Source: Candidatus Omnitrophota bacterium
GTDB taxonomy: Bacteria > Omnitrophota > Gorgyraeia > JAZDFF01
Length of the DNA stretch: 64,000 nt
Reading direction: 5' to 3'
NCBI GenBank assembly: GCA_043808095.1
Contig: JAZDFF010000015.1
Coordinates: 2,015 to 66,014 of the forward strand
This document shows, one piece after another, positions 1 to 64,000 of the stretch. The notes beneath the pieces are model-generated. The model searched no databases and was not told where the DNA came from. It worked only from the letters and a program-made list of their open reading frames with translations. How positions within the stretch are numbered: the stretch's first letter is position 1; each line of letters starts with the position of its first letter. Both the position numbers and the translations under genes were made by a program.

Positions 1-161
1 CGAATATTATCTTATTAATGCCTTTTAAGTTAACTTTAAGATTAATCCTTTTAGCTAAATCCAAGGCATCGAGACATTGCCGAGGAAATCCATTTAGAGA
101 CTCGAGCATCCCTGATTTATCTAATGCGCGAATTTTCTTAATATTATCGAGGATTTTTGTG

Positions 162-1904
162 CTAAGCATGATTTAATAATTCTTTAAGCCTCTTACGCGT
201 GTATTCCTCAACTTCCGTACCGGTGGACAGGGTAAGCGCCTGTTTTGCAATTCCCTGGGCCTCTTTCATGGTTACTGATCTAACCACGTGTTTAATCTTG
301 GGAACTAAAGAAGGTGAGACGCTAAACTCATCCAGTCCTAGCCCTAAAAGCAAAAGCGCCAACTCCGGTTCACCGGCCATCTCTCCGCACATCCCTACGC
401 AAACTCCTGCCTGGTGGCCTGCATCAATAATATTTTTGATCAGTCTTAAAACTGCCGGATGGGCCGGCTCATAAAGATAGGCGATTTTTTCGTTGGTGCG
501 GTCAACCGCAAGTGAATACTGAATAAGGTCATTTGTACCGATGCTGAAAAAATTCGCCTCTTCTGCCAGGATATCACAGATCATTGCCGCCGAAGGCACC
601 TCGATCATCGCCCCGACCTGGATATCTTCATCAAAGGGTTTGCCCTCTTTTCTTAATTCTCCCTTGGCCTCATCTAATAAGGCGTTTGCCTGCTGCAATT
701 CCTCTAATCCCGAAATCATCGGATACATTATCTTTATTTCTCCGGCTGCCGAGGCACGCAGTATAGCGCGCAGTTGCGTCTTAAAGATATCCGGACGTGC
801 TAAACAGAACCTGATTGCCCGCCAGCCTAAAAACGGCAACATATCCCGCGGCACACTGAGACTTGATAAGAATTTATCCCCTCCCAAATCGATAGTGCGG
901 ATAATAACAGAATGAGGGGAAATCTTCTCGATAACTGCCTTATAGGCAGCGAAATGTTCTTCTTCGCTGGGCAGATCCTTCCTATTCATATAAAAGTATT
1001 CCGTCCGATACAGGCCGATTCCTTCGGCACCGTATTCGATAACAGAAGGGATCTCCTCGGGTAATTCGATATTAGCCGCAAGTTTCACTTTCTTGCCGTC
1101 TTTAGTTTGGGCGGCTAAATCTTTTAGATTCGAATATATTTTAGAAAGATCCTGGAATTTGTATTCTTCCAGGCGGTAGGCCTCTACAGTATTTTCATCG
1201 GGATTAATAACTACTATGCCCTGGCTCCCGTCGACTATGAGTAAATCACCGGACCTGATTCTTACTGTGGCATTCTCAACACCTACCACTGCCGGGATTT
1301 CAAGGCTCTTGGCCATAATCGCCGTATGCGAAGTCCGACCGCCGATGTCCGTAGCAAAGGCAAGAACACTTTTCTTATACATCGATGCTGTATCCGACGG
1401 AGAAAGATCATGGGCGACTATGATTATCCCCTCGCCTAAGGCCTCAAATCCCTTAGGGGCCTTTCCTAAAAGATGCTGCAGGACGCGCCTTCCTACATCG
1501 CTAATATCTGCCACCCTTTCTCTTAAGTACTCGTCTTCTATTTTAGAAAATACCTGGATATATTTTTTAAGCGCCTCGGAAAATACATACTCCACAGACA
1601 ATCTTTCTCTTTTAATGCGCGAGATTATCTCATCGATGAGCATGCGGTCTTCAATAACCAATAAATGTGCTTCAAATATCTGGGCCTCATCAACGCCCAT
1701 CTCTTGCGAAATCTTTTTCTGGATTTCTAAAATCTCGTGGCGCGTATCGATTAAGGCCTCTTCAAGCCGTGCGATCTCAAGGGGTACCTGGTCGTCGGCG
1801 ATCTCCTTTCTGGGTACAATAAATTCCTCTTTTGGCTTTAAGACAAAGGCCTTGCCAATTGCTACGCCTGGAGCCGCCGGTATCCCTTTTAATTGTTCGT
1901 TCAT
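162..1904 (-). CDS. ptsI: Phosphoenolpyruvate-protein phosphotransferase (PTS Enzyme I)
   Basis: 580 aa. Has the PEP-utilising enzyme signature GGRTSHTAIMAKSLEIPAVVGV, an N-terminal HPr-binding domain and a C-terminal PEP-binding TIM barrel (MCGEMAG). Confidence 0.9.
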   Translation of the reverse strand: MNEQLKGIPAAPGVAIGKAFVLKPKEEFIVPRKEIADDQVPLEIARLEEALIDTRHEILEIQKKISQEMGVDEAQIFEAHLLVIEDRMLIDEIISRIKRERLSVEYVFSEALKKYIQVFSKIEDEYLRERVADISDVGRRVLQHLLGKAPKGFEALGEGIIIVAHDLSPSDTASMYKKSVLAFATDIGGRTSHTAIMAKSLEIPAVVGVENATVRIRSGDLLIVDGSQGIVVINPDENTVEAYRLEEYKFQDLSKIYSNLKDLAAQTKDGKKVKLAANIELPEEIPSVIEYGAEGIGLYRTEYFYMNRKDLPSEEEHFAAYKAVIEKISPHSVIIRTIDLGGDKFLSSLSVPRDMLPFLGWRAIRFCLARPDIFKTQLRAILRASAAGEIKIMYPMISGLEELQQANALLDEAKGELRKEGKPFDEDIQVGAMIEVPSAAMICDILAEEANFFSIGTNDLIQYSLAVDRTNEKIAYLYEPAHPAVLRLIKNIIDAGHQAGVCVGMCGEMAGEPELALLLLGLGLDEFSVSPSLVPKIKHVVRSVTMKEAQGIAKQALTLSTGTEVEEYTRKRLKELLNHA

Positions 1905-1953
1905 ATCTTTATGGGTTTAAAAAACTATTTTTTAGCACAAATTCTCACGAATC

Positions 1954-1973
1954 CCTGCCTGCCGGCAGGCAGG
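1954..1973. repeat. 20-bp perfect palindrome cctgcctgccggcaggcagg (copy 1 of 3, inverted relative to the other two; flanked by cggatttt / gattcg)
   Basis: Read directly in the sequence. Lies in the ptsH-ptsI intergenic leader. Confidence 0.7.
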
Positions 1974-2074
1974 AAAATCCGAATTTACACAGATTATTCA
2001 CAGACGCAATTCGTGCAGATTCGATAAAAATTCGTGTGGATTTGTGTGAAATTATGTCTTTTCCAGAAATTTCT

Positions 2075-2341
2075 CTATAATTCCTCTTTACTGACTAAAT
2101 TCTCTAATTCTTTGACCGCCTCGTCAGCATCCTCGCCTTGGGCTATAATTTGAATGTAACTGCCTTTTTCTACAGCAAGCATCAATATGCCCATAATAGA
2201 TTTGCCATTTACTTCCTCATTGTCTTTTTTTACCGCTATGGCAGAGTCAAATTTATTGGCCAGTTGTACAAACAAGGCCGCGGGCCTGGCATGTAAACCC
2301 TGTTTATTTTTTATAATGACTTTTTTGCTAAGTGTTGGCAT
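2075..2341 (-). CDS. ptsH: Phosphocarrier protein HPr
   Basis: MPTLSKKVIIKNKQGLHARPAA... has the His15 region GLHARPA. The true start is probably the internal Met giving ~88 aa, since the ORF-track 5' extension is Cys/Ile-rich junk. Confidence 0.85.
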   Translation of the reverse strand: MPTLSKKVIIKNKQGLHARPAALFVQLANKFDSAIAVKKDNEEVNGKSIMGILMLAVEKGSYIQIIAQGEDADEAVKELENLVSKEEL

Positions 2342-2572
2342 TTTATTGATAATGGCAAAACTAATGGAACACAAATGAACACTGATTACACACAAATAAA
2401 CACGAATTTATCGTTGGAATTTATTCGTGAGAATTCGTGTGTCCCGAATGAAGCAATTGCTTATGTTTAGCTTCAGGATCCCGAAGTGATTCTTAAGAAA
2501 TCACTACATTCGGGGCAATTTGTGAGAATTCGTGCATTGGTTATGCAAAGATTAATAGTTAACTGAAAAATA

Positions 2573-3043
2573 TTAAATCTTTCTCTCGTCTTCCTGGGTG
2601 ATAATCTTAATGATAGCCTTATCGTCTTTTGCGCCTTTTAGGCTTTCCCTGAAATATCTATCCTTTAAAAGGCGGGATATGCGTGCCAACGCCTTTAAAT
2701 GAGGCCCTGCAGAATCTGTGGACGCCAACAAAAGAAAAAAGATGTATACGGGCTCTCCATCTAAGGAATCGAAGTCAACCCCCTTCTGAGATATACCGCA
2801 TGCGCCCACCAGCTTCTGGACGCAATCAGTCTTGCCGTGGGGAATGCCTACGCCTTGTCCTATGGCCGTAGAGCCTAGCGCCTCTCGCGCAAGAAGGGTA
2901 TCGACGATTTTAGCCTTATCTCTTTTTTCGATCTCACCGGCATTGATAAGAAGATCTGCGAGTTCTCTGATTATCTCTTCTTTATTTGTGCCTTTTAGAT
3001 CTGCAGATATTGCCTTTTTACTCAAGAAATCCATCATCAACAT
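2573..3043 (-). CDS. ptsN: PTS EIIA, fructose/nitrogen-regulatory type (EIIA-Ntr-like)
   Basis: 156 aa with a GQGVGIPHGK active-site His motif typical of the EIIA(Fru/Ntr) family. No EIIB/C permease is nearby, so this is a regulatory PTS. Confidence 0.75.
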   Translation of the reverse strand: MLMMDFLSKKAISADLKGTNKEEIIRELADLLINAGEIEKRDKAKIVDTLLAREALGSTAIGQGVGIPHGKTDCVQKLVGACGISQKGVDFDSLDGEPVYIFFLLLASTDSAGPHLKALARISRLLKDRYFRESLKGAKDDKAIIKIITQEDERKI

Positions 3044-3100
3044 TTGCTGCCTCCCCTTTGTTTTATGATAAACATGCTTAAATTTTATTTGATTCTAAAG

Positions 3101-3173
3101 AGCGGCGGATGGGATTTGAACCCACGCCATCCTGCTTGGCAAGCAGGCATTCTAGCCACTGAATTACCGCCGC
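3101..3173 (-). tRNA. tRNA-Gly (anticodon GCC)
   Basis: Manual fold of the reverse complement gives GCGGCGG acceptor, AUUC/GAAU D-stem, CCUGC-UUGCCAA-GCAGG anticodon arm, GUGGG-UUCAAAU-CCCAU T-arm and discriminator U. CCA is not encoded. Confidence 0.8.
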
Positions 3174-3558
3174 ATGACTTCTATTGCCATATTGCTAAAT
3201 TGTCAACGCTTCGTATACCCCGATGGCAAGCATCGGGGCTTGTTTTCTGAATATTCAGTTCTTCTTGGGCATCCTCAGTGTTGACACTGAGAGCGACAAG
3301 CCCTTGCTTTTCTTTTGTGCCTTCGGCACATCGGCTCTTAAGTCCCCAAGGTCAAGCCTTGGGACTTGTCGCCGAATGTGTCAAATTGATAACTTTAAAC
3401 AATACAGCAGTTTAACAGTTTAACAATATGAAAATTCTTTATGGGCGGAAGAGGATTTTCCCGCTACAATAAGTTATTAGCTTGTTGGCGGGATCCCGAA
3501 GATATTCTTACGAAGTTTCTGCATTCGGGAGAACCTTCTTTCGCTATTTAGTCATTCT

Positions 3559-3640
3559 TGCGGACGGAGGGAATTGAACCCCCATGAGTTTCCCCATATG
3601 GTCCTAAGCCATACGCGTCTGCCAGTTCCGCCACGTCCGC
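3559..3640 (-). tRNA. tRNA-Leu (anticodon UAG), long variable arm
   Basis: Reverse complement folds with GCGGACG acceptor, 3-bp D-stem, UAUGG-CUUAGGA-CCAUA anticodon arm, long variable arm and GGGGG-UUCAAUU-CCCUC T-arm. 82 nt. Confidence 0.75.
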
Positions 3641-3717
3641 GCTAAATCTGCTGTCCCTCGCAGACAACTTTTGCACCGTCTCTACTCGGGATTAAAATTT
3701 TATTTCTAAAATTTTAA

Positions 3718-3790
3718 TGAGCCACCCGCGGCTCGAACGCGGCACACCCACCTTAAAAGGGTGGTGCTCTACCAGATGAGCTAGTGGCCC
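3718..3790 (-). tRNA. tRNA-Lys (anticodon UUU)
   Basis: Reverse complement gives GGGCCAC acceptor (one G-U pair), CCACC-CUUUUAA-GGUGG anticodon arm and GCCGCG-UUCGAGC-CGCGG T-arm. 73 nt. Confidence 0.75.
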
Positions 3791-3885
3791 TGAAATTTTA
3801 CAAAGTAAAATTTCACCCCGAGGCTCTGCATCTTATTCATTTGAGCCGAGGGGTAAATCTTAGTTTAAAGTTTTAAGTCAAAGGT

Positions 3886-4446
3886 TTAGAATTTAATTAT
3901 CTCTTCTTCTTTTTCTTTTAAAAGAGAATCAATCTTCTCAATGTACTTATCCGTAATCTTCTGGACCTCATCCTGATATCGGAAGCGGTCATCCTCGGTG
4001 ATCGCAGAGTCCTTCTCTAGTTTTCTTATTGCTTCAATAGCGTCCCGCCGGATCGTCCTTAAAGAGACCCTGCCTTCTTCGGCCATCTTATGCACAACTT
4101 TCACTAACTCCTCGCGTCTTTCTTTAGATAAAGGCGGCACTGCTAATCTTATCACTTTTCCGTCATTAGCGGGGTTTATGCCTAGATTAGAAGCCAGAAT
4201 CTTTTTTTCTATCTCGCCTAAGACTGTAACATCCCAGGGCTGGATTACAATGAGATGGGCATCTGGGGCAGAAATTGACGCTACCTGCTTTAAAGGAAGA
4301 TGCGAGCCGTAATACTCCACATGCAGGCCTTCTACAAGAGTAGGAGATGCCCGGCCAGTACGAATCTCCGAAAATTCCCTCCGAGTCGACTCCAAGGCCT
4401 TTTTCATATTTTCTTCTGAATGACTCATCAATTCTTTTATATTCAT
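3886..4446 (-). CDS. frr: Ribosome recycling factor
   Basis: 186 aa. ...EIRTGRASPTLVEGLHVEYYGSHLPLKQVASISAPD... is the canonical RRF sequence. Confidence 0.9.
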   Translation of the reverse strand: MNIKELMSHSEENMKKALESTRREFSEIRTGRASPTLVEGLHVEYYGSHLPLKQVASISAPDAHLIVIQPWDVTVLGEIEKKILASNLGINPANDGKVIRLAVPPLSKERREELVKVVHKMAEEGRVSLRTIRRDAIEAIRKLEKDSAITEDDRFRYQDEVQKITDKYIEKIDSLLKEKEEEIIKF

Positions 4447-4498
4447 TTTGGCACCTCAATTTTTTATTCTAAAAACCTGGAAAAAAGAATGATGGTTC

Positions 4499-5218
4499 TT
4501 ATTTTACTGTTGTCCCGATATGCTCTCCCAGGATGACCCGTTTGATATTTCCAGGTAGGTTGAGATTAAAGACAATTATAGGCAGACGATTATCCATACA
4601 AAGGCTAATCGACGTAGCATCCATTACCTTGAGGCCTTTTTTAAGCACCTCTATGTATCTAAGGCTATTAAATTTCTTGGCTGACCTATATTTAAGCGGG
4701 TCTCTAGAGTATACCCCGTCTACTTTGGTTGCCTTTAAAATAACATCTGCCTTTATCTCCATAGCCCTAAGGGCTGCAGCAGTATCCGTGGTAAAATAAG
4801 GATTACCTGTCCCGGCGACAAATATAACCACACGGCCTTTTTCTAAATGCCGAAGAGCCCTTCGCCTGATATATGGCTCAGCCACCTCATGCATCTCGAT
4901 GGCCGTCAGTACTCTTGTGGGAACACCAAGTCTCTCTAGTGTATCCTGTAGGGCCAGGCCATTTATTACTGTGGCCAGCATCCCCATATAGTCCGCAACA
5001 GAGCGGTCCATGCCTTCGTCGACTTCGCCTTCTTGACCGCGGAAGATATTGCCCCCTCCCACAACCACTGCCACCTGTACGCCTAAGTGGATTATCTCTT
5101 TAATCTGGGTGGCGATAGAACGGCAGGTCTTATAATCAATGCCGTAATTTTTCTCGCCCTGCAGCGCCTCGCCGCTCAACTTTAAGACAACTCTTTTATA
5201 TCTGGGTTTTTTTGTCAT
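4499..5218 (-). CDS. pyrH: UMP kinase
   Basis: 239 aa. VLKLSGEAL... and [11 protein letters not shown] are amino-acid kinase family motifs. Sits in the conserved rpsB-tsf-pyrH-frr order. Confidence 0.9.
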
Positions 5219-5364
5219 TATTAAAAATGATTCCTGAGATTAATTTAGATTACAGTGATTAAATACCTGTAATCGGTTTTTCCGCCATAATGCTTTGGCG
5301 GACCCGCCAATCTTTGTGGCGGGAAAAATCACTGTAATCAAATCCAATATTTTTTTCAACCAGA

Positions 5365-5892
5365 CTACTCCTGGCCTAATTGAAAACGAGCAAACCTTCT
5401 GATAACAATATTTTCTCCGGTTTTAGCGATTAAGGCATGCAGCCTGTCTCTTATCTTAAGACTCTGGTCTTTGATGAAAGGCTGCTCCAGTAAACAATGC
5501 GTCTGGTAAAATCTTTCGGCATCCGTCTCTTTGCCGAGCAGATCCTTCGGGACATCTTCTTGTTTTATATACTGGGGATTCATGGCAACTATCTGCATAA
5601 CCACTTCTTTGGCAAAATTGATAAATTCGTCCGTCTTAGCCACAAAATCAGTCTGGCAGTTAATCTCAACCATGGCGCCGAGTTTTGCGCCCATATGAAT
5701 ATAGGATTCGACTCTTCCTTGTTTAGCCACGAGATCCTGTTTCTTTTTCGCAGTCTCAAGGCCCTTTTTACGCAAAACCTCTATAGCCTTCTCAATATTT
5801 CCTTTTGTTTCCTTAAGGGCGCTGCGGCAATCATTCACCCCGACGCCAGTAAGATTGCGCAGTTCTTTAATTAATTCTACAGATATCTCCAT
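5365..5892 (-). CDS. tsf: Elongation factor Ts (short form)
   Basis: MEISVELIKELRNLTGVGVNDCRSALKETKG is the classic EF-Ts N-terminal UBA-like domain. The start is moved to the internal Met to remove a 41-nt overlap with rpsB. Confidence 0.85.
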   Translation of the reverse strand: MEISVELIKELRNLTGVGVNDCRSALKETKGNIEKAIEVLRKKGLETAKKKQDLVAKQGRVESYIHMGAKLGAMVEINCQTDFVAKTDEFINFAKEVVMQIVAMNPQYIKQEDVPKDLLGKETDAERFYQTHCLLEQPFIKDQSLKIRDRLHALIAKTGENIVIRRFARFQLGQE

Positions 5893-5896
5893 AGAT

Positions 5897-6775
5897 TCAA
5901 ACCTCTTCTTTGGATTTAGGATTGACTTTCTTGACATGAGGCTTTGCCTTTGCGGGTTTCGCCTCTTCCAATACCTCTGTTTCCAATTTCTCTAACTTAA
6001 CATCCAGTTCAATGGGCTTTAACTCTACTGCCCCTTCTTTTTCTTCTTGCGCCTTCACCCGGATCTCTTCTTTCACCTGCAGGTTATCAAGAAATCTTTT
6101 TCTTCCTGCAACAAGGCTGTCGCTTACCAAAGAGGTAATAGTCTGGATGGATTTTATGGCATCATCATTGCCGGGTATGGGATAGTCAATACCTTCAGGA
6201 TTACAATTGGTATCAATTAATGCCACAACCGGAATCTTAAGGCGCCTCGCCTCAAAGATCGCCGTCTTTTCTTTATTGGGATCAACGACATAAATGGCCG
6301 AAGGTAAATTCTCCATATCCAAGATACCAGCAAAACTCCTTCTTAGGCGTTCCATCTCTTTGGTCAGGCTGGAGACCTCTTTTTTAGCAAGAACCTCAAA
6401 TAGACCGTCCGCTTGCATCTTCTTAATCTCTTTGTAGCGATTGATAGATTTTTTTATGGTCTTAAAATTGGTCATCATCCCGCCAACCCATCTCTGGTCA
6501 ATATAAAACATATTTGCTTTTTTGGCAGCCTCTCTTATTATATCCTGGGCCTGTCTCTTGGTGCCTACTAATAATACCTTGCTCCCGCTTGCAGCTAAAT
6601 CCTCTAAGAAAACTCTCGCCTTGTTTAAAGATATCACGGTCTTTTCAAGATCTATGATATAAATCCCGCTTTTTTCCCCAAAAACATAGTCCTTCATCTT
6701 GGGATTCCAGCGTTTCTTTTGGTGTCCAAAGTGAACCCCTGCCGCCAGCAGTTGTTTTAGTAATTCTGTAGCCAA
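5897..6775 (-). CDS. rpsB: 30S ribosomal protein S2
   Basis: LLAAGVHFGHQKKRWNPKM motif. The likely true start is TTG (M-ATELLKQLL...) 5 nt downstream of a GGAGGTG Shine-Dalgarno. The ORF-track N-terminal extension is probably not translated. Confidence 0.85.
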   Translation of the reverse strand: MATELLKQLLAAGVHFGHQKKRWNPKMKDYVFGEKSGIYIIDLEKTVISLNKARVFLEDLAASGSKVLLVGTKRQAQDIIREAAKKANMFYIDQRWVGGMMTNFKTIKKSINRYKEIKKMQADGLFEVLAKKEVSSLTKEMERLRRSFAGILDMENLPSAIYVVDPNKEKTAIFEARRLKIPVVALIDTNCNPEGIDYPIPGNDDAIKSIQTITSLVSDSLVAGRKRFLDNLQVKEEIRVKAQEEKEGAVELKPIELDVKLEKLETEVLEEAKPAKAKPHVKKVNPKSKEEV

Positions 6776-7079
6776 ATTTACACCTCCAATGTAAAGACTG
6801 TTGAAAAATAACCTCTGATACCGCAAAGACGCAAAAATCCGCCAAGACGCAAAAATATTATTATCAACATATTCTTTGCGCTTTTGCGGTAATTTTGCGT
6901 TTTAGCGGTGTAAATTCAATTATAAACAGCCTTATGTTGTAAGTTTTAGTTGCTTAATCCAAAATTGCCGATTTTAGTAATATACCTTATTTTATTTGGC
7001 TTGGCAAGTAATTTTTTAACGCAAAGGCGCAAAAAACCATCAAAGCGCTAAAAATACCTTACCGCAAAGACGCCCACCT

Positions 7080-7320
7080 TCGCTAAAGCTTCGGTGGGCA
7101 GTCCGCTGTAGCTGAAGGCGAAAGCACTTCAGCGAAGGCGGACGCAAAAGTACAGAAATAAATTTGCAGTTTTGCTGACTTTTGCGGTTTTGCGGTAATT
7201 TTGCGTCCTTCGATTACACTCAGGACGCAATCCTGAGCCCTTCGACTCGCTCGCCTCTGGCGAGCTCGCTCAGGGCGAATACTGAGCTTGTCGAAGTAGA
7301 GCACAGTCGAATGGATTGCG
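7080..7320. repeat. GC-rich, stem-loop-dense intergenic element (family copy 1) flanked by ACCGCAAAGACGC / TTTGCGGTAATTTTGCG inverted words
   Basis: Local GC is far above the ~35% background. Several hairpins are readable: gcccacc...ggtgggc, gctgaag...cttcagc, gcgtcc...ggacgc, gctcgcc-tct-ggcgagc. It shares cttcgc / agcttcgg / gcgaaggcgga words with 62580-62900. Confidence 0.45.
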
Positions 7321-7321
7321 A

Positions 7322-9109
7322 TTATTGCTCTAATTGCAGCTGATAAAGCCGCTGGTACAGGCCGCCTTTTTTAAGGAGCTCTTCGTGACTGCCTATTTCC
7401 TTAATCCTGCCTTTATCCATGACCACGATGCGGGTAGCGTTCCTTACCGTAGAAAGCCTATGTGCCACAATAAATACTGTGCGATTGGCGATTAAGGAAT
7501 CCAGGGCCTGTTGTACTATCTTCTCTGAGGCGCTGTCTAGTTGAGAGGTCGCTTCATCGAGGATAAGTATGGAAGGATCTTTTAAAAGGGCGCGGGCAAT
7601 GGCTATACGCTGCCTTTCTCCTCCTGATAACTTCATTCCCCTGTCACCGATAAGGGTATCATAGCCAAGCGGTAACTTAGAAATAAACTCATGGGCATAG
7701 GCCTTTTGGGCTGCCTCCATTATCTTACCGATAGAAACCTGGGGATTTCCATAGGCGATATTTGCCTTTATGGTGTCATTAAAAAGGATGGTCTCCTGAG
7801 TGACTATGCCTATCTCTCGTCTCAGGGATTTTAAGGTTACCTCTTTAAGATTAAAACCGTTGATTAAAATCTCTCCTTTTTGCGGGTCGTAAAAACGCGG
7901 TATCAGATCTACTAACGTGCTTTTTCCGACTCCGCTTGGCCCCACAATAGCAACTACCTCGCCGGCGTGTATCTCTAGGTCAATATCAGAAAGGACTTCT
8001 TCCTGTTCGTACCTGAAGGATACCCCCTTAAAGACTATGTCCTTATCAAATTTAGGCAGGGTATCCTCCGCGCCGGTTTCTACAACCTTGGGCTGAGTAT
8101 CCAATACCTCGTGGATGCGCCTTGAGGCTGCCAGGGCCTGCTGATTAATGGAATTTACCTGGCTTAATTTCTTAAACGGCCGGATTAACATTAAAAGACA
8201 GGCCAAAAAGAAAGAAAATGTCCCGAACGACATCCTGCCGGCAATAACCTCTCTACCTCCCCAGTAAAGCAGGAATACACCTATTATTGCTCCGATAAAT
8301 TCAGTGAGAGGCCCTAAAAAGAGATTGCGTTTTATCGATTTAATAGCAATTTTATAATAATCCTGGTTATTCCTGCCGAATTTCTCTATCTCGTAGTTTT
8401 CCATAGAGAATGCCTTGACGATCCTAACCCCTAAAATAGTCTCATATAAAAGAGAGCTTATATCAGCCATTTTAATCTGGGCCTTCTCAGAGAGTTTCCT
8501 TAGGATCTTGCCTACTTTTATGATCGGGAAACTTATTAAAGGTAATAAGATAAAACTAATAGCCGCTATCTTCCAATTGATATAAAATGCCCAGAAAGTA
8601 TAGAGGACCACTAAGGAGGACTGATAAACCAGGTCGGTTATGCCGTAAGAAACCGCATTCTCGACGAGCCTCACGTCGTTGGTTATCCTTGACATAATCT
8701 CTCCGCCTCTTTTATGGGTGAAATATTCCAAAGACAAGGACTGTATCTTTTTATATAGGGAATTACGGATATCCCTTACTACAAGCTGGCCGATATCAGA
8801 CATAAAATAACTATGAAAATAGGTGACAACTCCCTTAATAAGGATTAAGACGGGGATTACTATGACCATCAGCTTAATCATTTCAAGTGGGGCCAGGCCG
8901 TTTAAAAAGACTATCAAATTATTTAAAAAATCGGGTAATTTAACCGATACGACTATTGACCTATTGGAAAAGACCTTATCCAGTATGGGGATCATCATGG
9001 CTAATTGGATATTTTCCAAAAAGGCCGATAAGACCATAAAGACAATGGCCAGGTTGAATTCCGCCCGATGCGGCTTTACGAACTTAAGTAACCGGGAAAA
9101 TTCACTCAT
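7322..9109 (-). CDS. ABC transporter permease/ATP-binding protein, MsbA-like (lipid/lipid A exporter family)
   Basis: 595 aa. N-terminal 6-TM exporter domain, then Walker A GPSGVGKST, ABC signature LSGGERQRIAIARAL and Walker B ILILDEATS. Confidence 0.8.
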   Translation of the reverse strand: MSEFSRLLKFVKPHRAEFNLAIVFMVLSAFLENIQLAMMIPILDKVFSNRSIVVSVKLPDFLNNLIVFLNGLAPLEMIKLMVIVIPVLILIKGVVTYFHSYFMSDIGQLVVRDIRNSLYKKIQSLSLEYFTHKRGGEIMSRITNDVRLVENAVSYGITDLVYQSSLVVLYTFWAFYINWKIAAISFILLPLISFPIIKVGKILRKLSEKAQIKMADISSLLYETILGVRIVKAFSMENYEIEKFGRNNQDYYKIAIKSIKRNLFLGPLTEFIGAIIGVFLLYWGGREVIAGRMSFGTFSFFLACLLMLIRPFKKLSQVNSINQQALAASRRIHEVLDTQPKVVETGAEDTLPKFDKDIVFKGVSFRYEQEEVLSDIDLEIHAGEVVAIVGPSGVGKSTLVDLIPRFYDPQKGEILINGFNLKEVTLKSLRREIGIVTQETILFNDTIKANIAYGNPQVSIGKIMEAAQKAYAHEFISKLPLGYDTLIGDRGMKLSGGERQRIAIARALLKDPSILILDEATSQLDSASEKIVQQALDSLIANRTVFIVAHRLSTVRNATRIVVMDKGRIKEIGSHEELLKKGGLYQRLYQLQLEQ

Positions 9110-9287
9110 CCTCTTATAGCTCCTTTTAATATCCTAGCAATATTAAGCCTTATAATACTATCATATGCATTGACTTTTGTCTAATGTTTTGATACTATTA
9201 AACGCGAATACACGCGAATCTAACGCTAATGGTCGCGAATTTAGATATTAGCGTTAATTCGCGAAAGATCTAGCGAAAATTAGCGTT

Positions 9288-10232
9288 ATGGTAAAAAAAA
9301 TCCCAGTTGGAGTTATCGGAGTAGGCTATTTAGGGCTTCGGCATGCCCAGACTTATAAACAACTGCCCCAGGCCGAGCTTGTGGCTATCTCGGATATTGA
9401 TGAACATAGGCTTAAGGAGGCATCTTCAACTCTAAATGTAAATAGCATTAGCCAATACCGAACGCTATTTAGCAAGGTAAAGGCAGTCAGTATCGCCACC
9501 CCCACCATCACCCATTATGAAATCGCCAAAGACTGCCTTAGGCACGGAATTGACGTCCTCATTGAAAAACCCATTACCACTGGCCTTGTTGATGCTGCCT
9601 CATTAATCAAACTCGCCCAAAAAAACAAGCTCATCTTACAAGTCGGCCATGTTGAGAGATTTAACAGCGCTTTTTTGGCGGTCTCAAAAATAGCCAAACA
9701 CCCCCGTTTTATCGAATGTCACCGCTTAAGCCCGTTTCCCGGCAGGTCCCTGGATATCGGCGTGGTCGAAGACCTGATGATCCATGATATCGATATTATC
9801 CTGGGCCTGGTAAAATCCGAAATTAAAGAAATCTCTGCTGTGGGCGTAAATGTCCTGACGCCTTTTGAAGATATTGCCAATGCCCGGCTGGTCTTTAAGG
9901 ACGGCTGTGTCTGTAATCTGACCGCCAGCCGTATCAGCGACGAACCCATGCGTAAATTCAGGATTTTTTTAGAAGATACCTATATATCTTTGGATTACAA
10001 AAACCAGGCGGCGGATGTCTATAAAAAGATAGGCGGTAAAATTCATAAAACCCAGCTTCCTGTTGAAAAAGACCAGCACCCTCTGAAAAGAGAACTGCAT
10101 TCCTTTCTCGACTGTGTCGCCAGCCGTCAATGCCCCACGGTTTCCGGCATCGAGGCCTTTAAAGCGCTATCTGTAGCCTTAAAGATTAAAGAGAAGATCC
10201 GTCGGAATATCGAGAAATCTGGTAGAAAATAA
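9288..10232 (+). CDS. Gfo/Idh/MocA family NAD(P)-dependent oxidoreductase
   Basis: 314 aa with an N-terminal Rossmann fold (IPVGVIGVGYLGLRHA) and the family's EKP motif. Transcribed divergently from the MsbA-like gene and immediately upstream of lpxB. Confidence 0.75.
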   Translation: MVKKIPVGVIGVGYLGLRHAQTYKQLPQAELVAISDIDEHRLKEASSTLNVNSISQYRTLFSKVKAVSIATPTITHYEIAKDCLRHGIDVLIEKPITTGLVDAASLIKLAQKNKLILQVGHVERFNSAFLAVSKIAKHPRFIECHRLSPFPGRSLDIGVVEDLMIHDIDIILGLVKSEIKEISAVGVNVLTPFEDIANARLVFKDGCVCNLTASRISDEPMRKFRIFLEDTYISLDYKNQAADVYKKIGGKIHKTQLPVEKDQHPLKRELHSFLDCVASRQCPTVSGIEAFKALSVALKIKEKIRRNIEKSGRK

Positions 10233-10466
10233 GGATGAAATAACTGATCAAAATTTCTAATTCCTAATGCCGAATGCCTAATGAATGCTTAAATTCTTAA
10301 ATGAATAATTTCGCATTAGACATTTAGACATTAAAAAATTAATTAGAAATTAGCCTGCTTGCCCCGAGAAATTCGTAGAATTTCCGGGACTAAAGTCTTT
10401 AGGAATTTTACAAAGTAAAATTCCTAAGGTCCGTCAGGCAGGGATTTAGTAATTAGTCATTAAAAT

Positions 10467-11612
10467 ATGTCTAAGAAAATTATTATAGTGGCCGGTGAGG
10501 CCTCCGGGGATTTACACGCCAGCCTCCTGGTCAAATCCCTAAAAAGCGCTAGCAACGTCAATATGGAATTCTTTGGTCTGGGTGGGACTAAGATGCAGGA
10601 GGCAGGCGTCCATATCTATTACAACACCATCGACCTTGCGGTAGTAGGAATCTTTGAGGTCTTAAAAAATCTCGCTAAGTTCAAGGAGATCTTCCGGCAA
10701 CTGCTTTATAAGATCGATGAAATAAAACCTGACCTGGTTATCCTCGTGGACTACCCCGGATTTAACCTTCGCCTGGCCAAAGAGGTCAAAAAAAGAAATA
10801 TCCCTCTAATCTACTACATCTCTCCGCAGGTCTGGGCCTGGGGAAGGTCGCGCATAAAACAGATTAAAAAATATGTTGATAAGATGATCGTTATCCTGAG
10901 GTTTGAGGAGACCTTTTATCAGTCTTACGGGGTTGATGCCGTATTCGTCGGCCATCCGCTTCTAGATATTGTTAAAACTAATTTTAATAAAGATGAGTTA
11001 TTAAACTCACTTTTACTTGATAAAAAAAATACCACCATTTCTATGCTGCCCGGCTCAAGAGAAACAGAGGTAAGGACGCTGCTTCCGATAATGCTTGAGA
11101 CAGCCAGGCTTATCTCTAAAAAATTACCCGAAAGTCAATTTCTGATTTTAAAATCCGCCTCTTTAAAAGAAGGGTTGTTTCAGGCCATTATGGCAAGATA
11201 CCCCCAGATTAATACGAAGCTCATCAACAACCTGACCTATGAAGGGATAAATGCATCAAACCTGGCCATTGTCGCCTCGGGAACCGCCACACTTGAGACG
11301 GCAATACTGGAAAAACCTATGGTTATTGTCTATAAGGTAAATTTTTTAACCGGATTATACTTAAGGTGGGCAATTAAAATTCCCTACGTAGGATTAGTAA
11401 ATGTAATTATGGGAAGGAAATTTATCCCTGAATTTATCCAGTACCAGGCAAGGCCCGGTAAAATCGCCAGGGAAGTTTTATCCATTCTTGGGGATTCAGA
11501 AAGAATCGCGGCTTTAAAAAGGGAACTCCGTTTCTTAAAAAGCCAACTGGGTTCTTCAGGAGCTACCGAGCGCGCAGCCAAAGAAATATTAAAATTTCTC
11601 GCCAAAAATTAG
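10467..11612 (+). CDS. lpxB: Lipid-A-disaccharide synthase
   Basis: 381 aa. IIIVAGEASGDLHASLL N-terminus and overall GT19 architecture. Confidence 0.85.
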   Translation: MSKKIIIVAGEASGDLHASLLVKSLKSASNVNMEFFGLGGTKMQEAGVHIYYNTIDLAVVGIFEVLKNLAKFKEIFRQLLYKIDEIKPDLVILVDYPGFNLRLAKEVKKRNIPLIYYISPQVWAWGRSRIKQIKKYVDKMIVILRFEETFYQSYGVDAVFVGHPLLDIVKTNFNKDELLNSLLLDKKNTTISMLPGSRETEVRTLLPIMLETARLISKKLPESQFLILKSASLKEGLFQAIMARYPQINTKLINNLTYEGINASNLAIVASGTATLETAILEKPMVIVYKVNFLTGLYLRWAIKIPYVGLVNVIMGRKFIPEFIQYQARPGKIAREVLSILGDSERIAALKRELRFLKSQLGSSGATERAAKEILKFLAKN

Positions 11613-11616
11613 TCTC

Positions 11617-12771
11617 TTAAAATTTTCCGACAAACCTCTTCATCCTCTCCAAGGCCTCTTTAAGACTATCTAAACTTGAGGCATAAGAGATACGGATGTA
11701 GCCTTCTGCGCAGGCCCCGAATGCGACTCCGGGCACAACCGCAACACTCTCCTCTTTAAGAAGGCGTCTGGAAAACTCTAAAGAACTCAAGTTGGTGGAT
11801 TTCATAGAAGGGAATATATAAAAAGCACCTTGGGGCTTGGTGCACTTCAGGCCGATTTTATTTAAGCCCTGCCAGATGAATTCCCGGCGTCTCAGGTACT
11901 CCTTTTTCATTTCCTCGACGGATTTTCTTCCGCTGACCAGCGCCTCACATGCAGCCATCTGGCTGGTTATCGGAACGCACATTATGGTATATTGATGGAT
12001 CTTGGTCATTGCGCTAATTACGTCTGAGGACCCGCAGGCAAAACCAACGCGCCATCCGGTCATAGCATAACCTTTGGAAAAACCGTTAAGACAAATAGTG
12101 TTTTTCTTTGCGCCGGGTAAAACCGCAAAAGGCACATGTTCAAAATCGTAAGTAAGGTCCCCATAGATCTCATCAGAAATACAGAGTATTTTATTCTTAA
12201 GTAATATTTTATTAAGCTGGCCTAATTCTTTCCTAGTGTAAGAAACTCCTGTGGGATTTGTGGGATAATTTAAGATAATGGCCTTGGGCTTTGGGCCGAC
12301 AAATTTTTCCAATAGTCTTGGCGTAAGTTTAAAACCGGTCTTTGTGGTATCAATATAAACAGGTACGCCACCTGCGAGCTCTGTAAGCGGACCATAAGAA
12401 ACATAGCTTGGAACAGGAATCAGGATTTCATCGCCTGGATTAATTAGTGCCCTTAAAGCAAGGTCCAGACCTTCGCTTGCTCCTACGGTAATCAGGATAT
12501 CATCTTCCGGGCTATAATTAAGGCTGTATCTGTTTTTTAGATAACGACTGATGCTTAGCCTTAACTTATAAAGCCCTTTATTTGAGGTATAACTAGTGTA
12601 GCCCTGCTCCAGGGAATAAATCCCGGCCTCGCGGATCTGCCAGGGCGTGACAAAATCAGGCTCACCGACCCCCAGAGAGATAACATCCTTCATCCCCAGG
12701 ACCAAATCAAAGAATGCCCGGATACCCGAGGGTTGCATCTCTTGAACTTTTTTAGAAATAATCATTTTCAT
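11617..12771 (-). CDS. Pyridoxal-phosphate-dependent aminotransferase, class I/II (AspAT-like)
   Basis: 384 aa. Carries the SFSKGYAMTGWRVGF Schiff-base lysine motif of class I aminotransferases. Confidence 0.8.
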   Translation of the reverse strand: MKMIISKKVQEMQPSGIRAFFDLVLGMKDVISLGVGEPDFVTPWQIREAGIYSLEQGYTSYTSNKGLYKLRLSISRYLKNRYSLNYSPEDDILITVGASEGLDLALRALINPGDEILIPVPSYVSYGPLTELAGGVPVYIDTTKTGFKLTPRLLEKFVGPKPKAIILNYPTNPTGVSYTRKELGQLNKILLKNKILCISDEIYGDLTYDFEHVPFAVLPGAKKNTICLNGFSKGYAMTGWRVGFACGSSDVISAMTKIHQYTIMCVPITSQMAACEALVSGRKSVEEMKKEYLRRREFIWQGLNKIGLKCTKPQGAFYIFPSMKSTNLSSLEFSRRLLKEESVAVVPGVAFGACAEGYIRISYASSLDSLKEALERMKRFVGKF

Positions 12772-12901
12772 TTTTGTTACTATTGGTTACTATGGATTAC
12801 TAAATGCCGGCTTAAAAAAGTCTTGTTACTAAGGGTTACGTAACTTTTGGTAACAGCGAAGCGTAGTAACTTTCAGTAACCTTTAGTAACTTTTCTTAAA
12901 C

Positions 12902-13387
12902 TCAATACGATATTGCTATTCTTTTATTTTCTTCTTTTCTCTTTAGAATTACTCCGTCTTCTTTATATTTCTTTAATAAAAAGTGCGTCACGGTACCGCG
13001 TACATTTTCCATGGGCGAAAGTTTCTCGGCTACAAAACTAGCTACGGTGTGAATATCACGACCCTCAACCACTAAAAGCAGATCATAGGTCCCTGAGAGG
13101 AGATAACAACTGGTTACCTCAGGAAACTGATAAATACGCTCTGCCAAATGGTCGAACCCTAAGTCTTTCTGAGGCACGACATTTACCTCAATAAGCGCTC
13201 TAACGCCAGAATCGCGATCGCGCATCAATTCTTTATTGATTACGGTCTTATACTTTAAAATGACCCCGTCCTTCTCGTATTTCTTTATCGCCTCTCTTAC
13301 CTTATTTGTTTTTTTCTTGGTGAGTCCGGCAATCTCTTCGGGGCTAATACGCGCATCGTTTTCTAATAATTCTAATATCTTGTCCAT
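12902..13387 (-). CDS. Lrp/AsnC-family transcriptional regulator
   Basis: MDKILELLENDARISPEEIAGLTKK... is a HTH-AsnC N-terminus followed by a RAM domain. The ORF-track 25-codon hydrophobic extension was trimmed. Confidence 0.7.
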   Translation of the reverse strand: MDKILELLENDARISPEEIAGLTKKKTNKVREAIKKYEKDGVILKYKTVINKELMRDRDSGVRALIEVNVVPQKDLGFDHLAERIYQFPEVTSCYLLSGTYDLLLVVEGRDIHTVASFVAEKLSPMENVRGTVTHFLLKKYKEDGVILKRKEENKRIAISY

Positions 13388-13501
13388 CTTTCCCTCCCTT
13401 GCAACCGCAAAAAAAAAACGCAAAATAATCCCTAAAATAAGCGCTCTTTGCAAATAACGCAAAATTTTTGCGGATTTTGCGGAAAATTATTCATTTATAA
13501 C

Positions 13502-13924
13502 TTAAAGATTATTTACAATTCTTTTTATATCCAGTCTTTTCTTAGCAAAATTTAATATCAGCCCTAGCCTCTTATTTGTTGTTTTAAGATAAGATATCAT
13601 TTGCGCCTCATGTATTTCATTTATTTCCGATACAGATTTTAACTCTATCATAACTTCATTTTCTATCATAAAATCTATACGTTGATACCCCAATTCTAAG
13701 TTTTTATAATGAACTCCTATATTTGCTTCTTCTACAAAATTAATCCCATTCTTTTTTAATTCATAGACAAGGGCTTTCTGATATATCTTCTCTACAAAAC
13801 CCGGGCCTAGATTCTTATGGACTTCAATTGTCAAACCAATTATCTTTTTACTGAGAGTATTGATTTCATCCTCAGTCATCCTGGTCATCTTTGCGATCTT
13901 TGCGGTTGCAATCTTTTTATACAT
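13502..13924 (-). CDS. GxxExxY family protein (PD-(D/E)XK-like)
   Basis: 140 aa. Signature LGPGFVEKIYQKAL (G-x-x-E-x-x-Y). A paralog lies at 61028..61402. Confidence 0.7.
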   Translation of the reverse strand: MYKKIATAKIAKMTRMTEDEINTLSKKIIGLTIEVHKNLGPGFVEKIYQKALVYELKKNGINFVEEANIGVHYKNLELGYQRIDFMIENEVMIELKSVSEINEIHEAQMISYLKTTNKRLGLILNFAKKRLDIKRIVNNL

Positions 13925-14636
13925 AACATATTCCCGGCCCCTGCCTTTTGTGCTCGGAGCCTTTAATAATCCTATTTACTTTACTTACCTTTTCTCTTGA
14001 AATAACCTGTTTCTTTTTATTTTCTAGCCGACTTAGGATATCATCCAATTCACTATAACTTATCCCCATCTCTGCCTCATCAGTCTGGCCAGGCCAAAGC
14101 CCGGCTGTAGGAAGTCTGTCGATAATGCGTCTGGGTATCCCCAATTCCCTGGCTAAATTAACCACCTGGCCTTTTAACAAATCTCCTAATGGTATAATAT
14201 CCGAGGCCCCGTCTCCGTGTTTAGTAAAATAACCTGTCATAAGTTCAACCTTATTGCTCGTTCCGCAGACAAGATAATTCATCTTATTAGCGAAATAATA
14301 TAAGACTAACATGCGTAGCCGTGGCTTGAGATTGCTCTTGGCTAGTTTATTTGCCGACGGCAAAACTCGAATCAGGGCATCATAAATCTTTGATACGTTG
14401 ACTTCCTTTGTCTTTATCCTGATTTTTTTCGCCAGAAACCTTGCATCATCCAGGTCTTGCCTTTGGCTATGACAGGGCAGAATCAATCCCAGGACTTTAG
14501 TACCTGCAGCAAGTTTGCATAAAAAGGCACTAACGCTTGAATCCAGGCCTCCGCTTAAGCCCACAACAAAGCCATTTCTACCTGAATCTTTTAACTGTTT
14601 TCTTAGCCAATTAATGATTTTCTTTTTTATAACCAT
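13917..14636 (-). CDS. nadE: NH3-dependent NAD+ synthetase
   Basis: 239 aa. Has the PP-loop FVVGLSGGLDSSV. Confidence 0.85.
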   Translation of the reverse strand: MVIKKKIINWLRKQLKDSGRNGFVVGLSGGLDSSVSAFLCKLAAGTKVLGLILPCHSQRQDLDDARFLAKKIRIKTKEVNVSKIYDALIRVLPSANKLAKSNLKPRLRMLVLYYFANKMNYLVCGTSNKVELMTGYFTKHGDGASDIIPLGDLLKGQVVNLARELGIPRRIIDRLPTAGLWPGQTDEAEMGISYSELDDILSRLENKKKQVISREKVSKVNRIIKGSEHKRQGPGICYV

Positions 14637-14646
14637 ATATAAATAA

Positions 14647-14678
14647 TGATGCCCGTCTTATTAAACGGGCATCTTCGC
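14647..14678 (-). terminator. Possible hairpin terminator (gatgcccgtttaataagacgggcatc) after the small ORF at 14803..14985
   Basis: 8-bp GC-containing inverted repeat followed by an A/T-rich tract on the minus strand. The U-tract is not clean. Confidence 0.3.
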
Positions 14679-14802
14679 CCCACTTGAAAGCCTATTCATA
14701 AGGGGCGCATCTATTTACGTTGCTGCCTGACGGTGAGACAGGCATATATTCTTTTATTCTTATGTATTTAAAATATGAAATAATCTAAACCAGGATAGAC
14801 TG

Positions 14803-14985
14803 CTATTTCTTCTTCTGTCCTTCTAATAGCATCATAGTTATGCCCAACAGGAGAAAGGTATTGGTCAGAATTAAAAGCGATTGCGACGCTACCCCATAGA
14901 CCGGATTCATAGTCACGCGAGAAATCGCTGCCACTAGAAGTAAAATCATCGCTGCTACTACAAATAGATTAGAAATTCCTTTCAT
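14803..14985 (-). CDS. Small hydrophobic (2-TM) protein, hypothetical
   Basis: 60 aa, two predicted TM helices and a lysine tail. No recognisable family. Confidence 0.3.
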   Translation of the reverse strand: MKGISNLFVVAAMILLLVAAISRVTMNPVYGVASQSLLILTNTFLLLGITMMLLEGQKKK

Positions 14986-15194
14986 ATCTAATCCTCCTTT
15001 CCTTTATAAATAGGGCTTCACAAAAATCGTTCAGCCCTTGATTACAGAGATTAAGAATAGATTCCAAAGATTAGTATTCGAAGATAAATCGCTGTAATCT
15101 TTTTTAAAATCACTGGAATCATAGGCTGGAACGACTTTCATGACAGCCTATTATAAACCTACTTTAGTTATTATATAAATATATATAGCCTGTG

Positions 15195-17024
15195 TCAATT
15201 GTTTTCTTTATGGACCTTATCCTCATTTGAGGCGGTATTTAGCCTGGCCCCAGAAGCAGCGGTCGCAGATTCTATATAAAGATTGGGGTAGTCAAAAAGA
15301 TCAACTGGGCGGCCTTTTTCCAATTTACTTCCAGAAGGGCTATAAAGGATATTTAAAAAGCGCGGAAAACCGCTTTCAACATCAACTACTTCAGCAATCT
15401 CCTGGTTATTGAGCTTGACCAGACTTCCTATAGGATAAACAGAAATTTTTTCCACTAAGGCCTTTACTATATTGGGATCAAATAATCTAACTGTCTCATT
15501 TTTAATCACCTTCATTGCCTCATAAGGGCTAACCGCTTCTTTCCAAGGCCGAAGATGGGTCATCTCCTCAAAGGCGTCGCACACAGAAACAATTTTTACC
15601 GAATCCTGTAATTGGTCTGCCTTAAGCCCTTCTGGATAACCGCTGCCGTCCAGGCGCTCATGATGGGAAAAAGCAATACTCCTTACTATTTCAGGAAGAA
15701 ATTTTGCCTGCTCCAAAATTTGCTTTGAATAAACGGGATGCTTCTTAAGTTCTTCATGTTCGTGCTGGAGTAATATAGCGGACTTTAAAATAATGCCTTT
15801 AAATCTAACAAACCCGATATCATGCAGGAACGTACCCCTTCCTAAATCAGTGAGTTCCTGAAGATCAAACCCCAGCTTTATTCCAACTATAAGGGAAAGT
15901 ATAGTCACATTTAATATATGGCAATATAAATACGCCTGTTCGTTATCCTTGTTGGCCAATTTTATTAAATTGCGATCGTCTTTTTTTAGCGCCTCGATTA
16001 ATTGCTCGATAAAAAGATCAACGGCCTTATAATCCAATAACTCATCTTTTTCTGCGCGATTAAATATGTTTTCTGCCAAAACAAGGCCATTGTGATAAAA
16101 CTGCTCAGCCTCCTTTTCATTTCCTTGCGCCTTAAGAGGTTGTTTTGCTATCTCCTCCTGCCTGGGGGTAGATATCTTTTTATCTTGGCCGTGCCTGGTA
16201 ATTTCAACGCCTAAAGTCGAGGTCTGGGCCTGGATAATGCCAACATCGATTATCGTGGCTTTGTGAGTGAATCCTGTCAGGAGGCTTAACTCACAAATAC
16301 GATTTATGCGCCGAGGAATCCCGCCGCTAGATTCATAAATAACAGAGACAGCCTCGGGTGTAAAAATAGGCTCTTTTCTTCCAGCAACAGCCAAGCGGTG
16401 ATCAATGTAATTTTTTGTCTCATCATAATTTAAGGCATCGAGATGGCTTTTTACGGCAATCCTCTGTTCAAATTGTTTTATGCCATCGATCTTTTGTCTT
16501 AAATCGGATTGACCAACCAATATCAACGTTAGCAGGAATTTATCCATAAGTTGAAAATTTAAAAGCATGCGTAACTGTTCAAAAATCTTAGGATCATCTA
16601 TGATATGGGCCTCATCAATAATTACAATGGTATTTTTACCATCATCATGGTTGTTGTATAAAATATTCTTGATGCTCTCAAGGGCCAGGGATTCCGCAAA
16701 AGAGGATGCCCCGGACTTATGAATCAGGTCTTTATCGCCAAGGCTCATTCCAATATTAACTAAATTTTCTGCAGAGGTTGAGCGGGGATGGGTAATAAAG
16801 GCAACCCTGAATTTCTCGGGGTTCAATTCCTTTAAAAGGGCATTGGCAATAACCGTCTTACCGCAACCAAATATCCCGGTAAGCATGGCCGCGCCCAACA
16901 TCTCCTGCGCGCAATAGGTCAATTTTAATAAGGCATCCTTGTGCTGGGGAGAGTAATAAAGAAACTTGGGATCCGGGCTGTTACGGAAAGGTTTCTCGGT
17001 TAGGCCCCAATATGCTTCATACAT
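15195..17024 (-). CDS. ExeA/GspA-like AAA ATPase (PEP-CTERM/EPS-locus type) fused to a C-terminal HD-GYP c-di-GMP phosphodiesterase domain
   Basis: 609 aa. The N-terminus MYEAYWGLTEKPF...GIFGCGKTV (Walker A) matches the three shorter paralogs in the window. The C-terminus carries FLHDIGF ... HHERLDGSGYPEGL ... VCDAFEEMTHLRPWK, i.e. the HD and GYP motifs. Confidence 0.8.
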   Translation of the reverse strand: MYEAYWGLTEKPFRNSPDPKFLYYSPQHKDALLKLTYCAQEMLGAAMLTGIFGCGKTVIANALLKELNPEKFRVAFITHPRSTSAENLVNIGMSLGDKDLIHKSGASSFAESLALESIKNILYNNHDDGKNTIVIIDEAHIIDDPKIFEQLRMLLNFQLMDKFLLTLILVGQSDLRQKIDGIKQFEQRIAVKSHLDALNYDETKNYIDHRLAVAGRKEPIFTPEAVSVIYESSGGIPRRINRICELSLLTGFTHKATIIDVGIIQAQTSTLGVEITRHGQDKKISTPRQEEIAKQPLKAQGNEKEAEQFYHNGLVLAENIFNRAEKDELLDYKAVDLFIEQLIEALKKDDRNLIKLANKDNEQAYLYCHILNVTILSLIVGIKLGFDLQELTDLGRGTFLHDIGFVRFKGIILKSAILLQHEHEELKKHPVYSKQILEQAKFLPEIVRSIAFSHHERLDGSGYPEGLKADQLQDSVKIVSVCDAFEEMTHLRPWKEAVSPYEAMKVIKNETVRLFDPNIVKALVEKISVYPIGSLVKLNNQEIAEVVDVESGFPRFLNILYSPSGSKLEKGRPVDLFDYPNLYIESATAASGARLNTASNEDKVHKENN

Positions 17025-17240
17025 TTGTAAATTCCTTTATCCAACTAATTTTTAGTATCGGATGCATACGGATTTTAGCGCCTGCCTGCCGGCAGGCAGG
17101 GATTCGGGCGGATAAATTCTTATCCGCGACATCCGTAACCATCCGTTTGAATCCGTGATAAAACATTTGAGTTATTAACTGGTCTGATGTATTTTCATAA
17201 GGTTGTTCGGTTAACCCCCAATATGCTTCATACATATTTA
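17025..17240. repeat. ~215-bp leader repeat (copy A): RBS + palindrome cctgcctgccggcaggcagg (17081..17100) + duplicated first ~20 codons of the ATPase gene (MYEAYWGLTEQPYENTSDQ)
   Basis: Near-identical to 19958..20172. The fragment ATG sits 2 nt after the Wzc stop codon. Confidence 0.7.
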
Positions 17241-19133
17241 TTTTTTGCCCTCTTTTTCTTTGCCATAATAGCGGTATTGATAATAGTAATAATGAGAATG
17301 GACCATCTCGGACTGCGGAGTAATACAATTTAAGACAACGCCTTTAACCTGGGCACCGGTAGATTCTAATTGTACCTTTGACCTTAGTAATGCACTCCTT
17401 GGAGTCCTGCCCACATGATAAACCAATATCACCATATCCGCCTTTTGCCCGATAATGGATGCATCAGTAACCGATAGAACAGGAGGAGAATCAAATAAGA
17501 TAATATCATAATTTGTCTTTAGTTCTTCAATTAAGTTATTCATTTGATTTGAGCTCAATAAAGTCGGCGGATGACCGTGTAATTGACCGGCTGTTAAGAT
17601 ATGTAATTTATTCAGGCCAGGAACTTTTAACGCCTTATCCCATTCCACAGAGCCCATAAGGATATCGGTAAAATTATTTACAGACTCGTTAAATTTTGCC
17701 TTTCCGCTTAAGATGTCGGTTAGGCCGGATCCGACTTTTAAACCAAAAAGATTATGTAAAATAGGCCGTCTTAAATCAGCATCTATGAGGATCACCCTCT
17801 TGCCTCTTTGGGCGATAGCCATGGCAAGATTAGCGACAGTCAGAGATTTTCCTTCTCGCGGAGCTGTCGAGGTAATAAGTATTGATTTTGCATTTTCTTT
17901 ATTTTGAAAAGTTGACCAGACATTAGTCTCTAAAATATTGTAGGCCTCGGCAAGGGTAGATTCTCTCGAAGTATTCATTAGCAATTTGTCCTTCATCTCT
18001 TTAACCTCTTGCGAATAGCTGATACGGCCATGGGGCCAAAACATTACCCGCGGCCTCTTAATATGCTCCAAAAAGGGGATTATTCCCAGTACAGGCAATT
18101 TTATAATATTTTCCACGTCCTCAATAGTGCCGATAGAGGTATCCAAGTTCTCAACTACGAAGGCAAGGATAAAACCAAGCATTAATCCCATTAACGAGCC
18201 TGCAGTAAGATTCAGGCGTTTGTTTGGACTGATAGGATGCTTGGGTTCAGTGGCCTGGCTTACCAGCGTAACATCTGAAGCCTTTTCTGCCTCAGCAATT
18301 CTGGCAGCTTCAAACTTTTCTCGCAGCATCCGGTAGGTCTGCTCACTTATCTGGGCATCTCGCTTCAGGCGGGCATATTCCAGTTCACTGGCGGGAAGAG
18401 TCTTGGTCTGTTCTTCTAACTGGCTAATCTCTTCTTTCAGGCGAATTATCTGAGGATGTTTCTCAGTAGCTTTGGTAATGAGTTCGCTAATCTGGCCTTT
18501 TAATTCGGCAATTCTTTTTTCAAGTTCGACGGCCACTCCTGTAACAGCCTCTTTTTCTTTAAAGACCTTTAACCTTTCTTCTGCCTGATTTAATTCCTTC
18601 TCTACTGCGGCGAGTCTTTCTTGAATGAACTGACGGGTTTCGCTTAACTCTTTGCGTTTTTGGTTTAAATTTTCCTCCATATAGACCTGGATAGTCATAT
18701 TGGCAATACGGGTTATCAGGCGAGGGTCGCTGCCCGTTACAGATATCCGGATAATATTGGTGTCTTTCATCTTATCGGCAGAAACACTCCTCTGAATATC
18801 TCCAATAATTGTCTCTTTATCCTTATCAGGCGTCTTTTCGCCAATCAAGCCGAGTTTTTTAGCCACATCTTCAGCCATCTTACGGCCTTCAATAACCTTT
18901 ATTTCAGTGTCTAAGGGGTCACCCCGTGTCCAGGAAACCCTTTCTAAAATAGTGCTAATAACTGTCTTTCGTTGCTCATACCTTACAGCTGCGGAAGTCT
19001 GAAATACAGTTGGCTGCGTCTTCGTATAAAACGCCGCTAATAAAAACGAGATAAGAAAAGCAGAGATAATAACGACCTTTCTTTTACGCAATATCCTTAG
19101 ATAATCCTGAAAATTTAATTCGTATTGGGGCAT
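17238..19133 (-). CDS. Polysaccharide co-polymerase / BY-kinase (Wzc-like chain-length determinant with C-terminal tyrosine autokinase)
   Basis: 631 aa. N-terminal Wzz domain with a coiled coil, P-loop ITSTAPREGKSLTVANLA, a DxD motif and a C-terminal tyrosine cluster HSHYYYYQYRYYG. Confidence 0.8.
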   Translation of the reverse strand: MPQYELNFQDYLRILRKRKVVIISAFLISFLLAAFYTKTQPTVFQTSAAVRYEQRKTVISTILERVSWTRGDPLDTEIKVIEGRKMAEDVAKKLGLIGEKTPDKDKETIIGDIQRSVSADKMKDTNIIRISVTGSDPRLITRIANMTIQVYMEENLNQKRKELSETRQFIQERLAAVEKELNQAEERLKVFKEKEAVTGVAVELEKRIAELKGQISELITKATEKHPQIIRLKEEISQLEEQTKTLPASELEYARLKRDAQISEQTYRMLREKFEAARIAEAEKASDVTLVSQATEPKHPISPNKRLNLTAGSLMGLMLGFILAFVVENLDTSIGTIEDVENIIKLPVLGIIPFLEHIKRPRVMFWPHGRISYSQEVKEMKDKLLMNTSRESTLAEAYNILETNVWSTFQNKENAKSILITSTAPREGKSLTVANLAMAIAQRGKRVILIDADLRRPILHNLFGLKVGSGLTDILSGKAKFNESVNNFTDILMGSVEWDKALKVPGLNKLHILTAGQLHGHPPTLLSSNQMNNLIEELKTNYDIILFDSPPVLSVTDASIIGQKADMVILVYHVGRTPRSALLRSKVQLESTGAQVKGVVLNCITPQSEMVHSHYYYYQYRYYGKEKEGKK

Positions 19134-19141
19134 ATCTTATC

Positions 19142-19957
19142 TTAGGCCTCTAAATCTGCAGCTGCCTCTTCAATAATAGGAGAATCGATTAGCGCCAGCT
19201 TCCTGCCAAATCCAGTAAGTAAAGCTAAATCACAGATATTGTTTATCCTGCGAGGTATTCCGCCTGATTTTTCATATATTGTATTAAGCGCTGAATCATT
19301 AAATAAAGGGGCGTGTCTTCCGGTAATCAATATACGGTGTAATATGTATTTGACTGTATCTTCGCGATTCAACTTATCTAAATAACAACGGATAGCGATC
19401 CTCTGGGCTAAGGGCTTATTGGCCTCAACAATCTCTTTTAATTCCGGTTGACCCAAAAGTAAAAGGGTAAGCAAAAACTTATCCTCCAGCTGGAAATTTA
19501 AAAGTAATCTCAGCGCTTCCCATACTTGTTCGTCACGGATAATATGCGCTTCATCAACAATAACTACCGTCCGCCTGCCGTCCTTGGCGTTATTGACCAA
19601 TATATTATTTAATGTATCTACTACTACGTTCGCCAGGACTTCAGTCTTTTTTGTAGGCAGGTCCTTTGCCCCAAGACCAGCAGCTATAGCCATCAGAAGT
19701 TCTATATAATCAAATTGGGGGTTAGCCACAAATGCAATCCTGTATACGTCCCTGCCCAGTTCTTTTAATAAGGTCCTGCCTAAAAGGGTCTTGCCGCAAC
19801 CAAAAACCCCGGTCATAATCGCCGACCCCTTTTGTTCTCTTACCGCATAAAGTAAACGCGATAGCCCTTCTTCATGTTGCTGCGAATGATACAAGAACCT
19901 GGGATCAGGCGTATTCTCAAAAGGTTTTTCTGTTAATCCCCAATACGATTCGTACAT
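19142..19957 (-). CDS. ExeA/GspA-like AAA ATPase (EPS-locus secretion ATPase family)
   Basis: 271 aa. MYESYWGLTEKPF... Walker A GVFGCGKT and Walker B VVIVDEAH. Confidence 0.75.
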   Translation of the reverse strand: MYESYWGLTEKPFENTPDPRFLYHSQQHEEGLSRLLYAVREQKGSAIMTGVFGCGKTLLGRTLLKELGRDVYRIAFVANPQFDYIELLMAIAAGLGAKDLPTKKTEVLANVVVDTLNNILVNNAKDGRRTVVIVDEAHIIRDEQVWEALRLLLNFQLEDKFLLTLLLLGQPELKEIVEANKPLAQRIAIRCYLDKLNREDTVKYILHRILITGRHAPLFNDSALNTIYEKSGGIPRRINNICDLALLTGFGRKLALIDSPIIEEAAADLEA

Positions 19958-20172
19958 CTACAAATTCCTTTATTCAACTTATTTTTAGTATCGGATGCAT
20001 ACGGATTTTAGCGCCTGCCTGCCGGCAGGCAGGGATTCAAGCGGATAAAATAACTTAATCGCGACATCCGTAGCCATCCGTTTGCATCCGTGATAAATAA
20101 CCCTTTAGTTATTAACTGGTGAGAGGTATTCTCAAAAGGCTTCTCAGTCAGGCCCCAATATTGTTCATACAT
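19958..20172. repeat. ~215-bp leader repeat (copy B) with palindrome at 20014..20033 and duplicated gene-start fragment (MYEQYWGLTEKPFENTSHQ)
   Basis: Aligns with 17025..17240 along its whole length. Differences in the coding-like part are mostly synonymous. Confidence 0.7.
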
Positions 20173-20232
20173 CTTTTAATACACGAATTCCACGAATTGC
20201 CACACTAATATTCACTTCCCCCATTCAGTGGA

Positions 20233-21087
20233 CTAATTGTTTAGAGAGAATAAAACATTGGTGGTCTTTTCCAGTTTAGTAATATCAATTCTTTTATTTG
20301 AATTATCCAATTCAAATGCAGCATAGTTAAATTTCTTCATGTATTCTGATAATTGGCTTAATTGATACCCAAGCAGGGGATAAGCAGTTGGAGCAATTTC
20401 ACAAATTATCGCTGGCAAGTTATCACAACATTCAAAATAGTTACTAAGACCTTTTAATACAGGAAACTCGAAACCCTCAGTGTCAATTTTTATCAATGTA
20501 ATGTTATCTAACGCTTTTTCTTTTATATAACTATCTAGCCTGTGAATAGGCACCTCCTTAATTTCCCTTATTGTATCATTAGACATAAAACCTGGAACAA
20601 TTGTATTCCAACCAATATTTTGAAGATTTGTAACAGCTATTTTTTCTATACCCTCCCTTTCGCCTAAAGCGCACTGGTTTACAATAAAGTTATATCCTGG
20701 ATTCAAGAAGGTAACATCTCTAAGTTTTGAAAAATATTCCTGAACAGGTTCAAAGCTATGCACATGACCAGACTTCCCAACAAGCCCCAAAGCAACCGTA
20801 GAAAGATAGCCGATATTTGCACCGACATCTATAAACGTATCCCCCTTCTTCAATATTTTATTCATAGCTTCGACAATCTCTATTTCATAAATTCCCAAAT
20901 ACATATTTTTAACAGCTGAATCGTAATTAAAATCAAATCTGAATACACTCCCACTTTTCAAAGCTTTATTAAAAGATGTTTTTCGAAAAATAAATAAAGA
21001 TCTTACTTTAGCATGGAAGCGTAAAAAGAATTCTTTGGGGTTACTTACTAGCATACAAACAATCCTTTGTAATCGATAAACATTCAT
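20233..21087 (-). CDS. FkbM-family SAM-dependent methyltransferase
   Basis: 284 aa. FIDVGANIGYLS motif of the FkbM methyltransferase domain. Confidence 0.7.
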   Translation of the reverse strand: MNVYRLQRIVCMLVSNPKEFFLRFHAKVRSLFIFRKTSFNKALKSGSVFRFDFNYDSAVKNMYLGIYEIEIVEAMNKILKKGDTFIDVGANIGYLSTVALGLVGKSGHVHSFEPVQEYFSKLRDVTFLNPGYNFIVNQCALGEREGIEKIAVTNLQNIGWNTIVPGFMSNDTIREIKEVPIHRLDSYIKEKALDNITLIKIDTEGFEFPVLKGLSNYFECCDNLPAIICEIAPTAYPLLGYQLSQLSEYMKKFNYAAFELDNSNKRIDITKLEKTTNVLFSLNN

Positions 21088-21138
21088 AATTTAAACCACG
21101 AATTTATCATCGTAAAATTAGTGTAAATTTGTGTGCAA

Positions 21139-22206
21139 TTAGTGTCTATTCGTGCCTCTATCTTCTATATCCCAAACGCTTTTTCTACGCTTTCCGATAA
21201 CCATTAAGACCGAGATAACCGCAAAAACTAGGCCCGCCTGGATAAGAAGCATTATTGCATCAAATCCAGGATCTTGCCAGAGCACAACTGCGCTTAAACC
21301 AAGTATCAAGGAAATGGAATAGATAAATAATACCGCTCCCCTAAAGTGCAACCCGAGCTCTACCAGGCGATGATGGAAGTGATCAAGCGCCGCGTACTCA
21401 AACCATTCTATAATATTCTTGATTTTTTTGGTATATACCCGCGCAATGGTAGTAAAAGTCATATCAAAAATCGGTACCCCCAAAATCAAAATGGGGACAG
21501 TTATGGCCACTACATTATCCTGGGCCCAGTTGCCCATTATAGCTATGCAGGCAAGGATAAAACCTAAGAAAGTACTGCCGCTATTTCCTAAGAAAATCTT
21601 CGCCGGGTGAAAATTATACCTTAATAACCCGAGACAACCGCCAGCTAAGGCAAGACAGATGGCCGCTAATTGTAATTGGCTGGTCAGATAACAAACGACA
21701 AAAAAACAAATACTGGTAATAACGGCAAGGCCGGTAGCCAAACCATCCAGACCATCCAGGCAATTCAAGGCATTGGTAATACCAATAATCCATATAATAG
21801 TCAAGATCCATTCACCCGATAGCCCCAGCCAGTTATTAGGGAGAAAAGTCAATACAATACCGAATTTAATAACCAAAATAGAGGCCAATAGCTGAATCAA
21901 TAACCTTAAAGTAGCTGATAACCCCTTTTTGTCGTCGATTAAACCAGTTATGAGAATAATAAGGCTACCAAGGAGTAACCCTTTTGCCGGTAACCTGAAA
22001 TCTCTGTCTTTAATCAATAATATCACACTTAAAAAGAAGGCAATCGATATAACCAAGCCACCTAAAATAGGCATGGGTCGCTTATGGATGCTGCGTTCCT
22101 TGGTTGGATAATCTAAGAAATTAAACCAGCCGGCAACCCTTATGAAGAGAGGGGTGGCAAGATACGATACTAAAAATGAAAAAAGAAATATTTTAAAAGA
22201 TGTCAT
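21139..22206 (-). CDS. Polyprenyl-phosphate N-acetylhexosamine-1-phosphate transferase (WecA/MraY family, priming enzyme)
   Basis: 355 aa, ~10 TM. Has GLIDDKKGL (DDxxG) and NALNCLDGLDGLA motifs. Confidence 0.8.
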   Translation of the reverse strand: MTSFKIFLFSFLVSYLATPLFIRVAGWFNFLDYPTKERSIHKRPMPILGGLVISIAFFLSVILLIKDRDFRLPAKGLLLGSLIILITGLIDDKKGLSATLRLLIQLLASILVIKFGIVLTFLPNNWLGLSGEWILTIIWIIGITNALNCLDGLDGLATGLAVITSICFFVVCYLTSQLQLAAICLALAGGCLGLLRYNFHPAKIFLGNSGSTFLGFILACIAIMGNWAQDNVVAITVPILILGVPIFDMTFTTIARVYTKKIKNIIEWFEYAALDHFHHRLVELGLHFRGAVLFIYSISLILGLSAVVLWQDPGFDAIMLLIQAGLVFAVISVLMVIGKRRKSVWDIEDRGTNRH

Positions 22207-22817
22207 ATTTGTAACATAAATCTCAAACTCTTGAAGCCTTCGGCATACTTGACTCTTCCCTGAAACCCTCTAAAATTTGCGCAAGAGGTGGCACTCTCTA
22301 TGATGCTTAAGCCAGGCACGCGCGTTTTATCTACTTGTGAATGATGGATCTTCAAAAGCTCCAATTTTTCTTCTAAAACATCCCCAATATCTGCAAATAC
22401 GTCTGGCTGAAAATCTTGTGTTGTCGGGACCTCATAAAATAAAACATTTTTAATATAGCGCGATGCTGAGATTGCTGCCTGGGCAAGTGCACGATGGTCC
22501 TGGTGGATATCATTAGAATAATTAAATAAAATCAAGTCTGGGTTTGTTTGGTTCATCACACCTTCTATTATTTGGATTAGGTCTCTACTTACAGTAATTT
22601 TGGTGTCTGGGAAACCTCCCCAGAATAGTCTCTTGACCTTTAAAAATCCGCAAGAAGCCTCCTGCTCTTTTCTTCTAAATTGTGCATCTGAACCCACTTC
22701 TCCTTCAGTCAAAACCAGCATATAAATGCTACAATTTTTCTTTGCATATTTTAGTAAAGTACCGCCGCAGCCGAATTCTATATCATCCGGATGCGCACCA
22801 ATGGCTAATATGTTCAT
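22203..22817 (-). CDS. PIG-L/LmbE-family N-acetylglucosaminyl deacetylase
   Basis: 204 aa. AIGAHPDDIEFGCGGTL (HPDDxE zinc-binding motif). Confidence 0.75.
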   Translation of the reverse strand: MNILAIGAHPDDIEFGCGGTLLKYAKKNCSIYMLVLTEGEVGSDAQFRRKEQEASCGFLKVKRLFWGGFPDTKITVSRDLIQIIEGVMNQTNPDLILFNYSNDIHQDHRALAQAAISASRYIKNVLFYEVPTTQDFQPDVFADIGDVLEEKLELLKIHHSQVDKTRVPGLSIIESATSCANFRGFQGRVKYAEGFKSLRFMLQI

Positions 22818-22981
22818 TTTTTCTCCTTATTTAGGGCTTTACAAAATTCGTTTCGCCCTTGATTACGGAGATTAGAAATTGATTCCAGAGATTAAAGCTC
22901 CACGAGAAATCGCTGTAATCATTCTAAAATCACTGTAATCAACAGCCCTCAGGTTAATTTCGTGAAGGGCTGATTATAATA

Positions 22982-24022
22982 TTAACATATCTTTTTAATT
23001 ACCTCAATAACTCTTTTTTGTTCATTGGGTTTAAGGGACGGATATATCGGTATAGAGACTGCCGAATTCCAGGCAGCCTCTGCTCGGGGGTAGCTGCGTT
23101 GGCCTAAATATTTATGCAAAAGTTTGTATACAGGTCTTTCGCAGATAACATTGTTTCTTTTTAGAAAATTTAATGCCTTCCTCAGGTCTTTTTTAATCCT
23201 AATTACATAACGGAAATAGATATGTCCTTTCGTAGATTTCGGTGAATCGAAATCACAATTAGAAAACGCCTTATTATACCTTCTAGCTAAATATCTTCTT
23301 TGGTTAATAAATTTATCTAATTTTTTAAGTTGGCTCATACCGAGTGCCGCCTGAATATCAGTCATCTTATAGTTGAACCTTAGCTTGAATGATTTTTTCT
23401 TATCGTAATCCCTGAGATCTCGGACTTTGTCTAATAAGCTTAAGTTGTTAGAAAATACCATCCCGCCTTCTCCTGTTGTAAGTAATTTGGTGGTATAGAA
23501 TGATGTCATGCTTAGATCCCCAAAGGTCCCAACCTTTCTACCAGAATATTCAGCTCCAATTGCCTGGGCACAATCTTCAATTACAGGTATTCCTAACTTT
23601 CTAAAAGGCAATATATCTACGGGTGAACCAAACATATGGCTGACGATTATCGCTTTAGTTTTTCTAGTCAGCTTCTTCTTGGTATCAATAAATGAAATAT
23701 TAAAATCGTCGGCGTCAATATCTGCAAATTTAGGTCTGGAACCTACATACAAAATAGCGTTTAAGACAGCGCTACATTGATAGGTAGACAAAATCACCTC
23801 ATCTTTTTCCTTTATACCAAGTGCGAGAAAGCAAAGATGTAAAGCGGATGTTCCAGAGTTAACTACCAACGCACCTTTAACATCCAGATATTTAGCAAAA
23901 CGCTTCTCAAACTCAAATACAAATTTCCCTTGACTTATATGTCCAGATTCTAAAACTGCTAAAACGCAATCAATATCATCTTTAGAAAGCGTAGGCCTAG
24001 AATGAGGAATCATTCTCTGCAT
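22982..24022 (-). CDS. DegT/DnrJ/EryC1/StrS-family sugar aminotransferase (PLP)
   Basis: 346 aa. Family-typical layout with SFYTTKLLTTGEGG (active-site Lys region). Confidence 0.8.
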   Translation of the reverse strand: MQRMIPHSRPTLSKDDIDCVLAVLESGHISQGKFVFEFEKRFAKYLDVKGALVVNSGTSALHLCFLALGIKEKDEVILSTYQCSAVLNAILYVGSRPKFADIDADDFNISFIDTKKKLTRKTKAIIVSHMFGSPVDILPFRKLGIPVIEDCAQAIGAEYSGRKVGTFGDLSMTSFYTTKLLTTGEGGMVFSNNLSLLDKVRDLRDYDKKKSFKLRFNYKMTDIQAALGMSQLKKLDKFINQRRYLARRYNKAFSNCDFDSPKSTKGHIYFRYVIRIKKDLRKALNFLKRNNVICERPVYKLLHKYLGQRSYPRAEAAWNSAVSIPIYPSLKPNEQKRVIEVIKKIC

Positions 24023-24708
24023 CTGGATTTCCTTAAAATAGAAAGGCTTTCTTTACCCTGATTAAACAACAGATCTACAATTGACAGGTTTTCTATGAAT
24101 GGCTGTTTTTTCTCATAAAGTTGTTTATATCTGGGGTGTCGGAAATCCTGGAAAATAAGCTCTATGCCTTGTTTCTTAAATTTCTCTGTCTCAAGATAGA
24201 GGCGGCCTCCTTCGCCAGAAAGATAGGTATCGGCACCCAAGTTCTTACAGATATTTATTAGATGTTCAGTTGCCAAGCCTGGTTGTTTTAGGTCGCAAGA
24301 TCTTACCAATTTAGTCTTTATCCCCAATATTTTGACAATACTTTTGATTATGCTGATATTTAATTCAGATAAATAAGTCCATCTTTCGCTATAGACCGTT
24401 TTAAAAAAATCAATGTAATCGCCAAAGTATGGCGCCTTATTATAATTTATAATAAGTGCATTGAGGTGCTGCCTTGGCCAATCAATATCGTTGTTTATTG
24501 TGACTGCTCTTATCTGTTGGGGAAATTTGTGCATTACGGGAACGCTGACCCATTGCCAATCCTTAGATGTCTTTATTTTATTGCGATTCTGCCATTCGTT
24601 TTTTTTGAATTGAACGTCATCCAGAAATACAAACATGTCCGACCTATCTATCTTGTCAAAATATCCTAACCAAGGAAGGTATTGGGGTTGATGAATAGAA
24701 ATAATCAT
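24010..24708 (-). CDS. WbqC-like family protein
   Basis: 232 aa. IHQPQYLPWLGYFDKI...FLDDVQF is characteristic of the WbqC-like family found in O-antigen clusters. Confidence 0.65.
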   Translation of the reverse strand: MIISIHQPQYLPWLGYFDKIDRSDMFVFLDDVQFKKNEWQNRNKIKTSKDWQWVSVPVMHKFPQQIRAVTINNDIDWPRQHLNALIINYNKAPYFGDYIDFFKTVYSERWTYLSELNISIIKSIVKILGIKTKLVRSCDLKQPGLATEHLINICKNLGADTYLSGEGGRLYLETEKFKKQGIELIFQDFRHPRYKQLYEKKQPFIENLSIVDLLFNQGKESLSILRKSRCRE

Positions 24709-26246
24709 TTTCTCTTAACAAAAATGGGGTTGGAAACTATCTCCGAGGGACTGTCTATCAATAATCTATAAAAACTTTTAATTCTATCTCTTGGCACATC
24801 ATCCCGAATCTGGAATTCAAATTTTTCCTCTCCAGTCTCGAATATCTTGAATAGCTGTCCGTTTTTAATCAACCTTATTTTAACCGGTGATCGATCAATA
24901 TTCGGTCGATAACCTTTTATATTGATATTAATATCGTTAAAAAGTTGATCGCTATTTATCAGGGAATTTTCCGCCGAATCTCTTGCCTTAACATCAACAT
25001 GTAATTCTCCGCCCATATATGCGATTTGGTTAGTTTTGTTATTTTTTATAGAGAATTCTGTTAATATAACTTCGTTTTTGTTGCCCCAGATGGCATATAG
25101 CCTGCCTTTTTTTAGCGCATCAAGAACTTCATTTTTATTAAATTCTTTTAGAAATAAAACATTATGGATATAATCTATTTCCCCTTCACCTTGGAAACCT
25201 GTCTCGCCGATTCCCCAAACGGCCCTATCTCGCTGGCCCAGACAATATTCATTTAGCAATTCATCCCATTCAGCACCCGCCTTATGCATTGTTCTAGAAT
25301 CTCCGTAAATAACGCTAAATCCCGTATAGCCAGAACTATCAAAAAGGTCTTCTTTATGGGAAAGCGTAGAAAAATGTATGCCTGCGATATTATTTTGAAC
25401 ACAAGATTCAACAGACAACCAGAAACTTAAGGCGTTATGAAGATTAGCATAATCGATTAGCCTTTGATAAGGCAAAATTTTCTTATCACCGTGGTAAGGA
25501 TCAAACTCAGCAGGAACCGTAAAAGGAAAATTATTTATTAAAGACATTGTGCTGATAATAATTACAATTATACTTGTACCCCTTGCCAGAAAATTTATAC
25601 AGGAAAAATCTCTTCCTAGGTCATCCACATATTCAAATTTCTTCTTGCGAAAAAGATAAATTCCTAAAAAAAGAGTAAATATCGGCCACAGCTGCACCAA
25701 ACTCTTAAAACCATACTTTAGTTTTTTATACTTATTGGATATTGTGGGTAAATTCCGGTAATCACTTGCATTATCTAGGCCTATAACGATTAATTGTTTA
25801 CTCCAATCATGTACTGTCAACTCTCCTTTTAAAAAAGAACATTTCCACCAATAGAAAGGCGCTACCTCGCATCCGGGTATAATCAGAACCTGAGGATTTT
25901 CTTTATTTGCCTTACCTATTAAATCTAAATATCTCTGTGCACCAAATTTAAGGATACTATCTTTCTCTCGGACTTTCCGTATAAGCATGCGAAACGGCCA
26001 AATACCAAATTCACCACGGGCTAAAGCCTGGTCTGTCAAAATTAAGACACTCACATTAGATTCTTTGGCATATTTAGCTAATTGGTCAATAGAACACGTA
26101 CCTGCGCTGACATTGGAGTTAACCCCAATAACTGCCTTTACCCTGATAAATTCTTCTGCAGAGGCATCATTGATTAGACAAAATAGAAAACAAAATAAAT
26201 AAGATAAAATTATGAGGCTATCTTTCTTGGGAAAGTAAGTCATCAT
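24705..26246 (-). CDS. Hypothetical exported/membrane-anchored protein
   Basis: 513 aa with an N-terminal signal-like segment and one internal hydrophobic segment. No confident family; possibly a metal-dependent (PHP-like) hydrolase. Confidence 0.35.
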   Translation of the reverse strand: MMTYFPKKDSLIILSYLFCFLFCLINDASAEEFIRVKAVIGVNSNVSAGTCSIDQLAKYAKESNVSVLILTDQALARGEFGIWPFRMLIRKVREKDSILKFGAQRYLDLIGKANKENPQVLIIPGCEVAPFYWWKCSFLKGELTVHDWSKQLIVIGLDNASDYRNLPTISNKYKKLKYGFKSLVQLWPIFTLFLGIYLFRKKKFEYVDDLGRDFSCINFLARGTSIIVIIISTMSLINNFPFTVPAEFDPYHGDKKILPYQRLIDYANLHNALSFWLSVESCVQNNIAGIHFSTLSHKEDLFDSSGYTGFSVIYGDSRTMHKAGAEWDELLNEYCLGQRDRAVWGIGETGFQGEGEIDYIHNVLFLKEFNKNEVLDALKKGRLYAIWGNKNEVILTEFSIKNNKTNQIAYMGGELHVDVKARDSAENSLINSDQLFNDININIKGYRPNIDRSPVKIRLIKNGQLFKIFETGEEKFEFQIRDDVPRDRIKSFYRLLIDSPSEIVSNPIFVKRK

Positions 26247-27390
26247 ACAGGTTTTTAAATTTACTTAACATTAAATCGGATGAAAAGTTTTCAAGAACCC
26301 ATTTTTTTGCTTCCTTTGCCATATCATTATATAATTCTCTATCTTTTAATAACCCGATTATCGCTTCGGCTAAGGCATAACTATCTTTTGGCGGCACTAA
26401 AATTCCTGTAATTTTATCTAAAACGACTTCTGGAATACCTCCTACCTTAGTAGCTACAACCGGCTTTCCTAAAATTCCTGCCTCAAGTAATACTAAGCCA
26501 AAACCCTCATTTAAAGATGGTAATGCAATTAAATCAGAAATAGAGATTATTTCTATGACATCCTCTCTTTCACCTAAAAAGTTAACTACATTAAAAATAT
26601 TTAATTTTCTGGCTGCATTCTCTAACTCTTTTTTTAACGACCCATCTCCCACAATTAATGCTTTAGCTTGCGGGAATTGTCTTATTATTTCTTTCATTGC
26701 TTCCCAAAAATAAATATGGCCTTTTACCGGCTCCAGTCGCCCTACCATAGTGACTAAATAATCTTCTTCCAAAAAATGTAGTTCTTCCCTCTTAGCTGAT
26801 TTATCTACTTTAATATTAAGGTTTTTATCCAATTCTATGCCATTATGGATGCTGATAAACTTATTATCTTTTGCTATACCGAATTTTATATGTTCGTTCT
26901 TGCCGATTTCTGTAAGGGTGACTATTTTATCTGTTATGTAAGCTGTCAACTTCTCCAAAAAGATAAAGAGATCCGTTTTTAATCTGCCGAAGTATCCGTA
27001 GAAAATATGTCCGTGCGGCATATGAACGACTATATGAACGCCGGCCAATCTTGCTGCCCATCGGCCAAGGATGCCTGCCTTTGAGGTGTGGGTATGCACA
27101 ATTTGAGGTCTTTCTTTTTTTAAAACAGAATATAATCTAAAAAAACTAATCAAATCCAAAAAAGGATTAGGATTGCGTCTAAGTTGATTTATAAAAATAA
27201 TCTGGATGCCTGTCTGACTTGAAAATCTATCCAAATCTTCTTGGGGATCTTTAGTAAGACCGCTGATAATCTTTACAAGGTAATCTTGCCTATTCAAGAA
27301 TTTAGCCAGCTCTAAAACAATCTTAGAAGATCCGCCTTTATCCAGGCGGGTGATAATCTGAATTATATTTATTTTTTCCATTTGACACAA
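26218..27390 (-). CDS. Glycosyltransferase family 4 (GT-B)
   Basis: 390 aa with the EGFGLVLLEAGILGKPVVAT motif (E-x7-E region). Confidence 0.75.
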   Translation of the reverse strand: MCQMEKINIIQIITRLDKGGSSKIVLELAKFLNRQDYLVKIISGLTKDPQEDLDRFSSQTGIQIIFINQLRRNPNPFLDLISFFRLYSVLKKERPQIVHTHTSKAGILGRWAARLAGVHIVVHMPHGHIFYGYFGRLKTDLFIFLEKLTAYITDKIVTLTEIGKNEHIKFGIAKDNKFISIHNGIELDKNLNIKVDKSAKREELHFLEEDYLVTMVGRLEPVKGHIYFWEAMKEIIRQFPQAKALIVGDGSLKKELENAARKLNIFNVVNFLGEREDVIEIISISDLIALPSLNEGFGLVLLEAGILGKPVVATKVGGIPEVVLDKITGILVPPKDSYALAEAIIGLLKDRELYNDMAKEAKKWVLENFSSDLMLSKFKNLYDDLLSQER

Positions 27391-27392
27391 AT

Positions 27393-28568
27393 CTACCTTG
27401 CTATAAAGTGATGCTTAAATAAGAATTCTTCAATGAGCCCTGCTAATGCCTTGTTGCCTTCCGGATTCAGATGTCTATCTATAGTAAAATATAGCCTCTT
27501 ATCTCTGAACTTTAGAGAGGTAAATTCCTCCAGAAGATTTATACAGGGTATTCTTTCTGATTCTAATTCTTTAGTTAACCAAAATATTGGTTCATATGTT
27601 CTATCTTTATAGTCAATAAAATTTTTCTTGATGGCTGTATCCACATGATATGTGTCCGGAATGAGAATAACAATGAAGTCTGAGTTATTGCTTTTGGCTT
27701 CTGTCTGAAATTTTTTGAGGATTTTTACCGTTATAAAAACATCTTCTTTAGTAGTTTTATGCATTCGTTGCTCAACTATAAATGCCCCACCCATTTTCCT
27801 CAAAAATGGTATAAATTGAGGGAAATTACTTAATCGTTCAAACAATAAATTCGATAATGCTGAGTGTGTCTGGATAATAAATCTTATATCATTAAGAAAA
27901 CCCCTTCGTCTTCCAAAATGTTCAAATTCCTCTTCAGTAAGAAGTGAGAATTCCCTTGGCTGAAAGTACAGTTCATCATTCTTCAATATGAAGTACGGTC
28001 CGTTTATATTATTTATATCTTCATCTGTGAGGTCAGGATATATATCATCTCCAATATAAAATAACAGAATGATTATATCAGGGGCATATTTAATGCCTTC
28101 GGTTTTATACATAAGGTATTCTTTAAGCAAATCGTAACCCGATACACTCAAATTAACCACTTCTAAAATTTTATCATGCTTGGATTGCAGTATAGATGAA
28201 TACATCTTGAGGTTGTCTACGCCAAATCCCCAACCAAAAGAATCCCCTAAAAATAGTATTCTCTTTTTGTTATTAGTTCTTTGGTAGGGAATTTCTTTAC
28301 CGCGAAAACCTTTGGAATTTGTCTGCCAGCGCATCTTGAATTCTCCCTGCCATTTCTGGAGTATTAGATCTAAGTTTGGTTTCGGCCGAAGTTTAAACGT
28401 CTTATCCTGATTAAAGAACCTCGCGAGATCATCATTATAGTAACCCCTCTTTACCCCTTCCCAGAGAGGGGATAACTTAAATATTCTAACAACCTCCTCC
28501 GCAAGAAGTATTGCAAATATAATACCCAAAAATGACAAGGAAAGATTAATGATTATTTTTTTCATCAT
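27393..28568 (-). CDS. SGNH/GDSL hydrolase-family protein (possible polysaccharide O-acyl esterase/acyltransferase, AlgX/AlgJ-like)
   Basis: 391 aa, N-terminal TM/signal. Block I ILFLGDSFGWG and block V DRHLNPEG. Confidence 0.6.
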   Translation of the reverse strand: MMKKIIINLSLSFLGIIFAILLAEEVVRIFKLSPLWEGVKRGYYNDDLARFFNQDKTFKLRPKPNLDLILQKWQGEFKMRWQTNSKGFRGKEIPYQRTNNKKRILFLGDSFGWGFGVDNLKMYSSILQSKHDKILEVVNLSVSGYDLLKEYLMYKTEGIKYAPDIIILLFYIGDDIYPDLTDEDINNINGPYFILKNDELYFQPREFSLLTEEEFEHFGRRRGFLNDIRFIIQTHSALSNLLFERLSNFPQFIPFLRKMGGAFIVEQRMHKTTKEDVFITVKILKKFQTEAKSNNSDFIVILIPDTYHVDTAIKKNFIDYKDRTYEPIFWLTKELESERIPCINLLEEFTSLKFRDKRLYFTIDRHLNPEGNKALAGLIEEFLFKHHFIAR

Positions 28569-28785
28569 AACTCCTTATAAAATTATTTAATCTTAAGATA
28601 AAAATCCTCACCATAAATTGCTACAGAGGACTAAAGTAATTTCTACATGAAAATAGTAAATACCCGAACTTTACGATAGAGTTAATTATTGAATTTAATA
28701 AGACTAAATACAGACAACGAAAAAAATTGATATGTTAAAGAACGGGTTAAAATTTAATTTTTAGCAATACTTTTTAAGGATGTCG

Positions 28786-30333
28786 TTAAAAATAACTAAC
28801 TTTTATTAAAACGAAGTTGTTATCGGAATATACGACATTTCCAAAGCGTTTAAATAAATCTATTTTAGTTCGCAAAATTTGACTTCTCTTTATATTTAAT
28901 AGCAAAAACCCAACTTTATATTTTCTAATTATATTTAATTGAGTATTGTAATAGGCATTATCTTTAAAGAAACGTTCCAAGTCTTCTATTCGTTCCTCGG
29001 CATCATTAACACCATAAAGCGTGGGTGGAGCTGCGACTACCTTGCCTCCAAAGACAGGTATTAATGCGCTAGTTTCTATATCTGATAATATTACGTCGTA
29101 TTGTTTAGTATACTTGGAAAGGAATAAATATGTTCCATAATCATTTTGACCTCCCAAAAAACAACGAATAAGTACTGGTAAAACTCTAATAACACAAATC
29201 AAAATTAAGATAATCATACCTCGATATGCTAATAATGAGACAGAATTACCTAACGTCAATTCAGATTCTATCCTGACAAACCAAACTGCAATAACTATAT
29301 CTAACATTAGCACAATGTAAAAAATTACACGTCCATAACTCCAATTTCGTGATATAGCACCATAAAAATAAATAAGGCATAGTCCGAAAAACATCAACGC
29401 TAAGGGATCCCGCCAATTTAACCTAATTCTAAGCATGAGCAACGGAAGACCGATGATAACAGGGAATATGCGCGTAAATGCACCGCTATAGAATGTATAA
29501 CTGTGCTCGAGAAATGTAGACGGCTGCGATAAGATGACATTCTGCCAAAAAGGATAACATGGCCAAGCAGCGGCGAACAAGAAAGACAGGAAAAAGACAC
29601 CCATAAGTAATGCGTAATTACGCCATCGACGAATTCCGCCTAAACTTATAGATAGCATTATCAAACATATACACATTACAACTGCAGTTGGTGGATGCGT
29701 CAGCAATACTAAAACTATCGCTATAAAAAGAGCAAAAAAACTTAATTGGCTTTTTCCTTTCAGAATCTGAATATAAATAGAAAATGATAAAAACATTAGA
29801 GCCGCTGCAAATGTAGATGGATAAGGTAAAACATAGCCTAAAGTCCATAGATGGAGAAATCCGCTCCAGGTCCATGGATTACGGCCCCATAAAATTAGCA
29901 TAAAAAGTAATGAATAGAATGAAATATTTTCACTATTTTTACCATCAAATAATAAAAAAATAAACAATCTAAACCATATTAAAAAAAGTATCAGATTAAT
30001 TATACCTACAATAGAAAGTGTCGCTATAGGAGTTAAGTTCGTAAGTCGCGAAATCCAAGCAACACCCAAAGCATATGGTGAGTAGAATGTATGTGGTGCA
30101 TCTAACAATACTTGAGGATGCTGAGGAAAAATGGGATGCGTAGCAAGCTCACGGATAACAGCACTGTGGATCCAGAAATCACCCCCCCACTGTCCATTTA
30201 CTGTATGGAAAACCATGAGCACTAAAACAAAAATAGATAAAATTAAATAACGGTATCTAGACAAATCACGCAAATTGTGTATTCTGTCAGTATAATTTTT
30301 GAACATCTCGGAATAAATTAAGTTTTCCTTCAT
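28786..30333 (-). CDS. Polytopic integral membrane protein (GT-C-like / polymerase-like), hypothetical
   Basis: 515 aa, >10 predicted TM helices. No soluble catalytic motif recognised. Confidence 0.45.
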   Translation of the reverse strand: MKENLIYSEMFKNYTDRIHNLRDLSRYRYLILSIFVLVLMVFHTVNGQWGGDFWIHSAVIRELATHPIFPQHPQVLLDAPHTFYSPYALGVAWISRLTNLTPIATLSIVGIINLILFLIWFRLFIFLLFDGKNSENISFYSLLFMLILWGRNPWTWSGFLHLWTLGYVLPYPSTFAAALMFLSFSIYIQILKGKSQLSFFALFIAIVLVLLTHPPTAVVMCICLIMLSISLGGIRRWRNYALLMGVFFLSFLFAAAWPCYPFWQNVILSQPSTFLEHSYTFYSGAFTRIFPVIIGLPLLMLRIRLNWRDPLALMFFGLCLIYFYGAISRNWSYGRVIFYIVLMLDIVIAVWFVRIESELTLGNSVSLLAYRGMIILILICVIRVLPVLIRCFLGGQNDYGTYLFLSKYTKQYDVILSDIETSALIPVFGGKVVAAPPTLYGVNDAEERIEDLERFFKDNAYYNTQLNIIRKYKVGFLLLNIKRSQILRTKIDLFKRFGNVVYSDNNFVLIKVSYF

Positions 30334-30356
30334 TCTTTAAGTTAATAATTTATTAA

Positions 30357-31511
30357 TTAAAACCTATATAGTTCGGTGCACTTCGAACACACAGGAAAAA
30401 CCTTTATTTTTTTAACAATTTTACGAAAATTTCTGTATGTGGCATTATTCCAGATCTGTCGAAAACTTTGTTCTTTCACATTACCACAGGAAAAATCTAA
30501 TTCCTCGCAAGGACGAACTGTTCCATCGGGAAATATATATGCTGTCATCCAAGGACTTAGACAGCGATTTTTATAACTGGAAGGGGTAAATTCAAAATCA
30601 GAATAATACCTCTTAATTTCATCATCACTAAAATTCGGATAGAAAAATACCCCAATAGGAAATTTTGATTTATCTATCCTTTTTATCTCTTCAATAAAAT
30701 ATTCTATGTCTATATTGGGCAGTTGGCCCCGCACAAATCCTGACCAGTCAGAAGATTTTATGTTAAAGTATTCCTTAAATATTTGGTTGTGCCTAGCTAA
30801 AATATCATTGTTAATAAAACAAAGGTGATGAAATGTTATGGAATCTGCTCCAATAGATGCTGCTATCTCTATAATCTCGTTAAGAAGCCTAAAATTATCT
30901 TCCGAGATAGTACAAGCTATATTTATGCGAGGCGATTTTATTGACCGCCTTTTCTTTTCTACATTAATCTGCCTCAAGCCCTCAATTGCCATGTCGAATG
31001 AACCGCTTACCTGGGTTATTTCATCATGGATATGCCGAGGTCCCTCTAAGGAAAAGATAATTTCATCAAGTCCCGAATTAATAACTTCAAGGGCTTTATC
31101 TTTTAGGATTGTGCCGTTGGTCACGACATTGCAACGTAGCCATTTTCCCTTGATATAACTAACCAAATCCGGCCAATGCCTATACAAAAGCGGCTCTCCT
31201 CCGAATAAAGTTATATTTGGCTTAAAGGCAGAAACCTCGGCTATAAGCTTCTCTAGTTCTGCCATACTTAATTCTTCTCTAAGAAATTCGGGGGATTCCT
31301 GCTTCATAGACCCGCACTTACCCCAATAGCCGCACATCCTACATCTTAGGTTACAATTATAAGTTAAAAATAAAGATAAGGTCTCGGGGTAGTTACTATA
31401 GCCATTAAAAAAATGATAACTGAGCTGAGAAAAAATTCTTTTTTTAAAAACGCTTATGGCATAAGCTGGCTCTTTCAATGATTTTTTTATAGTTCTTTTG
31501 GAAATAATCAT
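30357..31511 (-). CDS. Radical SAM protein with C-terminal SPASM/twitch Cys cluster
   Basis: 384 aa. CNLRCRMCGY (CxxxCxxC) near the N-terminus and C-terminal Cys motifs (CEELDFSCGN...CSKC). Confidence 0.75.
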   Translation of the reverse strand: MIISKRTIKKSLKEPAYAISVFKKRIFSQLSYHFFNGYSNYPETLSLFLTYNCNLRCRMCGYWGKCGSMKQESPEFLREELSMAELEKLIAEVSAFKPNITLFGGEPLLYRHWPDLVSYIKGKWLRCNVVTNGTILKDKALEVINSGLDEIIFSLEGPRHIHDEITQVSGSFDMAIEGLRQINVEKKRRSIKSPRINIACTISEDNFRLLNEIIEIAASIGADSITFHHLCFINNDILARHNQIFKEYFNIKSSDWSGFVRGQLPNIDIEYFIEEIKRIDKSKFPIGVFFYPNFSDDEIKRYYSDFEFTPSSYKNRCLSPWMTAYIFPDGTVRPCEELDFSCGNVKEQSFRQIWNNATYRNFRKIVKKIKVFPVCSKCTELYRF

Positions 31512-32692
31512 AGGGTTCTAAAGATACCAATGATCCTGTCTAGGGTGTCTAGACTTACTAAGGGATGAGCAGGCAAAAGCAAAAGTCTATGCGCCAAATA
31601 AGTGGCGTTAGGGAAAGGATCGGGAACAAGGCTATATCCTAAATTATGAATATGGTGTATGGGCTCTCGATATAAGGTAGTCGCTTCGATACCTACCCGT
31701 AGCAATTTATTTAGTATATTATCCCTCAAGTTACTGTCTCTGAATAACACTGGAAATTGATTATAAACTGGCAAACTGCCCGGAGGAAGTTGCGGCAGAA
31801 TTATCGCATCAATATCTTTTAGTACCTCATATAATCTTGAGCCGATATTATGTCGCTTTTCAACGATTAAATTCAGTCTCTTGAGCAAAGATAACCCCAC
31901 AGCTGCCTGAAAATCGGTGTAGCGCTTAACTTCAAAACTACTGTGAAGTGCCGTATCTTTAAACTTAGCTATTAGAGGATAGCATAAAGTATAAACCAAA
32001 GGCCTAACTGCTAAAGCCAGGGCTATAGTTTTAATTGGCATAAAAGCAATGTCTAAATTATTGGGCCTCCTTACCACTCCTGCTTCTTGCTCTATTGCTC
32101 GAGCAATATCCTGTGCATCCGTAGTTATGCAGCCTCCCGAAAACGTGCTCATATTCTTGCCGCGATTAAAACTAAAAATACTCACATCTCCTATGGAACC
32201 CACCTTTTTGCCAGAGAGCATCGCACCTAAGGCTGAGGCGCTATCTTCAAATACGAATATTCCTTTTTTTCTACCAATCTCCGTAATCTTATCCATCTGG
32301 CAGGGAATGCCGAACATATGCACAGGTACGATACAGAGAGTTTTATCAGTAATAACTTCGTATAATTTATCTATATCCAGATTAAACGTTGAACCAGATA
32401 TGTCACAAAGAATGGGCTTCAGGCCTGCCTGCCAAATAGGTAGAACCAAATGAGGAGCTGTATAAGCCGGCAGAATCACCTCTTCCTTTTCAGAGAGGCG
32501 CCTTAATGCTTTAAGTACGATATAGAAAGCAGCGGTTCCTGAACTAAAGGCAAAACAGTATTTTGTCCCAAAAATATTACAGATTTCCTGTTCAAACTGG
32601 GCAATATAGGATTTCTTTAAAAAAAATGAGCCAAACCCTATTTGTATATCCGTCCAACTAATCGGTGTTCCGGCCGAAGGTACTCTCATCAT
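31508..32692 (-). CDS. DegT/DnrJ/EryC1-family sugar aminotransferase (PLP)
   Basis: 394 aa. Layout and SFNRGKNMSTFSGG motif. Overlaps the rSAM/SPASM gene by 4 nt, suggesting translational coupling. Confidence 0.75.
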   Translation of the reverse strand: MMRVPSAGTPISWTDIQIGFGSFFLKKSYIAQFEQEICNIFGTKYCFAFSSGTAAFYIVLKALRRLSEKEEVILPAYTAPHLVLPIWQAGLKPILCDISGSTFNLDIDKLYEVITDKTLCIVPVHMFGIPCQMDKITEIGRKKGIFVFEDSASALGAMLSGKKVGSIGDVSIFSFNRGKNMSTFSGGCITTDAQDIARAIEQEAGVVRRPNNLDIAFMPIKTIALALAVRPLVYTLCYPLIAKFKDTALHSSFEVKRYTDFQAAVGLSLLKRLNLIVEKRHNIGSRLYEVLKDIDAIILPQLPPGSLPVYNQFPVLFRDSNLRDNILNKLLRVGIEATTLYREPIHHIHNLGYSLVPDPFPNATYLAHRLLLLPAHPLVSLDTLDRIIGIFRTL

Positions 32693-33354
32693 TCTTTAAC
32701 TACCTCAAAAAGGACAACCGGGGCAAGCCACTTCAAAGGGAACCCAATAGGTATCTTTCTGGCAACACGAAGGCTTAACTTCTTCAAAATCTCATCTATC
32801 TCTTTAAGCCGATATGTCTTCAAAGGCCAAGGACAAGAGGGATTATAATACTTTACCCATTTATATCCAAAGTAAAGCAGGGGATTGCATTTGTTGCGCA
32901 CATCAAAGATGATACTACCTTTCTGATTACACAAACGGACCATTTCTTTAATAATATCAACCATTTCTTTTTCGGAAGAAAGATTATAAAGCATATTAAT
33001 ACATATAACTATATCAAAATAATTATCTCTAAAAGGAGTAATTTTAGCCTCTGAACGAATTATTTTTATATTCTCCGGATTCCTGTTTTTAATATCTTTA
33101 GCCAATTCTTTCAGAACCATATTATCATAGTCTATTCCTATGAGTTGCGAATGAAAGATTTTGGGTCCCAAGGCTGTAAGAAATAGCCCTTCTCCACATC
33201 CAATTTCAAGCAAAAATCCTCTCTTATCTTCACATATTGTTAAAGCTGCCTGTCTCACTCTAGAAGGAAAATATCCCGATGAAGGCGTAACCTTTTTTTT
33301 GTTCCCTAAGATGAAATTACGAAACCAGATATATAACTTTTCTAAAAAATTCAT
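32689..33354 (-). CDS. Class I SAM-dependent methyltransferase
   Basis: 221 aa with motif I LEIGCGEGLF. Confidence 0.65.
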   Translation of the reverse strand: MNFLEKLYIWFRNFILGNKKKVTPSSGYFPSRVRQAALTICEDKRGFLLEIGCGEGLFLTALGPKIFHSQLIGIDYDNMVLKELAKDIKNRNPENIKIIRSEAKITPFRDNYFDIVICINMLYNLSSEKEMVDIIKEMVRLCNQKGSIIFDVRNKCNPLLYFGYKWVKYYNPSCPWPLKTYRLKEIDEILKKLSLRVARKIPIGFPLKWLAPVVLFEVVKE

Positions 33355-33363
33355 TGTTTGGTA

Positions 33364-34215
33364 TTATTTCTTTAATACAACAATAAATTCATCAAACCAT
33401 TCCTGGGGAATGATCCTGGAGAACATCTTATTATCTAATATATTTAATATACTAATTATTTTATTTATAAATAAATGGATAAGCTTATTGGTTGTTCTTT
33501 GTGCAATCGGATCTGTAAGCCAGTAAAATATTCGAGAACTAAAACCTGAAAATCTTTCAATTCTTACAGAGCTGAATCCTGCGTCATGACATTTTTCTTC
33601 CATCTCTCTAAAACCAAAGGTGCGGATATCAATTAATTTTTCTGATTCAGACTTTGAAAGTCTCTTATATAAGAGAAATACGGACCAGGTTATCCATCTT
33701 AAGATAGCTATAATCTTATTAGCTTTTAAACTTGGCTCAATAATTAGACAAAAGCCACCTATTTTTAATGACCTATAGCAATCACAAATACATTTTTCAT
33801 AGTTTGGCAGATGATGTAAAATGCCATGAACAATTATAAAGCCAAAGCTATTATCTTTATAGGGTAAATTTTCGGCATCACCTTTCACAAACCTCATATT
33901 TATTCCCAATCGTATGGCATTTTCTCTGCATTTTTCCAACATCCCTAAAGATATGTCTATTCCATACGGTTCTTTTATATCTCTATTTAAAACTAAATTA
34001 AGAACGACGCTGCCGGTACCACAACCAACTGATAAGAATCTCTGATTGTTTTGGTATTTATTTGTAAATAGAGAGCCGATCTTTGATAACTCCGATTTAA
34101 ATACATCTGTACTAAAGGTAACCCTGCGCAACCTATCATACTTACTGCACATTTCATCGAAGATGACTATATTTGCTTTCTTAACTTTATCAGCATCAAA
34201 TTTTTTCATAAACAT
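33364..34215 (-). CDS. Class I SAM-dependent methyltransferase
   Basis: 283 aa with motif I LSVGCGTGSV. Confidence 0.65.
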   Translation of the reverse strand: MFMKKFDADKVKKANIVIFDEMCSKYDRLRRVTFSTDVFKSELSKIGSLFTNKYQNNQRFLSVGCGTGSVVLNLVLNRDIKEPYGIDISLGMLEKCRENAIRLGINMRFVKGDAENLPYKDNSFGFIIVHGILHHLPNYEKCICDCYRSLKIGGFCLIIEPSLKANKIIAILRWITWSVFLLYKRLSKSESEKLIDIRTFGFREMEEKCHDAGFSSVRIERFSGFSSRIFYWLTDPIAQRTTNKLIHLFINKIISILNILDNKMFSRIIPQEWFDEFIVVLKK

Positions 34216-35354
34216 AGTAATTGTCTAAATTGATCAGCAACCCTTTGCCATGAAAAGTATCTTTCTACCCTATCCCTTCCATTTTTACCTAATCGCTGGG
34301 CATAATCGGTATCTGTAAAAAGCCCTATTATTGCATTGGCTATTTCATCGCAGCTATTAGGATTAACCAGAATTCCAGTTACGCCTTCTATAACCGCATC
34401 TCCCACTCCACCTGACCTACCTCCTATAACGGGTTTACCGCAGGCACTTGCTTCAATAAAAGAAATTCCAAAACCTTCGACTATCTCACTGCCACTAGTC
34501 TCCCTATTAGGCATAACATAAATATCGCATGCATTATAGAATGATTTAACCTCCCGATGGTCTATTTCGCCAATGAAGATTACATAATCCTCGAGATTAT
34601 ATTGTCTAACCAAACAATTTAGACTATCCTTCAAAGGGCCGTCACCAACAATAAGATAGACGACGTTAGGAATCTCAGATTTAACTTTGGCAAGACTTCT
34701 GATAACCATGTCCTGGCCCTTTCTTTCTACTAATCTTGCCACTGTCAATAAAACTTTCTTGCCCATAAGATTATACCTTTCCTTGATCTTGGTAGAATCT
34801 GATTGAGGATTGAAGGTTTCTAAATCTACGCCCGGGGGTATCTTAACAATATTATTTTTTTGATTATTCAAATTCAAATACTCTCGATAAGTATATTCAC
34901 TATCCACTATTATTAATTCGGCATTCCTAACAATCAATTTTAAAATTTTGCTAATCAATAACGAATACTTATATTTTTTTGATTCACCTCCCCAGCCATA
35001 AATAAGGTATCTCAGGCCAAATAATTTCCTAAATACCAGGCCAGAAAAACCGGAAGAGACAGGATGTGCACATATAAGAAGACTTATATTCTCTTTCTTT
35101 ATTAGCCGAAGAGCGTAAAATAAGAAAAAGATGGTCTTTCTAATCTGGGATAAGCGGCTACCTCCTGAGAGAAAGGGCAATCTGTATACCTTGTTTTTTT
35201 GTTCTCTATCAAAATCCCAGGCCCCCTTAACTTGTGGCGCCAGTATGATTATATGTTCTTCTGGTAAATTTCTGCAAATATTATAAAAAAATGTGGATAT
35301 GCCACTAACTATGGGAGGATAGTCACCTGTAATCAATAATATCTTTTTATCCAT
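34206..35354 (-). CDS. Glycosyltransferase family 4
   Basis: 382 aa with EGFGISFIEASACGKPVIG. Confidence 0.75.
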   Translation of the reverse strand: MDKKILLITGDYPPIVSGISTFFYNICRNLPEEHIIILAPQVKGAWDFDREQKNKVYRLPFLSGGSRLSQIRKTIFFLFYALRLIKKENISLLICAHPVSSGFSGLVFRKLFGLRYLIYGWGGESKKYKYSLLISKILKLIVRNAELIIVDSEYTYREYLNLNNQKNNIVKIPPGVDLETFNPQSDSTKIKERYNLMGKKVLLTVARLVERKGQDMVIRSLAKVKSEIPNVVYLIVGDGPLKDSLNCLVRQYNLEDYVIFIGEIDHREVKSFYNACDIYVMPNRETSGSEIVEGFGISFIEASACGKPVIGGRSGGVGDAVIEGVTGILVNPNSCDEIANAIIGLFTDTDYAQRLGKNGRDRVERYFSWQRVADQFRQLLCL

Positions 35355-35356
35355 TG

Positions 35357-36481
35357 TTAAACTTCGTTTAAAACCTCTTCCATAACCCCCAATATTCTTG
35401 AGGCAGATTTTTCAACTAAAAATTCTTTAGCCCTATTTAATCCAAGTTCTCTCATTTGAAGTCTGAGCTCACTATCATTAAGTAAATTATTTAATTCCGC
35501 AATTAATTCATCATTATTATTGGGATTTATCTTAATAGCTGCATTTCCGATTAACTCTGGAATAGCGGTTGTATTAGAGGCAATTACAGCTGTCCCACAG
35601 GCCATAGCTTCTAAAACTGGTAAACCAAAACCTTCATAGAATGAGGGTAATGCCAATAGCTCGGCAGCACTGTATAAAGCAGGAAGATCCTGCTCGTCTA
35701 CAAAATTAATAAATAAAACTTTTTGGGTAAGTTTTAATTTCTCAACTAAATTATGAATCTCTTTAAATAGACGGTTCTTATTTGCTACGATTACTAATTG
35801 AGTCTCATTTCTAAGCCTAACCGAAATTCTGGAATAAGCAGTTATTAATCCTTTTACATTTTTGTGCGGCAGGAAATTACCCAAGAAAAGAATATATTTT
35901 TTAATAATTCCGTATTTTTGCTTCATCGCCTCAAGGGCAATTGTATCGGTTATGGGTCTAAATTGCTTCTCTACACCATTTGGGATAACACTTATTTTTT
36001 CTTCAATAACATTAAATGTATTAATAATATCTCTTTTGGAGTAATTAGAAACGGCGATAATCCTATCTGACTTTTTGGTTAATATTTTCCCGAGTGTGGT
36101 AAAAAAAATAAATTTATTAATCTTATCGATACCTTTATAGAAAGGGAACTTAAGGAATAAAAGGTCATGTATAGTAATTACAAACTTGCAAGGACAATAA
36201 ATGGGCGCCTTCAGGTAAGGAGAAAAAAACAGGTCTATTTTCTGCTTCTTTAAAAAACGTGGTAACTGGATTTGGTCCCAGAAAAAGGAAGATTCAGAAG
36301 GAATAAATTCTTTTTTAAGATTTATATTAAATTCGGATATTTCATTTGTATCTGTTACGATTATAAATTCCCAATCCTTTTTAGAAAAGGTAGTGATATG
36401 TCTAAGAAAATTTAGCAGAAATCTTCCTATGCCGGTTATTCTATTGTAACGTAATTCTCGGACATCTACTGCTATCTTCAT
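35357..36481 (-). CDS. Glycosyltransferase family 4
   Basis: 374 aa with EGFGLPVLEAMACGTAVIAS. Confidence 0.75.
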   Translation of the reverse strand: MKIAVDVRELRYNRITGIGRFLLNFLRHITTFSKKDWEFIIVTDTNEISEFNINLKKEFIPSESSFFWDQIQLPRFLKKQKIDLFFSPYLKAPIYCPCKFVITIHDLLFLKFPFYKGIDKINKFIFFTTLGKILTKKSDRIIAVSNYSKRDIINTFNVIEEKISVIPNGVEKQFRPITDTIALEAMKQKYGIIKKYILFLGNFLPHKNVKGLITAYSRISVRLRNETQLVIVANKNRLFKEIHNLVEKLKLTQKVLFINFVDEQDLPALYSAAELLALPSFYEGFGLPVLEAMACGTAVIASNTTAIPELIGNAAIKINPNNNDELIAELNNLLNDSELRLQMRELGLNRAKEFLVEKSASRILGVMEEVLNEV

Positions 36482-37308
36482 TTAATTTTTTTAGCATAAA
36501 CCTCAAATGCTATACCAAAATTGACTTTCAAAATCTTATATAAAGCCCAGGCTGAAATATCGAGAATTCGTTCCCATAAAAAAGCTCTTTCTTTGTCTAT
36601 ATCGAATTTTATAGGAATAAGGCCGGCCTTTTCTAACATCTTCTTTAGAGTATCAGTAGAAAAATGATAAAGATGGATTTCTCTATCATTTAAAGATGTA
36701 AAAATTCTTGGTCTCCTTAATTTGACAATCATATAGGCAATTTTATAGATATAATTTTTAACATTTGGCACTGCAATAACCATTATTCCGCTTCGTCTTA
36801 AAATCCTTCTTGCTTCAATTAAATTACCCAAGGGATCTGTGGTATGTTCCAAGACATGCCAGAAAGTAACTACATCAAAAAAATTTTCTGGAAAATTGGC
36901 ATTTTCAAGCTTTCCTTTAAATACCTCTATACAAAATTCATCTTTAGCATAATTTAATGCATATTCAGATACTTCTGTTCCCCAAACTCGCCAGCCGTTA
37001 TTTTTTGCTTCATTTAAAAATTGGCCAGTGCCACACCCTACATCTAATAACCTTCCCGTATTTTTAAAAGGTTGAATCTTTTTTAACCTTCTTTTCCACA
37101 TCTTTCTTCTGACAGAAATCTGTTTTGTCAACCATGGAGTAAAATAACCTTGATCATAATTTGCTGCCAAACTACTCTCTTCAGGCTGCGGATTAATATA
37201 AATTAATCCGCATTTTTTACACTTAACCAATTTATAGGGATCACTATTCTGTAAAATATCAAAATTATTTTCTCCACATAAATTACAATCTACATATTTA
37301 AATTCCAT
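36478..37308 (-). CDS. Class I SAM-dependent methyltransferase with N-terminal Zn-ribbon
   Basis: 276 aa. CNLCGEN...CKKCGLIYINPQP then LDVGCGTGQF. Confidence 0.65.
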   Translation of the reverse strand: MEFKYVDCNLCGENNFDILQNSDPYKLVKCKKCGLIYINPQPEESSLAANYDQGYFTPWLTKQISVRRKMWKRRLKKIQPFKNTGRLLDVGCGTGQFLNEAKNNGWRVWGTEVSEYALNYAKDEFCIEVFKGKLENANFPENFFDVVTFWHVLEHTTDPLGNLIEARRILRRSGIMVIAVPNVKNYIYKIAYMIVKLRRPRIFTSLNDREIHLYHFSTDTLKKMLEKAGLIPIKFDIDKERAFLWERILDISAWALYKILKVNFGIAFEVYAKKIK

Positions 37309-38428
37309 TTCTTATTAAGCCTGAATATAAATCTTCTACTTTTTTAACATGGATCTTTATGTCAAATAATCCCTCTGCGCGTTTTCTCCCATTCTTACCA
37401 AATGTCTCTGCAACGACTCCATTTTCAAGAAGGTATTCTATCTTCTCAGCCATCCCCTTAAAATCCCTCGGAGTGAGTAAAAAACCCGTGATACCATCCT
37501 CTACTATCTCCGCTACCCCACCACCCCTAAAGGCAACTATAGCTCTTGCGCAAGCCATTGCTTCAATTAATACTCTCCCGAAAGGCTCACCTATAGAAGG
37601 AAGTACGAATAAATCTAAAGATGACATTATCTGAGGGGTATCCTCTCTATTTCCTAAAAATACAACTTTTTTTTCTATATTCAAATCTTTTGTTAATCTC
37701 CTTAGGTAATTCAAATATTTATTATCGTTAAAATAATCAATGCCTACGATTAAAAATTTCGTATTAGATATCTTTTGCGAAACTATCTTGGCCGATTTTA
37801 TAAAATATTCATAACCTTTCCAAGAAACAAATCTACCTACTGTACCTATTAAAAAATTATCTCCTCTATATCCTATCTCATTCCTAAAAGCCATTCTATC
37901 AATTTTCGTATTAAATCTATCTAAGTCTACGCCATTGTATATGAGAATAATCTTGTCCTTTGGAAATAACCACAAAAATCTATTTCTTACAGCCTTAGAT
38001 ATAATTATAATCCTGCTTGCTAATAGCCCAAGCATCAAATCTAGAATTCCTCCGGATTCGATATTCCTTACATGCCAAAAAAATGGAATTTTTGTAAACT
38101 TAGAACTAATGCCTCCTAAAAGAGTAATACCTGCTGTATAATTACAATGAATCAAATGTATATTATTCTGCCGTACAAATTCAATCAGGATTTTTATAGT
38201 TTTGATGGAATGGTAAATATTTAGCGGATTCTTTACTTTCTTTAAATTTATAATATTAATAGGGATGTTGAGGTTTTTAATCTTTTCTGTAAAATTTCCT
38301 TCAGAAGGTGCAACTACATAAGGTTTAAATTTAGTCCTATCCAAATTTTCTAAGAGATTAAGAAAACTTATTTCCCCACCGCCGATAATATTACCTGTGG
38401 TAACCAGATATAAAATATTCATAAACAT
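37298..38428 (-). CDS. Glycosyltransferase family 4
   Basis: 376 aa with EPFGRVLIEAMACARAIVA. Confidence 0.75.
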   Translation of the reverse strand: MFMNILYLVTTGNIIGGGEISFLNLLENLDRTKFKPYVVAPSEGNFTEKIKNLNIPINIINLKKVKNPLNIYHSIKTIKILIEFVRQNNIHLIHCNYTAGITLLGGISSKFTKIPFFWHVRNIESGGILDLMLGLLASRIIIISKAVRNRFLWLFPKDKIILIYNGVDLDRFNTKIDRMAFRNEIGYRGDNFLIGTVGRFVSWKGYEYFIKSAKIVSQKISNTKFLIVGIDYFNDNKYLNYLRRLTKDLNIEKKVVFLGNREDTPQIMSSLDLFVLPSIGEPFGRVLIEAMACARAIVAFRGGGVAEIVEDGITGFLLTPRDFKGMAEKIEYLLENGVVAETFGKNGRKRAEGLFDIKIHVKKVEDLYSGLIRNGI

Positions 38429-38451
38429 ATTTGATTTTTATTTTATAACAT

Positions 38452-39306
38452 TCATACTTTTCTTAAACTTATAATCACGTCCTCTGATAGATTCTTTAAA
38501 AAAAATAACTTATCTAATAAGATTTCTATCAAAAGGACTAATGCGAAAATGGTTCTTCTTTTATCCTGTTGTGGAGTACCAAATAGCAAAGCACCTCTTT
38601 TAATTTCCTCTACTTTGAATTTGCAATCACGAAAAATTCTTATCCATTCATTAAGGCTCCTTACGGAGATATGCCCATAGGCAATTTCTGAATGACTGTT
38701 ACCTAACAAACCAAAATTCGGATTTTCTATCTCTTTAGGGTAATCAGAATTTATTTTCCATGATTTCAGAAATAGAGGCCTTAATAACTTTTTCAGCCTT
38801 AAAATTAAAGTAGACTGATTAGGGGTAGTAATAATAGCCAACCCCTCCGGTTTAAGAATCCGATAAAACTCGTTTATTGCTCGCTCGGGGTTTCTTAAAT
38901 GCTCCAAAACTTCTATTGAAAGTAGAATATCAAAGTTGTTATTGGGAAAATTTAAACATTCTGCATTATCGATATTAAATATGGTATTTTTTGTTTGATA
39001 TTCTTCTTTTTTAAGATTACAGTAATATACCCTTGAGGGATCTAGATCAACTCCGTAAAATTCTAAATTATTTTCTTTGCCAAAATCTTGATTCAAATGA
39101 AAGATATTTGAGCCCAACCCACAGCCTATATCTATAATCCTGAGTGGCTCCTTTTTAATTTTAACCTCTTTTTGAAAGAGAGACGAGATCTTTTGAAATT
39201 TCTTCCACCAGAAATATGTTCTAGTATAGCTGATTGGCTTTTGAGCCTCTTTTATAAAATGCTTATTAATTGCTTCCAATGATAAACTTTCTTCTAATTT
39301 AGACAT
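38452..39306 (-). CDS. Class I SAM-dependent methyltransferase
   Basis: 284 aa with motif I IDIGCGLGSN. Confidence 0.65.
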   Translation of the reverse strand: MSKLEESLSLEAINKHFIKEAQKPISYTRTYFWWKKFQKISSLFQKEVKIKKEPLRIIDIGCGLGSNIFHLNQDFGKENNLEFYGVDLDPSRVYYCNLKKEEYQTKNTIFNIDNAECLNFPNNNFDILLSIEVLEHLRNPERAINEFYRILKPEGLAIITTPNQSTLILRLKKLLRPLFLKSWKINSDYPKEIENPNFGLLGNSHSEIAYGHISVRSLNEWIRIFRDCKFKVEEIKRGALLFGTPQQDKRRTIFALVLLIEILLDKLFFLKNLSEDVIISLRKV

Positions 39307-39341
39307 CTTAAAACTTTCAAAATAAGTTTTGGTTTTATGTT

Positions 39342-40430
39342 TTATTTAATGCTTCCAAGCAAATTGATATTCCTTTTATTGATAATATCTTCTAATACTA
39401 TTTTGAGTTGTTTACCAATAACCTCGGGAGTAAAATTTTGGATATATAATTGATAGCCAGCATCAGCTATGTTTTCAGCCAAACTTCTGTTATCTCTTAA
39501 AAGAAGTATAGCCCCTGCTAAGGCCTTAGAATCTGCTAAGGGGCAAAGAAGGGCATTCTGTCGGTCTGAAATTATCTCTCTGATAGCAAGGGTATCCCCA
39601 GTAATTAATGGCTTGCTCATCGCTAAAATCGAAATTACTCTATTAGAAATAATGCTATTGGCTTTTCTGGTATTTCCAAAGATACCTAAACAAATATCTG
39701 ATGCTGCAATATAATCGGGGACTTTGTTAAGCGGTACTTGATCTTCAAAAGAGATATTTTTAAATTCAGAACCCAGTTTTATAATCTCTTCGGGAATCTT
39801 ACCAACCAACTTGAATTTAATCTCAGGGTATGGTTGTAATAACTTAGCCGCCTCAATTACATACTCTAGGCCTACTTGCGGAGAGTAAGATCCAATACTC
39901 AAGACTAGAAAATCTTTATCGTTTCTATTGATTGCTTTAGGATAAAATAAGGAATTATCCGATCCTAAACGAACAACTTTAAACTTCTCTTCTCTTATTC
40001 CAAATTCTTGCTGAAAAAAGACTTTCTGGGCATAAGTATGTATAAATATAAAGTCGGCCAAAAAACAGCTAAATTTATCTAAAAAATGTAAATACTTTGC
40101 ATAGAAAGAACCTTCTTTTAGGGATTTTCTATCAAAGACTTCGGTATCATAGAAAGAAATAAAAGGATCAAAGATTAATGGTTTTCCTTGTATTAGCGTA
40201 AACAATCTCGCCAATGGAACGTTAGTTGCCCCAAACTCTGGAACAATAATAACATCGTAGTCTTTTCTAAACCTTAGATATTTGAAAATTAAACGTAAAT
40301 ACCTAATCCAAATCCTGCGTGAATTATCGTAACATTCGATAACTTCAACTCCATTTTCTCTAAGCCCTTTCCTTATAACTAAATTCCTTGGGTAATCTTC
40401 AGTATATGGCCCAAAATAACAAACCTTCAT
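39342..40430 (-). CDS. Glycosyltransferase (GT-B fold, GT1/GT4-like)
   Basis: 362 aa. Two-Rossmann layout but a weaker EX7E region. Confidence 0.5.
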   Translation of the reverse strand: MKVCYFGPYTEDYPRNLVIRKGLRENGVEVIECYDNSRRIWIRYLRLIFKYLRFRKDYDVIIVPEFGATNVPLARLFTLIQGKPLIFDPFISFYDTEVFDRKSLKEGSFYAKYLHFLDKFSCFLADFIFIHTYAQKVFFQQEFGIREEKFKVVRLGSDNSLFYPKAINRNDKDFLVLSIGSYSPQVGLEYVIEAAKLLQPYPEIKFKLVGKIPEEIIKLGSEFKNISFEDQVPLNKVPDYIAASDICLGIFGNTRKANSIISNRVISILAMSKPLITGDTLAIREIISDRQNALLCPLADSKALAGAILLLRDNRSLAENIADAGYQLYIQNFTPEVIGKQLKIVLEDIINKRNINLLGSIK

Positions 40431-40444
40431 AGTTTAACTTTAAA

Positions 40445-41509
40445 TTATAAGAAATTCTTATGCAACGCTTCCTTTTGTCCAAGAAAATGGATTAGTTCAT
40501 TATATTTGTTTAATCTACAAGGTGGGCATTTATGTAAATTAATCCGATTTATAATCTTTTCTCTTTTTTGACTATTCCATATCTGACTAAATGATTTTTC
40601 TTTCAGACTTCCAAAACTAAATCGAGGATCCCCCTTTAACTGACAGCACAAATATACTAGACAATCCGCGCCCACCGCGGCTATTAGATTGTGAGCCACG
40701 CAGCTACTATAGTTTCGTTCGAAAGCGCTCATCTCATCAAATCGATGCAACATAGGAATAACAGAAAAATTTTTATCTGAAAGCTTAAGTGATTTGAGTA
40801 CCAATCCTTCTATTTTAGGCATCATCCTCTCTAAGATTTTCTTGCCCGGTATATATACCGGCCTAATCTGAATATAATCTACCCCTACATCTTTGGCTAG
40901 TTTAGTTGCCTGATAGATTTGTGAATAATTCAAAGGGTGGACTAAAAAAGCTATGCCTATGGTAGGAGATTTCTTATCTTTTCTTAAACGGACTAGATAT
41001 TTTAAATTTTCGATGATTTTATCAAAATTATCTTGACTAAGATCTTTTGGTCTATGTAAAGAGGCATGACTCCTTCTATCTGTTGCATCTAAACTTATTC
41101 TTACAAAAGTACAATTTTTTATAATCTCTCTGCAGCATCCCTCTGTCATAAGTCCACCATTAGTTACTAGGCCAACTTCCATTTTCAATTCCTTTGCATA
41201 GCGTATAGCCCCTAAAGTTGCAGGATTCATTAAGGGCTCTCCACCTCCTGTAAAGATTATTGACTTTACATGCATCTGCCCTAACTCCCTAATTAGGTTA
41301 AACATAATTTTCCGAGGCATAAGTTTAGGTTTTTCCTTTTTAAAATTAGCATACATACACCAAATACAATTATGGTTACAGAGATTACTCGGGTCGAGCT
41401 CACAGGTTACAGGATAAATTTTTTTCCCCTTAGCTAATTTATTTAGAATAACTCGATGACTCAATATCTTTGCAGGATTAAATTGGTTAATATTCGTATT
41501 AGGTTTCAT
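40445..41509 (-). CDS. Radical SAM / SPASM-domain protein
   Basis: 354 aa. CNHNCIWCMY (CxxxCxxC) and C-terminal Cys-rich region (CLVYLCCQ...CPPCR). Confidence 0.75.
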   Translation of the reverse strand: MKPNTNINQFNPAKILSHRVILNKLAKGKKIYPVTCELDPSNLCNHNCIWCMYANFKKEKPKLMPRKIMFNLIRELGQMHVKSIIFTGGGEPLMNPATLGAIRYAKELKMEVGLVTNGGLMTEGCCREIIKNCTFVRISLDATDRRSHASLHRPKDLSQDNFDKIIENLKYLVRLRKDKKSPTIGIAFLVHPLNYSQIYQATKLAKDVGVDYIQIRPVYIPGKKILERMMPKIEGLVLKSLKLSDKNFSVIPMLHRFDEMSAFERNYSSCVAHNLIAAVGADCLVYLCCQLKGDPRFSFGSLKEKSFSQIWNSQKREKIINRINLHKCPPCRLNKYNELIHFLGQKEALHKNFL

Positions 41510-41513
41510 TAAA

Positions 41514-42947
41514 TTACTTTTTGAAAATTTTTCCCAACAATCTAATATCTCTAAAAGTAAGGGTTTTCAATAATATCAAAATAAAGAAATATACAAAAAT
41601 AGCAAGAATGATTAACAAAAATAAATTTATATTTTTAAATAACTGGATGAAACCTGCCATCAACAATGTCGCTAAAACTGGTCGAATACCAATCTTTATT
41701 AAGTTTAAGCGATGAATATTTTTAGATATTATATAGAAATACACTATAAAAAGTAAAATTATGGTTATTAATCTAGCTAAACTTGCCCCTAAGTAACTAA
41801 ACCGTGGTATCAATATAAGATTTAGGATAATATTTAAAATCAGCCCCCAGAAGATTACTATGGTGGCAGTTTTTTGTCTATTAGTAGTAGGTAAAAGTAT
41901 GGAGACTAAAGAAATTAGAAACATAAGCGCAAAACTCCAAGCCAAAATCTGTACACTGCCTGAAGATGCCAGGTACTTGTGGCCATACACTAAAAGAATT
42001 ATTCTGTCTGCGAGAAGACTCATGCCCATACCTAAAGGTAGTGCTAGAATCAAGAGGAATTGAAAAGACTTTTCATAATATTTGGCTAAAGACTCTCTGG
42101 AAGATTGATAAAGCCGGGAAAAAACTGGAAAAAGGGCAGTCGTTAAATTAACCGGGATAAATAAGAACACCGAAGTCAATGCTAAAGCAACTCCATAATA
42201 TGCAGTAGGAATGTCTCCTTTTATTGTTTTAAGTAAGGTTACGTCGATATTAAGAGCAAGGTTGGAAAATAAACCAAAAAAAGCAAAAGGAAGACTATCC
42301 TTCATCAGATTCTTCCAAAATACCAAATCAATCTCAAATTTGGGTCTGGCAAATTTTTTAATAATCAAACCAAAACTCAAAATAATATAGATTAGTGCCC
42401 CAACTAAGTAAGACAAAAGCACTTCTTTCAATCCGCCCTTTAAAATAATTGCTACAACGACTCCTATTAGGATACTAAGCGTTAATAAAAAATTTAATAA
42501 AGCAACAAATCCCATTTTTTCATATGCCATAAAGATAGAAATAAAATAACTCCCGAATGATTTTAATATAATATATAATGCCAAAATATAAACTGCTATT
42601 TTAACTATCTGGGCATAATTAATAATATTTACCATCATAAAGATTAAGATAAACGTAAATACCGATAAAGCAGCTTTAATAATGACCGCGCTGCTTAGAT
42701 ATTTACTTGTTATTTTTTTATCTCGGGCTACTTCTCTTACTACCAAATTACTTAAACCTAGATCAGGAAGTACTAAGAATAGACATGTAAAATAAATGGC
42801 AAAGGTATATTGACCAAACTCTACCTTTCCTAAATATTTAGCAAGGGTTACGGAGAGAATAAAAGCTAAAATACTGGAGGCGATGGTGGAAATATTTAAG
42901 AAAAGGGTATTTCTGGTTATTTTAGACGCATCATCTATTTCTATCAT
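41514..42947 (-). CDS. Wzx-like oligosaccharide flippase (MOP/polysaccharide biosynthesis protein family)
   Basis: 477 aa, ~12-14 TM helices. Typical of the polysaccharide-biosynthesis flippase family. Confidence 0.7.
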   Translation of the reverse strand: MIEIDDASKITRNTLFLNISTIASSILAFILSVTLAKYLGKVEFGQYTFAIYFTCLFLVLPDLGLSNLVVREVARDKKITSKYLSSAVIIKAALSVFTFILIFMMVNIINYAQIVKIAVYILALYIILKSFGSYFISIFMAYEKMGFVALLNFLLTLSILIGVVVAIILKGGLKEVLLSYLVGALIYIILSFGLIIKKFARPKFEIDLVFWKNLMKDSLPFAFFGLFSNLALNIDVTLLKTIKGDIPTAYYGVALALTSVFLFIPVNLTTALFPVFSRLYQSSRESLAKYYEKSFQFLLILALPLGMGMSLLADRIILLVYGHKYLASSGSVQILAWSFALMFLISLVSILLPTTNRQKTATIVIFWGLILNIILNLILIPRFSYLGASLARLITIILLFIVYFYIISKNIHRLNLIKIGIRPVLATLLMAGFIQLFKNINLFLLIILAIFVYFFILILLKTLTFRDIRLLGKIFKK

Positions 42948-43014
42948 TTAGGTCTCTATTTTGAGAAAAGTCATCGATAACAGATAATACATTCTTAATA
43001 CTTTCTGTTTTGCT

Positions 43015-43842
43015 TCATTTATATCTCTTAAACAGTCCGATACTAAATCCGATTGCATAACTGAGATTTGCCAAAAAGCCGATTAATTGAAAAGTCAACA
43101 GTAGTCGTATCAGCCTAACAATAAACCGAATAATTCTAAATGGCAAACTTCTTCTTGGTACAAAGTCTGTAACGTCCGGGGGAGGAACCTCAAAGATCAA
43201 ATTAGGGAAGTATCTACTATCGTGGGCTGCCCCTACCCCATGTTGAAACCTAGCCTTTAATAACTCACCTAAATTTCTATACATAGGATGGAAAACCCAG
43301 GTGTTGGGAACTACAACTATCCTGTGTCCAGACTGCCGCACCCTATATCGAAACTCTGGGTCATCTCCTCTAATCAAATTTCCGTTTTCTCCGCCTAATT
43401 CTAAATAAAGTTTCTTTAAAATAGCCATCCCTGCATGAGTGACCATATCCGTTTCAGTGATCTTATTTACTATCGGGAATTGAGAACGATATAGTATCTT
43501 AACACAATGCTTTTGAAATTCATTAGAATCAGGCGGTATTAATTGGGAGGCGCCGGTTATGCCTATAGTTTTATCTTCAATCAATGGCTTAATTAAGTTC
43601 TCGACTACCTTCTCTGTCCCCAGGCGTACATCATCATCAAAAAAGACTAAAATTTCGCCCTTTGCTAGTTTGGCTCCCACATTATGCGCCTTGCTACATG
43701 GACTTATGCCCTTTACCACATGAACCTCAAAGTCCTGAAAGCTCTGTTTTGAGAGGTCTTCTAATAACTTCGGAACATTTCCCTGGCGATACCCATCTAA
43801 TGAAGGTATTATAACGGAAACTAAAGGATTACGGACTGACAA
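43015..43842 (-). CDS. Glycosyltransferase family 2
   Basis: 275 aa. VSVIIPSLDG...FFDDD (DxD) in a GT-A fold. Confidence 0.75.
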   Translation of the reverse strand: MSVRNPLVSVIIPSLDGYRQGNVPKLLEDLSKQSFQDFEVHVVKGISPCSKAHNVGAKLAKGEILVFFDDDVRLGTEKVVENLIKPLIEDKTIGITGASQLIPPDSNEFQKHCVKILYRSQFPIVNKITETDMVTHAGMAILKKLYLELGGENGNLIRGDDPEFRYRVRQSGHRIVVVPNTWVFHPMYRNLGELLKARFQHGVGAAHDSRYFPNLIFEVPPPDVTDFVPRRSLPFRIIRFIVRLIRLLLTFQLIGFLANLSYAIGFSIGLFKRYK

Positions 43843-45238
43843 TATGTATCCCCTTTCTGGTTATGCGTAAGCGCGTTTTATCCTCTATTGACCAACGCAG
43901 ATACCTAATAAGATTCTCCCACTTAGGTGCCCCCACCTGCATCAATTCATCGGCCCATCGCCGGAGTTGACTCCGGCTCCTTTCGGCAGTATAGTAGGGC
44001 TGGGGTAAATCCGTCAGCCAATATTCGTCATTAATCATTCTTTTGGTCTTAGCTAATTCATATAAGGCGGTCCCTGGAAAAACCATGGTTAGTTGAACTG
44101 CGCGAAAATCTGGCTTCAACCTTTCCAAAAGCCGAACCGTCTCGGAAATAGTCTCCTCAGATTCGTTAGGATTTCCAACCATCAAAAGGATTTTAGTCTT
44201 TATACCAGCTTCCCTAGTCAACTCGAAGGCATTTAAGATTTGGCCCACTGTTGTCTTTTTGTTTATAGTATCTAAGATAGTGGCAGAAGCAGATTCTACG
44301 CCGTAGGCAATAGAAAAACATCCAGCTTGCTTCATCCATCCTAACATCTCCGCAGATACAAAATCGACATGGGTCTCGCAGTCCCAAATAAGGTCTAACT
44401 TCCTTGATAATATTCCTTTGCAAATTTCAATTACCCTGTTTTGATCAACGGTGAAGGTATCATCTCCAAAATTGATATAGCCGCAACTGTATTTTTTAGA
44501 TAAAATCTCTAAATCGTCGATGACTTTTCGAGCCGATTGTTTTCGCCATTTACAACCCCAGAAAATATTGGTCGAACAGAATTGGCATCTATTAATGCAG
44601 CCTCGTGAAGTGACTACCGTAGCAAACCTTAACTTTTCAAGTCTTTTACCCCGGTAGTTGATTCCTCTAAGAATGCCATATCTTTGATATCTATCTAAAT
44701 CAAATAAATGATAGGCTGCGGGAGGAAGTAAATCTAAATCTTCTATCAACTCCACATCTTCATTCTTTATAACCTCTTGATCTTCTTTAAAAGCTATGCC
44801 TTTAATTTCTGCAAGCGAAATTCCCTTCTCCCAAGCGCGAATTAAATTTAAAAAAGTCCTCTCTCCTTCACCTAATACTACTACGTCTACAGGTAAATTT
44901 TTTAATATTTGCTTATACATAAAGAAAGGGTGTACTCCCCCTAAAACAACCTTGATAGCAGGATTTATCTCTTTTATAATACGGCTCAAGCGATAAACAC
45001 TAGCCCTCCGTTCGGTCAAACAGGTGATACCTACAACCTGAGGACTCTTTTCTTCAATAATTCTTCTTACCTTGTTCCATTGGCAGAATAGAAGATCTGC
45101 TACCTCAATGTCAAAACCTTCTCGTAATAAGACCGCAGCCAGAGAGGCAATACCAAGGGGCGGAGTATAGGAAGGCATAGAAGGCTTATCGTACCTACTC
45201 GTATTAAATTCAGGAGGATTAACTAATAATATTTTCAC
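43829..45238 (-). CDS. B12-binding-domain radical SAM protein (class B rSAM, probable methyltransferase or rearrangement enzyme)
   Basis: 469 aa. N-terminal cobalamin-binding Rossmann-like domain and an rSAM core with RGCINRCQFCS (CxxxCxxC). Confidence 0.75.
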   Translation of the reverse strand: MKILLVNPPEFNTSRYDKPSMPSYTPPLGIASLAAVLLREGFDIEVADLLFCQWNKVRRIIEEKSPQVVGITCLTERRASVYRLSRIIKEINPAIKVVLGGVHPFFMYKQILKNLPVDVVVLGEGERTFLNLIRAWEKGISLAEIKGIAFKEDQEVIKNEDVELIEDLDLLPPAAYHLFDLDRYQRYGILRGINYRGKRLEKLRFATVVTSRGCINRCQFCSTNIFWGCKWRKQSARKVIDDLEILSKKYSCGYINFGDDTFTVDQNRVIEICKGILSRKLDLIWDCETHVDFVSAEMLGWMKQAGCFSIAYGVESASATILDTINKKTTVGQILNAFELTREAGIKTKILLMVGNPNESEETISETVRLLERLKPDFRAVQLTMVFPGTALYELAKTKRMINDEYWLTDLPQPYYTAERSRSQLRRWADELMQVGAPKWENLIRYLRWSIEDKTRLRITRKGIHIVSP

Positions 45239-45262
45239 TACACAATGCCTTTTTGGTGGGTT

Positions 45263-46423
45263 TTAACTTTTAGTAAGTTCTCTCAAAATTGCTTCAACCT
45301 TCCTTGCGGATATTATCCAGGTACGTTGTTCTAATATTGCCTCTCTGCCATGCTTACCTATTTTTTCTCTAAGTCCTTCATCTTTAAGCAATCTAACAAT
45401 CGCCCCTGTTAACTTCTGCGCATCACTTGCTTCTGTCCAAACTACACCATCGACTCTGTCTAAAAAATCTTTACACCATTCTAAACCGCTGACTACTACT
45501 GGCTTAGCACAGGCCAAATATTCATAGAGCTTAATTGGATCTGCTGTATAGGGTATAACCGGTTTAAAGAAAACTGCGCAGATATCAAATGCATTTATGT
45601 ATTTAGGAACATCCTCATAGGGAATCTCTCCAGAAAAAAATATCTTATCGTCTAAACCCAAATCTGTAACCAGCTTAATTAACTCTTTTTTCATAATACC
45701 TTCACCCACAATGATAAACTTAGTATTAGGCAGTTCCTTAAGAATAAAGGGTGTGCTATTTATTAGATAATCCACCCCTTGATGGGGATAGAGTGAACCA
45801 ACCATCCCAACGTAATAACAATCTTGCCTGAGATTTAATTGCGTTCTGACCTCTTTAGTATTCATAGGACGAAATAATTCTGCATCTGCACCGCAGGGCA
45901 CCACGATTATCTTATGGGAAGGTAAATTCAGGAATTTGCTTAGGCGTTGTTTAGTGAGGTTAGTTGTGGTTACTACCCTATCCGAAAAAATTAGAGAAAC
46001 TGCTGAAATGAAATAAAGTATCTTATACTTGATAAGCTCGAATCCTCTTTTTTTTATCTCTGGAATCGAGATAAAAATTTGCACTTCTATAACCAGGGGA
46101 CGGCTTACTAATTTAGCAAACAAAAAACTCGTCAGCGACCAACCGTCTCGAGAATATATGATATTCGGCCTTTTTCTAAGGCTATGAAACATAAGATAAA
46201 CCAATAATAACAAACTGTAGCTTATGATATTCAATATAGGTACTTCTATTAAAGGCACATAGACAACCTGGGCTTGCGTTTTCTGCTTATACTTGCCCCG
46301 ACGGGGAGCAAAAACTAATATGTCGTGTCCTAACTCTTTTAGATTCTGAGCTATCTCCATAATATGTCTTACATCCCCGGCCTGTCTGCTCAGGTCATTA
46401 TAACAGGTATAAAATATTCTCAT
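45263..46423 (-). CDS. Glycosyltransferase family 4
   Basis: 386 aa, GT-B fold, with a C-terminal EYLACAKPVVVS region. Confidence 0.7.
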   Translation of the reverse strand: MRIFYTCYNDLSRQAGDVRHIMEIAQNLKELGHDILVFAPRRGKYKQKTQAQVVYVPLIEVPILNIISYSLLLLVYLMFHSLRKRPNIIYSRDGWSLTSFLFAKLVSRPLVIEVQIFISIPEIKKRGFELIKYKILYFISAVSLIFSDRVVTTTNLTKQRLSKFLNLPSHKIIVVPCGADAELFRPMNTKEVRTQLNLRQDCYYVGMVGSLYPHQGVDYLINSTPFILKELPNTKFIIVGEGIMKKELIKLVTDLGLDDKIFFSGEIPYEDVPKYINAFDICAVFFKPVIPYTADPIKLYEYLACAKPVVVSGLEWCKDFLDRVDGVVWTEASDAQKLTGAIVRLLKDEGLREKIGKHGREAILEQRTWIISARKVEAILRELTKS

Positions 46424-46508
46424 AACTATGGCATGGCTCCTAAAAAGATAGGAATAAATATAGAAATATTGAAGGAATCAAAAAAATGTTGGGTAATTCT
46501 CATTCTAA

Positions 46509-47282
46509 TTATTTTGTGCAAACTGCTATCAAGTTTGTGCTATTTTTAAAATTAAATTTTGATATTTCAAAGTCTGCCTCGGTTATATCATCTCGGGAAA
46601 CAGCACCTGTAAAAGGAGCAATTTTAGCCTGAACTCTTCCAAGAACCCAATCCCTTGTCTTAATAGGAACTAGATATCTAAGACCCAAAAAATCCATCTT
46701 GGCAGCAAATCGCTTCACCTGTTCAAATTTACCAACTACATCGACCTTTAAGCTCTGGCCATAAATATCTACCTGGGTAAAATAACTACTCAACAACTGA
46801 CGATACTCTTCAATGGTTAATTCATTAATATGATTGGGGTTAAAGATTTGACCCCGTCTCAATGATGGGGGTTTTTTGTTTGGCGTAGAACCAATATAAA
46901 GACCACCTGGCTTTAAGACTCTGAGCATCTCGGATAGATATTTCTTTTGGTCTTGGATATGTTCAATGACCTCAAGAGAAACTACCGTATCAAAAGTATT
47001 ATCCGAAAGGCCCAAGTTACAACAATCCATAACTTTATATTCTACGTTAACCTTGGAAAAATGCCTCCTAACATAATCTATTGCTTTAACTGAATAATCC
47101 ACGCCTATTACTTTCTCTGCTGTCTGTGCCAGGAGCCATGGCCCTCTTCTGGCGCCGCAACCGGCATCCAGAACTAATTTACCAGAAACAAATTGCTGGA
47201 CAAGCTCATATCTAGCTAAACTTGTCCTAAGATTCAGATTATCCCTTGAATCATAAAATGCCTTTTTAGCAATGCGGCTCAT
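46509..47282 (-). CDS. Class I SAM-dependent methyltransferase
   Basis: 257 aa with motif I LDAGCGARRG. Confidence 0.7.
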   Translation of the reverse strand: MSRIAKKAFYDSRDNLNLRTSLARYELVQQFVSGKLVLDAGCGARRGPWLLAQTAEKVIGVDYSVKAIDYVRRHFSKVNVEYKVMDCCNLGLSDNTFDTVVSLEVIEHIQDQKKYLSEMLRVLKPGGLYIGSTPNKKPPSLRRGQIFNPNHINELTIEEYRQLLSSYFTQVDIYGQSLKVDVVGKFEQVKRFAAKMDFLGLRYLVPIKTRDWVLGRVQAKIAPFTGAVSRDDITEADFEISKFNFKNSTNLIAVCTK

Positions 47283-48790
47283 CTTATAACTTTTTCCCTT
47301 AAGACCGCCCGCTTTACCATATCCAGTTCATCCATTCTCAAAATTAAGGCGGCAACCAAAAATACAGCTGCCCCTATAAGTATGGTAATTAATACGGGCA
47401 AGCGAATAATACACAGGATAATAACCATTATAGAAGAGGCCACGGCGGTTTTAGCAAAGGTTATAAAAATAGGCCTTTTTTCTTTTATTCCCATTTTCTT
47501 CGCCAGGGACCCTGCCAACAGCAAACAGATAACCGTTCCGTAAATGGAAAAAGCCAAAGCCAGGCCCCCTACTCCTAAGATATCTTTTAAGATTAGCCCT
47601 AAGATTATATTAATTATTATCCCGATTAGGCCTATTTTAAGCGGAGTAACCATATCCTGGAGAGAATAGAATGCGCGTATCAAAATTACATTAGCGCAAA
47701 ATCCAAGTAGTCCCCAGGAATAATAAAAAAGGGCATCTGCCGTCATCCCAACAGCCTGCGGGCCAAATTCTCCCCGCGCAAATAGTAGTTCAATGATTGG
47801 CCTGGCTAATATCATCAGTGCAGCTGATAAAGGAATTCCGATAAAAATTATTATCCTCAAAGAAGCGAAAAAAGTCTCTTTTAGATTAATCCAATCTCTG
47901 TCGACTTTCTGCTGCGCCATTACGGGAAAGGCAACTGTTCCTATAGTGGCACCTATAAAATCTACTACCAGATTTATCGGGTAGCGCGCGAAATTTAGCG
48001 CAGCGATGCTTCCTTCTGTGAGCGTAGAGGCAAAAATCCGTATGAAGACGTAGTTAATCTGAAATAGAATATTAACCGCCAAGACGGGAAGCGCCAGTCT
48101 GATTACTTTCTTAAGGGCCGGGTGATTGGCGTTAAAATAAAAAATGTTTCCGGTTTTAATTTTCCTGATAGCTATCCACTGTATAAAAAGCTGAAGCCCG
48201 CCGCCTGCTATTGCTCCAAAAGCTAATGAATAAATGCCTATCTGTTTCGATAAAAGCAAAATCACTGTAATTACACCTAAAGGAAAGACGAAAGATGCAA
48301 TTGCCGGAGTTACAAAACGCCGGTGAGCATTAAGCACGGCATTGGAAATGATTACGAGGCTCAAGATAATCACTAAGGGAGAGGTTATGCGGCTAAGTTT
48401 TGTTGACAACTGCGCTGTAGAAATAGGAAATCCGGGGGCTAAGAGTTTAATTAAACCGGGTGAGAAAACAAAATAAAAAAAGGTAACTACGGCAAGGCTT
48501 ATTACTGAAATGCCAATCAAACTGCTGACCAAATTCCAGGCCTGCCTCTTGTCTTCAATAGTCAATAATTCCGTTAATATGGGAATTAAAACAAAAAATA
48601 TTACGCCTCCGAACATAAAATCGCTGACAAAGGCAGGGATGGTTAAAGCAACGAGATAGGCATCCACTCCGGTAGTTGCTCCAAACTTTGCAGCAATGAG
48701 CATCTGAGTTGCTAAACCAAGAAAGGAGCGTATAAGATTGGCAGCTAATAAAATACTGATTGCTTGAGATAGTTTTTGCGTAAAGGACAT
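47279..48790 (-). CDS. MurJ/MviN-family flippase (MOP superfamily)
   Basis: 503 aa, 14 TM helices, with a MurJ-like N-terminus (ISILLAANLIRSFLGLATQMLIAAKFGA). Confidence 0.7.
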   Translation of the reverse strand: MSFTQKLSQAISILLAANLIRSFLGLATQMLIAAKFGATTGVDAYLVALTIPAFVSDFMFGGVIFFVLIPILTELLTIEDKRQAWNLVSSLIGISVISLAVVTFFYFVFSPGLIKLLAPGFPISTAQLSTKLSRITSPLVIILSLVIISNAVLNAHRRFVTPAIASFVFPLGVITVILLLSKQIGIYSLAFGAIAGGGLQLFIQWIAIRKIKTGNIFYFNANHPALKKVIRLALPVLAVNILFQINYVFIRIFASTLTEGSIAALNFARYPINLVVDFIGATIGTVAFPVMAQQKVDRDWINLKETFFASLRIIIFIGIPLSAALMILARPIIELLFARGEFGPQAVGMTADALFYYSWGLLGFCANVILIRAFYSLQDMVTPLKIGLIGIIINIILGLILKDILGVGGLALAFSIYGTVICLLLAGSLAKKMGIKEKRPIFITFAKTAVASSIMVIILCIIRLPVLITILIGAAVFLVAALILRMDELDMVKRAVLREKVIR

Positions 48791-48836
48791 CTCTGTTCTC
48801 TGTATAGGGCTTTGTCTCTATATAGAGATTTATCAA

Positions 48837-50102
48837 TTATTCCAAAAACTTCAATAGTCTGGATTCCGGATAATATTTTTTGATTAAACTTATTAATCCG
48901 TAGGCCACGAATATACTCAAAAATGGCTCCAAAGGCACTCGATATCGTGTGCCACTCGAACCATCGGACCCAAAAAAAATGAGACTAACAATAGTAAAAT
49001 AGATGGCTAATAGATGGATAATCCAAGTTTGCCTTGAATGTTTCAAAGAAAGAAAAAATCCTAAGACCATAAACGGAAAAAATAATATTCCATAAAGAAA
49101 AGTTATTATTGTATTCCTTAATGTGCTTGAATACCCCCATTGCCAGAATTTCAGGAATTTAAAATAGAGCAGTATTAAAAATTGTTTTGGATTTTCTTTG
49201 ATGAATTCCAAGGCCAACTTAGTATATCTTCGGTCTAAATCTATTTCAGATAAATTAGTTTTTATCCTGATACTATCAGGCATATACCATGTCCCACGCT
49301 TATCTACTTTCTTGAAGACCTCAGGATTATTACCCCCCCACAGGTTACGTCCTAAACCAATGTAAACAGGGATAAACTTGTGAAATACTCTGTAATTTCT
49401 ATAGGCCCAAGGGGTAATCACTAATGACATAAAAGAAATAATTAATAAAGTCATCCTAAGGACATCTTTTTTTGTGCGTAAATTTAACCAAAACCAAAGA
49501 AATATAAAAAATGGAAAGGCCAGTGCAATGGGTCTGGTAAGATTAGCCACACCCAGCCAAAGTCCGGCTCCCAAACACTGCTTCCAAGACGGCTTATCAA
49601 TAAATTTAACGACCCAGAGGACCGCTAAGAGAAGCAACAAGGTAAACAACGTCTCAGTTAACAAATATCCTGTAAGCAAGCAAAGATAGGGATGACCTGC
49701 CATAATTAATGCTGATAATAATCCTACGGCCTTACTAAATAGCCTGGCCCCAATAAGGTATCCTACAAGACAACTTAGAGAACCAATAAATATTTGTATC
49801 AGTTGAGCAATCCAATGCCTATAACCAAAAACCTTATATATTGCCGCTAAAAATAAAGGATAAAAAGGTCCGCGGTAGGCAAGGGCTGTCCCATCGATGG
49901 TAAAACCCTTTCCTTCGATTAAACTGTAGGCAATCTTATCATCTCCGCTGGCGTCGGCAGTATAAATCCCATCCCATCCCACAACTAAATATATGGTGGC
50001 TAATCTTGCCAGAAGAGCAACTACAAATATTATGCCCAATATACATCTAATTTTACTCTCAAAAAAATGATAAAAAAATTTATGTAGTTTCACGGCGGTC
50101 AA
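48837..50102 (-). CDS. GT-C membrane glycosyltransferase (ArnT/PMT, GT39/GT83-like), putative
   Basis: 421 aa polytopic protein. A DG-containing first periplasmic loop follows the first TM helix, as in the ArnT/PMT family. Confidence 0.5.
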   Translation of the reverse strand: MTAVKLHKFFYHFFESKIRCILGIIFVVALLARLATIYLVVGWDGIYTADASGDDKIAYSLIEGKGFTIDGTALAYRGPFYPLFLAAIYKVFGYRHWIAQLIQIFIGSLSCLVGYLIGARLFSKAVGLLSALIMAGHPYLCLLTGYLLTETLFTLLLLLAVLWVVKFIDKPSWKQCLGAGLWLGVANLTRPIALAFPFFIFLWFWLNLRTKKDVLRMTLLIISFMSLVITPWAYRNYRVFHKFIPVYIGLGRNLWGGNNPEVFKKVDKRGTWYMPDSIRIKTNLSEIDLDRRYTKLALEFIKENPKQFLILLYFKFLKFWQWGYSSTLRNTIITFLYGILFFPFMVLGFFLSLKHSRQTWIIHLLAIYFTIVSLIFFGSDGSSGTRYRVPLEPFLSIFVAYGLISLIKKYYPESRLLKFLE

Positions 50103-50173
50103 ATAGCATAAAACTTATAATCTTACTTTCTTTGTTCATTTCATAATGGAGAAACAAAAAGAAGAACTGCGCA

Positions 50174-51481
50174 TTATGCAAGGGCTTGCCTCTCTGTCCC
50201 CTCTTCAGCGGAAGAAGAGAGCTGTGGTATCATCACTATGATAGCAGTCAAAAACCAGAAAGGCTCCATAATCCGAACAACAATAAATGTCTGAGAGGAA
50301 AAGGAATGGAAAAATAGGCCAATAAAACCAGCCAAAAATCCTAAAGCCAATCCCTGGCTCCAATCATCTCTTATATTCCTGAGGGTCCATAAACCATTTC
50401 GAAAAATATTTATCAAAAGCCAGATAAATACCCAAAGCCCGATGATTCCTGTCTCTGCGAGTACGTAAGGCAATTGTGTATCCAAGACCGGCACACCGCC
50501 TACTCCGAAACCTAAAATTGGGCTTTCTTTTAACACCTTAAATATAAATTTCCAACTTTCAACTCGATGGGCTGCAGATTCATCTAATACGATACGTGCT
50601 CCTAATGCTTCATATTCCACCCCCGGAATAAATGTTGACTTTATCCGCTCAATTACGCTATTTGGTAAAAGAAATGGAGCGAGCATTACAAATAATAATA
50701 ATATAATAATGAGCGGCCATCTCATTCTATTGGTTAAAATTATAAAAGCCAAATACATAAAAATAAATCCCAAGTAACTACCTCTGGATAGGGTGAACAA
50801 AAAAGAGGGGAAGATAAAAAGACAAAGCCAACCTGCAAAAAACTTCCAGATGCCGGATTTGCTATATAAAAAAACCCCTAAGCTGACCGCAAATAGTAAT
50901 AGTAAATATCCGCCTAAGGTGTTCGGCTCACCACCGATTTCCTTTTCAAAGGGCGCACTAAGTCTTCCCTCTATTCCCAATTCGCCGATCTTAGTTGAAG
51001 TATAGACACAGACGAGAAAACATGTAATCAATAAAAAAGCTATAAATCTTTTTGCTTGTTTCATATTATCAAGATTGTTAATTACAAGAAAATAAATCAT
51101 AAAGTACTCAATATATTTCAAGACATGAAATAAACCAGAAAAAGGCGTAACCGCCCCCTTTATAATACCAAAGAGCGTAGAAAGAATACTTATAGATATA
51201 AAGACCGTGATTGGTAAATTCAAAGGAGATTTCTTTAATAGACCAAATTCCTTATTAACAGCCATCTTTACTAGCCAAGTAAAGAAAACTACCAAAACTA
51301 AAATATCATCTATTCTTACTACTACTGCCCTTTCCCCAAGCTGAGCAACTGATAACTCCGGAGAAAATAACATTGAGAAGATTAATACAATAATCCCAAA
51401 GTCAGTTTTTACTAATGTAATGAGACAAACAAACAGTCCGCTTAGTAAAATAATTGGTAAAAACTCATGCAAACCAATCAT
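50174..51481 (-). CDS. O-antigen ligase / Wzy-like polymerase family membrane protein
   Basis: 435 aa, ~10-12 TM, with the Wzy_C-type loop motif FTLSRGSYLGF. Confidence 0.7.
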   Translation of the reverse strand: MIGLHEFLPIILLSGLFVCLITLVKTDFGIIVLIFSMLFSPELSVAQLGERAVVVRIDDILVLVVFFTWLVKMAVNKEFGLLKKSPLNLPITVFISISILSTLFGIIKGAVTPFSGLFHVLKYIEYFMIYFLVINNLDNMKQAKRFIAFLLITCFLVCVYTSTKIGELGIEGRLSAPFEKEIGGEPNTLGGYLLLLFAVSLGVFLYSKSGIWKFFAGWLCLFIFPSFLFTLSRGSYLGFIFMYLAFIILTNRMRWPLIIILLLFVMLAPFLLPNSVIERIKSTFIPGVEYEALGARIVLDESAAHRVESWKFIFKVLKESPILGFGVGGVPVLDTQLPYVLAETGIIGLWVFIWLLINIFRNGLWTLRNIRDDWSQGLALGFLAGFIGLFFHSFSSQTFIVVRIMEPFWFLTAIIVMIPQLSSSAEEGTERQALA

Positions 51482-51663
51482 TTGATTCTCCGCATTCTAA
51501 GAGTAAAGACTATTACTAAAATAAATATTAAGATTAAAAAAATGGTAGGGCTATATTCTTGATAAATATTAACAAAGAGGCAAAGCAGACTGACTAATAA
51601 AATACAAATAACAACACATAACATAAATAGTTTCCCTTTGGATATCGGCTTTATGACAGCCAA
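51478..51663 (-). CDS. Small membrane protein, hypothetical (4-nt overlap with the Wzy-like gene)
   Basis: 61 aa, two hydrophobic helices. ATGA overlap with the downstream gene. Confidence 0.3.
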   Translation of the reverse strand: MAVIKPISKGKLFMLCVVICILLVSLLCLFVNIYQEYSPTIFLILIFILVIVFTLRMRRIK

Positions 51664-51788
51664 GCCTACAAAGGTAATTAAAACTGATAAGAGAATAAAG
51701 AATAGTATATCCGTTAGATTACCTCTCTAATAAAAAAGGGCTATTTAGCCCTTTTCCTATTCCTAGAGATTAAATATGATTATTATCA

Positions 51789-53726
51789 TTAAGTATCGGT
51801 GAGTCTCTTACCCGAATCTTCAGAGTCTTCACTGGAATAATAGTATTTATATTTATAATGATAATATGGATAATAGCTGCTTTGGATTTCTGTCTCGGGC
51901 TGGGTATGATTTAAGACCACGCCTAACATCTTTGCACCCGCCGACTCTAGTTGTACCTTTGTGCGTAAAAGTGCTGCCCTGGCAGTACGGCCAACCTCAT
52001 AGACTAAAACCACCCCGTCTAACTTTGGCGAAAGAATTACTGCATCGCTGATAGATAGGGCAGGAGGAGAGTCAAAAAGCACCAGATCAAAATCGCTTTT
52101 TAGTTCCCTAATTATATCGGACATTACAGTAGAACCTAATAGTTCGGCCGGGTTAAGAGGAATATGGCCCGAACTTAAAATCTTCAGATTATCCAATCCG
52201 GGCGTCTTTAGCGCCTCGCTAATGTCAACCTTGCCAACTAAGATATCAGATAGGCCCCTTAGCGCCTCCTTTAATTTTAATGTTCCCGAGATGACTTCCG
52301 ATAAACCGGGATCGCGCTCTACTCCAAATACCCTTGCTATCGTAGGTCTCCTTAAGTCCGTATCTACGATAACTACCTTTGTGCCCATTTGAGCAAAGAT
52401 AAGACCTAGACTCACCAAGACAGTGGTTTTTCCTTCCCTAGGACCGGTGGAGGAAAAAAGTATTGTCTTTTGACTAGGGTTTATCTTAAGATTAGTTCTT
52501 AAGATACGGTAGGCCTCAGAAACCGGAAGATGAGGATGGTATTGAACAGTTAAACAAGTGGCAGAGAAATCTAATGTCTGGCTTGTTTCTTTTTTCCTAA
52601 ATCTTAAACTAAAAAAATGCCCTTTCTGTCTCTTTTTTAAATTCTCCCTCTCTTGTAATCTTACGGAAGGAATAATTCCCAATACAGGCAAGTTTATAAG
52701 TTTTTCTACATCTTCGATTGTGCCGATAGAGGTATCTAAACTTTCTGTCACAAAGGTAAAAATTAGTCCAAGCATAATTCCCATCAAAGAACCCACAATT
52801 AAATTTAGGCCTTTATTTGGCTTAATAGGATAAGATGGTTCGATAGCCTGATTTATAGGCGTAACATCCGGGGTTTTTTCAGCCTCAGCAATACGGGAGG
52901 CTTCAAATTTTTCTCTGAGCATCCTGTATGTCTGTTCATTTATTTCCTTATCTCGATTTAGACGTGCATATTCAAGTTCACTGGCAGGCAAAGTCTTGTT
53001 CTGTTCTTCTAATTGACTAATCTCTTCTCTAAGCCGGATTATCTGAGGATGTTTTTCGGTAGCCTTGGTAAGGAGTTCGCTGGCCCGGCCTTTTAATTCT
53101 ACCAATCTTCTTTCGAGTTCAATGGCTACTCCTGTAACGGACTCTCTCTCTTTAAAGGCCTTTAATTTCTCTTCTGCCTGATTCAGCTCCTTCTCTACTG
53201 CAGCAAGCCTCTCTTGGACAAATTGGCGGGTCTCTGTTGCCTCTCTGCGTTTCTGGTTCAAATTTTCATCTATATAGACCTGCACAGCCATATTGGCAAT
53301 ACGGGTTATCTTTTTCGGGTCACTACCAGTTACAGATATATTAATTATATTGGTATCCTTTAGCTTCTCAGCAAAGATGCTTCCCTGAATATCGCTAATA
53401 ACTGCCTTTTTTTCATTATCAGACATTTTCTCATCAACAAAACCCAGCCTTTTAGCCGCCTTTTCTGCAACTTTACGGCTCTGAATGACATTTATCTCGG
53501 TATCTAAAGGGTTTCCCGGTCGAAAGTACATCTCCTCCACAAGGGCACCAATTACGGTCTTTTTTTGTTCATACCTTACGGTTGCAGAGGTCTGAAATAC
53601 GACGGGCTGCATCTTTGTATAAAATACTGTCAATACAAGCGAAATAAGAAAAGCGGAGCCAATGAGAATCCTTCTTTTTCGAAATATCCTAAGATAATCC
53701 TGGAAATTTAATTCGTATTGGGGCAT
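51789..53726 (-). CDS. Polysaccharide co-polymerase / BY-kinase (Wzc-like), paralog of 17238..19133
   Basis: 645 aa. Identical N-terminus MPQYELNFQDYLRI, P-loop FSSTGPREGKTTVL and C-terminal Tyr cluster YYPYYHYKYKYYY. Confidence 0.8.
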   Translation of the reverse strand: MPQYELNFQDYLRIFRKRRILIGSAFLISLVLTVFYTKMQPVVFQTSATVRYEQKKTVIGALVEEMYFRPGNPLDTEINVIQSRKVAEKAAKRLGFVDEKMSDNEKKAVISDIQGSIFAEKLKDTNIINISVTGSDPKKITRIANMAVQVYIDENLNQKRREATETRQFVQERLAAVEKELNQAEEKLKAFKERESVTGVAIELERRLVELKGRASELLTKATEKHPQIIRLREEISQLEEQNKTLPASELEYARLNRDKEINEQTYRMLREKFEASRIAEAEKTPDVTPINQAIEPSYPIKPNKGLNLIVGSLMGIMLGLIFTFVTESLDTSIGTIEDVEKLINLPVLGIIPSVRLQERENLKKRQKGHFFSLRFRKKETSQTLDFSATCLTVQYHPHLPVSEAYRILRTNLKINPSQKTILFSSTGPREGKTTVLVSLGLIFAQMGTKVVIVDTDLRRPTIARVFGVERDPGLSEVISGTLKLKEALRGLSDILVGKVDISEALKTPGLDNLKILSSGHIPLNPAELLGSTVMSDIIRELKSDFDLVLFDSPPALSISDAVILSPKLDGVVLVYEVGRTARAALLRTKVQLESAGAKMLGVVLNHTQPETEIQSSYYPYYHYKYKYYYSSEDSEDSGKRLTDT

Positions 53727-53738
53727 ATTGGAATGGTA

Positions 53739-54773
53739 TTAAAATCCCAAAGTCTGAAGCTGGGTCGCAACAGAGGAGGCTTTGTATATAGGATCGATTA
53801 GTTGTGTAAGGAAGTAATTTAGATTAGCAATAAATTTTTTAGGCACATAGATTATGTCTTCGGGCTGGGTTAAAAGGTCACTACTCACCTGGCCTTTATC
53901 AATGGCCCTGGTTAGATTAACACGTCGTATCTCTGGATTAAATGGGGCCCCTCGGATAATAATTACGCTATTTAAAACTGCATGCTCAGAAAAACCGCCG
54001 GCTAAGGCAATCGCCTCTAAGATATTGGCTATACCTGTTGGCTTGTATACACCGGGATTTTTTACTTCACCCAAGACAATGATCTTTTTGCCTCCTATCT
54101 GTTTTAATGATATGGAAACTTTGGGGGATGAGAGCAAATCTTTTAATTTTTCTGTTAAAGTACCGGAAAGTTCATTAAGGCTGAGGCCCTCGGCTTGAAC
54201 ATCGCCTAATAGGGGAAGGCTTATTTTACCATCGGGACGCACCATTAATTCTTTGGATAAATCCTCAACTTTTTCAAATCCCACCCTTCTTTTACCAAAT
54301 TCCTGTACCATTACCGAAACCTCAGGCGACTTAATAAACTCCTTAAGTTTTTCTGTTAAAATCCCGTCTAATTCGGTTAAGGTAAGGCCCTCTGCATAGA
54401 TATCATCTACGAGAGGAAAAGAAATCTTGCCGTCTGGCCGGACAATCACAATCTTGGCTAAATCTGGCCACTGCCAGACAGATATATCTAAGACATCTCC
54501 GGTTGAAATAGTATATTCATTTTCAGGCCCCTTTTCTTTTGCCTTCTCCAATCGACCAAACCCCTGCCAGACACCAACCTCTAAAATATCCTCCGGGCCA
54601 ATTTTATATTCGAAAGGTTTAGGCTGTTCTTCCTGAGACTGAGACAATTCTGTTTCTATCTTCTTAATCTCGGATTCAATCTCGGACTCTAAGACGGGAT
54701 TAGCAGTAACGCAGCCTAAAAATGATAGGGCAAAAATTATTAAAAGACAGGATTTATATTTATTTTTATACAT
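53739..54773 (-). CDS. Polysaccharide export outer-membrane lipoprotein (Wza/Poly_export + SLBB family)
   Basis: 344 aa. Lipobox LSFLGC, Poly_export motif YKIGPEDILEVGVWQ and two SLBB-like repeats (VRPDGKISFPL / VRPDGKISLPL). Confidence 0.75.
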   Translation of the reverse strand: MYKNKYKSCLLIIFALSFLGCVTANPVLESEIESEIKKIETELSQSQEEQPKPFEYKIGPEDILEVGVWQGFGRLEKAKEKGPENEYTISTGDVLDISVWQWPDLAKIVIVRPDGKISFPLVDDIYAEGLTLTELDGILTEKLKEFIKSPEVSVMVQEFGKRRVGFEKVEDLSKELMVRPDGKISLPLLGDVQAEGLSLNELSGTLTEKLKDLLSSPKVSISLKQIGGKKIIVLGEVKNPGVYKPTGIANILEAIALAGGFSEHAVLNSVIIIRGAPFNPEIRRVNLTRAIDKGQVSSDLLTQPEDIIYVPKKFIANLNYFLTQLIDPIYKASSVATQLQTLGF

Positions 54774-54857
54774 TATTTATTTAACTATAATATACACAAT
54801 CACTTAGGCCCTGTCAAGCAAAATGAAATTCAAAATACGACGAGCCTTAGTGAGCAA

Positions 54858-55670
54858 TTAGGTAAAGCTTTCTATCTCATCTTTTATGATTATTTCATCA
54901 ACAACAGAGGCCTTTTCTATAAATCCGGTTAAAAGACCAAGATCGCAGATACGGTTAATCCTGCGCGGTATACCTCCAGAGAAATCAAAAATAGTTTTTA
55001 ATGCTTCTTCTGTAAAAATTGGAGCGTCTCTTCTACTTACTTTAAGTCGATGAAGAACGTAGTTCTTTGTCTCTTCTTGGTTTAAGGCGTTTAAATAACA
55101 TTTTATCGCTATCCTTTGTTCAAAAGGTTTATTGTCTTCGATCTTTTGCCTCAATTCTGGCTGGCCGAATAACAACAGGGTTAAAAGAAATCTATTCTGT
55201 TGGTGAAAGTTTAAAAGAAGCCTCAATTCATTAAAAACCTGGTCATCCTGAATGATATGCGCCTCATCAACAATAATCACGGTATCTTTACCTTCCCGGT
55301 AATTTGCCATGAGGATATTTTCTAAAACCTCGTGTAGATAATCCGTAGAGATTTCTGTTTTTTTAGTGGGCAGTTCTATCTCTTTTAAGTTCCTTACAAT
55401 TGCCCTAAGTAGATCGACATACTCCAATTGGGGATTGGTAATGGATGCTACTTGGTAATGCTCTTTCTTGAGTTCATCAAAGATAGCCTCGGCCAAAACA
55501 GTCTTTCCGCAACCAAAAATTCCGGTTAGCATAGCTGCCCCCACTCGTTCCTTAATAGCATAAAGCATGCGCGATAAGGCCTCTTGGTGCTGATTAGAAT
55601 AGTAAAGAAAACGCGGGTCAGGGGTATTTTGAAATGGCTTCTGATTTAGGCCCCAATATTCTTCGTACAT
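54858..55670 (-). CDS. ExeA/GspA-like AAA ATPase (EPS-locus type)
   Basis: 270 aa. MYEEYWGLNQKPFQNTPDPRFLYY, GIFGCGKT and IIVDEAH. Confidence 0.75.
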   Translation of the reverse strand: MYEEYWGLNQKPFQNTPDPRFLYYSNQHQEALSRMLYAIKERVGAAMLTGIFGCGKTVLAEAIFDELKKEHYQVASITNPQLEYVDLLRAIVRNLKEIELPTKKTEISTDYLHEVLENILMANYREGKDTVIIVDEAHIIQDDQVFNELRLLLNFHQQNRFLLTLLLFGQPELRQKIEDNKPFEQRIAIKCYLNALNQEETKNYVLHRLKVSRRDAPIFTEEALKTIFDFSGGIPRRINRICDLGLLTGFIEKASVVDEIIIKDEIESFT

Positions 55671-55744
55671 ATTATTTTAACTTACTCACTTACTCATTAT
55701 AATAAAGATTAACGAAATTGTCGAATAAAACAATCATTTAGATT

Positions 55745-56539
55745 CTATTCAAAACCTTTTATCTCTTCTTGAACAATATCATCGTCTATAAGGTCAAACT
55801 TTTTGATAAATCCTGCCAAGAGGCACATATCGCATAGACGGTTAATTCTACGTGGTATACCGCCAGAATAATTGTAGATTGAACGAAGGGCTCTTTCAGA
55901 AAAAATCGCGGCTGTGCGATTGGCAACCTGCAAGCGGTGAACAATATATTTTATGGAATCTTCCGGGGTTAAGCCGTCTAAATGGGCCTTTACATTAATC
56001 CTCTGCTCTAATTGTATATTCTCTTCAATTTTCTGCTTTAATTCTGGCTGGCCCAAAAGCAATAATGTTAAAAGAAATCTGTCTTGCAGTTGAAAATTTA
56101 AAAGCAGCCTTATTTCTTCAAAGACATTCTCGTCATTTATGGCGTGTGCCTCATCAATAATAACTACGGTTTGTTTACCGTTTCGCATATTGTTTAATAA
56201 CGCGTCATTAAGAATGTTCAAAACATCTGCTTTTCTTAGGGGGGCAGGATTGCCTAATTGATAAAGAATCATCCTTAAAAGCTCGATATCATCGAGCTTG
56301 GGATTAGCTATAAAGGCAGTTTTATACTGCTCGCTGCTGAGTTCCTTTAATACTGCTTGAGCAAGCATAGTCTTACCACAGCCAAATACACCCGTAAGCA
56401 TAGCTGCGCCCATCTTCTCTCTTACGGTATAGATAAGACGCATTAATGATTCCTCGTGTTGACTTGAACGATAAAGAAAACGCGGGTCAGGGGTATTTTG
56501 AAATGGCTTCTGATTTAGGCCCCAATATGCTTCGTACAT
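55745..56539 (-). CDS. ExeA/GspA-like AAA ATPase (EPS-locus type)
   Basis: 264 aa. MYEAYWGLNQKPFQNTPDPRFLY, GVFGCGKT and VIIDEAH. Confidence 0.75.
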   Translation of the reverse strand: MYEAYWGLNQKPFQNTPDPRFLYRSSQHEESLMRLIYTVREKMGAAMLTGVFGCGKTMLAQAVLKELSSEQYKTAFIANPKLDDIELLRMILYQLGNPAPLRKADVLNILNDALLNNMRNGKQTVVIIDEAHAINDENVFEEIRLLLNFQLQDRFLLTLLLLGQPELKQKIEENIQLEQRINVKAHLDGLTPEDSIKYIVHRLQVANRTAAIFSERALRSIYNYSGGIPRRINRLCDMCLLAGFIKKFDLIDDDIVQEEIKGFE

Positions 56540-56675
56540 AGTTTAAAAGACTGCTGAAAAATACTTTTTAACGCGAATAATCGCTAATCTAACGCGAATT
56601 CTCGCTAATTCTATTTGCGAAAACTAGCGTTTGATTCGCGTAAATTAGCATTTAAACCATTATTCAACACTCCCT

Positions 56676-57581
56676 TTGACAATAAACCCTAACCCTGCTA
56701 TTATAAGCTCAATGATGGATTTATCTATTATCATCGTCAATTATAATGCCAAAGATGTTTTAAGTCAATGTCTAAATTCAATTTACGACAATACCAAAGA
56801 CGTTGATTTCCAGATAACTGTTATTGACAATGCTTCAGGAGATGGCAGTCCGCAAATAATAAGGCAAAGATTCCCTCGCGTAAAATTAATCCAAAATAAT
56901 GTAAATTCGGGCCTGACCCAAGCGCAAAACCAGGGTTTAAAGCTGGCACAAGGTAAATATCTTCTGCTCCTGAATAACGACACCTACTTACAACCTCAAG
57001 CCATAAATAAACTGATAGAATTTATGGACCAAAACCCCGACGGAGGGATTGCCGGGCCAAGAATTTATACTAATGCAAATATACAAATTTCATTTGCCTG
57101 GATGCCGAAAAATCCCCATTTATTTCTGCCCTATATTTTGTTCAAGAAGCTGTTTCTAAATTACGAATTGAGAAGGCATAACTACAATCTAAATAACAAC
57201 CTAGAGGTAGACTATGTTTCAGGCGCTTGTCTAATGATACGCAAGACAATTATGGAAAATATTGGCTATATGGACGAGGGCTATTTTGTCTATAACGAAG
57301 ATGATGACTTATGCCTGCGCGTAAGACAAAAAGGTTATAAGATTTATTACCTACCTGAAGCAAAAGTGATTCATCTGCGAGGAAAAGGCGGCGGTGGGTT
57401 ACACCCCTACAGGATGATCCTTGAAATTCATAAGGGGATATTTAGACTGTATAGAAAATTTTATCCTAAGCCAAATTTTCTTCTGGACACTCTTATTTTG
57501 GGGATGTTAACACTTAGGCTGGGGTTAGCGATTATTATTCAATCCGTACGCTCTCTCAAGAGACTGTTTTTCCGTTCCTAG
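56676..57581 (+). CDS. Glycosyltransferase family 2
   Basis: 301 aa. LSIIIVNYNAKDVL...LLNNDT (DxD-like) in a GT-A fold. The only plus-strand gene in the right half. Confidence 0.75.
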   Translation: MTINPNPAIISSMMDLSIIIVNYNAKDVLSQCLNSIYDNTKDVDFQITVIDNASGDGSPQIIRQRFPRVKLIQNNVNSGLTQAQNQGLKLAQGKYLLLLNNDTYLQPQAINKLIEFMDQNPDGGIAGPRIYTNANIQISFAWMPKNPHLFLPYILFKKLFLNYELRRHNYNLNNNLEVDYVSGACLMIRKTIMENIGYMDEGYFVYNEDDDLCLRVRQKGYKIYYLPEAKVIHLRGKGGGGLHPYRMILEIHKGIFRLYRKFYPKPNFLLDTLILGMLTLRLGLAIIIQSVRSLKRLFFRS

Positions 57582-58710
57582 ATAAATTCAAAAAAATTTT
57601 AAAAGGCCGCAGGATATAACTGATATATGCCTTTAAATAAGATTTCGCAGGATAACGATATCTGAGTAATCCCTTATCCGGAAAAATATTGCTAATGAGC
57701 AATTTAATCAGGCTACCTGTTGTATCAAACATCAGGAATTGAACAAGATAGCTGACCTTGCCTAAATCTTCTTCCTGCCAGATATAGTCTTTTTTTAGAA
57801 TGCGGGAAATGACTTTCTTTTTTAACTTAGAGGGTGAGAATTTTTGTATAATTTCACCCTCTATCGGCGCACCTAAGATATCTTTACAATAACTCAGGCA
57901 ATAATAAATCATATTCTTTGTTCCCGATTCATTGGCGGTCTTTAATAATTTATCCCACGAAATGCTCTCTTTATAGACCTCAAGTATTCTTTTGATATCA
58001 TACAGCCAGATAATATTTTCGAAAAAATGAATCATGGTTAAATGCAAGGACAAATACAGGATATTATCTTCGACTGATAAACCCAGACAATCTAGACCTT
58101 CAATCTTAAAATTTACTGCTCGTCTGTAAAACATAATTTCGTCGATATTCAAAACTCTATTAAATTTATTATGTAGAACTTGCCAATGTATTTCTATAAG
58201 CAACTTGGCCGATAAAGTAAGACTGTCATCCCCATTTCGGCTATAAATGATAGAACCGAAGTCCCGTGTACTTATTTTATAACCCAGCCCTTCAAGACAT
58301 TTTTCAGTAATATCCAATTGCCCCGGCAATATCAGTATATCAATATCAATCATTGGCCTTAAACCGGGATTGTCCCCGTATACGCTATTTATAAGAGCTG
58401 TCCCTTTTAGAATAATTGACCTTATGCCTAATTTGTCTAGCGCCTTGAGTATTTTTGCCAATTCTCTAAGCGCAAGGGTATTTTGGGTTAGGACGCAATA
58501 ATAGTTGTTTTCGAGATCTTTCCTGATTAAATCAGGGACCGAAAGAAGCAAATTTGCCTTTTTTAAATTATAAAAGATAACAGTAGCTATGCCTTTCTTC
58601 TTAGCCAATCCCACAAGATAAGACCAATCTTCGTCTTTAACATTAGCTAAGGTATCTGGGTTTATTTTGCCGTTTAAAAGTTCTAAGATGATTTTTTTGG
58701 GAAGGTCCAT
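57556..58710 (-). CDS. Nucleotidyltransferase-family protein (PF14907-like)
   Basis: 384 aa. Helical N-terminal region followed by a GTALINSVYGDNPGLRPMIDIDILI (G...D.D) nucleotidyltransferase-fold motif. Assigned by pattern memory only. Confidence 0.45.
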   Translation of the reverse strand: MDLPKKIILELLNGKINPDTLANVKDEDWSYLVGLAKKKGIATVIFYNLKKANLLLSVPDLIRKDLENNYYCVLTQNTLALRELAKILKALDKLGIRSIILKGTALINSVYGDNPGLRPMIDIDILILPGQLDITEKCLEGLGYKISTRDFGSIIYSRNGDDSLTLSAKLLIEIHWQVLHNKFNRVLNIDEIMFYRRAVNFKIEGLDCLGLSVEDNILYLSLHLTMIHFFENIIWLYDIKRILEVYKESISWDKLLKTANESGTKNMIYYCLSYCKDILGAPIEGEIIQKFSPSKLKKKVISRILKKDYIWQEEDLGKVSYLVQFLMFDTTGSLIKLLISNIFPDKGLLRYRYPAKSYLKAYISYILRPFKIFLNLSRNGKTVS

Positions 58711-58765
58711 TTATGGGATGATTTTAATAAACCTGAAAAGGCATTTTAAACGCTAATTTTCGCGA

Positions 58766-58781
58766 ATCTAACGCTAATATT
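58766..58781. promoter_or_regulatory. 16-bp perfect palindrome AATATTCGCGAATATT within a CGCGAAT-word promoter-region repeat
   Basis: Read directly. Lies upstream of the nucleotidyltransferase-like gene start (58710). The same region carries GAATCTAACGCTAAT, which is also present at 9216..9230. Confidence 0.5.
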
Positions 58782-58851
58782 CGCGAATATTCACTCTATT
58801 ATTAGCGTAAATTCGCGTTTGATTAGCGAGAATTCGCGTTCAAGAAGGTTT

Positions 58852-60600
58852 TTAGAGATCTCTTTGTAATTTTGCAAATTCTAAGTTTTTATATTCTAAC
58901 GAGTCGAGGAATTCTTTAGTGCTACTTATTATAATTTCATTCTGGCTTTTTAAGAAATAAACCCGATCAACAAAATTTAACATACTTAACCGATGCGAAA
59001 TAATTATGCAGGTAAGATTTTTTCTTTTGCCTAACAACTCTTCCAGTATCCTTGTCTCTGAGCTGACATCTAATGAAGAAAGTGCTTCATCAAGGATAAG
59101 TATGGCCGGCTTTTTGATGACCGCCCTGGCAATAGCAATACGTTGCTTCTGGCCTTCAGAAAGTAGAGTAGCATTCTCTCCTATCTTAGTATCATATTTC
59201 TGAGGCAATTCATTAATAAAACTATCGATACCGGTTAATTGTGCCACGCTCATTATTTCATCTTGCGTTGCATTCGGTTTTCCATATTTAATATTGTTTT
59301 CAACTGTATCGTTCCACAAAAATGGCTCCTGGAGGGCAATTCCAATCTGCTCGTAGAGCGCCTCAAACTTTATTTTTTCTAGATTATTGCCGTCAATAAA
59401 AATCTCGCCATTCTGTGGCTCAAATAACCTTAAAATTAGATTTATGATAGTGGTCTTACCGCATCCAGATGGCCCGATAAGGGCAATATGAGTCCCTGGC
59501 TCTATCCTAAAATTCATATTTTCCAGGATAGGCTTTTTATCGCCGTAGGCAAATCTAACCTCTTTAAAGACAATCTCGCCTTTAGTAAACTTAACCAGCG
59601 AGGCATCGGGACTTGCCTTTATCTGCGGCTCTTGACTTAAGATCTCATCTATCCTTGAACAAGAAAGTGTCCCCATAGCTACTTGCTGGAAAAAGTTGGC
59701 AAATCGTGATTGCAGGCCAAATAGTTGGTTGATATAAAGCATTATGGCGGTCAGGCTGCCGAAAGTTAGCCGGCCTTTAATCACCCAGTATCCTCCATAG
59801 AAAAAGATTATTCCGCTAACCAGGCGGGACATAACATTACCGCTAAAACTACTCATCGCCCCTAACTTCGTAGTCTTTTTGGATAATTTTAGATTAATGA
59901 TTAGTTGTCTTAAATAGGCCCTGAATTCATTTATCTCTTTTCCAAAAGCCTTGACTAACTGGATATGCGAAAAGACCTCAGCCAGGCGTTCGTATATGTC
60001 TTGAGAATTTTTAAAGAGTTCCTCATAGAGGGTTTTTAGCCTCTGCATAAAATAATAAGGCACAAAATATAAAAATGGAATCAAAAATAAAGATAATAGA
60101 GCGAGTTGCCTGTCCAGATAAAAGATAATTGCGAAGATAAACAAGGTGCGCGGCAAGATGGTTAAAATCTCTGAGAGCGATGAAGTAATAAAACTAATTA
60201 CCCTGTCTATATCATAACTAATCCTGTAGATATGCCCTCCGGTAGATTTTTCCTGGAAGAAGGAAAAGGAAAGTTTAGTTAAATGACCAAAGACCTTTTT
60301 ATGTAAGTCGAATCTTAACTTTAAATTCAGATAACTGCTAAGGTAGGTGGTTGCGGCATTGAGCAGTCCCGTCAATATAAACAATCCGCCCATGGATAAG
60401 CCGATAATGATAAAAAAGGTCGGGTCTTTGGCTAAGAGACCTTTATCAATAAGCAATTTGCTTAAATACGGGTTCGCCAGGCCAAAGACAACAGCTACTT
60501 CCCCTAAGACAATTACCAGAAGTTCTGTCTTCCAGTAAGGTAAGAGGAACTTGGCAAATTTTAGAAAAAGCCTGAGATCTTCTTTTTTAAGTTGCTGCAT
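58852..60600 (-). CDS. ABC exporter, fused permease/ATP-binding protein
   Basis: 582 aa. 6-TM exporter domain, Walker A GPSGCGKTT, signature LSEGQKQRIAIARA and Walker B ILILDEALS. No C39 peptidase domain. Confidence 0.8.
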   Translation of the reverse strand: MQQLKKEDLRLFLKFAKFLLPYWKTELLVIVLGEVAVVFGLANPYLSKLLIDKGLLAKDPTFFIIIGLSMGGLFILTGLLNAATTYLSSYLNLKLRFDLHKKVFGHLTKLSFSFFQEKSTGGHIYRISYDIDRVISFITSSLSEILTILPRTLFIFAIIFYLDRQLALLSLFLIPFLYFVPYYFMQRLKTLYEELFKNSQDIYERLAEVFSHIQLVKAFGKEINEFRAYLRQLIINLKLSKKTTKLGAMSSFSGNVMSRLVSGIIFFYGGYWVIKGRLTFGSLTAIMLYINQLFGLQSRFANFFQQVAMGTLSCSRIDEILSQEPQIKASPDASLVKFTKGEIVFKEVRFAYGDKKPILENMNFRIEPGTHIALIGPSGCGKTTIINLILRLFEPQNGEIFIDGNNLEKIKFEALYEQIGIALQEPFLWNDTVENNIKYGKPNATQDEIMSVAQLTGIDSFINELPQKYDTKIGENATLLSEGQKQRIAIARAVIKKPAILILDEALSSLDVSSETRILEELLGKRKNLTCIIISHRLSMLNFVDRVYFLKSQNEIIISSTKEFLDSLEYKNLEFAKLQRDL

Positions 60601-60697
60601 TTCGTCTATTTTATTAACGGATGCATACGCCTACCAACAAGGCAGACAGGGATTTCTGCGAATTCGCTTGTTTGACTATCTGATAAAGTTAAAGGGC

Positions 60698-60937
60698 TTA
60701 AGAAGATGCAAAGCCTGAGAACGTGGACTCGCCGTAATCACCGCGTGCCGCAGTGTCTACTCCGTACTTCCCCTTGATCAGTAAATCGCCCTGACACAAC
60801 GTCCTCAGCGAACTTAGCGCGAACACGCCTTCGACTATGAATCCGACCCCTGTATAGCACTGGCAGCTCAACACTGCCTGCTCAGGGTTAAGTTTTACCC
60901 GGGTGATTTCGGGTCTGAATTTAGGTCGTCTGGACAT
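60698..60937 (-). CDS. Small GC-rich ORF (79 aa, Cys-containing) of unknown function; candidate precursor peptide or small protein
   Basis: Strong SD GGAGGTGA 4 nt upstream of ATG (MSRRPKFRPEITRVKLNPEQAVLSCQCYTGVG...). Local GC ~50% versus ~35% in neighbours. Sits between the GxxExxY/rSAM-SPASM genes and the ABC exporter. Confidence 0.4.
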   Translation of the reverse strand: MSRRPKFRPEITRVKLNPEQAVLSCQCYTGVGFIVEGVFALSSLRTLCQGDLLIKGKYGVDTAARGDYGESTFSGFASS

Positions 60938-61027
60938 TGGTTCACCTCCATTTTTGAACACAAATTTTCACGAATTAATATACGAAAATTCTAAGATTTA
61001 TCGAATTTACACGAATAATTTTTGTTT

Positions 61028-61402
61028 TCAAAAGATGTGTCGTTTTATTTCTATTTTGTCTGACCCAAGGTTAACTAAGTAACCTAACTTATATTCAGAA
61101 CCCTTTAGATAATGATAAAGTTGTAACTCAAAAACTTTAGGCATATGCAAAACCGATTTCAACTCGACAACAATCTTATCCTCTATAATAAAATCGGGTT
61201 CATAAAAGCCAACTTCTTTACCTTCGTATTCAACCTTTAACCTTCTCTTTGAATTATATCTTATCTTTTGCTTATCAAACTCTATTTTTAACGCTTTATG
61301 ATAAATCTCTTCTTTATGTCCCGGTCCGAGTGTATTATAAACTTTATAAAAACAACCAACTAACTTGTACGATAATTCCTTATATAGTATTTTCTCGGGC
61401 AT
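61028..61402 (-). CDS. GxxExxY family protein (PD-(D/E)XK-like), paralog of 13502..13924
   Basis: 124 aa with signature LGPGHKEEIYHKAL. Confidence 0.7.
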   Translation of the reverse strand: MPEKILYKELSYKLVGCFYKVYNTLGPGHKEEIYHKALKIEFDKQKIRYNSKRRLKVEYEGKEVGFYEPDFIIEDKIVVELKSVLHMPKVFELQLYHYLKGSEYKLGYLVNLGSDKIEIKRHIF

Positions 61403-61469
61403 ATATTCGTGTTAATTCGGCTTTTTATTCGTGTTAATTCGTGTCCAGATTCGTATTCATTCGAAAAAA

Positions 61470-62543
61470 TTAGTGAATATTCGTGCTTAAATGCGCCAAC
61501 TCGCAAAACCACTCCACCGGTTTCTCTAAACTGCCGGTTTCAAGATACGCTCTTCCAGGACAACTGAAACACATCTTTCTCAGGGAACAACTGCTACACC
61601 TTCCATTACTAGATGATCTCTGTATCCATACCCAGTCTAAAATCTGTTTTTGGGCCTCCTTGACTTCTTCTTTTAGCAAATTTATCTTCGGTTTTCTGAT
61701 ACAACTGCAAGGAAAGATATTGCCATAGGGATCGATGCTGATGCCATCGCCTCCTCCTATGGCACAACGGAACAACTTGGTATTTGGCCTGGGGTTTTTA
61801 TCATAAAGCCTGCGACCTGTTCCATCAGTTAATTTTTCACAATCCTCATCTCGTAACTTTTTTCTTCCATCCAAACTAAAAACCTCTTCTGGCTTTATGC
61901 GCAAATCACAGGGTGTTAACTCCTGGTTTAAACGGGCATGGATATAAGGACTGGGACGAAATTTTATCCCCAAATTCCTTATGAATCTTTTTACCTTTGG
62001 CATCTGGCCCAAATTCTCATTTATCACCATGGTCTTAATCTTGAGAGGAATATTTCGCTTCTTTATCATCTTTATACCTTCAATCGCCTTTTTAAATGAG
62101 CCTCTAACCTGTGTAATCTGCTCATAGACATTTTTTGTTATCGCATTTAGAGTAATTTCAATGACAAAGGGAGGCGATTTTGCTAAATAGTCGGCTATTT
62201 CTCTAGTCATAGAAAAGCCATTAGTAAAGATAGTGATGATAAAACCCTTATCTTTTGCGTAAGAGTAGATTTCTAAAAAGTCTTTTCTGGTCAAAGGGTC
62301 GCCTCCGGTAAAACAAAGCCAGATAATCCCATAATCTCTTACCTTATCCAACAAAGATTTTACCTGGCCAGTGGTCAGCTCCTTTTTTAAATATCGGGGT
62401 TTATTGTAACAATCACAGTAGCAATAGTTACAATGGAGCCCGCAGCCGAAGGTCAATTCAAACTGGCAGACATTGATGCGCTTTATGCGCCAATTAATCT
62501 TATGCGTCTTGAGACTAAAGTTCTTATACCGGATTTCTCTCAT
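61470..62543 (-). CDS. Radical SAM / SPASM-domain maturase-like protein
   Basis: 357 aa. CGLHCNYCYCDC (CxxxCxxC) and C-terminal SPASM Cys cluster CSSCSLRKMCFSCPGRAY. Confidence 0.75.
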   Translation of the reverse strand: MREIRYKNFSLKTHKINWRIKRINVCQFELTFGCGLHCNYCYCDCYNKPRYLKKELTTGQVKSLLDKVRDYGIIWLCFTGGDPLTRKDFLEIYSYAKDKGFIITIFTNGFSMTREIADYLAKSPPFVIEITLNAITKNVYEQITQVRGSFKKAIEGIKMIKKRNIPLKIKTMVINENLGQMPKVKRFIRNLGIKFRPSPYIHARLNQELTPCDLRIKPEEVFSLDGRKKLRDEDCEKLTDGTGRRLYDKNPRPNTKLFRCAIGGGDGISIDPYGNIFPCSCIRKPKINLLKEEVKEAQKQILDWVWIQRSSSNGRCSSCSLRKMCFSCPGRAYLETGSLEKPVEWFCELAHLSTNIH

Positions 62544-62579
62544 TTTGTATCGCTATAAATCATAGGTTAAGAATTTACC

Positions 62580-62900
62580 CTTAGCATTTTAAATTTACCC
62601 GCCTTCGCAGAAAGCTACGACCGTAAGGCCATAGATGAATGCCAAGCGGGTAATCCGCCGAAGTCCGTCTTCGCTCAATTGCTTTCGCATTGAGCTTCGC
62701 CGAGATCCCGCCGAAGTCAAACACGTTAAGCGTTTGACGTAGGCGGACCAAAAACGAAAGTATTTTGGCGAAGGCGGATACTGCTTCGGCGGGTTTCGCC
62801 GAAGTTCTCCTTCGCTCTTTGAGCTTCGGAGAAATCTTGCCGAAGCCTTGGCGTAGGCAGACATGTGAAGATGCTATGGCCGTTAGGCCATAGAGCTTCA
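62580..62900. repeat. GC-rich degenerate tandem-repeat / stem-loop element (family copy 2) bounded by inverted ggccatag words
   Basis: Internal ~40-50-bp degenerate repeats (ccgccgaagtc...cttcgctc...agcttcg..gagat). Hairpin gtcaaac-acgttaagc-gtttgac. Shares cttcgc / agcttcgg / gcgaaggcgga words with 7080..7320. The ORFs called inside it (106 and 89 aa) look spurious. Confidence 0.45.
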
Positions 62901-64000
62901 CTAAATATCTTTAATCTCTAAAGCATGTTTTTTAAATAATTTTTCTCTATCTTCTTTTATGAGAGATAAAATACTGCCGGGAACGATGGAATGATCATAT
63001 TTTTTATATAGATATTGGGCAAGACTTAACCAAGAATTAGCGAGTTTTGCCAAAATTACCATAATTTTAATGCTACCATTCTCTATCTTTTTTATTTTAT
63101 CAAAAGATAGCCCTTGTTCCTCTGTCACTTTTAACCAACTTTCTAATATTCCTGTGGGGGATATATCCAAATCTTTGACTATGCCATAAAACGATTCCTT
63201 AAATAACCCGCGGTTTATGAGGATGCTGACGGTCTGTTCTAATTTCATAGTCTTTTTTAAATCTTTAGCTGAATAAGTATCACTTTTATACGCATAATAA
63301 GGAGGATTTCTATCGTATCTGATTTTAAACCGTGCTGCTAATGGACGCAGATTTGTTCCCGGTAACATCATAAGCCTTTCTATCTGAAAATTCGGCGGAC
63401 GCAACCTAAATAAAAAGTCTAAAGAGGTAGAGAATGTACGGTAATTATCCTGCGGTAGGCTCGCTATGAGCTGGATCTGATAAAATAGACGCTTTTTATT
63501 TAAGAGTAAAATATTATTTCTAAATAAACTGGGGCTGAAACTTCTGTTCATCAATTTTAATGCCTCTTTGTTAGTGGACTGGACCCCTATTTCGATAAAA
63601 TTTGCCCTGGCTTTATGCAATAGCTCTACCATTTGTCTATCCAATAATTCTGCCCTCAGTTCAACGTGTAACCTTGAATTTTTATTATGCCTTATGAAGA
63701 TTTTAAGAATCTCTTTTGCCCTTTTCCTATCAAAATTAAAGGTCGGGTCCATCAGATAAATAGTGCCAGGGTCTTTTTTAAGTATAAATTCAAATTCTTC
63801 CTCTATTCTTTCTAAGGAAAAATAACGTAAATTTTTAAAACCTTTATGATAATAGCAATAATTACATTTAAAGGCGCATCCTCTCATTGTCTCAACGGGA
63901 TATTCATCTTTTGGCACTATGTCTATTAACCTTTCTAAATACGGGGAAGGGATAATATTTAAATTAGATAAATCCTGCCCTTGTTTATTAAAAATTATTC
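62901..64000 (-). CDS. Radical SAM protein, probably B12-binding class (5'-truncated by the window edge)
   Basis: CAFKCNYC (CxxxCxxC) lies ~15 aa from the listed GTG start. The reading frame stays open upstream to position 64000 (…NKQGQDLSNLNIIPSPYLERLIDIVPKDEY…), so the N-terminal (B12-binding) domain is expected beyond the window. Confidence 0.6.
   Translation of the reverse strand, partial: IIFNKQGQDLSNLNIIPSPYLERLIDIVPKDEYPVETMRGCAFKCNYCYYHKGFKNLRYFSLERIEEEFEFILKKDPGTIYLMDPTFNFDRKRAKEILKIFIRHNKNSRLHVELRAELLDRQMVELLHKARANFIEIGVQSTNKEALKLMNRSFSPSLFRNNILLLNKKRLFYQIQLIASLPQDNYRTFSTSLDFLFRLRPPNFQIERLMMLPGTNLRPLAARFKIRYDRNPPYYAYKSDTYSAKDLKKTMKLEQTVSILINRGLFKESFYGIVKDLDISPTGILESWLKVTEEQGLSFDKIKKIENGSIKIMVILAKLANSWLSLAQYLYKKYDHSIVPGSILSLIKEDREKLFKKHALEIKDI

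Follow-up and report, generated by a model that had tools for sequence, protein, structure and literature searches.

The palindrome and its setting in the window

The window, by which we mean the whole 64-kb stretch of a Candidatus Omnitrophota MAG that was analysed, contains three exact copies of the sequence CCTGCCTGCCGGCAGGCAGG, at positions 1954–1973, 17081–17100 and 20014–20033. This is a perfect 20-bp palindrome with halves CCTGCCTGCC|GGCAGGCAGG, composed of CCTG/CAGG units, and we refer to it as PAL. The positions are those given in an earlier, sequence-only reading of this DNA. No copy is expected by chance in the whole window, none appeared in 100 shuffles of it, and beyond the three exact copies there is no match at up to three mismatches. 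Each copy has the start codon of a minus-strand gene 50–57 nt downstream: that of ptsI (162–1904) for copy 1, which lies inside the 170-nt ptsH–ptsI spacer, and those of an AAA_22+HD gene (15195–17024) and an AAA_22 gene (19142–19957) for copies 2 and 3, each situated 57 nt upstream of its gene. The copies occupy spacers in the ptsH–ptsI operon and in a cluster of exopolysaccharide genes. The sequence-only reading had placed them ‘in leaders’ of ‘unrelated genes’, and this needs qualification on both counts: the ptsI copy belongs to an intercistronic spacer and not to any proven leader, and the two AAA_22 genes are paralogues whose leaders represent one duplicated segment.

The flanks of copy 1 are the reverse complement of those of copies 2 and 3 (cggatttt/gattcg), so that the earlier description of copy 1 as an inverted copy with the same flanks is right, save for a 4-nt ‘agcg’ difference. 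A decayed fourth copy, also proposed earlier, proves to be real and homologous. It is a degenerate version of the copy-2/3 leader module (60618–60655) and lies upstream of a third, non-paralogous gene, for an ABC exporter (58852–60600). Read on the plus strand, it comprises cggatgcatacg (60618–60629), which matches at 12 of 12 positions, then the degenerate palindrome cctaccaacaaggcagacagg (60630–60650), and then gatt.

The DNA around the copies is distinctive. The ptsH–ptsI spacer (1905–2074, minus strand) forms a structured island in which the arms of short-period repeats (CACGAAT/ATTCGTG and CACAGAT) pair around PAL (MFE –44.2 kcal/mol, z = –3.2); it measures 170 nt in the window versus 15 nt in the closest relative, whose PtsI is 80% identical. 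In one relative’s contig, the same spacer contains a 100-N gap. The leader island of the AAA_22+HD gene (17025–17161, minus strand) has ACGGAT/ATCCGT short-period inverted repeats around two hairpins, PAL and GCGGATAA..TTATCCGC (z = –3.65), and that of the AAA_22 gene (19958–20098, minus strand) is its duplicate. Upstream of each island on the same strand is a remnant of the AAA_22 gene’s N-terminus, spanning its first ~20 codons at 17162–17239 and recurring in a second copy at 20099–20176. The leaders of the paralogues are ~93% identical versus ~60% for their coding sequences, and a 58-nt block that includes PAL (17050–17107 and 19983–20040, both minus strand) is 100% identical. Such identity between diverged leaders could reflect a local function of PAL, or it could reflect gene conversion.

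As RNA, PAL folds into an 8-bp stem with a CCGG loop (–13.9 kcal/mol), and at all three window copies this hairpin is nested within larger spacer structures (z-scores –2.8 to –3.7). A terminator scan of these copies found no terminator-like site and no T-run or U-tract, the flanks being gattcg and aaaatc, and a promoter scan found no promoter-like site between PAL and the start codon. In a search of the window against Rfam, only tRNAs reached the gathering score; the palindrome regions returned just noise.

Distribution and manner of insertion

PAL is not confined to the leaders of the window’s paralogues. The exact sequence is present in at least 120 GTDB species genomes or loci (596 Gb searched), against an expectation of ~0.5 for a palindromic 20-mer, and its carriers span more than 10 phyla. 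Among the matches listed, these include CPR, Bacteroidota (with seven cultured isolates), Omnitrophota and Planctomycetota, the first two being the richest. In IMG/VR, 35 phage stretches contain exact PAL, 44 copies together, while two control palindromes, one turned inside-out and the other permuted, gave no match at all. The sequences come from cultured isolates, a single-cell genome, long-read assemblies and short-read MAGs, and from many studies. The flanks of the PAL loci (846 kb) contain five further exact copies and ~9 near-variants, and in three cases (L143, L086 and L154) a variant lineage is found within a single contig, which indicates that variants, too, get copied. A literature search disclosed nothing relevant on the PAL sequence, its halves or the peptide LPAGRQ, and broader searches on palindromes were equally unproductive.

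The loci share no conserved flank; the sole signal is an A at –1 (44%) and a T at +1 (38%). A metagenome scan for the unit as it occurs in the window (CGGATTTT N0–4 PAL GATTC) returned no match. Most copies are intergenic, in spacers that are co-directional in 49 cases, convergent in eight and divergent in seven. Among the matches listed, 181 Pfam families are represented in the 150 neighbouring proteins, no family more than three times, and the tally shows neither an enriched gene nor a recurrent regulator. The ORF calling behind this tally was crude, and it missed the small GIY-YIG ORFs discussed below; that link came from reading the flanks and from a dedicated HMM search. One phage contig has six copies of PAL, and its only recognizable genes are those for a terminase and an adaptor.

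When filled and empty copies within one locus are compared—possible at six loci (L004, L037, L083, L106, L159 and L165)—the difference is a gain of exactly 20 bp with no target duplication, and on this basis we regard PAL as a clean 20-bp insertion. Insertions within genuine coding sequence keep the same frame in nine of nine cases, and read x-LPAGRQ-x. Five of them fall within Pfam domains, namely FtsK_SpoIIIE, GDP_Man_Dehyd, Ribosomal_S6, GatB_N and ScpB; the LPAGRQ segment of the S6 protein is missing from eight S6 homologues.

What, if anything, PAL selects as a target was approached in several ways. Host hairpin loops are not preferred (32% of copies versus 31% at 2132 control positions), leaving aside the tRNA D-loop cassette site described below; for host hairpins with stems of at least 5 bp the excess is weak (14% versus 9% in controls, p = 0.04). 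Short-period tandem repeats are enriched only mildly (p = 0.002; 3.6% versus 0.5% at a strict threshold). Nor do the half-sites of PAL act as the terminal repeats of a larger element: the candidate matches turned out to be degenerate full palindromes, and no half-sites split by a gene were found.

A small GIY-YIG nuclease gene beside the palindrome

Ten GIY-YIG matches were found at loci ascertained through the palindrome. Four of these have exact PAL 16–22 nt upstream; in another locus (L060) exact PAL lies ~41 nt upstream of the GIY-YIG domain, and in one more (L077) a decayed PAL lies ~34 nt upstream. An independent sample was then assembled from the other direction, by choosing families of GIY-YIG homologues by protein, without regard to PAL, and checking eight. 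PAL or a close variant adjoins the GIY-YIG gene in all eight, and is upstream of it in seven. Five have exact PAL 17–23 nt upstream of the true start (P0178, P0180, P0207, P0219 and P0233), one has a single-mismatch PAL 23 nt upstream (P0183), and one has a single-mismatch PAL ~74 nt upstream (P0246). In the eighth (P0182), the only PAL-like sequence is a degenerate one located 3′ of the gene. These homologues come from CPR and Bacteroidota. Cultured bacteria that carry a protein of this clade include Croceiramulus getboli (CP123444.1, 339170–342433), Namhaeicola litoreus and Dokdonia.

Transfer RNA genes are part of the arrangement. An intact tRNA adjoins the GIY-YIG gene in all eight families, directly downstream in seven and upstream in P0182 (L160). 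In six of the eight, the PAL that is 17–23 nt upstream of the start is embedded in a duplicated tRNA 5′ fragment, which it usually splits in the D-loop at A21|N22. At one locus (L165) PAL and the GIY-YIG gene form a ‘repeat-gene-repeat’ arrangement. It might be supposed that PAL splits functional tRNAs, but nearly all such cases are dead 5′ fragments upstream of an intact copy. One phage tRNA-Met contains PAL in its variable loop.

The PAL-associated proteins are small, ~80 residues, and single-domain; PF01541 is their only Pfam match, and NCBIfam has no specific model for them. Their closest solved structures are the UPF0213 proteins 1YWL and 1ZG2 of the PDB (E ~1e–9). No GIY-YIG ORF was detected by hmmsearch in the 64-kb window, nor in 10 PAL-bearing Omnitrophota loci, and the connection to the nuclease is an indirect one in this organism. 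Some of the genes are annotated with spurious N-terminal extensions that include ‘...DLPAGRQ...’.

Proposed explanation, relatives and rivals

We consider it fairly probable that PAL is the cognate hairpin of this GIY-YIG clade, and that the three copies in the window, like its decayed fourth, represent in solo form a hairpin repeat that is associated with the nuclease. That the window copies are most likely solo follows from what is seen elsewhere, where PAL adjoins small GIY-YIG genes. We propose, further, that PAL is common to many phyla and their phages because it is the DNA hairpin to which a conserved clade of ~80-residue GIY-YIG proteins is matched. Where the ‘master’ arrangement is seen, PAL is ~17–23 nt upstream of the nuclease gene, within the duplicated tRNA 5′ fragment, and the intact tRNA comes directly downstream. 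Elsewhere it stands by itself, a clean insertion of 20 bp with no target duplication, at sites where such an insert does no harm: spacers between genes, islands of simple repeats, dead fragments of tRNA genes, the variable loop of a phage tRNA, and protein surface loops, where it always contributes LPAGRQ. By analogy with Ssn and its NTS/SRM repeats (below), the nuclease probably recognizes PAL in its extruded, hairpin form on single-stranded DNA, and makes its cut alongside. Such cleavage would drive the spread of PAL, mobilized in trans where the nuclease gene is elsewhere, or affect recombination or incoming DNA, or both. The window copies, being in transcribed spacers, would also give rise to an 8-bp G+C mRNA hairpin nested in larger imperfect hairpins, and may influence expression or recombination locally.

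The closest known system is that of the Ssn nucleases and their hairpin repeats. Ssn proteins are single-domain GIY-YIG enzymes that cut ssDNA beside hairpin repeats; these repeats (NTS/dRS3 and ‘Ssn-related motifs’, SRM) flank the nuclease genes, hundreds of copies being scattered around the genome, and the family (CDD cd10448) is reported across phyla (Chenal et al., Nat Commun 2025, PMC11893778). The resemblance is clear: in both, an inverted repeat of 20–50 nt that can form a hairpin flanks a small gene (~80–95 aa) for a single GIY-YIG domain, and is dispersed in multiple, mostly intergenic, copies. The differences are equally clear. None of 179 PAL copies fits the published SRM motif, HGTCWYN(0–2)YYVSBRHN(0–5)WNVSBRGN(0–2)RNCYNB, on either strand, whereas the NTS positive control does, and SsnA cleavage requires a conserved, directional (non-palindromic) flank of the repeat (PMC11893778), which PAL lacks. 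PAL is instead a perfect, loop-less 20-bp palindrome of another sequence, identical in more than 10 phyla and phages. Its nuclease genes reside at tRNA genes, behind a duplicated 5′ fragment split at the D-loop, and it occurs, too, in frame in housekeeping proteins.

Other palindromic repeats share some of these features. Like REP/REPIN sequences and their RAYT partners, PAL is a short, G+C-rich, largely extragenic palindrome that is dispersed in numerous copies and flanks one partner gene; like them, it inserts without target duplication and forms mRNA hairpins able to affect stability. Unlike them, its partner is a GIY-YIG protein and not an HUH (Y1) enzyme, and it is found within coding sequences and tRNA fragments as well; the palindrome is perfect, moreover, and has no conserved GTAG-type 5′ tetranucleotide. 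The Rickettsia palindromic elements (RPEs) insert in frame in protein genes, those for housekeeping among them, where they contribute a short peptide, much as PAL does, but they are ~100–150 bp long and restricted to Rickettsia and its relatives, whereas PAL is 20 bp and pan-phylum; we know of no partner gene for them. Fungal mitochondria have G+C-rich palindromes, too—the GC clusters of yeast, and the PstI palindromes that flank tRNA genes in Neurospora. Like PAL these are short, conserved, situated in A+T-rich spacers, and often near tRNA genes, and they are thought to be both mobile and RNA processing signals. They are organellar and lineage-specific, and are not known to have a nuclease gene associated with them.

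The sequence-only reading left three options open: a REP- or MITE-like mobile motif, an RNA hairpin, or a protein-binding site. The dispersed mobile hairpin is the one that the data favour, albeit with a GIY-YIG partner in place of a RAYT or DDE transposase. A classical REP, moved by a RAYT or IS200-type Y1 transposase, or a minimal MITE with two 10-bp terminal inverted repeats for a DDE enzyme, would account for a dispersed palindrome that is rich in G+C in a genome rich in A+T, and HUH-type single-strand transposition is consistent with the missing target duplication. That same absence, at six filled/empty pairs, speaks against DDE enzymes, however, and there is no element with half-sites separated by a gene. 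Neither Y1 nor DDE transposases are enriched among the 150 neighbours—there is no Y1 enzyme among them in the matches listed, nor in the best 25 of the 74 families derived from 54 window proteins—and GIY-YIG is the only consistent partner gene found. REPs, furthermore, are confined to particular lineages, whereas one and the same PAL sequence recurs from phylum to phylum, and we regard this explanation as improbable. An operator for a dimeric transcription factor that co-regulates the PTS and exopolysaccharide genes would suit a perfect dyad of 20 bp that precedes several genes of the same region, but is more improbable still. The same 20-mer lies beside members of 181 Pfam families, within coding sequence and within tRNA fragments, which leaves a gene-specific operator unsupported; it is identical beside unrelated genes in more than 10 phyla and phages, no regulator gene is consistently near it, and it arrived by insertion, as the filled/empty comparisons and the ptsH–ptsI spacer (15 versus 170 nt) attest.

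An RNA hairpin is a different matter, since a role in RNA is compatible with the main explanation. PAL might be a local element, perhaps co-opted, that controls the processing, stability or translation of the transcripts of ptsI and the exopolysaccharide genes. All window copies are at 50–57 nt from a start codon, in co-directional arrays with no promoter-like site between; the 8-bp stem (–13.9 kcal/mol) is nested in larger structures (z –2.8 to –3.7); 58 nt around PAL are fully conserved in paralogue leaders whose genes are only ~60% identical; and there is a decayed version ahead of a third gene that is no paralogue of the others. The lack of a U-tract, of terminator-like context and of any Rfam match weighs on the other side, as does the behavior of PAL in other genomes, where it has no fixed position (49 co-directional, 8 convergent, 7 divergent, and also within coding sequence), and the leader conservation may be the work of gene conversion. 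On balance we think this reading unlikely. That PAL is a chance match, low-complexity sequence, or a product of sequencing or assembly can be all but dismissed: its CCTG/CAGG composition and the 100-N gap at the same spacer in one relative might hint at it, but shuffles and control palindromes gave nothing, the sources are diverse in origin and method, the flanks are host-specific, and the reading frame is kept in essential genes.

The nuclease-associated hairpin repeat that we prefer can be taken further, although at this point we become speculative. PAL might be the smallest mobile DNA unit yet described, moved in trans and without target duplication by the ~80-residue GIY-YIG clade across more than 10 phyla and phages. 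The nuclease gene itself might home into tRNA D-loops and rebuild the tRNA as it does so, the GIY-YIG fold would constitute a new kind of hairpin ‘transposase’, and the six-residue LPAGRQ insert in essential proteins would be its footprint. We are doubtful of this fuller version.

Were the reading of PAL as the hairpin of this nuclease to prove correct, one 20-base sequence would mark a nuclease-plus-hairpin system of bacteria as distant as CPR, Bacteroidota, Omnitrophota and Planctomycetota, among others, and of phages, and would serve as a tracer of horizontal exchange. The concept of ssDNA nucleases developed for Ssn would be extended by a perfectly symmetric target, a niche in tRNA D-loops, and insertions in coding sequence, and tools for ssDNA would gain a defined pair of enzyme and site. 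For the window alone the consequence is modest: its PALs probably ride as passengers within spacers that are transcribed with the PTS operon and the exopolysaccharide cluster. In annotation, PAL accounts for odd spacers, for the ‘...DLPAGRQ...’ extensions on GIY-YIG genes, and for six-residue inserts in such proteins as S6, FtsK and GatB.

Copies of the palindrome in the window

The 20-bp perfect palindrome PAL, CCTGCCTGCCGGCAGGCAGG, occurs exactly at 1954–1973, 17081–17100 and 20014–20033 in the window (copies 1, 2 and 3), where the sequence-only reading had placed it, and a scan of the window at up to three mismatches found no other match. No other perfect palindrome of at least 14 bp in the window is G+C-rich, and 100 dinucleotide-preserving shuffles of the window yielded no match. 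Each copy lies 50–57 nt from a minus-strand start codon: copy 1 upstream of ptsI (162–1904, minus strand), copy 2 upstream of the gene for an AAA_22+HD protein (15195–17024, minus strand) and copy 3 upstream of that for an AAA_22 protein (19142–19957, minus strand). The shared flanks that had been claimed are also real, those of copy 1 being the reverse complement of those of copies 2 and 3, cggatttt(agcg)-PAL-gattcg; so is a decayed fourth copy at 60618–60655, which can be aligned to the copy-2 and copy-3 leader through cggatgcatacg (12 of 12 positions matching), cctaccaacaaggcagacagg and gatt.

The claim that these are leaders of unrelated genes stands only in part. Copies 2 and 3 precede paralogous AAA_22 genes, whose leaders are a single duplicated segment: the 58 nt around PAL are 100% identical (17050–17107 versus 19983–20040), with coding sequences only ~60% identical. 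The ‘leader’ of ptsI, for its part, is the ptsH–ptsI intercistronic spacer. This spacer is 170 nt in the window versus 15 nt in the nearest relative (80% PtsI identity), and hence the whole ptsH–ptsI island is an insertion.

A large cluster for polysaccharide synthesis takes up most of the window; it includes glycosyltransferases, Wzz/GNVR kinases, flippases and four AAA_22 paralogues. The Wzz-kinase and AAA_22 genes at 17238–19957 lie between copies 2 and 3, in a repeat–gene–repeat layout, and a remnant of the first ~20 AAA_22 codons lies upstream of each leader island (17162–17239 and 20099–20176). The PAL-bearing spacers are built of the short-period repeats ACGGAT/ATCCGT and CACGAAT/ATTCGTG, whose arms pair with each other, so that the transcript would fold as a composite hairpin, one branch of which is PAL (folding z-scores −3.2, −3.65 and −2.8 for copies 1, 2 and 3). 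No promoter-like or terminator-like sites were found at the window copies, nor did these match any Rfam family.

Distribution and insertion

PAL is specific in sequence, distributed across phyla and phages, and inserted cleanly. When genomes were scanned at one per species (185,579 species, 596 Gb), exact copies turned up in at least 120 stretches, every one from a different genome, where ~0.5 would be expected by chance. Grouped by record title, the matches listed comprise 38 loci from Bacteroidota (seven of them cultured isolates), 36 from CPR/Patescibacteria, 11 from ‘Gammaproteobacteria’ MAGs, 10 from Omnitrophota, six from Planctomycetota, four each from unclassified ‘bacterium’ and from Desulfobacterota (‘delta proteobacterium’), three from Nitrospirota, two from Bdellovibrionales, and one each from the PVC group, Verrucomicrobia, Chloroflexi, Elusimicrobia, Ignavibacteria and Pseudomonadota. 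In IMG/VR, 35 stretches hold 44 copies, with up to six on one phage contig of 29.5 kb; inside-out and permuted control palindromes had no matches there. The flanks that we fetched (846 kb) contain five more exact copies and about nine with one or two mismatches. Some contigs have their own lineages of PAL variants, or a 21-bp tandem array, from which we conclude that variants, too, get copied.

Flanks differ from locus to locus, the sole signal being A at −1 (44%) and T at +1 (38%), and 181 Pfam families are represented among 150 neighbouring proteins, each at most three times. Where filled and empty versions can be compared within one locus (L004, L037, L083, L106, L159 and L165), PAL is an exact 20-bp insertion, without target duplication. 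Copies lie mostly between genes, in spacers that are co-directional (49), convergent (eight) or divergent (seven). Nine lie inside real proteins, all nine in the single frame that reads x-LPAGRQ-x, and five of these fall within Pfam domains (FtsK_SpoIIIE, GDP_Man_Dehyd, Ribosomal_S6, GatB_N and ScpB); the PAL-encoded segment is absent from eight S6 homologues. Of the tRNA contexts, one is the variable loop of a phage tRNA-Met; in the others PAL lies in a dead 5′ fragment that precedes an intact tRNA copy. PAL is tolerated, then, in spacers, in loops and in one reading frame.

The GIY-YIG partner and the nature of the palindrome

In the tRNA contexts we spotted a small GIY-YIG ORF closely following PAL. 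An HMM search run for this domain across all the fetched loci turned up 10 such ORFs, four of them with an exact PAL 16–22 nt upstream; the chance of four in 10 within a 10-nt interval in 8-kb loci is an estimated ~5e-10. In L060 an exact PAL lies ~41 nt upstream of the GIY-YIG domain, and in L077 a decayed one lies ~34 nt upstream. An independent sample, homologues of one GIY-YIG protein chosen from the protein database regardless of PAL, whose contigs were then fetched, gave eight families. Exact copies lie 17–23 nt upstream, from the true start in Shapirobacteria (P0178), and likewise in Dokdonia (P0180), Colwellbacteria (P0207, with a second PAL past the gene), Namhaeicola litoreus (P0219) and Croceiramulus getboli (P0233, two tandem genes with PAL at each). 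One-mismatch copies lie 23 nt upstream in P0183 and ~74 nt upstream in P0246, and Cytophagales (P0182) has nothing closer than a degenerate PAL-like sequence 3′ of the gene. The cassette comprises a tRNA 5′ fragment split by PAL, usually in the D-loop at A21|N22, then the GIY-YIG ORF, then the intact tRNA, which adjoins the gene in all eight families (downstream in seven, upstream in P0182). The position of PAL is tightly linked to that of this GIY-YIG clade, at tRNA genes. The homologues belong to the two groups with most PAL loci among the matches listed, CPR and Bacteroidota; the HMM search found no GIY-YIG gene in the 64-kb window or in the 10 Omnitrophota PAL loci. Among solved structures, UPF0213 proteins come closest to this clade.

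The Ssn proteins, single-domain GIY-YIG members of CDD cd10448, are site-specific ssDNA nucleases whose target is a hairpin repeat, called NTS/dRS3 in Neisseria and ‘SRM’ generally; they bind it and cut beside it (Chenal et al. 2025, PMC11893778). Hundreds of dispersed copies of these repeats exist, the nuclease gene being flanked by them in 71% of homologues, and in Neisseria nuclease and repeat together modulate natural transformation; tRNA, Bacteroidota and Patescibacteria all go unmentioned in the main text (PMC11893778). PAL and its GIY-YIG clade follow the same logic of hairpin repeat plus single-domain gene. They differ in that the published SRM motif fits none of 179 PAL copies (the NTS control fits), and in that PAL is perfectly symmetric, without a directional flank, is identical across phyla, has its linked genes at tRNA D-loops, and occurs in frame within proteins. 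Judged from sequence, PAL is best read as belonging to a type of system already known, that of hairpin repeats associated with a nuclease, though its breadth is unusual and its tRNA-linked cassette undescribed; the window copies are most likely solo copies of PAL, lacking an adjoining GIY-YIG gene, in transcribed spacers. By the Ssn precedent, the nuclease would recognize PAL as an ssDNA hairpin and would cut next to it, and this predicted activity would underlie the spread of PAL, or act on recombining or incoming DNA.

A local role for PAL as an RNA element in the window, favored by the stable hairpin and the conserved leader, is a reasonable if minority possibility, and is compatible with the nuclease-associated reading. 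The REP-like label proposed from sequence was right about a dispersed hairpin repeat, but RAYT and MITE-type genes are absent nearby and no target is duplicated, and so membership of either class is improbable. A transcription-factor operator, contradicted by both the distribution and the insertions, is more improbable still. Least credible of all is chance or artefact: shuffles and control palindromes give nothing, and PAL spans short-read MAGs, long-read MAGs, a single-cell genome and isolates, which excludes a technical origin.

Other repeats and neighboring genes

Several public gene calls (L161–L164 of P0183, L167 of P0219) start the GIY-YIG ORF too far upstream, taking in the tRNA fragment and palindrome and creating spurious N-termini such as ‘...SSVVDLPAGRQGASLLRLI-MYFVYV...’. 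In L060 (2790–4892), an N-terminal part, the palindrome (translated as PACRQAG), a GIY-YIG domain and a type I restriction S-subunit domain are fused in one 701-aa ORF, which may be a GIY-YIG cassette inserted into an hsdS gene. Palindromic repeats are targets of IS110/IS1111 elements. In contigs L170 and L171 (374–1369) an IS110-family transposase gene (DEDD_Tnp_IS110) sits exactly inside the palindrome upstream of a GIY-YIG gene, and of that palindrome the right half alone remains (..caGGCAGGttggtagac); the sister contig L169 keeps an intact variant.

A second G+C-rich perfect palindrome, TCCGCCAGCTGGCGGA, occurs at six places in CPR and other MAG loci (L011 3331, L015 2857, L016 160, L032 966, L040 2960 and 4460) versus ~0.0002 expected in 846 kb, and TCCCGATAGCTATCGGGA recurs in L052 and L062; these may be another cross-phylum mini-palindrome family. 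Phage contig L154 (3919–4142) has at least 10 tandem copies of a 21-bp PAL variant, CCATGCCTACCGGCAGGCAGG, and in L112 (1890–2220) a different palindrome, GGGACAGGTCGCGACCTGTCCC, is arrayed with a 44-bp period beside a PAL copy.

Simple-repeat islands like the window's flank PAL in many other phyla. In a relative's contig (L157, 2881–2960) a run of Ns covers the ptsH end and the start of the ptsH–ptsI spacer, followed by aatctgtgtaatc, which suggests that a repeat island there broke the assembly. Window spacers also hold arrays of CGCGAAT/CGCTAAT, TTTGCG/CGCAAA and ACGGAT at ~10–11-nt spacing (6819–7206, 9198–9240, 17119–17162/20054–20097, 56567–56609 and 58746–58788), often as inverted sets that would fold as long imperfect hairpins. 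A 39-nt repeat, GGATCCCGAAG...CATTCGGG, occurs at 2476–2514 and 3491–3529 (82% identical), in the tRNA-Gly/Leu/Lys region between PTS genes. The AAA_22 order of 5′ fragment, island and intact gene is the layout that the tRNA 5′ fragment has in GIY-YIG cassettes. Finally, the window has two small nuclease-fold genes of the PD-(D/E)XK_3 (‘GxxExxY’) type, one of which (61028–61402, minus strand) lies ~400 nt from the decayed palindrome.

Follow-up and report, generated by a model that had tools for sequence, protein, structure and literature searches.

Two GC-rich, hairpin-dense intergenic islands in an Omnitrophota MAG are probably BIME-like mosaics of mobile REP-like hairpin repeats that lack the GTAG/CGTC tag. 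Both islands lie in the window, a stretch of 64 kb. Two hairpins in inverted orientation, together 57-84 nt long, appear to form the mobile unit, which resembles a REPIN.

The GC content is 0.53 in element 1 (7060-7320; 0.62 in its core, 7071-7144) and 0.51 in element 2 (62580-62900), compared to 0.25-0.30 in the adjacent spacers and 0.38 in the whole window. Both elements fold better than all shuffles on both strands (MFE z-scores on the plus and minus strands: -7.5 and -6.1 for element 1, -8.6 and -7.7 for element 2). The density of CTTCG/CGAAG reaches 10 per 200 nt, with about 0.3 expected. The words GCGAAGGCGGA and AGCTTCGG are present in both elements. Thus the high GC content, the hairpin density and the shared words described in the initial annotation are all real. 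Positions 7089-7143 of element 1 align with the reverse complement of 62663-62716 of element 2 (78% over 55 nt); within the alignment, the GCGAAAGC apex is conserved and the stem around it has changed in a compensatory manner. Both islands begin right at a stop codon between co-directional genes, and all flanking genes are on the minus strand.

The recurrent unit is a hairpin module consisting of a 5-7 bp GC-rich stem, a TTC or TAC triplet (GAA or GTA on the other strand), the dinucleotide GC, a variable apex (in which another hairpin may be nested), GC again, a second triplet and the closing stem. The triplets are non-complementary, with TTC/TAC on one strand and GTA/GAA on the other. The TTCG motifs, initially placed in the hairpin loops, are part of this 3x3 internal loop and the GC clamp, not of the apical loop. 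The modules are mostly arranged as inverted doublets (dyads) of 57-84 nt, three of which occur in the 64-kb window. The element 1 core and the three doublets by which copies of element 2 differ are composed of a hairpin of the TTC..TTC type (Ha) and a hairpin of the GAA/GTA..GTA/GAA type (Hb).

We defined the T1 hairpin family as YCCGCC-TTC-GC-NNAAA-GC-TAC-GGCGGR. A covariance model, R1, was built from 35 copies, all of them in other phyla. Its top three matches in the 64-kb window, with filters off, are all inside the elements: 7072-7102 on the plus strand (E 1.9e-4), a local match at 62603-62619 (E 9e-4) and 7101-7142 on the minus strand (E 8e-3). The strict module grammar occurs four times in the window, always within the two elements, with 0.09 occurrences expected, and 11 of the 16 half-site matches fall inside 0.9% of the sequence. 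The sixth stem pair of T1 covaries (T-A in 19, C-G in 11 and T-G in 6 of 42 copies, that is, 36/42 paired), and the window stem CCCACC/GGTGGG is compensated relative to the T1 consensus CCCGCC/GGCGGG. Inner cores with other flanks have at least five of six flanking positions paired in 21% of cases, compared to 0.7% in slid controls, and these paired flanks comprise many different stems. Judging by the aligned copies, the T1 stem is maintained by compensatory changes.

Because the flanking genes are all on the minus strand, element 1 follows msbA and precedes the rpsB promoter; the initial placement upstream of an envelope operon was incorrect. Its core is a doublet at 7072..7143 on the plus strand, supported by R1 matches, strict grammar matches and folding (-42.6 kcal/mol, z -5.8). 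It consists of hairpins Ha (7072-7099, GCCCACC-TTC-GC-TAAA-GC-TTC-GGTGGGC) and Hb (7101-7143, GTCCGCT-GTA-GC-(19-nt nested GAAA-loop hairpin)-GC-GAA-GGCGGAC). The msbA-proximal part B (7204..7320, no strand assigned, fold z -4.0) contains three GC-rich hairpins, at 7204-7229 (GCGTCC-TTCGATTACACTCA-GGACGC), 7231-7277 (CCTGAGC...GCTCAGG with inner GCTCGCC/GGCGAGC) and 7240-7296 (outer, CTTCGAC/GTCGAAG). Model R1 gives no match to part B; positions 7206-7226 are identical to 5837-5857 of locus L056 (21/21).

The core is enclosed by an AT-rich palindrome (7017..7208, no strand) whose arms, 7017-7073 and 7140-7208, are made of CGCAAA/TTTGCG words. A second palindrome of the same words (6819..6909, no strand, fold z -5.5) lies between the rpsB ribosome-binding site and a promoter-like site for rpsB, TTGCCA-17-TATATT (6979..7007, minus strand, 10/12 matches). 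The latter is located between the two palindromes, downstream of element 1, and is directed away from it towards rpsB. In the closest relative of the host (L125, MsbA 77% identical), the orthologous spacer has a nearly identical rpsB promoter block, retains the second palindrome in the same position and keeps the arms of the first one. The centre of the latter is AT-rich and has no GC hairpins; both the core and part B of element 1 are missing. In the more distant relatives L126 and L128 the msbA-rpsB spacer is about 105 nt long and the second palindrome is missing as well.

Inverted repeats do frame both elements, as reported initially, but the ACCGCAAAGACGC...TTTGCGGT frame of element 1 (7059-7073/7184-7198, 87% complementary) derives from the first palindrome, and the comparison of spacers indicates that this frame belongs to an older AT-rich structure. 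A MITE with terminal inverted repeats and target-site duplication was rejected, as the would-be terminal repeats of element 1 are palindrome arms that are present without the GC-rich insert in L125. The same kind of word palindrome also flanks two GxxExxY nuclease genes in the window.

Element 2 is located between two co-directional radical SAM genes. A second copy was found in a different assembly at an unrelated locus, L004, and these two copies of the composite are the only ones known. Blastn yields four HSPs with 90-100% identity, and nothing else is common to the window and L004; this homology sets the limits of the whole composite (62591..62902, no strand). The inverted-repeat frame is 62615-62634/62874-62893, and the ends carry a self-palindromic hairpin.

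The terminal module (62596..62651, plus strand; from the local R1 match at 62603-62619 and folding) contains the 5' half of a T1 hairpin (CCCGCCTTCGCAGAAAGCTACG), a nested decayed hairpin CTAYGGCC-GTAA-GGCCRTAG and a closing GCGGGT; it is also present in L004 at 6169-6215. It is followed by dyad 2 (62664..62747, plus strand, 84 nt, fold z -4.5), which is homologous to the element 1 core. The first hairpin of dyad 2 is of the TTC..TTC type with a nested GCGAAAGC-apex hairpin inside, and the second is CCGCC-GAA-G-(nested hairpin)-C-GTA-GGCGG. The next block (62748..62804, no strand) belongs to the framework and is identical to L004 6029-6085 in 57/57 positions. Dyad 1 (62805..62861, plus strand, 57 nt; supported by a grammar match) reads TTCTCC-TTC-GC-TCTTTGA-GC-TTC-GGAGAA and then TTGCC-GAA-GC-CTTG-GC-GTA-GGCAG. 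It has 92% matches and the same stems as positions 6118-6187 of a similar island in a Ca. Saccharibacteria MAG (L020). The terminal hairpin (62863..62901, no strand, GTGAAG-..-CTATGGCC-GTTA-GGCCATAG-..-CTTCAC) lies immediately next to the stop codon of the radical SAM gene upstream and has a conserved counterpart at the equivalent end of the copy in L004. Tandem Repeats Finder detects no array of the 40-50-bp tandem units described initially; there are instead the two paralogous doublets, which start at a distance of 141 nt from each other (62664-62747 and 62805-62861).

The two copies of element 2 differ by three precise doublet indels. Dyads 1 and 2, whose boundaries follow from the alignment, occur only in the window and are missing from L004. 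Both are located exactly at the same 9-mer, CGCCGAAG^C. A single intact T1-type hairpin, L004 6054-6096, is split by dyad 2 in the window. No direct repeats or target duplications flank dyads 1 and 2 when the window is compared with L004, and no consistent duplication flanks the whole element in the two copies; nor were target-site duplications seen at the inverted-repeat boundaries. Relative to transcription, the framework is oriented oppositely in the window and in L004. Among the three options suggested initially, a MITE-like element is the closest one, given the existence of other copies, the presence/absence difference at an orthologous locus and the site-specific indels. However, the mobile unit appears to be a doublet of 57-84 nt nested into mosaics, not the whole island bounded by the inverted repeats, and no target-site duplication is seen.

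Further copies were sought and found beyond the L004 composite, together with the covariation in the T1 stem. A core-motif scan of GTDB species genomes yielded at least 120 loci in more than 10 phyla. The listed matches come from Verrucomicrobiota, Lentisphaeria, Patescibacteria, Nitrospirota, Acidobacteriota, Planctomycetota, Bacteroidota, Proteobacteria and Chloroflexota, and the 120 listed are all from MAGs or SAGs. There are several copies per genome in other MAGs, often at contig ends, and no matches in the plasmid and phage collections. In 74 loci, the genes next to the T1 hairpin have housekeeping functions and are unrelated to one another, and neither a gene family nor a transposase recurs among them. 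Single T1 hairpins are sense in 12 cases and antisense in 5, according to crude ORF calls, and those in the window are antisense; the doublets have the same orientation relative to flanking genes in 4/4 cases. No transposase or RAYT was seen in the 64-kb window, and there is no TnpA or TnpB near the islands. The family has no Rfam entry and was not found in the literature searched.

REPs are intergenic 20-40-bp palindromes with 6-13-bp stems that occur in high copy, often as inverted dimers or clusters behind ORFs; the window hairpins agree with them in size, stem, dimers, clusters and position, and more than one copy per genome is seen in other MAGs. The architecture and placement of published REP classes are similar: the inner loop, flanked by GC, varies in length and contains nested pairing, non-complementary di- or trinucleotides set it off from the stem, and the copies are dimerised or clustered, for the most part behind ORFs in co-directional gene pairs (PMC3733652). 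In particular, the GTAG-3, GTAG-14 and GTAG-15 REPs, including E. coli REP/PU (Di Nocera et al. 2013, PMC3733652), are likewise imperfect intergenic palindromes of 20-45 nt. Their stems of 5-9 bp have alternative complementary variants and G-T pairs, and non-complementary di- or trinucleotides separate the stem from a GC-flanked inner loop that is variable in length and sometimes self-complementary. Besides singles there are inverted dimers and clusters, usually on the 3' side of ORFs and between co-directional genes, and some families are common to distant organisms (PMC3733652). On the other hand, the present hairpins have no unpaired terminal GTAG/CGTC tag: single T1 copies end in a (G/A)CAAG-like tail, and GTA-G is found within the internal loop, on the purine strand. 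The inner core, together with the CAAG-like 3' tail of singles, is conserved rather than the stem. Further, these hairpins occur in Omnitrophota and, according to the scan, in more than 10 phyla, with all listed matches in MAGs or SAGs, and have no known associated RAYT.

As in REPINs, the doublets of REPs that RAYTs mobilise (Bertels & Rainey 2011, PMC3116915), two hairpins in inverted orientation form the indel unit, which is 57-84 nt long. Like BIMEs, the mosaic REP clusters of enterobacteria, the islands combine doublets and singles with short linker motifs. Both are non-autonomous and insert without target duplication. However, nesting into apical loops of other copies is prominent here, and, in contrast to a REPIN, the doublet is not one long perfect hairpin because its two hairpins have different stems. 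The resemblance extends to transposition of the IS200/IS605 family and of PATEs, its non-autonomous derivatives: imperfect hairpins are recognised, insertion takes place immediately 3' of a short defined sequence and leaves no target duplication (here twice after CGCCGAAG), and the orientation follows the direction of genes or replication (here 4/4 doublets). But there is no TnpA/TnpB near the islands, and the present elements are far shorter than PATEs.

A mechanism can be proposed on this basis. Doublets would insert at particular short sequences (twice at CGCCGAAG^C), leaving the target unduplicated, and may also enter the centres or loops of pre-existing palindromes; repeated events of both kinds would create nested, hairpin-dense islands. 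The inserting activity would be a single-strand DNA enzyme that recognises hairpins and acts in trans, its gene being located elsewhere in the genome; it may be a HUH transposase of the RAYT/IS200-IS605 type or an analogue. After insertion behind msbA and between the co-directional radical SAM genes, the hairpins would be transcribed and, like REPs, may at most secondarily block 3' exonucleases or partially insulate cistrons from each other. In principle, the indels could instead have arisen by precise excision. Moreover, the conserved core, covarying stems and near-identity across phyla exceed simple copy-and-paste and could reflect selection for function.

A possible but unlikely alternative is that the hairpins are primarily selected cis-acting mRNA structures (3'-end protectors, processing sites or insulators after msbA and between the radical SAM cistrons), with the conserved GAA/GUA 3x3 internal loop serving as a protein-recognition motif, and that their spread is secondary. 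The very stable folds on the transcribed strand, the start of both islands at stop codons between co-directional genes, the conserved core with stems that covary across phyla and tolerate G-T pairs, and such roles being known for REPs (PMC3733652) are consistent with it. The uniform orientation of the four doublets points in the same direction but is not significant. However, the element 2 framework is inverted relative to transcription between its copies, single T1 hairpins have no clear strand preference (12 vs 5), no intrinsic terminators (GC-rich hairpin followed by a T-run) occur in either island region, and the closest relative has no such hairpins at the same locus.

GxxExxY (PF13366) and four-helix-bundle families occur in 23S rRNA intervening sequences. 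Those cassettes have a long imperfect inverted repeat around a variable centre, and in the window word-repeat arms enclose two GxxExxY genes and, at 7017-7208, the element 1 doublet. The GC hairpins are distinct from the cassettes, element 2 has no arms, and no rRNA is involved. One reading, which we consider decidedly unlikely, is that the invariant core (TTC-GC...GC-TAC; GUA/GAA on the other strand) is the recognition element of a hairpin-targeting system widespread in mostly uncultivated bacteria, that doublets insert at CGCCGAAG^C and palindrome centres, and that the same machinery, possibly the GxxExxY PD-(D/E)XK nucleases, builds and fills the word palindromes.

It is even more doubtful that the GC hairpins are cargo or relics of elements carrying GxxExxY (PD-(D/E)XK) genes, with the palindrome as a vehicle whose centre is empty or holds the nuclease gene or hairpin doublets, and with the nuclease mobilising or targeting it. 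Indeed, the element 1 core is at the centre of a CGCAAA-word palindrome, both GxxExxY genes of the window are between word-repeat arms, one with the same TTTGCGG words, the cassette at 61028-61402 is an insertion relative to related operons, and a minority of hairpins from other phyla lie within locus-specific word repeats (e.g. L026, L047, L073). However, element 2 has no such arms, the enrichment of word repeats around T1 copies from other phyla is weak (19% vs 12%), no GxxExxY gene occurs in about 190 loci examined, and the neighbours of the hairpin include no recurrent family.

The initial suggestion of a small structured ncRNA family or riboregulator is highly improbable. Strong predicted structure and GC-rich regions in an AT-rich genome would agree with it, but it is not supported because Rfam yields no match, the orientation is not fixed, the neighbours and gene contexts are unrelated across phyla, and the premise about gene order was wrong. 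The Rfam scan of the window and 12 related loci gave nothing at the gathering score and only microRNA/snoRNA noise at E up to 10. There is no promoter-like site inside or in front of either island, the only one nearby being 6979-7007, which points towards rpsB. The modular indels are incompatible with one conserved tertiary fold, and the modules are missing at the orthologous locus of L125. Finally, the ORFs of 73, 89 and 106 aa, open on the minus strand, are almost certainly not real or decayed genes and, as initially thought, are artefacts: they have no Pfam or NCBIfam match, the 73-aa ORF has no match among 5.8 billion proteins and the 106-aa ORF a single weak one, this being the same DNA element annotated as an ORF antisense to the neighbouring genes, and the indels of 57 and 84 nt split and rearrange any frame next to a block identical in 57/57 positions, without synonymous-site variation.

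If the islands are indeed mosaics of mobile REP-like repeats, one small hairpin family is dispersed through many phyla of mostly uncultivated bacteria, including the genome-reduced Patescibacteria, and acts as a site-specific mobile element for which no transposase is known. In such MAGs, this would account for islands of high GC content, for spurious ORF calls and for breaks between contigs. The search for the enzyme could start from a defined recognition core and from an insertion site, CGCCGAAG^C, that is precise and testable. Strong hairpins inside operons (msbA-rpsB and the radical SAM/ABC peptide cluster) may alter mRNA stability. If the hairpin-targeting system exists, it would link the cross-phylum GC hairpins, the locus-specific word palindromes and the "intervening-sequence" proteins.

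The window is bacterial (GC 38%), and nearly all of its genes lie on the minus strand. The protein search showed that the MsbA-like ABC transporter encoded at 7322-9109 has a 100% identical counterpart in a Candidatus Omnitrophota MAG, and its next relatives come from Omnitrophota too. Element 1 (7060-7320) lies between the msbA stop codon and rpsB-tsf-pyrH, element 2 (62580-62900) between two co-directional radical SAM genes, 62901-63917 and 61470-62543. The initial annotation described both as GC-rich, hairpin-dense islands in AT-rich spacers, and this was confirmed: GC is 0.53 in element 1 (0.62 in its core, 7071-7144) and 0.51 in element 2, against 0.25-0.30 in the adjoining spacer, and both elements out-fold dinucleotide shuffles on both strands (z -6.1 to -8.6, no shuffle equal). 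The pentamers CTTCG/CGAAG reach up to 10 per 200 nt, with about 0.3 expected. The words reported as shared are present; over 55 nt, 7089-7143 and the reverse complement of 62663-62716 agree at 78%, with a compensatory stem swap, AGCTGAAG/CTTCAGC vs AGCTCAAT/ATTGAGC, around the identical apex GCGAAAGC. The tandem units of about 40-50 bp suggested for element 2 were not recovered by Tandem Repeats Finder.

The GC-rich hairpins have one common grammar. A basal stem of 5-7 bp is followed by a non-complementary triplet (TTC or TAC; on the opposite strand GAA, GTA or GGA), a GC clamp, an apex formed by 4-7 variable nucleotides or a nested hairpin, a second GC clamp, a triplet, and the complementary stem. 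Strict search of the 64-kb window found four distinct modules, all within elements 1 and 2 (0.09 in shuffles), and the 580 nt of the elements contain 11 of the 16 half-site matches of the window. The modules form doublets of two hairpins with inverted cores, Ha (TTC..TTC) and Hb (GAA/GTA..GTA/GAA), separated by 1-3 nt. Such doublets are the core of element 1 (7072-7143) and, in element 2, dyad 1 (62805-62861, 57 nt) and dyad 2 (62664-62747, 84 nt, with nested apical hairpins). Predicted folds reproduce exactly the Ha and Hb hairpins of all three. The msbA-proximal part of element 1 (7204-7320) contains three further GC-rich hairpins of a looser but related form.

A second copy of element 2 was reached in an ENA contig, L004, via the spurious 106-aa ORF of the element, the single "protein" match among 5.8 billion. 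There the composite has an unrelated gene of 284 aa on one side and an FKBP gene on the other, and the similarity to the window is confined to the element. The two copies have a common framework, including a block identical at 57 of 57 positions, and differ by three precise indels, each of which is one doublet. In CGCCGAAG^C, both window-only doublets separate the G from the C, and both end in GTAGGCRGA; the candidate target word is CGCCGAAGC. They are accompanied by neither target duplications nor slippage-type flanking direct repeats, and one of them interrupts a hairpin whose L004 counterpart (6054-6096) is whole. For the doublet unique to L004, the junction is ambiguous by 4 nt (GATG). Relative to its flanking genes, the framework has opposite orientations in the window and in L004. 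In all four doublets, nonetheless, Ha precedes Hb when read on the strand opposite to the genes, which is suggestive only. In a comparison of synteny around element 2, the upstream radical SAM gene is not kept beside the SPASM gene in relatives.

At the other locus, the gene order lpxB-gfo-msbA-rpsB-tsf-pyrH-frr is kept in Omnitrophota. In relatives whose MsbA is 65% identical, msbA and rpsB are about 105 nt apart, and the spacer has a plain promoter-like sequence. In L125, the closest relative (MsbA 77% identical), the spacer is long and shares the scaffold of the window: two AT-rich palindromes of CGCAAA/TTTGCG words and, in between, a nearly identical promoter-like block (TTGCMA-17-TATATT, 7007-6979 on the minus strand in the window). 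The GC-rich hairpins are absent from the L125 spacer, where the centre of palindrome 1 is AT-rich and the msbA-proximal stretch is an AT-rich 47 nt. Inverted repeats do frame both elements, as had been proposed; since L125 has the palindrome without the GC-rich hairpins, the frame of element 1 is an older palindrome and not the terminal inverted repeat of the GC-rich element. Judging from this comparison, the element-1 doublet is inserted into the centre of that palindrome.

Relatives of the hairpins occur far beyond Omnitrophota. A scan of genome collections with the 21-nt core CCGCCTTCGCNNAAAGCTACG yielded at least 120 loci in Verrucomicrobiota, Lentisphaeria, Patescibacteria, Nitrospirota, Acidobacteriota, Planctomycetota, Bacteroidota, Alpha-, Gamma- and Deltaproteobacteria, Chloroflexota, and others. 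Among the matches listed (L005-L124), all come from MAGs or one SAG and none from a cultured isolate; genomes often contain several, and many are at contig ends. Their hairpin consensus, T1, is YCCGCC-TTC-GC-ATAAA-GC-TAC-GGCGGR-CAAG. In several phyla it is found with a second type, CCGCC-GAA-GC-CTTG-GC-GTA/GGA-GGCGG, and the two together make a doublet like those of the window, e.g. in the Acidobacteriota loci L099, L107 and L109. R1, a covariance model built from 35 foreign copies and run over the window without filters, has its top three matches at 7072-7102, 62603-62619 and 7101-7142, the last including 15 nt inserted at the apex. Across 145 kb of contigs from Omnitrophota and relatives, chosen independently of the motif, R1 matched in L004 only, and the family is therefore sporadic rather than ubiquitous. 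When the modules were compared with all fetched loci, dyad 1 gave a 92% match with the same stems in a Candidatus Saccharibacteria MAG (L020), and the hairpin at 7206-7226 matched at 21 of 21 positions in another MAG, L056.

In L020, from a genome-reduced CPR bacterium, 6080-6235 is a GC-rich mosaic island much like element 2, with the same doublet of TTCTCC and CTTGCC stems and a terminal T1 hairpin. In Lentisphaeria RGIG3841/RGIG5592 and Victivallaceae MAGs (L007, L014, L015, L019 and about 45 more loci), T1 sits within a repeat of over 120 nt, ..TTGTCAAAGCGCCCTC..GGGAGCGTTTTT-[T1 hairpin]-GCCTGTTACCTTGCAGGTAGCA.., which is present in high copy number and stands at the start or end of many of their contigs. 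In L091 (about 1-180), T1 and second-type hairpins lie between the 3' end of a tRNA gene and a duplicate of the same 3' end (GGTTCGATCCCAGCCCGGCTCACC), an arrangement that looks like an integration scar. Among the loci L031 (about 4760-4980), L008 (6487-6541), L087 and L117 there are head-to-tail T1 arrays with a period of 32-34 nt, and arrays with the left half-unit three times followed by the right half-unit three times.

None of 72,556 plasmids or 50,697 phage records contained a match to the T1 unit, pattern scans of viral contigs gave only chance matches in GC-rich coding sequence, and a metagenome scan with a 26-mer of the conserved 57-nt block gave none. Literature searches for the hairpin sequence itself gave nothing relevant.

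The hairpin itself is maintained. The sixth stem pair, beside the fixed search pattern, is T-A in 19, C-G in 11 and T-G in 6 of 42 cases. When inner cores were chosen regardless of their flanks and the CCGCC class was excluded, 21% had at least five of six Watson-Crick flank pairs, compared to 0.7% with the partner slid. The paired stems all differ (TCCTCC, GTCGAC, CCTGCC, TCCGGC, TCCTAC, CCCTGC, ACCACC, CCCACC, TTCTCC); the inner core is thus conserved, and its stem covaries. A possible cause is recognition of the hairpin as a folded single strand (DNA or RNA), and arm-to-arm template switching in palindromes could contribute.

Rfam gave nothing relevant at the gathering score or at E up to 10. 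The sole promoter-like site near element 1 is downstream of it and faces rpsB, and none was found near element 2. At 74 loci, T1 is flanked by unrelated housekeeping genes, among which there is neither a recurrent family nor a transposase, and T1 orientation relative to flanking ORFs is an indecisive 12 vs 5, with stop-to-stop ORF calls too noisy in GC-rich MAGs. Of the initial interpretation, the repeat-like, non-coding character of the elements stands, and the riboregulator and the structured ncRNA gene are not borne out.

AT-rich word palindromes occur in many intergenic regions of the window (6819-6909, 10257-10335, 12776-12895, 56569-56650, 58749-58840). One arm consists of two to four tandem copies of a locus-specific 8-11-nt word (CGCAAA, CTAATGC, GTTACTA, AACGCGAAT), the other of the inverted complement; the z of their folds ranges from -2.3 to -5.5. 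The rpsB 5' leader contains one of them, in a position kept in L125. To our knowledge, such palindromes have not been described. Short word repeats also flank two minus-strand genes of the GxxExxY family (PF13366, PD-(D/E)XK nucleases): 61028-61402, with CACGAAT/ATTCGTG arms at 60950-61020 and 61402-61490, and 13502-13924, with CGCAAAA/TTTGCGG flanks at 13445-13485 and 13885-13905, the same words as around element 1. In related operons a peptide or ABC gene follows the rSAM/SPASM gene after 50-80 nt, so the 61028-61402 cassette is an insertion. A tie between the hairpins and these cassettes, which share the window, seems improbable: no GxxExxY genes were found in the fetched loci or viral contigs, and word repeats around T1 copies in other phyla are weakly enriched (19% vs 12%), for which reason no general link between hairpin and word palindrome is claimed. 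Literature searches gave nothing relevant on GxxExxY flanks.

Other readings were rejected. Protein coding fails, as had been suspected of the ORFs inside the elements: they have no family match and no homologues except the element itself (the 73-aa ORF had no match in protein space), and the 57- and 84-nt blocks differing between the element-2 copies split and rearrange every reading frame. An intrinsic terminator lacks its T-run, and integron attC, DGR hairpin, group II intron domain V, tRNA-derived and sarcin-ricin-like readings found no specific match.

Element 2 and the GxxExxY cassette interrupt a RiPP-like cluster on the minus strand (58852-63917) of radical SAM (62901-63917), radical SAM/SPASM (61470-62543), a small ORF with its own ribosome-binding site (60698-60940) and an ABC transporter (58852-60600). 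In relatives L133, L137, L140 and L147, the small ORF is conserved in its N-terminal part beside the SPASM gene. B12-binding radical SAM profiles match the 62901-63917 protein only from about position 183-244 onward, and therefore the N-terminal B12-binding domain is absent or the gene truncated. Between the gfo-type oxidoreductase gene and lpxB, 10344-10452 (plus strand) has a strong structure (-43.4 kcal/mol, z -6.0) in which an outer stem closes two long hairpins; it does not follow the GC-hairpin grammar and has no Rfam match.

REP families have been described in eight phyla (Di Nocera et al., PMC3733652), and the types GTAG-3, -14 and -15 described there are built like the window modules: a 6-9-bp stem, non-complementary di- or trinucleotides, alternative complementary stems, and a GC-flanked inner loop of variable length capable of self-pairing. 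They too form dimers and clusters, preferably downstream of ORFs, between co-directional or convergent genes. However, what defines the REP superfamilies is a terminal, unpaired GTAG or CGTC tag (PMC3733652), which the window modules lack, and thus we place the elements in neither. The doublet as moving unit has a parallel in REPINs, the mosaic build in BIMEs, and duplication-free insertion 3' of a fixed short sequence in IS200/IS605-type and RAYT chemistry. We consider it probable that the hairpin doublets are non-autonomous mobile DNA. They would be recognised as folded single strands via the invariant inner core and inserted in trans by a putative enzyme at short specific sites, palindrome centres or loops, and successive nesting would build the islands. 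The main rival, unlikely in our view, makes a role at the RNA level primary. The elements are a variant of the REP/REPIN/BIME-like kind, spread unusually widely across phyla and with a defined site of insertion. Within the msbA 3' region and the radical SAM operon the doublets are likely transcribed, and they may stabilise or insulate these transcripts, as REPs do.

Follow-up and report, generated by a model that had tools for sequence, protein, structure and literature searches.

In this study, we have shown that positions 15195 to 56539 of the window, the 64-kb stretch of DNA that was analyzed, are a genuine ~41-kb surface-polysaccharide gene cluster of an uncultivated Omnitrophota bacterium. 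The locus is a mosaic of three layers: an export and control shell, a strain-variable block of glycosyltransferase and methyltransferase genes, and a conserved cassette of ten genes. In our preferred reading of this mosaic Wzx/Wzy locus, to which we give a probability of roughly 0.45, the cassette would couple a radical SAM dehydrogenase to DegT amination and combine these steps with a PIG-L protein, aminoacylation by WbqC, and methylation.

Gene content of the locus

The ORF listing, together with Pfam and NCBIfam scans, placed 35 consecutive minus-strand genes in the locus, with a coding share of 95.6% and a widest intergenic gap of 307 bp. A first-pass annotation of this DNA had proposed a full Wzx/Wzy-type assembly line encoded by about 30 consecutive genes on a single strand; the scans confirmed the assembly line and its arrangement, and the count required revision. 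Domain scans identified Wzx, a Wzy_C protein, Wzc, and Wza, and the earlier inventory of tailoring domains also held: six methyltransferases (by Pfam, five of class I and one FkbM), two radical SAM (rSAM)/SPASM-type proteins, one B12-binding rSAM protein, two DegT proteins, PIG-L, and WbqC. The three proteins called as rSAM enzymes have real radical SAM cores, each carrying the CX3CX2C motif. Pfam assigned six GT4-type glycosyltransferases, one GT2, and one GT-C (PMT_2); the 513-aa and 515-aa genes were without a confident Pfam or NCBIfam family. As the first-pass annotation had claimed, no match to the epimerase/SDR, 4,6-dehydratase, UDPG dehydrogenase, Gfo/Idh/MocA, or NTP_transferase families was found in the 35 products, and none of the gaps is wide enough to conceal such a gene. 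This absence of classical NDP-sugar genes applies to the locus; the analysis covered the 64-kb window of a contig that extends for another 23 kb. A divergently transcribed GT2 gene (56676..57581, plus strand; PF00535, 101 bits) is possibly part of the locus, and immediately upstream, at 57.5 to 63.9 kb, is a RiPP-like cassette (rSAM, rSAM, ABC exporter). All coordinates below are on the minus strand unless stated otherwise.

Wza, two Wzc proteins, and four AAA_22 ATPases, one of which carries a fused HD-GYP domain, make up the shell. The Wza-type outer membrane polysaccharide export protein (53739..54773) has Poly_export (145 bits) and SLBB domains and passes TIGR03027 (183.1 versus a cutoff of 180). 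A single Wzc had been annotated; there are two PCP-2a/BY-kinase paralogs that are 59% identical and have Tyr-rich tails, Wzc#1 (51789..53726; Wzz, GNVR, and AAA_31; TIGR01007, 166 versus a cutoff of 108) and Wzc#2 (17238..19133; Pfam/NCBIfam). The four TIGR03015-like ATPases, including the HD-GYP fusion, had gone unmentioned. ATPase a (55745..56539; PF13401, 75 bits) is below the TIGR03015 threshold (224 versus 324.5), ATPases b (54858..55670) and c (19142..19957) were assigned by Pfam/NCBIfam, and b has 50 to 56% identity to its three paralogs. In the fusion protein (15195..17024; AAA_22, 56 bits; HD_5, 74 bits), HD is at residue 401 and GYP at residue 462; AAA_22 and HD-GYP are separate adjacent genes in locus L002, and L002, L086/L092, and L087 likewise have an AAA_22 gene after WecA. 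The Wzy_C-domain membrane protein, a polymerase or ligase (50174..51481; PF04932, 42 bits), has ~11 predicted transmembrane segments, and the Wzx flippase (41514..42947; Polysacc_synt, 118 bits) has ~13. The annotated MurJ-type flippase (47279..48790; PF03023, 272 bits) belongs to that family; it passes the murJ equivalog cutoff (TIGR01695, 286 versus 235.6) and therefore may be a housekeeping lipid II flippase.

The strain-variable block contains a GT-C (PMT_2) membrane glycosyltransferase (48837..50102; PF13231, 54 bits; ~9 predicted transmembrane segments); GT4 enzymes f (45263..46423; Glycos_transf_1, 88 bits), d (37298..38428; Pfam scan), and c (35357..36481; Pfam scan); the GT1/GT4-like enzyme e (39342..40430; Glyco_trans_1_4, 53 bits); class I SAM methyltransferases of 257 aa (46509..47282; Methyltransf_11, 83 bits), 284 aa (38452..39306; Methyltransf_23, 73 bits), and 276 aa (36478..37308; Pfam scan). 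The sixth methyltransferase, of the FkbM family (20233..21087; PF05050, 74 bits), lies on the other side of the cassette. Given six methyltransferases in the locus, a heavily methylated glycan is a reasonable prediction. The block also holds the class B B12-binding rSAM enzyme (43829..45238; B12-binding, 85 bits; Radical_SAM, 71 bits; CX3CX2C at residue 214), which overlaps a small GT2 gene by 14 bp (43015..43842; PF00535, 36 bits), and the second rSAM/SPASM-type enzyme, rSAM#2 (40445..41509; Radical_SAM, 71 bits; SPASM, 34 bits; CX3CX2C at residue 44). The B12-rSAM belongs to no curated family, because its top NCBIfam match, BchE, scored 230 against a cutoff of 481; every NCBIfam score of rSAM#2 was far below its cutoff. 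Keto or C-methyl chemistry had been attributed to these enzymes; nothing links either of them to it. Among the related loci, only one showed them with a conserved neighbor: the Omnitrophota locus L085, which also has a B12-rSAM/GT2 pair (GT2 identity, 41%).

A collinear cassette in many phyla

The cassette (21139 to 35354) comprises, in order, GT4_b, MT221, DegT#2, rSAM#1, GT4_a, PHP, WbqC, DegT#1, PIG-L, and a WecA-like gene. Proteins identical to its rSAM#1 and WbqC are on record from an 87.6-kb contig of an Omnitrophota MAG. It is collinear in KSB1 (L002), Thermodesulfovibrionia (L005), Nitrospirota (L030), Latescibacterota (L031, L067, and L070), Desulfobacterota-type MAGs (L020 and L072), Zhuqueibacterota (L076), and other Omnitrophota (L085 to L087 and L092); in the planctomycete Scalindua (Planctomycetota; L001 and L004), a reduced cassette lies between housekeeping genes with no dehydrogenase nearby. 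Relative to the cassette elsewhere, the copy in the window has three additional inserted genes. They encode a 283-aa class I methyltransferase (33364..34215; Pfam) with an ortholog in only one related locus; a 515-aa polytopic membrane protein (28786..30333; ~9 predicted transmembrane segments) with no Pfam or NCBIfam match and no homolog among 84 related loci; and a protein (27393..28568) that had been called an SGNH hydrolase and bears a signal or anchor at its N terminus. The last is only a weak SGNH/GDSL-like match, below threshold both for Lipase_GDSL_2 (22.6 versus 32.9) and for the LA_2486/2490 families (35 bits); a GDSL gene is also found inside L087.

Conservation differs among the cassette members. 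Among DegT#2-positive loci (with enough flank in the case of GT4_b), orthologs were found of GT4_b (34206..35354; Pfam) in 14 of 31, of MT221 (32689..33354; Methyltransf_11, 60 bits) in 27 of 31, and of GT4_a (26218..27390; Glycos_transf_1, 158 bits) in 19 of 29; WbqC was present in 23 of 27 and PHP in 21 of 27. PIG-L, DegT#1, and WecA are less constant, joining the core in only ~40% of loci. The last gene of the cassette encodes a WecA/MraY-family polyprenyl-phosphate HexNAc-1-P transferase (21139..22206; PF00953, 136 bits; TIGR02380, 109 versus a cutoff of 326) with ~9 predicted transmembrane segments. The PHP-fold protein (24705..26246) is membrane anchored with a C-terminal beta-sandwich; the copy in the window lacks the metal-binding histidines of the family and is apparently degenerate.

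At the core of the cassette, the start of rSAM#1 (30357..31511; Radical_SAM, 72 bits; SPASM, 59 bits) overlaps DegT#2 (31508..32692; PF01041, 233 bits) by 4 bp. Relatives of rSAM#1, a twitch-type radical SAM protein, are encoded in >534 species genomes; about half have no DegT neighbor within 9 kb, including a sister clade and a Marinimicrobia clade that heads Wza-Wzc loci. The pairing is not accidental: in 34 of the 69 species-level genomes whose flanks were long enough, the gene immediately upstream of the rSAM#1 ortholog is a DegT#2 ortholog, and the clade to which the protein of the window belongs shows this arrangement in nearly every member.

Proposed chemistry and its alternatives

The C terminus of rSAM#1 matched the twitch domain of BtrN (E value, 1e-9), the sole solved match for that part. 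All 85 of the 85 sequences retain the CX3CX2C cysteines (C53, C57, and C60), and the C-terminal pattern C317-x17-C335-x39-C375-x2-C378 is followed by the end of the protein. In the alignment, C317 and C335 fall on two BtrN twitch-domain cysteines that we take to be the first two ligands of the BtrN auxiliary cluster. C335, the fourth twitch cysteine, is present in only 43 of the 85 sequences; other members, some DegT-linked ones among them, have Tyr/Phe-His there instead. BtrN, a radical SAM dehydrogenase with one Cys4 auxiliary cluster, yields a ketone (PMC10337720). rSAM#1 itself is below every curated family threshold (twitch model NF033640, 64.7 versus a cutoff of 170).

WbqC (24010..24708; 270 bits) has a HUP/class I aminoacyl-tRNA synthetase-like fold and is a candidate ATP-dependent amide ligase; its predicted model (pLDDT, 94.7) has BshC and class I aminoacyl-tRNA synthetases as its nearest folds. 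It is overlapped by 13 bp by DegT#1 (22982..24022; PF01041, 300 bits), which scored 262 against the PseC model (cutoff, 423.5). Both DegT proteins keep the SFxxxK lysine (SFNRGK in DegT#2 and SFYTTK in DegT#1). The PIG-L/LmbE-family de-N-acetylase (22203..22817; PF02585, 91 bits) has intact AHPDD and HQDH metal motifs, and its top NCBIfam match was BshB1 (98 versus a cutoff of 182.5).

The gene content, motifs, folds, and synteny are observed; from them we infer all substrates and reactions. We postulate that the WecA-family enzyme would prime synthesis by loading HexNAc onto a polyprenyl-phosphate carrier, that two GT4 enzymes would extend the chain, and that PIG-L would remove an N-acetyl group to leave a free amine. 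The BtrN-like rSAM#1 may oxidize a sugar hydroxyl to a ketone, which DegT#2, translationally coupled to it, would convert to a second amine. WbqC would then acylate a free amine of the sugar with a carboxylate such as an amino acid, its use of ATP being assumed from the BshC/class I aminoacyl-tRNA synthetase fold, and MT221 would methylate the product, which is probably an amino-acid-decorated, methylated amino sugar. The remaining methyltransferases would decorate the repeat unit, and Wzx, Wzy, Wzc, and Wza would flip, polymerize, and export it.

The first-pass annotation had concluded that rSAM enzymes perform this chemistry instead of SDRs; however, absence from the locus is no proof. It is possible, if somewhat doubtful, that the polysaccharide locus is an ordinary one, supplied with keto- and NDP-sugar precursors by conventional enzymes encoded elsewhere, and that the rSAM enzymes have a role other than that of SDRs, such as epimerizing, C-methylating, or deoxygenating the formed sugar. 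Precursor genes often lie away from glycan loci; here they could be in the other 23 kb of the contig, in the rest of the genome, or only 5 kb from the edge of the locus, where a GnnA-like Gfo/Idh/MocA oxidoreductase gene stands beside lpxB (9288..10232, plus strand; PF01408, 101 bits). Its top NCBIfam match is UDP-GlcNAc 3-dehydrogenase (220 versus a cutoff of 450), so it could supply a 3-keto sugar and is relevant as a possible keto-sugar source; however, this match is below threshold, and its neighbor lpxB suggests a link with lipid A, not with the locus glycan. The resemblance of both DegT proteins to ordinary sugar aminotransferases in PDB searches and the classical Gfo-DegT pair in a distant B12-rSAM locus (L090) also favor a conventional source. 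Against it stand the rSAM#1-DegT#2 adjacency, kept across many phyla with a start/stop overlap in the window, and the stand-alone Scalindua module. Moreover, SDR, Gfo, and nucleotidyltransferase families did not recur near the cassette in the Pfam-annotated related loci and 113 otherwise unassigned neighbor ORFs (24 genomes).

We consider it unlikely that the order is reversed, as in DesI/DesII- or AprD4-type logic, with DegT#2 acting first and rSAM#1 then deaminating, dehydrating, or epimerizing to give a deoxy or epimerized sugar. In secondary metabolism, rSAM sugar tailoring takes the form of a lyase (DesII), a diol dehydratase (AprD4), a decarboxylase (BlsE), or epimerases, and the core of rSAM#1 matches BlsE (E value, 6e-16) and, weakly, DesII, as rSAM#2 weakly matches the DesII model. 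All DesII and AprD4 model scores are nevertheless far below threshold, the only solved match to the auxiliary-cluster domain is a dehydrogenase, and an upstream keto sugar would still be required, for which the cassette has no visible source. Very improbably, the rSAM/SPASM-type proteins are RiPP or enzyme-cofactor maturases that merely lie inside a glycan locus: their top NCBIfam matches are the tungsten-enzyme maturase, SCIFF, PapB, and SkfB families, SkfB is the best PDB sequence match for the rSAM#1 core, a RiPP-like cassette is nearby, and in L092 PqqD-rSAM-ScmC genes come after the cassette, but all maturase scores are 3- to 6-fold below their cutoffs, the conserved neighbors across >10 phyla are sugar enzymes, neither a peptidase nor a PqqD/RRE partner turns up in the Pfam annotations of the cassettes, no small ORF that might be a conserved precursor gene was noticed next to rSAM#1 (short of a systematic small-ORF search), and rSAM#1 ends in a single-cluster twitch domain rather than the seven-cysteine SPASM domain typical of peptide maturases.

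Comparison with known systems

The locus is reminiscent of group 1-type Wzx/Wzy pathways (capsule, exopolysaccharide, or O-antigen, with Wza-Wzc) in its initiating HexNAc-1-P transferase, multiple glycosyltransferases, Wzx, Wzy_C, PCP-2a BY-kinase with a Tyr-rich tail, and OPX exporter. Unlike them, it has two Wzc paralogs, four AAA_22 ATPases, three rSAM enzymes, and an embedded MurJ equivalog, and no NDP-sugar dehydratase, epimerase, or nucleotidyltransferase. As in XrtA/PEP-CTERM exopolysaccharide loci of the EpsI type, its Wza passes TIGR03027, and PEP-CTERM-locus models are among the best matches of the AAA_22 ATPases and Wzc; however, TIGR03015, TIGR03007, and TIGR03018 all remained below their cutoffs, and the 64-kb window yielded no exosortase.

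The butirosin/2-deoxystreptamine gene set (BtrN and BtrS, with BtrM and BtrD) likewise includes a GT4 and a PIG-L/LmbE-type deacetylase. Unlike BtrN (~250 aa), rSAM#1 has 384 aa, a core nearer to SkfB and BlsE, and a fourth auxiliary cysteine that is not conserved across its family; its context is a lipid-linked surface glycan rather than an aminocyclitol antibiotic, with no 2-DOI synthase. HpnI, HpnK, and HpnJ make the hopanoid cyclitol ether, and GenK and GenD1 are class B rSAM sugar C-methylases; the B12-rSAM overlapping a GT2, with a deacetylase in the locus, recalls these systems, but there are no hopanoid genes, and the protein is not established as an HpnJ or BchE member, because HpnJ, its third best model, reached 152 versus a cutoff of 578 and BchE also fell short.

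The cassette further resembles the bacillithiol and mycothiol pathways (BshA/B/C and MshA/B/C), in which a GT4 enzyme is followed by a PIG-L-family de-N-acetylase and then by a BshC or class I aminoacyl-tRNA synthetase-fold enzyme, here the candidate WbqC, which would acylate the freed amine (for the chemistry of MshC, see PMC2922099). WbqC, at 232 aa, is limited to the catalytic core and has neither the coiled-coil of BshC nor the anticodon domain of CysRS, and PIG-L is below the BshB1 cutoff. Because the genes lie with WecA and the Wzx/Wzy machinery, their product is more likely to be a glycan residue than a soluble thiol.

The first-pass interpretation as a whole is thus partly supported, and it missed that the tailoring genes belong together in a cassette of wide conservation, with an aminoacyl-tRNA synthetase-like ligase candidate among them. 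That cassette, common to many mostly uncultivated phyla, is the most informative feature of the locus.

Organization, class and setting of the locus

The first-pass annotation had described a long single-strand polysaccharide locus at positions 15195 to 56539, and the ORF listing confirmed it: 35 consecutive ORFs lie on the minus strand, 95.6% of the interval is coding, and no intergenic gap exceeds 307 bp. The proposed domain inventory was also borne out when all locus products were scanned with Pfam and NCBIfam. The assembly genes encode a WecA/MraY-family primer, Wzx, a MurJ-family protein, a Wzy_C protein and Wza; by Pfam, the glycosyltransferases comprise six GT4-type enzymes, one small GT2 enzyme and one GT-C (PMT_2) enzyme. 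The tailoring genes encode five class I methyltransferases and one FkbM methyltransferase, two Radical_SAM and SPASM proteins (rSAM1, 30357-31511; rSAM2, 40445-41509), one B12-binding radical SAM protein (B12-rSAM, 43829-45238), two DegT proteins (DegT1, 22982-24022; DegT2, 31508-32692), one PIG-L protein and one WbqC protein (24010-24708). Among the details corrected, the single Wzc proved to be two paralogs that are 59% identical, each with a Tyr-rich tail, and the SGNH hydrolase call has only a score below threshold. A 103-aa ORF (17017-17328) that overlaps the second Wzc gene and matches no family was discarded as spurious. Since the NCBIfam matches of the three radical SAM proteins, both DegT proteins, PIG-L and WecA all fell below their cut-offs, equivalog names were not used for them.

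The locus belongs to the Wzx/Wzy/Wzc/Wza class. The initiating transferase (21139-22206) scored 136 bits against PF00953 and missed the WecA equivalog (109 versus 326), and Wzx scored 118 bits against Polysacc_synt. Wzc has the Wzz, GNVR and AAA_31 domains, TIGR01007 score over the cut-off and Tyr-rich tails of a PCP-2a BY-kinase, and Wza has the Poly_export and SLBB domains of an OPX exporter. The Wzy_C match (42 bits) does not separate a polymerase from a WaaL-type ligase. The MurJ-type flippase of the first-pass annotation stood as a family assignment; however, its gene (47279-48790, minus strand) passes the murJ equivalog cut-off (286 versus 235.6) and therefore may encode the essential lipid II flippase of peptidoglycan synthesis, here placed inside a variable glycan locus.

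Membership in the XrtA/PEP-CTERM exosortase class of EPS loci was considered and rejected, because no exosortase (XrtA/EpsH) family match was found among all window ORFs of at least 100 aa and because TIGR03015 (192-224 versus 324.5), TIGR03007 (154-162 versus 278.9) and TIGR03018 (116-132 versus 230.7) all scored below their cut-offs; TIGR03027 was the sole PEP-CTERM-type model passed (183.1 versus 180). On the evidence available, the predicted proteins do not form an exosortase system. Four AAA_22 ATPases, one of them fused to HD-GYP, resemble the PEP-CTERM-locus ATPase at scores below the cut-off. Several related loci have an AAA_22 gene next after WecA, and it thus looks like a conserved regulatory partner; together, the AAA_22 ATPases and HD-GYP suggest c-di-GMP control. 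The two domains are fused in the window (15195-17024, minus strand) and occupy separate adjacent genes in a KSB1 locus (L002, 17479-19639).

The flanking genes have housekeeping functions (ptsI, HPr, three tRNAs, frr, pyrH, tsf, rpsB, lpxB and nadE), with the tRNA genes (Gly-GCC, Leu-TAG and Lys-TTT; 3100-3790, minus strand) placed between the PTS genes and frr. G+C content is 32-37% in the middle of the locus (20000-42000) versus 42-45% in the left flank; a low G+C content at the centre is usual for variable glycan loci. The AT skew flips sign locally at 28-30 kb, near the inserted gene for a 515-aa membrane protein. Two PDDEXK_3 genes (PD-(D/E)XK nuclease superfamily; 13502-13924 and 61028-61402, minus strand), whose products are 37.5% identical, lie near both ends of the glycan region, and some Scalindua loci (L021, L026) have genes of this sort too. 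A RiPP-like set (57556-63917), all on the minus strand, lies a short distance upstream of the locus: a class-B-like radical SAM core without a B12 domain (62901-63917), a 106-aa ORF of no family (62581-62901), a Cys-rich SPASM-like radical SAM protein (61470-62543), an HlyB/MsbA-like ABC exporter (58852-60600) and an NTP_transf_5 protein (57556-58710). A PqqD-rSAM-ScmC set lies downstream of WecA and AAA_22 in a related locus, L092.

A cassette conserved across phyla

When the ORFs of 84 related loci were all compared with the window proteins, the segment at 21139-35354 was found to recur as a collinear cassette: the glycosyltransferase GT4_b, the methyltransferase MT221 (32689-33354), DegT2, rSAM1, a second glycosyltransferase (GT4_a), a PHP-like protein, WbqC, PIG-L, DegT1 and the WecA-like primer, with the order of PIG-L and DegT1 differing from locus to locus. 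It is present in KSB1 (L002), Thermodesulfovibrionia (L005), Nitrospirota (L030), Latescibacterota (L031, L067, L070), Desulfobacterota-type MAGs (L020, L072), Zhuqueibacterota (L076) and further lineages, as well as in other Omnitrophota (L085-L087, L092). Compared with these loci, the window copy has three additional genes, for a 283-aa methyltransferase, the SGNH-like protein and the 515-aa membrane protein. A reduced form is found in Scalindua (MT221, DegT2, a NodB-type deacetylase, a carbamoyltransferase, rSAM1, PHP, GT4_a and WbqC), and GT4_a is absent from some of these loci. One Scalinduaceae version, in whose annotation the deacetylase and carbamoyltransferase are missing, has glycolytic genes on one side and topA on the other in a contig of 2.9 Mb; with such neighbours, the cassette behaves as a self-contained module.

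Counted over species-level loci with enough flanking sequence, DegT2 precedes rSAM1 in 34 of 69 loci. Given DegT2, the most constant companions are MT221 (27/31), WbqC (23/27), PHP (21/27) and GT4_a (19/29), followed by PIG-L (10/25), WecA (9/23) and DegT1 (8/24). Conservation in related loci, as raised by the first-pass annotation, thus holds for the rSAM1-DegT2 pair, and the pair formed by B12-rSAM and a GT2 gene recurs in one related Omnitrophota locus (L085).

The first-pass annotation had seen no SDR/epimerase, 4,6-dehydratase, UDP-sugar dehydrogenase or nucleotidyltransferase in the locus, and this absence was upheld: neither these families nor Gfo/Idh/MocA had any match among the 35 locus products, and every gap is too small to hide one of them. 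The same was true of related loci, in that no SDR, Gfo/Idh/MocA or nucleotidyltransferase gene was found within 10 kb of the radical SAM gene in seven Pfam-annotated examples. Among 113 neighbour ORFs from 24 cassette-bearing genomes, chosen because they matched no window protein and then scanned for families, Glyco_transf_9 was the commonest family (12 ORFs), followed by methyltransferases; each NDP-sugar-modifying family accounted for at most 2 ORFs, and none was among the 25 commonest. Together, the two scans indicate that the cassette travels without conventional keto-sugar enzymes. The Glyco_transf_9 (heptosyltransferase-family) neighbours, seen in L001, L085, L086/L092 and L087 but absent from the window locus, hint that in some lineages the cassette product is carried on an LPS-core-like structure.

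These scans bear on the possibility that conventional enzymes encoded elsewhere in the genome supply the keto sugars, which we think less likely than not. Numerous complete genomes of Omnitrophota were recently described (bioRxiv 10.64898/2026.06.07.730766). Such an enzyme may be close at hand: a Gfo/Idh/MocA oxidoreductase gene (9288-10232, plus strand) directly upstream of lpxB (9288-11612, plus strand, for the pair) has UDP-GlcNAc 3-dehydrogenase as its top match (220 versus a cut-off of 450). It adjoins neither DegT gene, and no GnnB gene is adjacent to it; GnnA and GnnB need not be encoded together (PMC5644692). The gene suggests a GnnA-like step, possibly yielding a GlcN3N-containing lipid A, in the source Omnitrophota bacterium.

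Enzymes of the cassette

The radical SAM cores of all three enzymes are real, each with a CX3CX2C motif (at residue 53 in rSAM1, 44 in rSAM2 and 214 in B12-rSAM) and a Radical_SAM domain well above threshold (PF04055, 70.6-71.5 versus 29.5). rSAM1 belongs to a tight family of 384- to 387-aa proteins that are 43-76% identical to it, with 915 database clusters at an E value of 1e-10 or lower; GTDB species genomes that encode a relative number at least 534. All 85 of 85 sequences keep the three cysteines of the radical cluster. At the C terminus the protein ends on C317-x17-C335-x39-C375-x2-C378, and with these cysteines only it cannot carry a seven-cysteine, two-cluster SPASM domain. When the family profile was compared with the PDB, the core matched SkfB, BlsE and CteB, and residues 314-382 matched BtrN, the radical SAM dehydrogenase of the butirosin pathway, alone (E value of 1e-9). 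A BtrN-type twitch domain has a single auxiliary [4Fe-4S] cluster on four cysteines. Aligned directly with BtrN, rSAM1 places C317 and C335 opposite two twitch-domain cysteines, which we take to be the first two auxiliary-cluster ligands of BtrN. The twitch model NF033640 scored 64.7 against a cut-off of 170. C335 is kept in 43 of 85 relatives, with Tyr/Phe-His in the remainder; the idea that C335 tracks DegT linkage was rejected, since several DegT-linked members have Tyr/Phe-His.

In butirosin synthesis, the ketone made by BtrN is aminated by BtrS, a DegT-family enzyme. Both window DegT proteins keep the PLP lysine (SFYTTK in DegT1, SFNRGK in DegT2; 300 and 233 bits against PF01041), and DegT2 is translationally coupled to rSAM1. 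ColD/E1 dehydratases have a histidine instead of this lysine, and a dehydratase role for DegT2 was therefore rejected. Alignment of DegT2 (31508-32692, minus strand) with solved DegT enzymes lies almost wholly in the N-terminal half, at residues of about 23-200; the C-terminal half is divergent and has a hydrophobic stretch at 215-233. By DesI/DesII- or AprD4-like logic, the radical SAM enzyme would act after the aminotransferase and not before it, an order that we consider improbable. That the radical SAM proteins are peptide or protein maturases is very improbable.

By distance clustering, the relatives of rSAM1 without a DegT gene fall into clades of their own, of which the largest is in Marinimicrobia. 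In that clade the gene heads a Wza-Wzc-Wzy locus, flanked by genes for a cNMP-binding/FHA protein and for a response regulator; this clade (L039-L080; for example, L045 9207-17885) has no DegT or WbqC neighbour, and in its members Tyr-His replaces the second twitch cysteine, and the terminal CxxC has become CxxxC through the insertion of one residue.

PIG-L retains AHPDD and HQDH motifs and an intact metal site, and its best model is BshB1 (98 versus 182.5). BshC is the proposed counterpart, in bacillithiol synthesis, of MshC. MshC itself, a paralog of CysRS, activates cysteine as the adenylate and then loads it onto a glucosamine conjugate at the amine (PMC2922099). Glycosyl transfer, de-N-acetylation and acylation of the freed amine make up the logic shared by mycothiol and bacillithiol synthesis, and the presence of GT4_a and a BshB1-like PIG-L alongside WbqC would give the cassette the same three steps. 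On the basis of its modelled fold and gene context, we infer that WbqC is a candidate ATP-dependent amide ligase acting on a sugar amine; no function for it was found in the literature searched, coverage of which was incomplete. Many members of the PHP-like family keep HxH/HxD, TDHD and AHPE motifs. The window protein (24705-26246, minus strand) and its nearest relative, P0242, have IGVN, TDQA and LSVE at those motifs and so lack the PHP metal ligands, while the fold of the window protein is retained with high model confidence. With the conserved histidines and motifs replaced, it is probably not a working phosphoesterase; a pseudo-enzyme or an altered activity is suggested.

Of the other two radical SAM enzymes, B12-rSAM scored 85 bits against PF02310 and 71 bits against PF04055 and reached no equivalog threshold; its best model is BchE (230 versus 481), and HpnJ scored 152 versus 578. 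It overlaps the 275-aa GT2 gene by 14 bp, and the GT2 protein of L085 is 41% identical. A metagenome scan found four relatives only, at 26-31% identity and in unrelated contexts, so that L085 was the one locus to share a context with the window, and rSAM2 had no conserved partner in the compared loci. C-methylation by either enzyme would be a guess, by analogy with the habit of most class B enzymes.

A proposed pathway and its significance

We infer every reaction of the following scheme from gene content, motifs, predicted folds and cross-phylum synteny. A WecA-family enzyme would prime the lipid carrier, and GT4 enzymes would lengthen it. PIG-L would free an amine; rSAM1 would convert a hydroxyl to a ketone that DegT2 aminates; and WbqC would join an amino acid or another carboxylate to a sugar amine. 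Methylation would fall to MT221 and the remaining methyltransferases, with Wzx, Wzy, Wzc and Wza responsible for flipping, polymerization and export. The cassette would then encode a pathway not described before, for an N-aminoacylated, methylated diamino sugar made without an SDR-type keto-sugar enzyme, and it would be widespread among the lineages sampled, which are mostly uncultivated and probably anaerobic. In this pathway, a twitch radical SAM dehydrogenase would provide the ketone for DegT, and WbqC, as a minimal class I aminoacyl-tRNA synthetase-like protein, would attach the amino acid. We give this reading a probability of roughly one in four. It resembles the combined logic of BtrN/BtrS and MshA/B/C; however, no curated family threshold for those enzymes was met. 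The first-pass interpretation as a whole was supported in part. In the literature searched, with incomplete coverage, we found neither the cassette nor a function for any WbqC protein described.

If this reading is wrong, what remains is a large but ordinary variable polysaccharide locus; the value of the finding lies mainly in the cross-phylum cassette and the fold-based lead on WbqC, not in locus size or gene count. To our knowledge, the envelopes of Omnitrophota, anammox Planctomycetota, Latescibacterota and KSB1 are almost unstudied. In Kuenenia, an anammox bacterium, the S-layer O-glycan shows unusually heavy methylation, in a paper that assigns no genes (PMC5088730); no other related structural data were found in our incomplete literature search. 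If the proposed pathway is right, the WbqC family (PF08889) would gain its first function, and surface-glycan synthesis its first radical SAM dehydrogenase. Testable functions would be assigned to two large, uncharacterized families, namely the 384- to 387-aa radical SAM family, in at least 534 species genomes, and WbqC/PF08889, with more than 7,000 sequence clusters. Radical SAM alcohol oxidation would then reach from aminoglycoside antibiotics to cell-envelope glycans, and an unusual surface epitope, an aminoacylated, methylated diamino sugar, would be expected in Omnitrophota, anammox Planctomycetota, Latescibacterota, KSB1 and phyla related to them.
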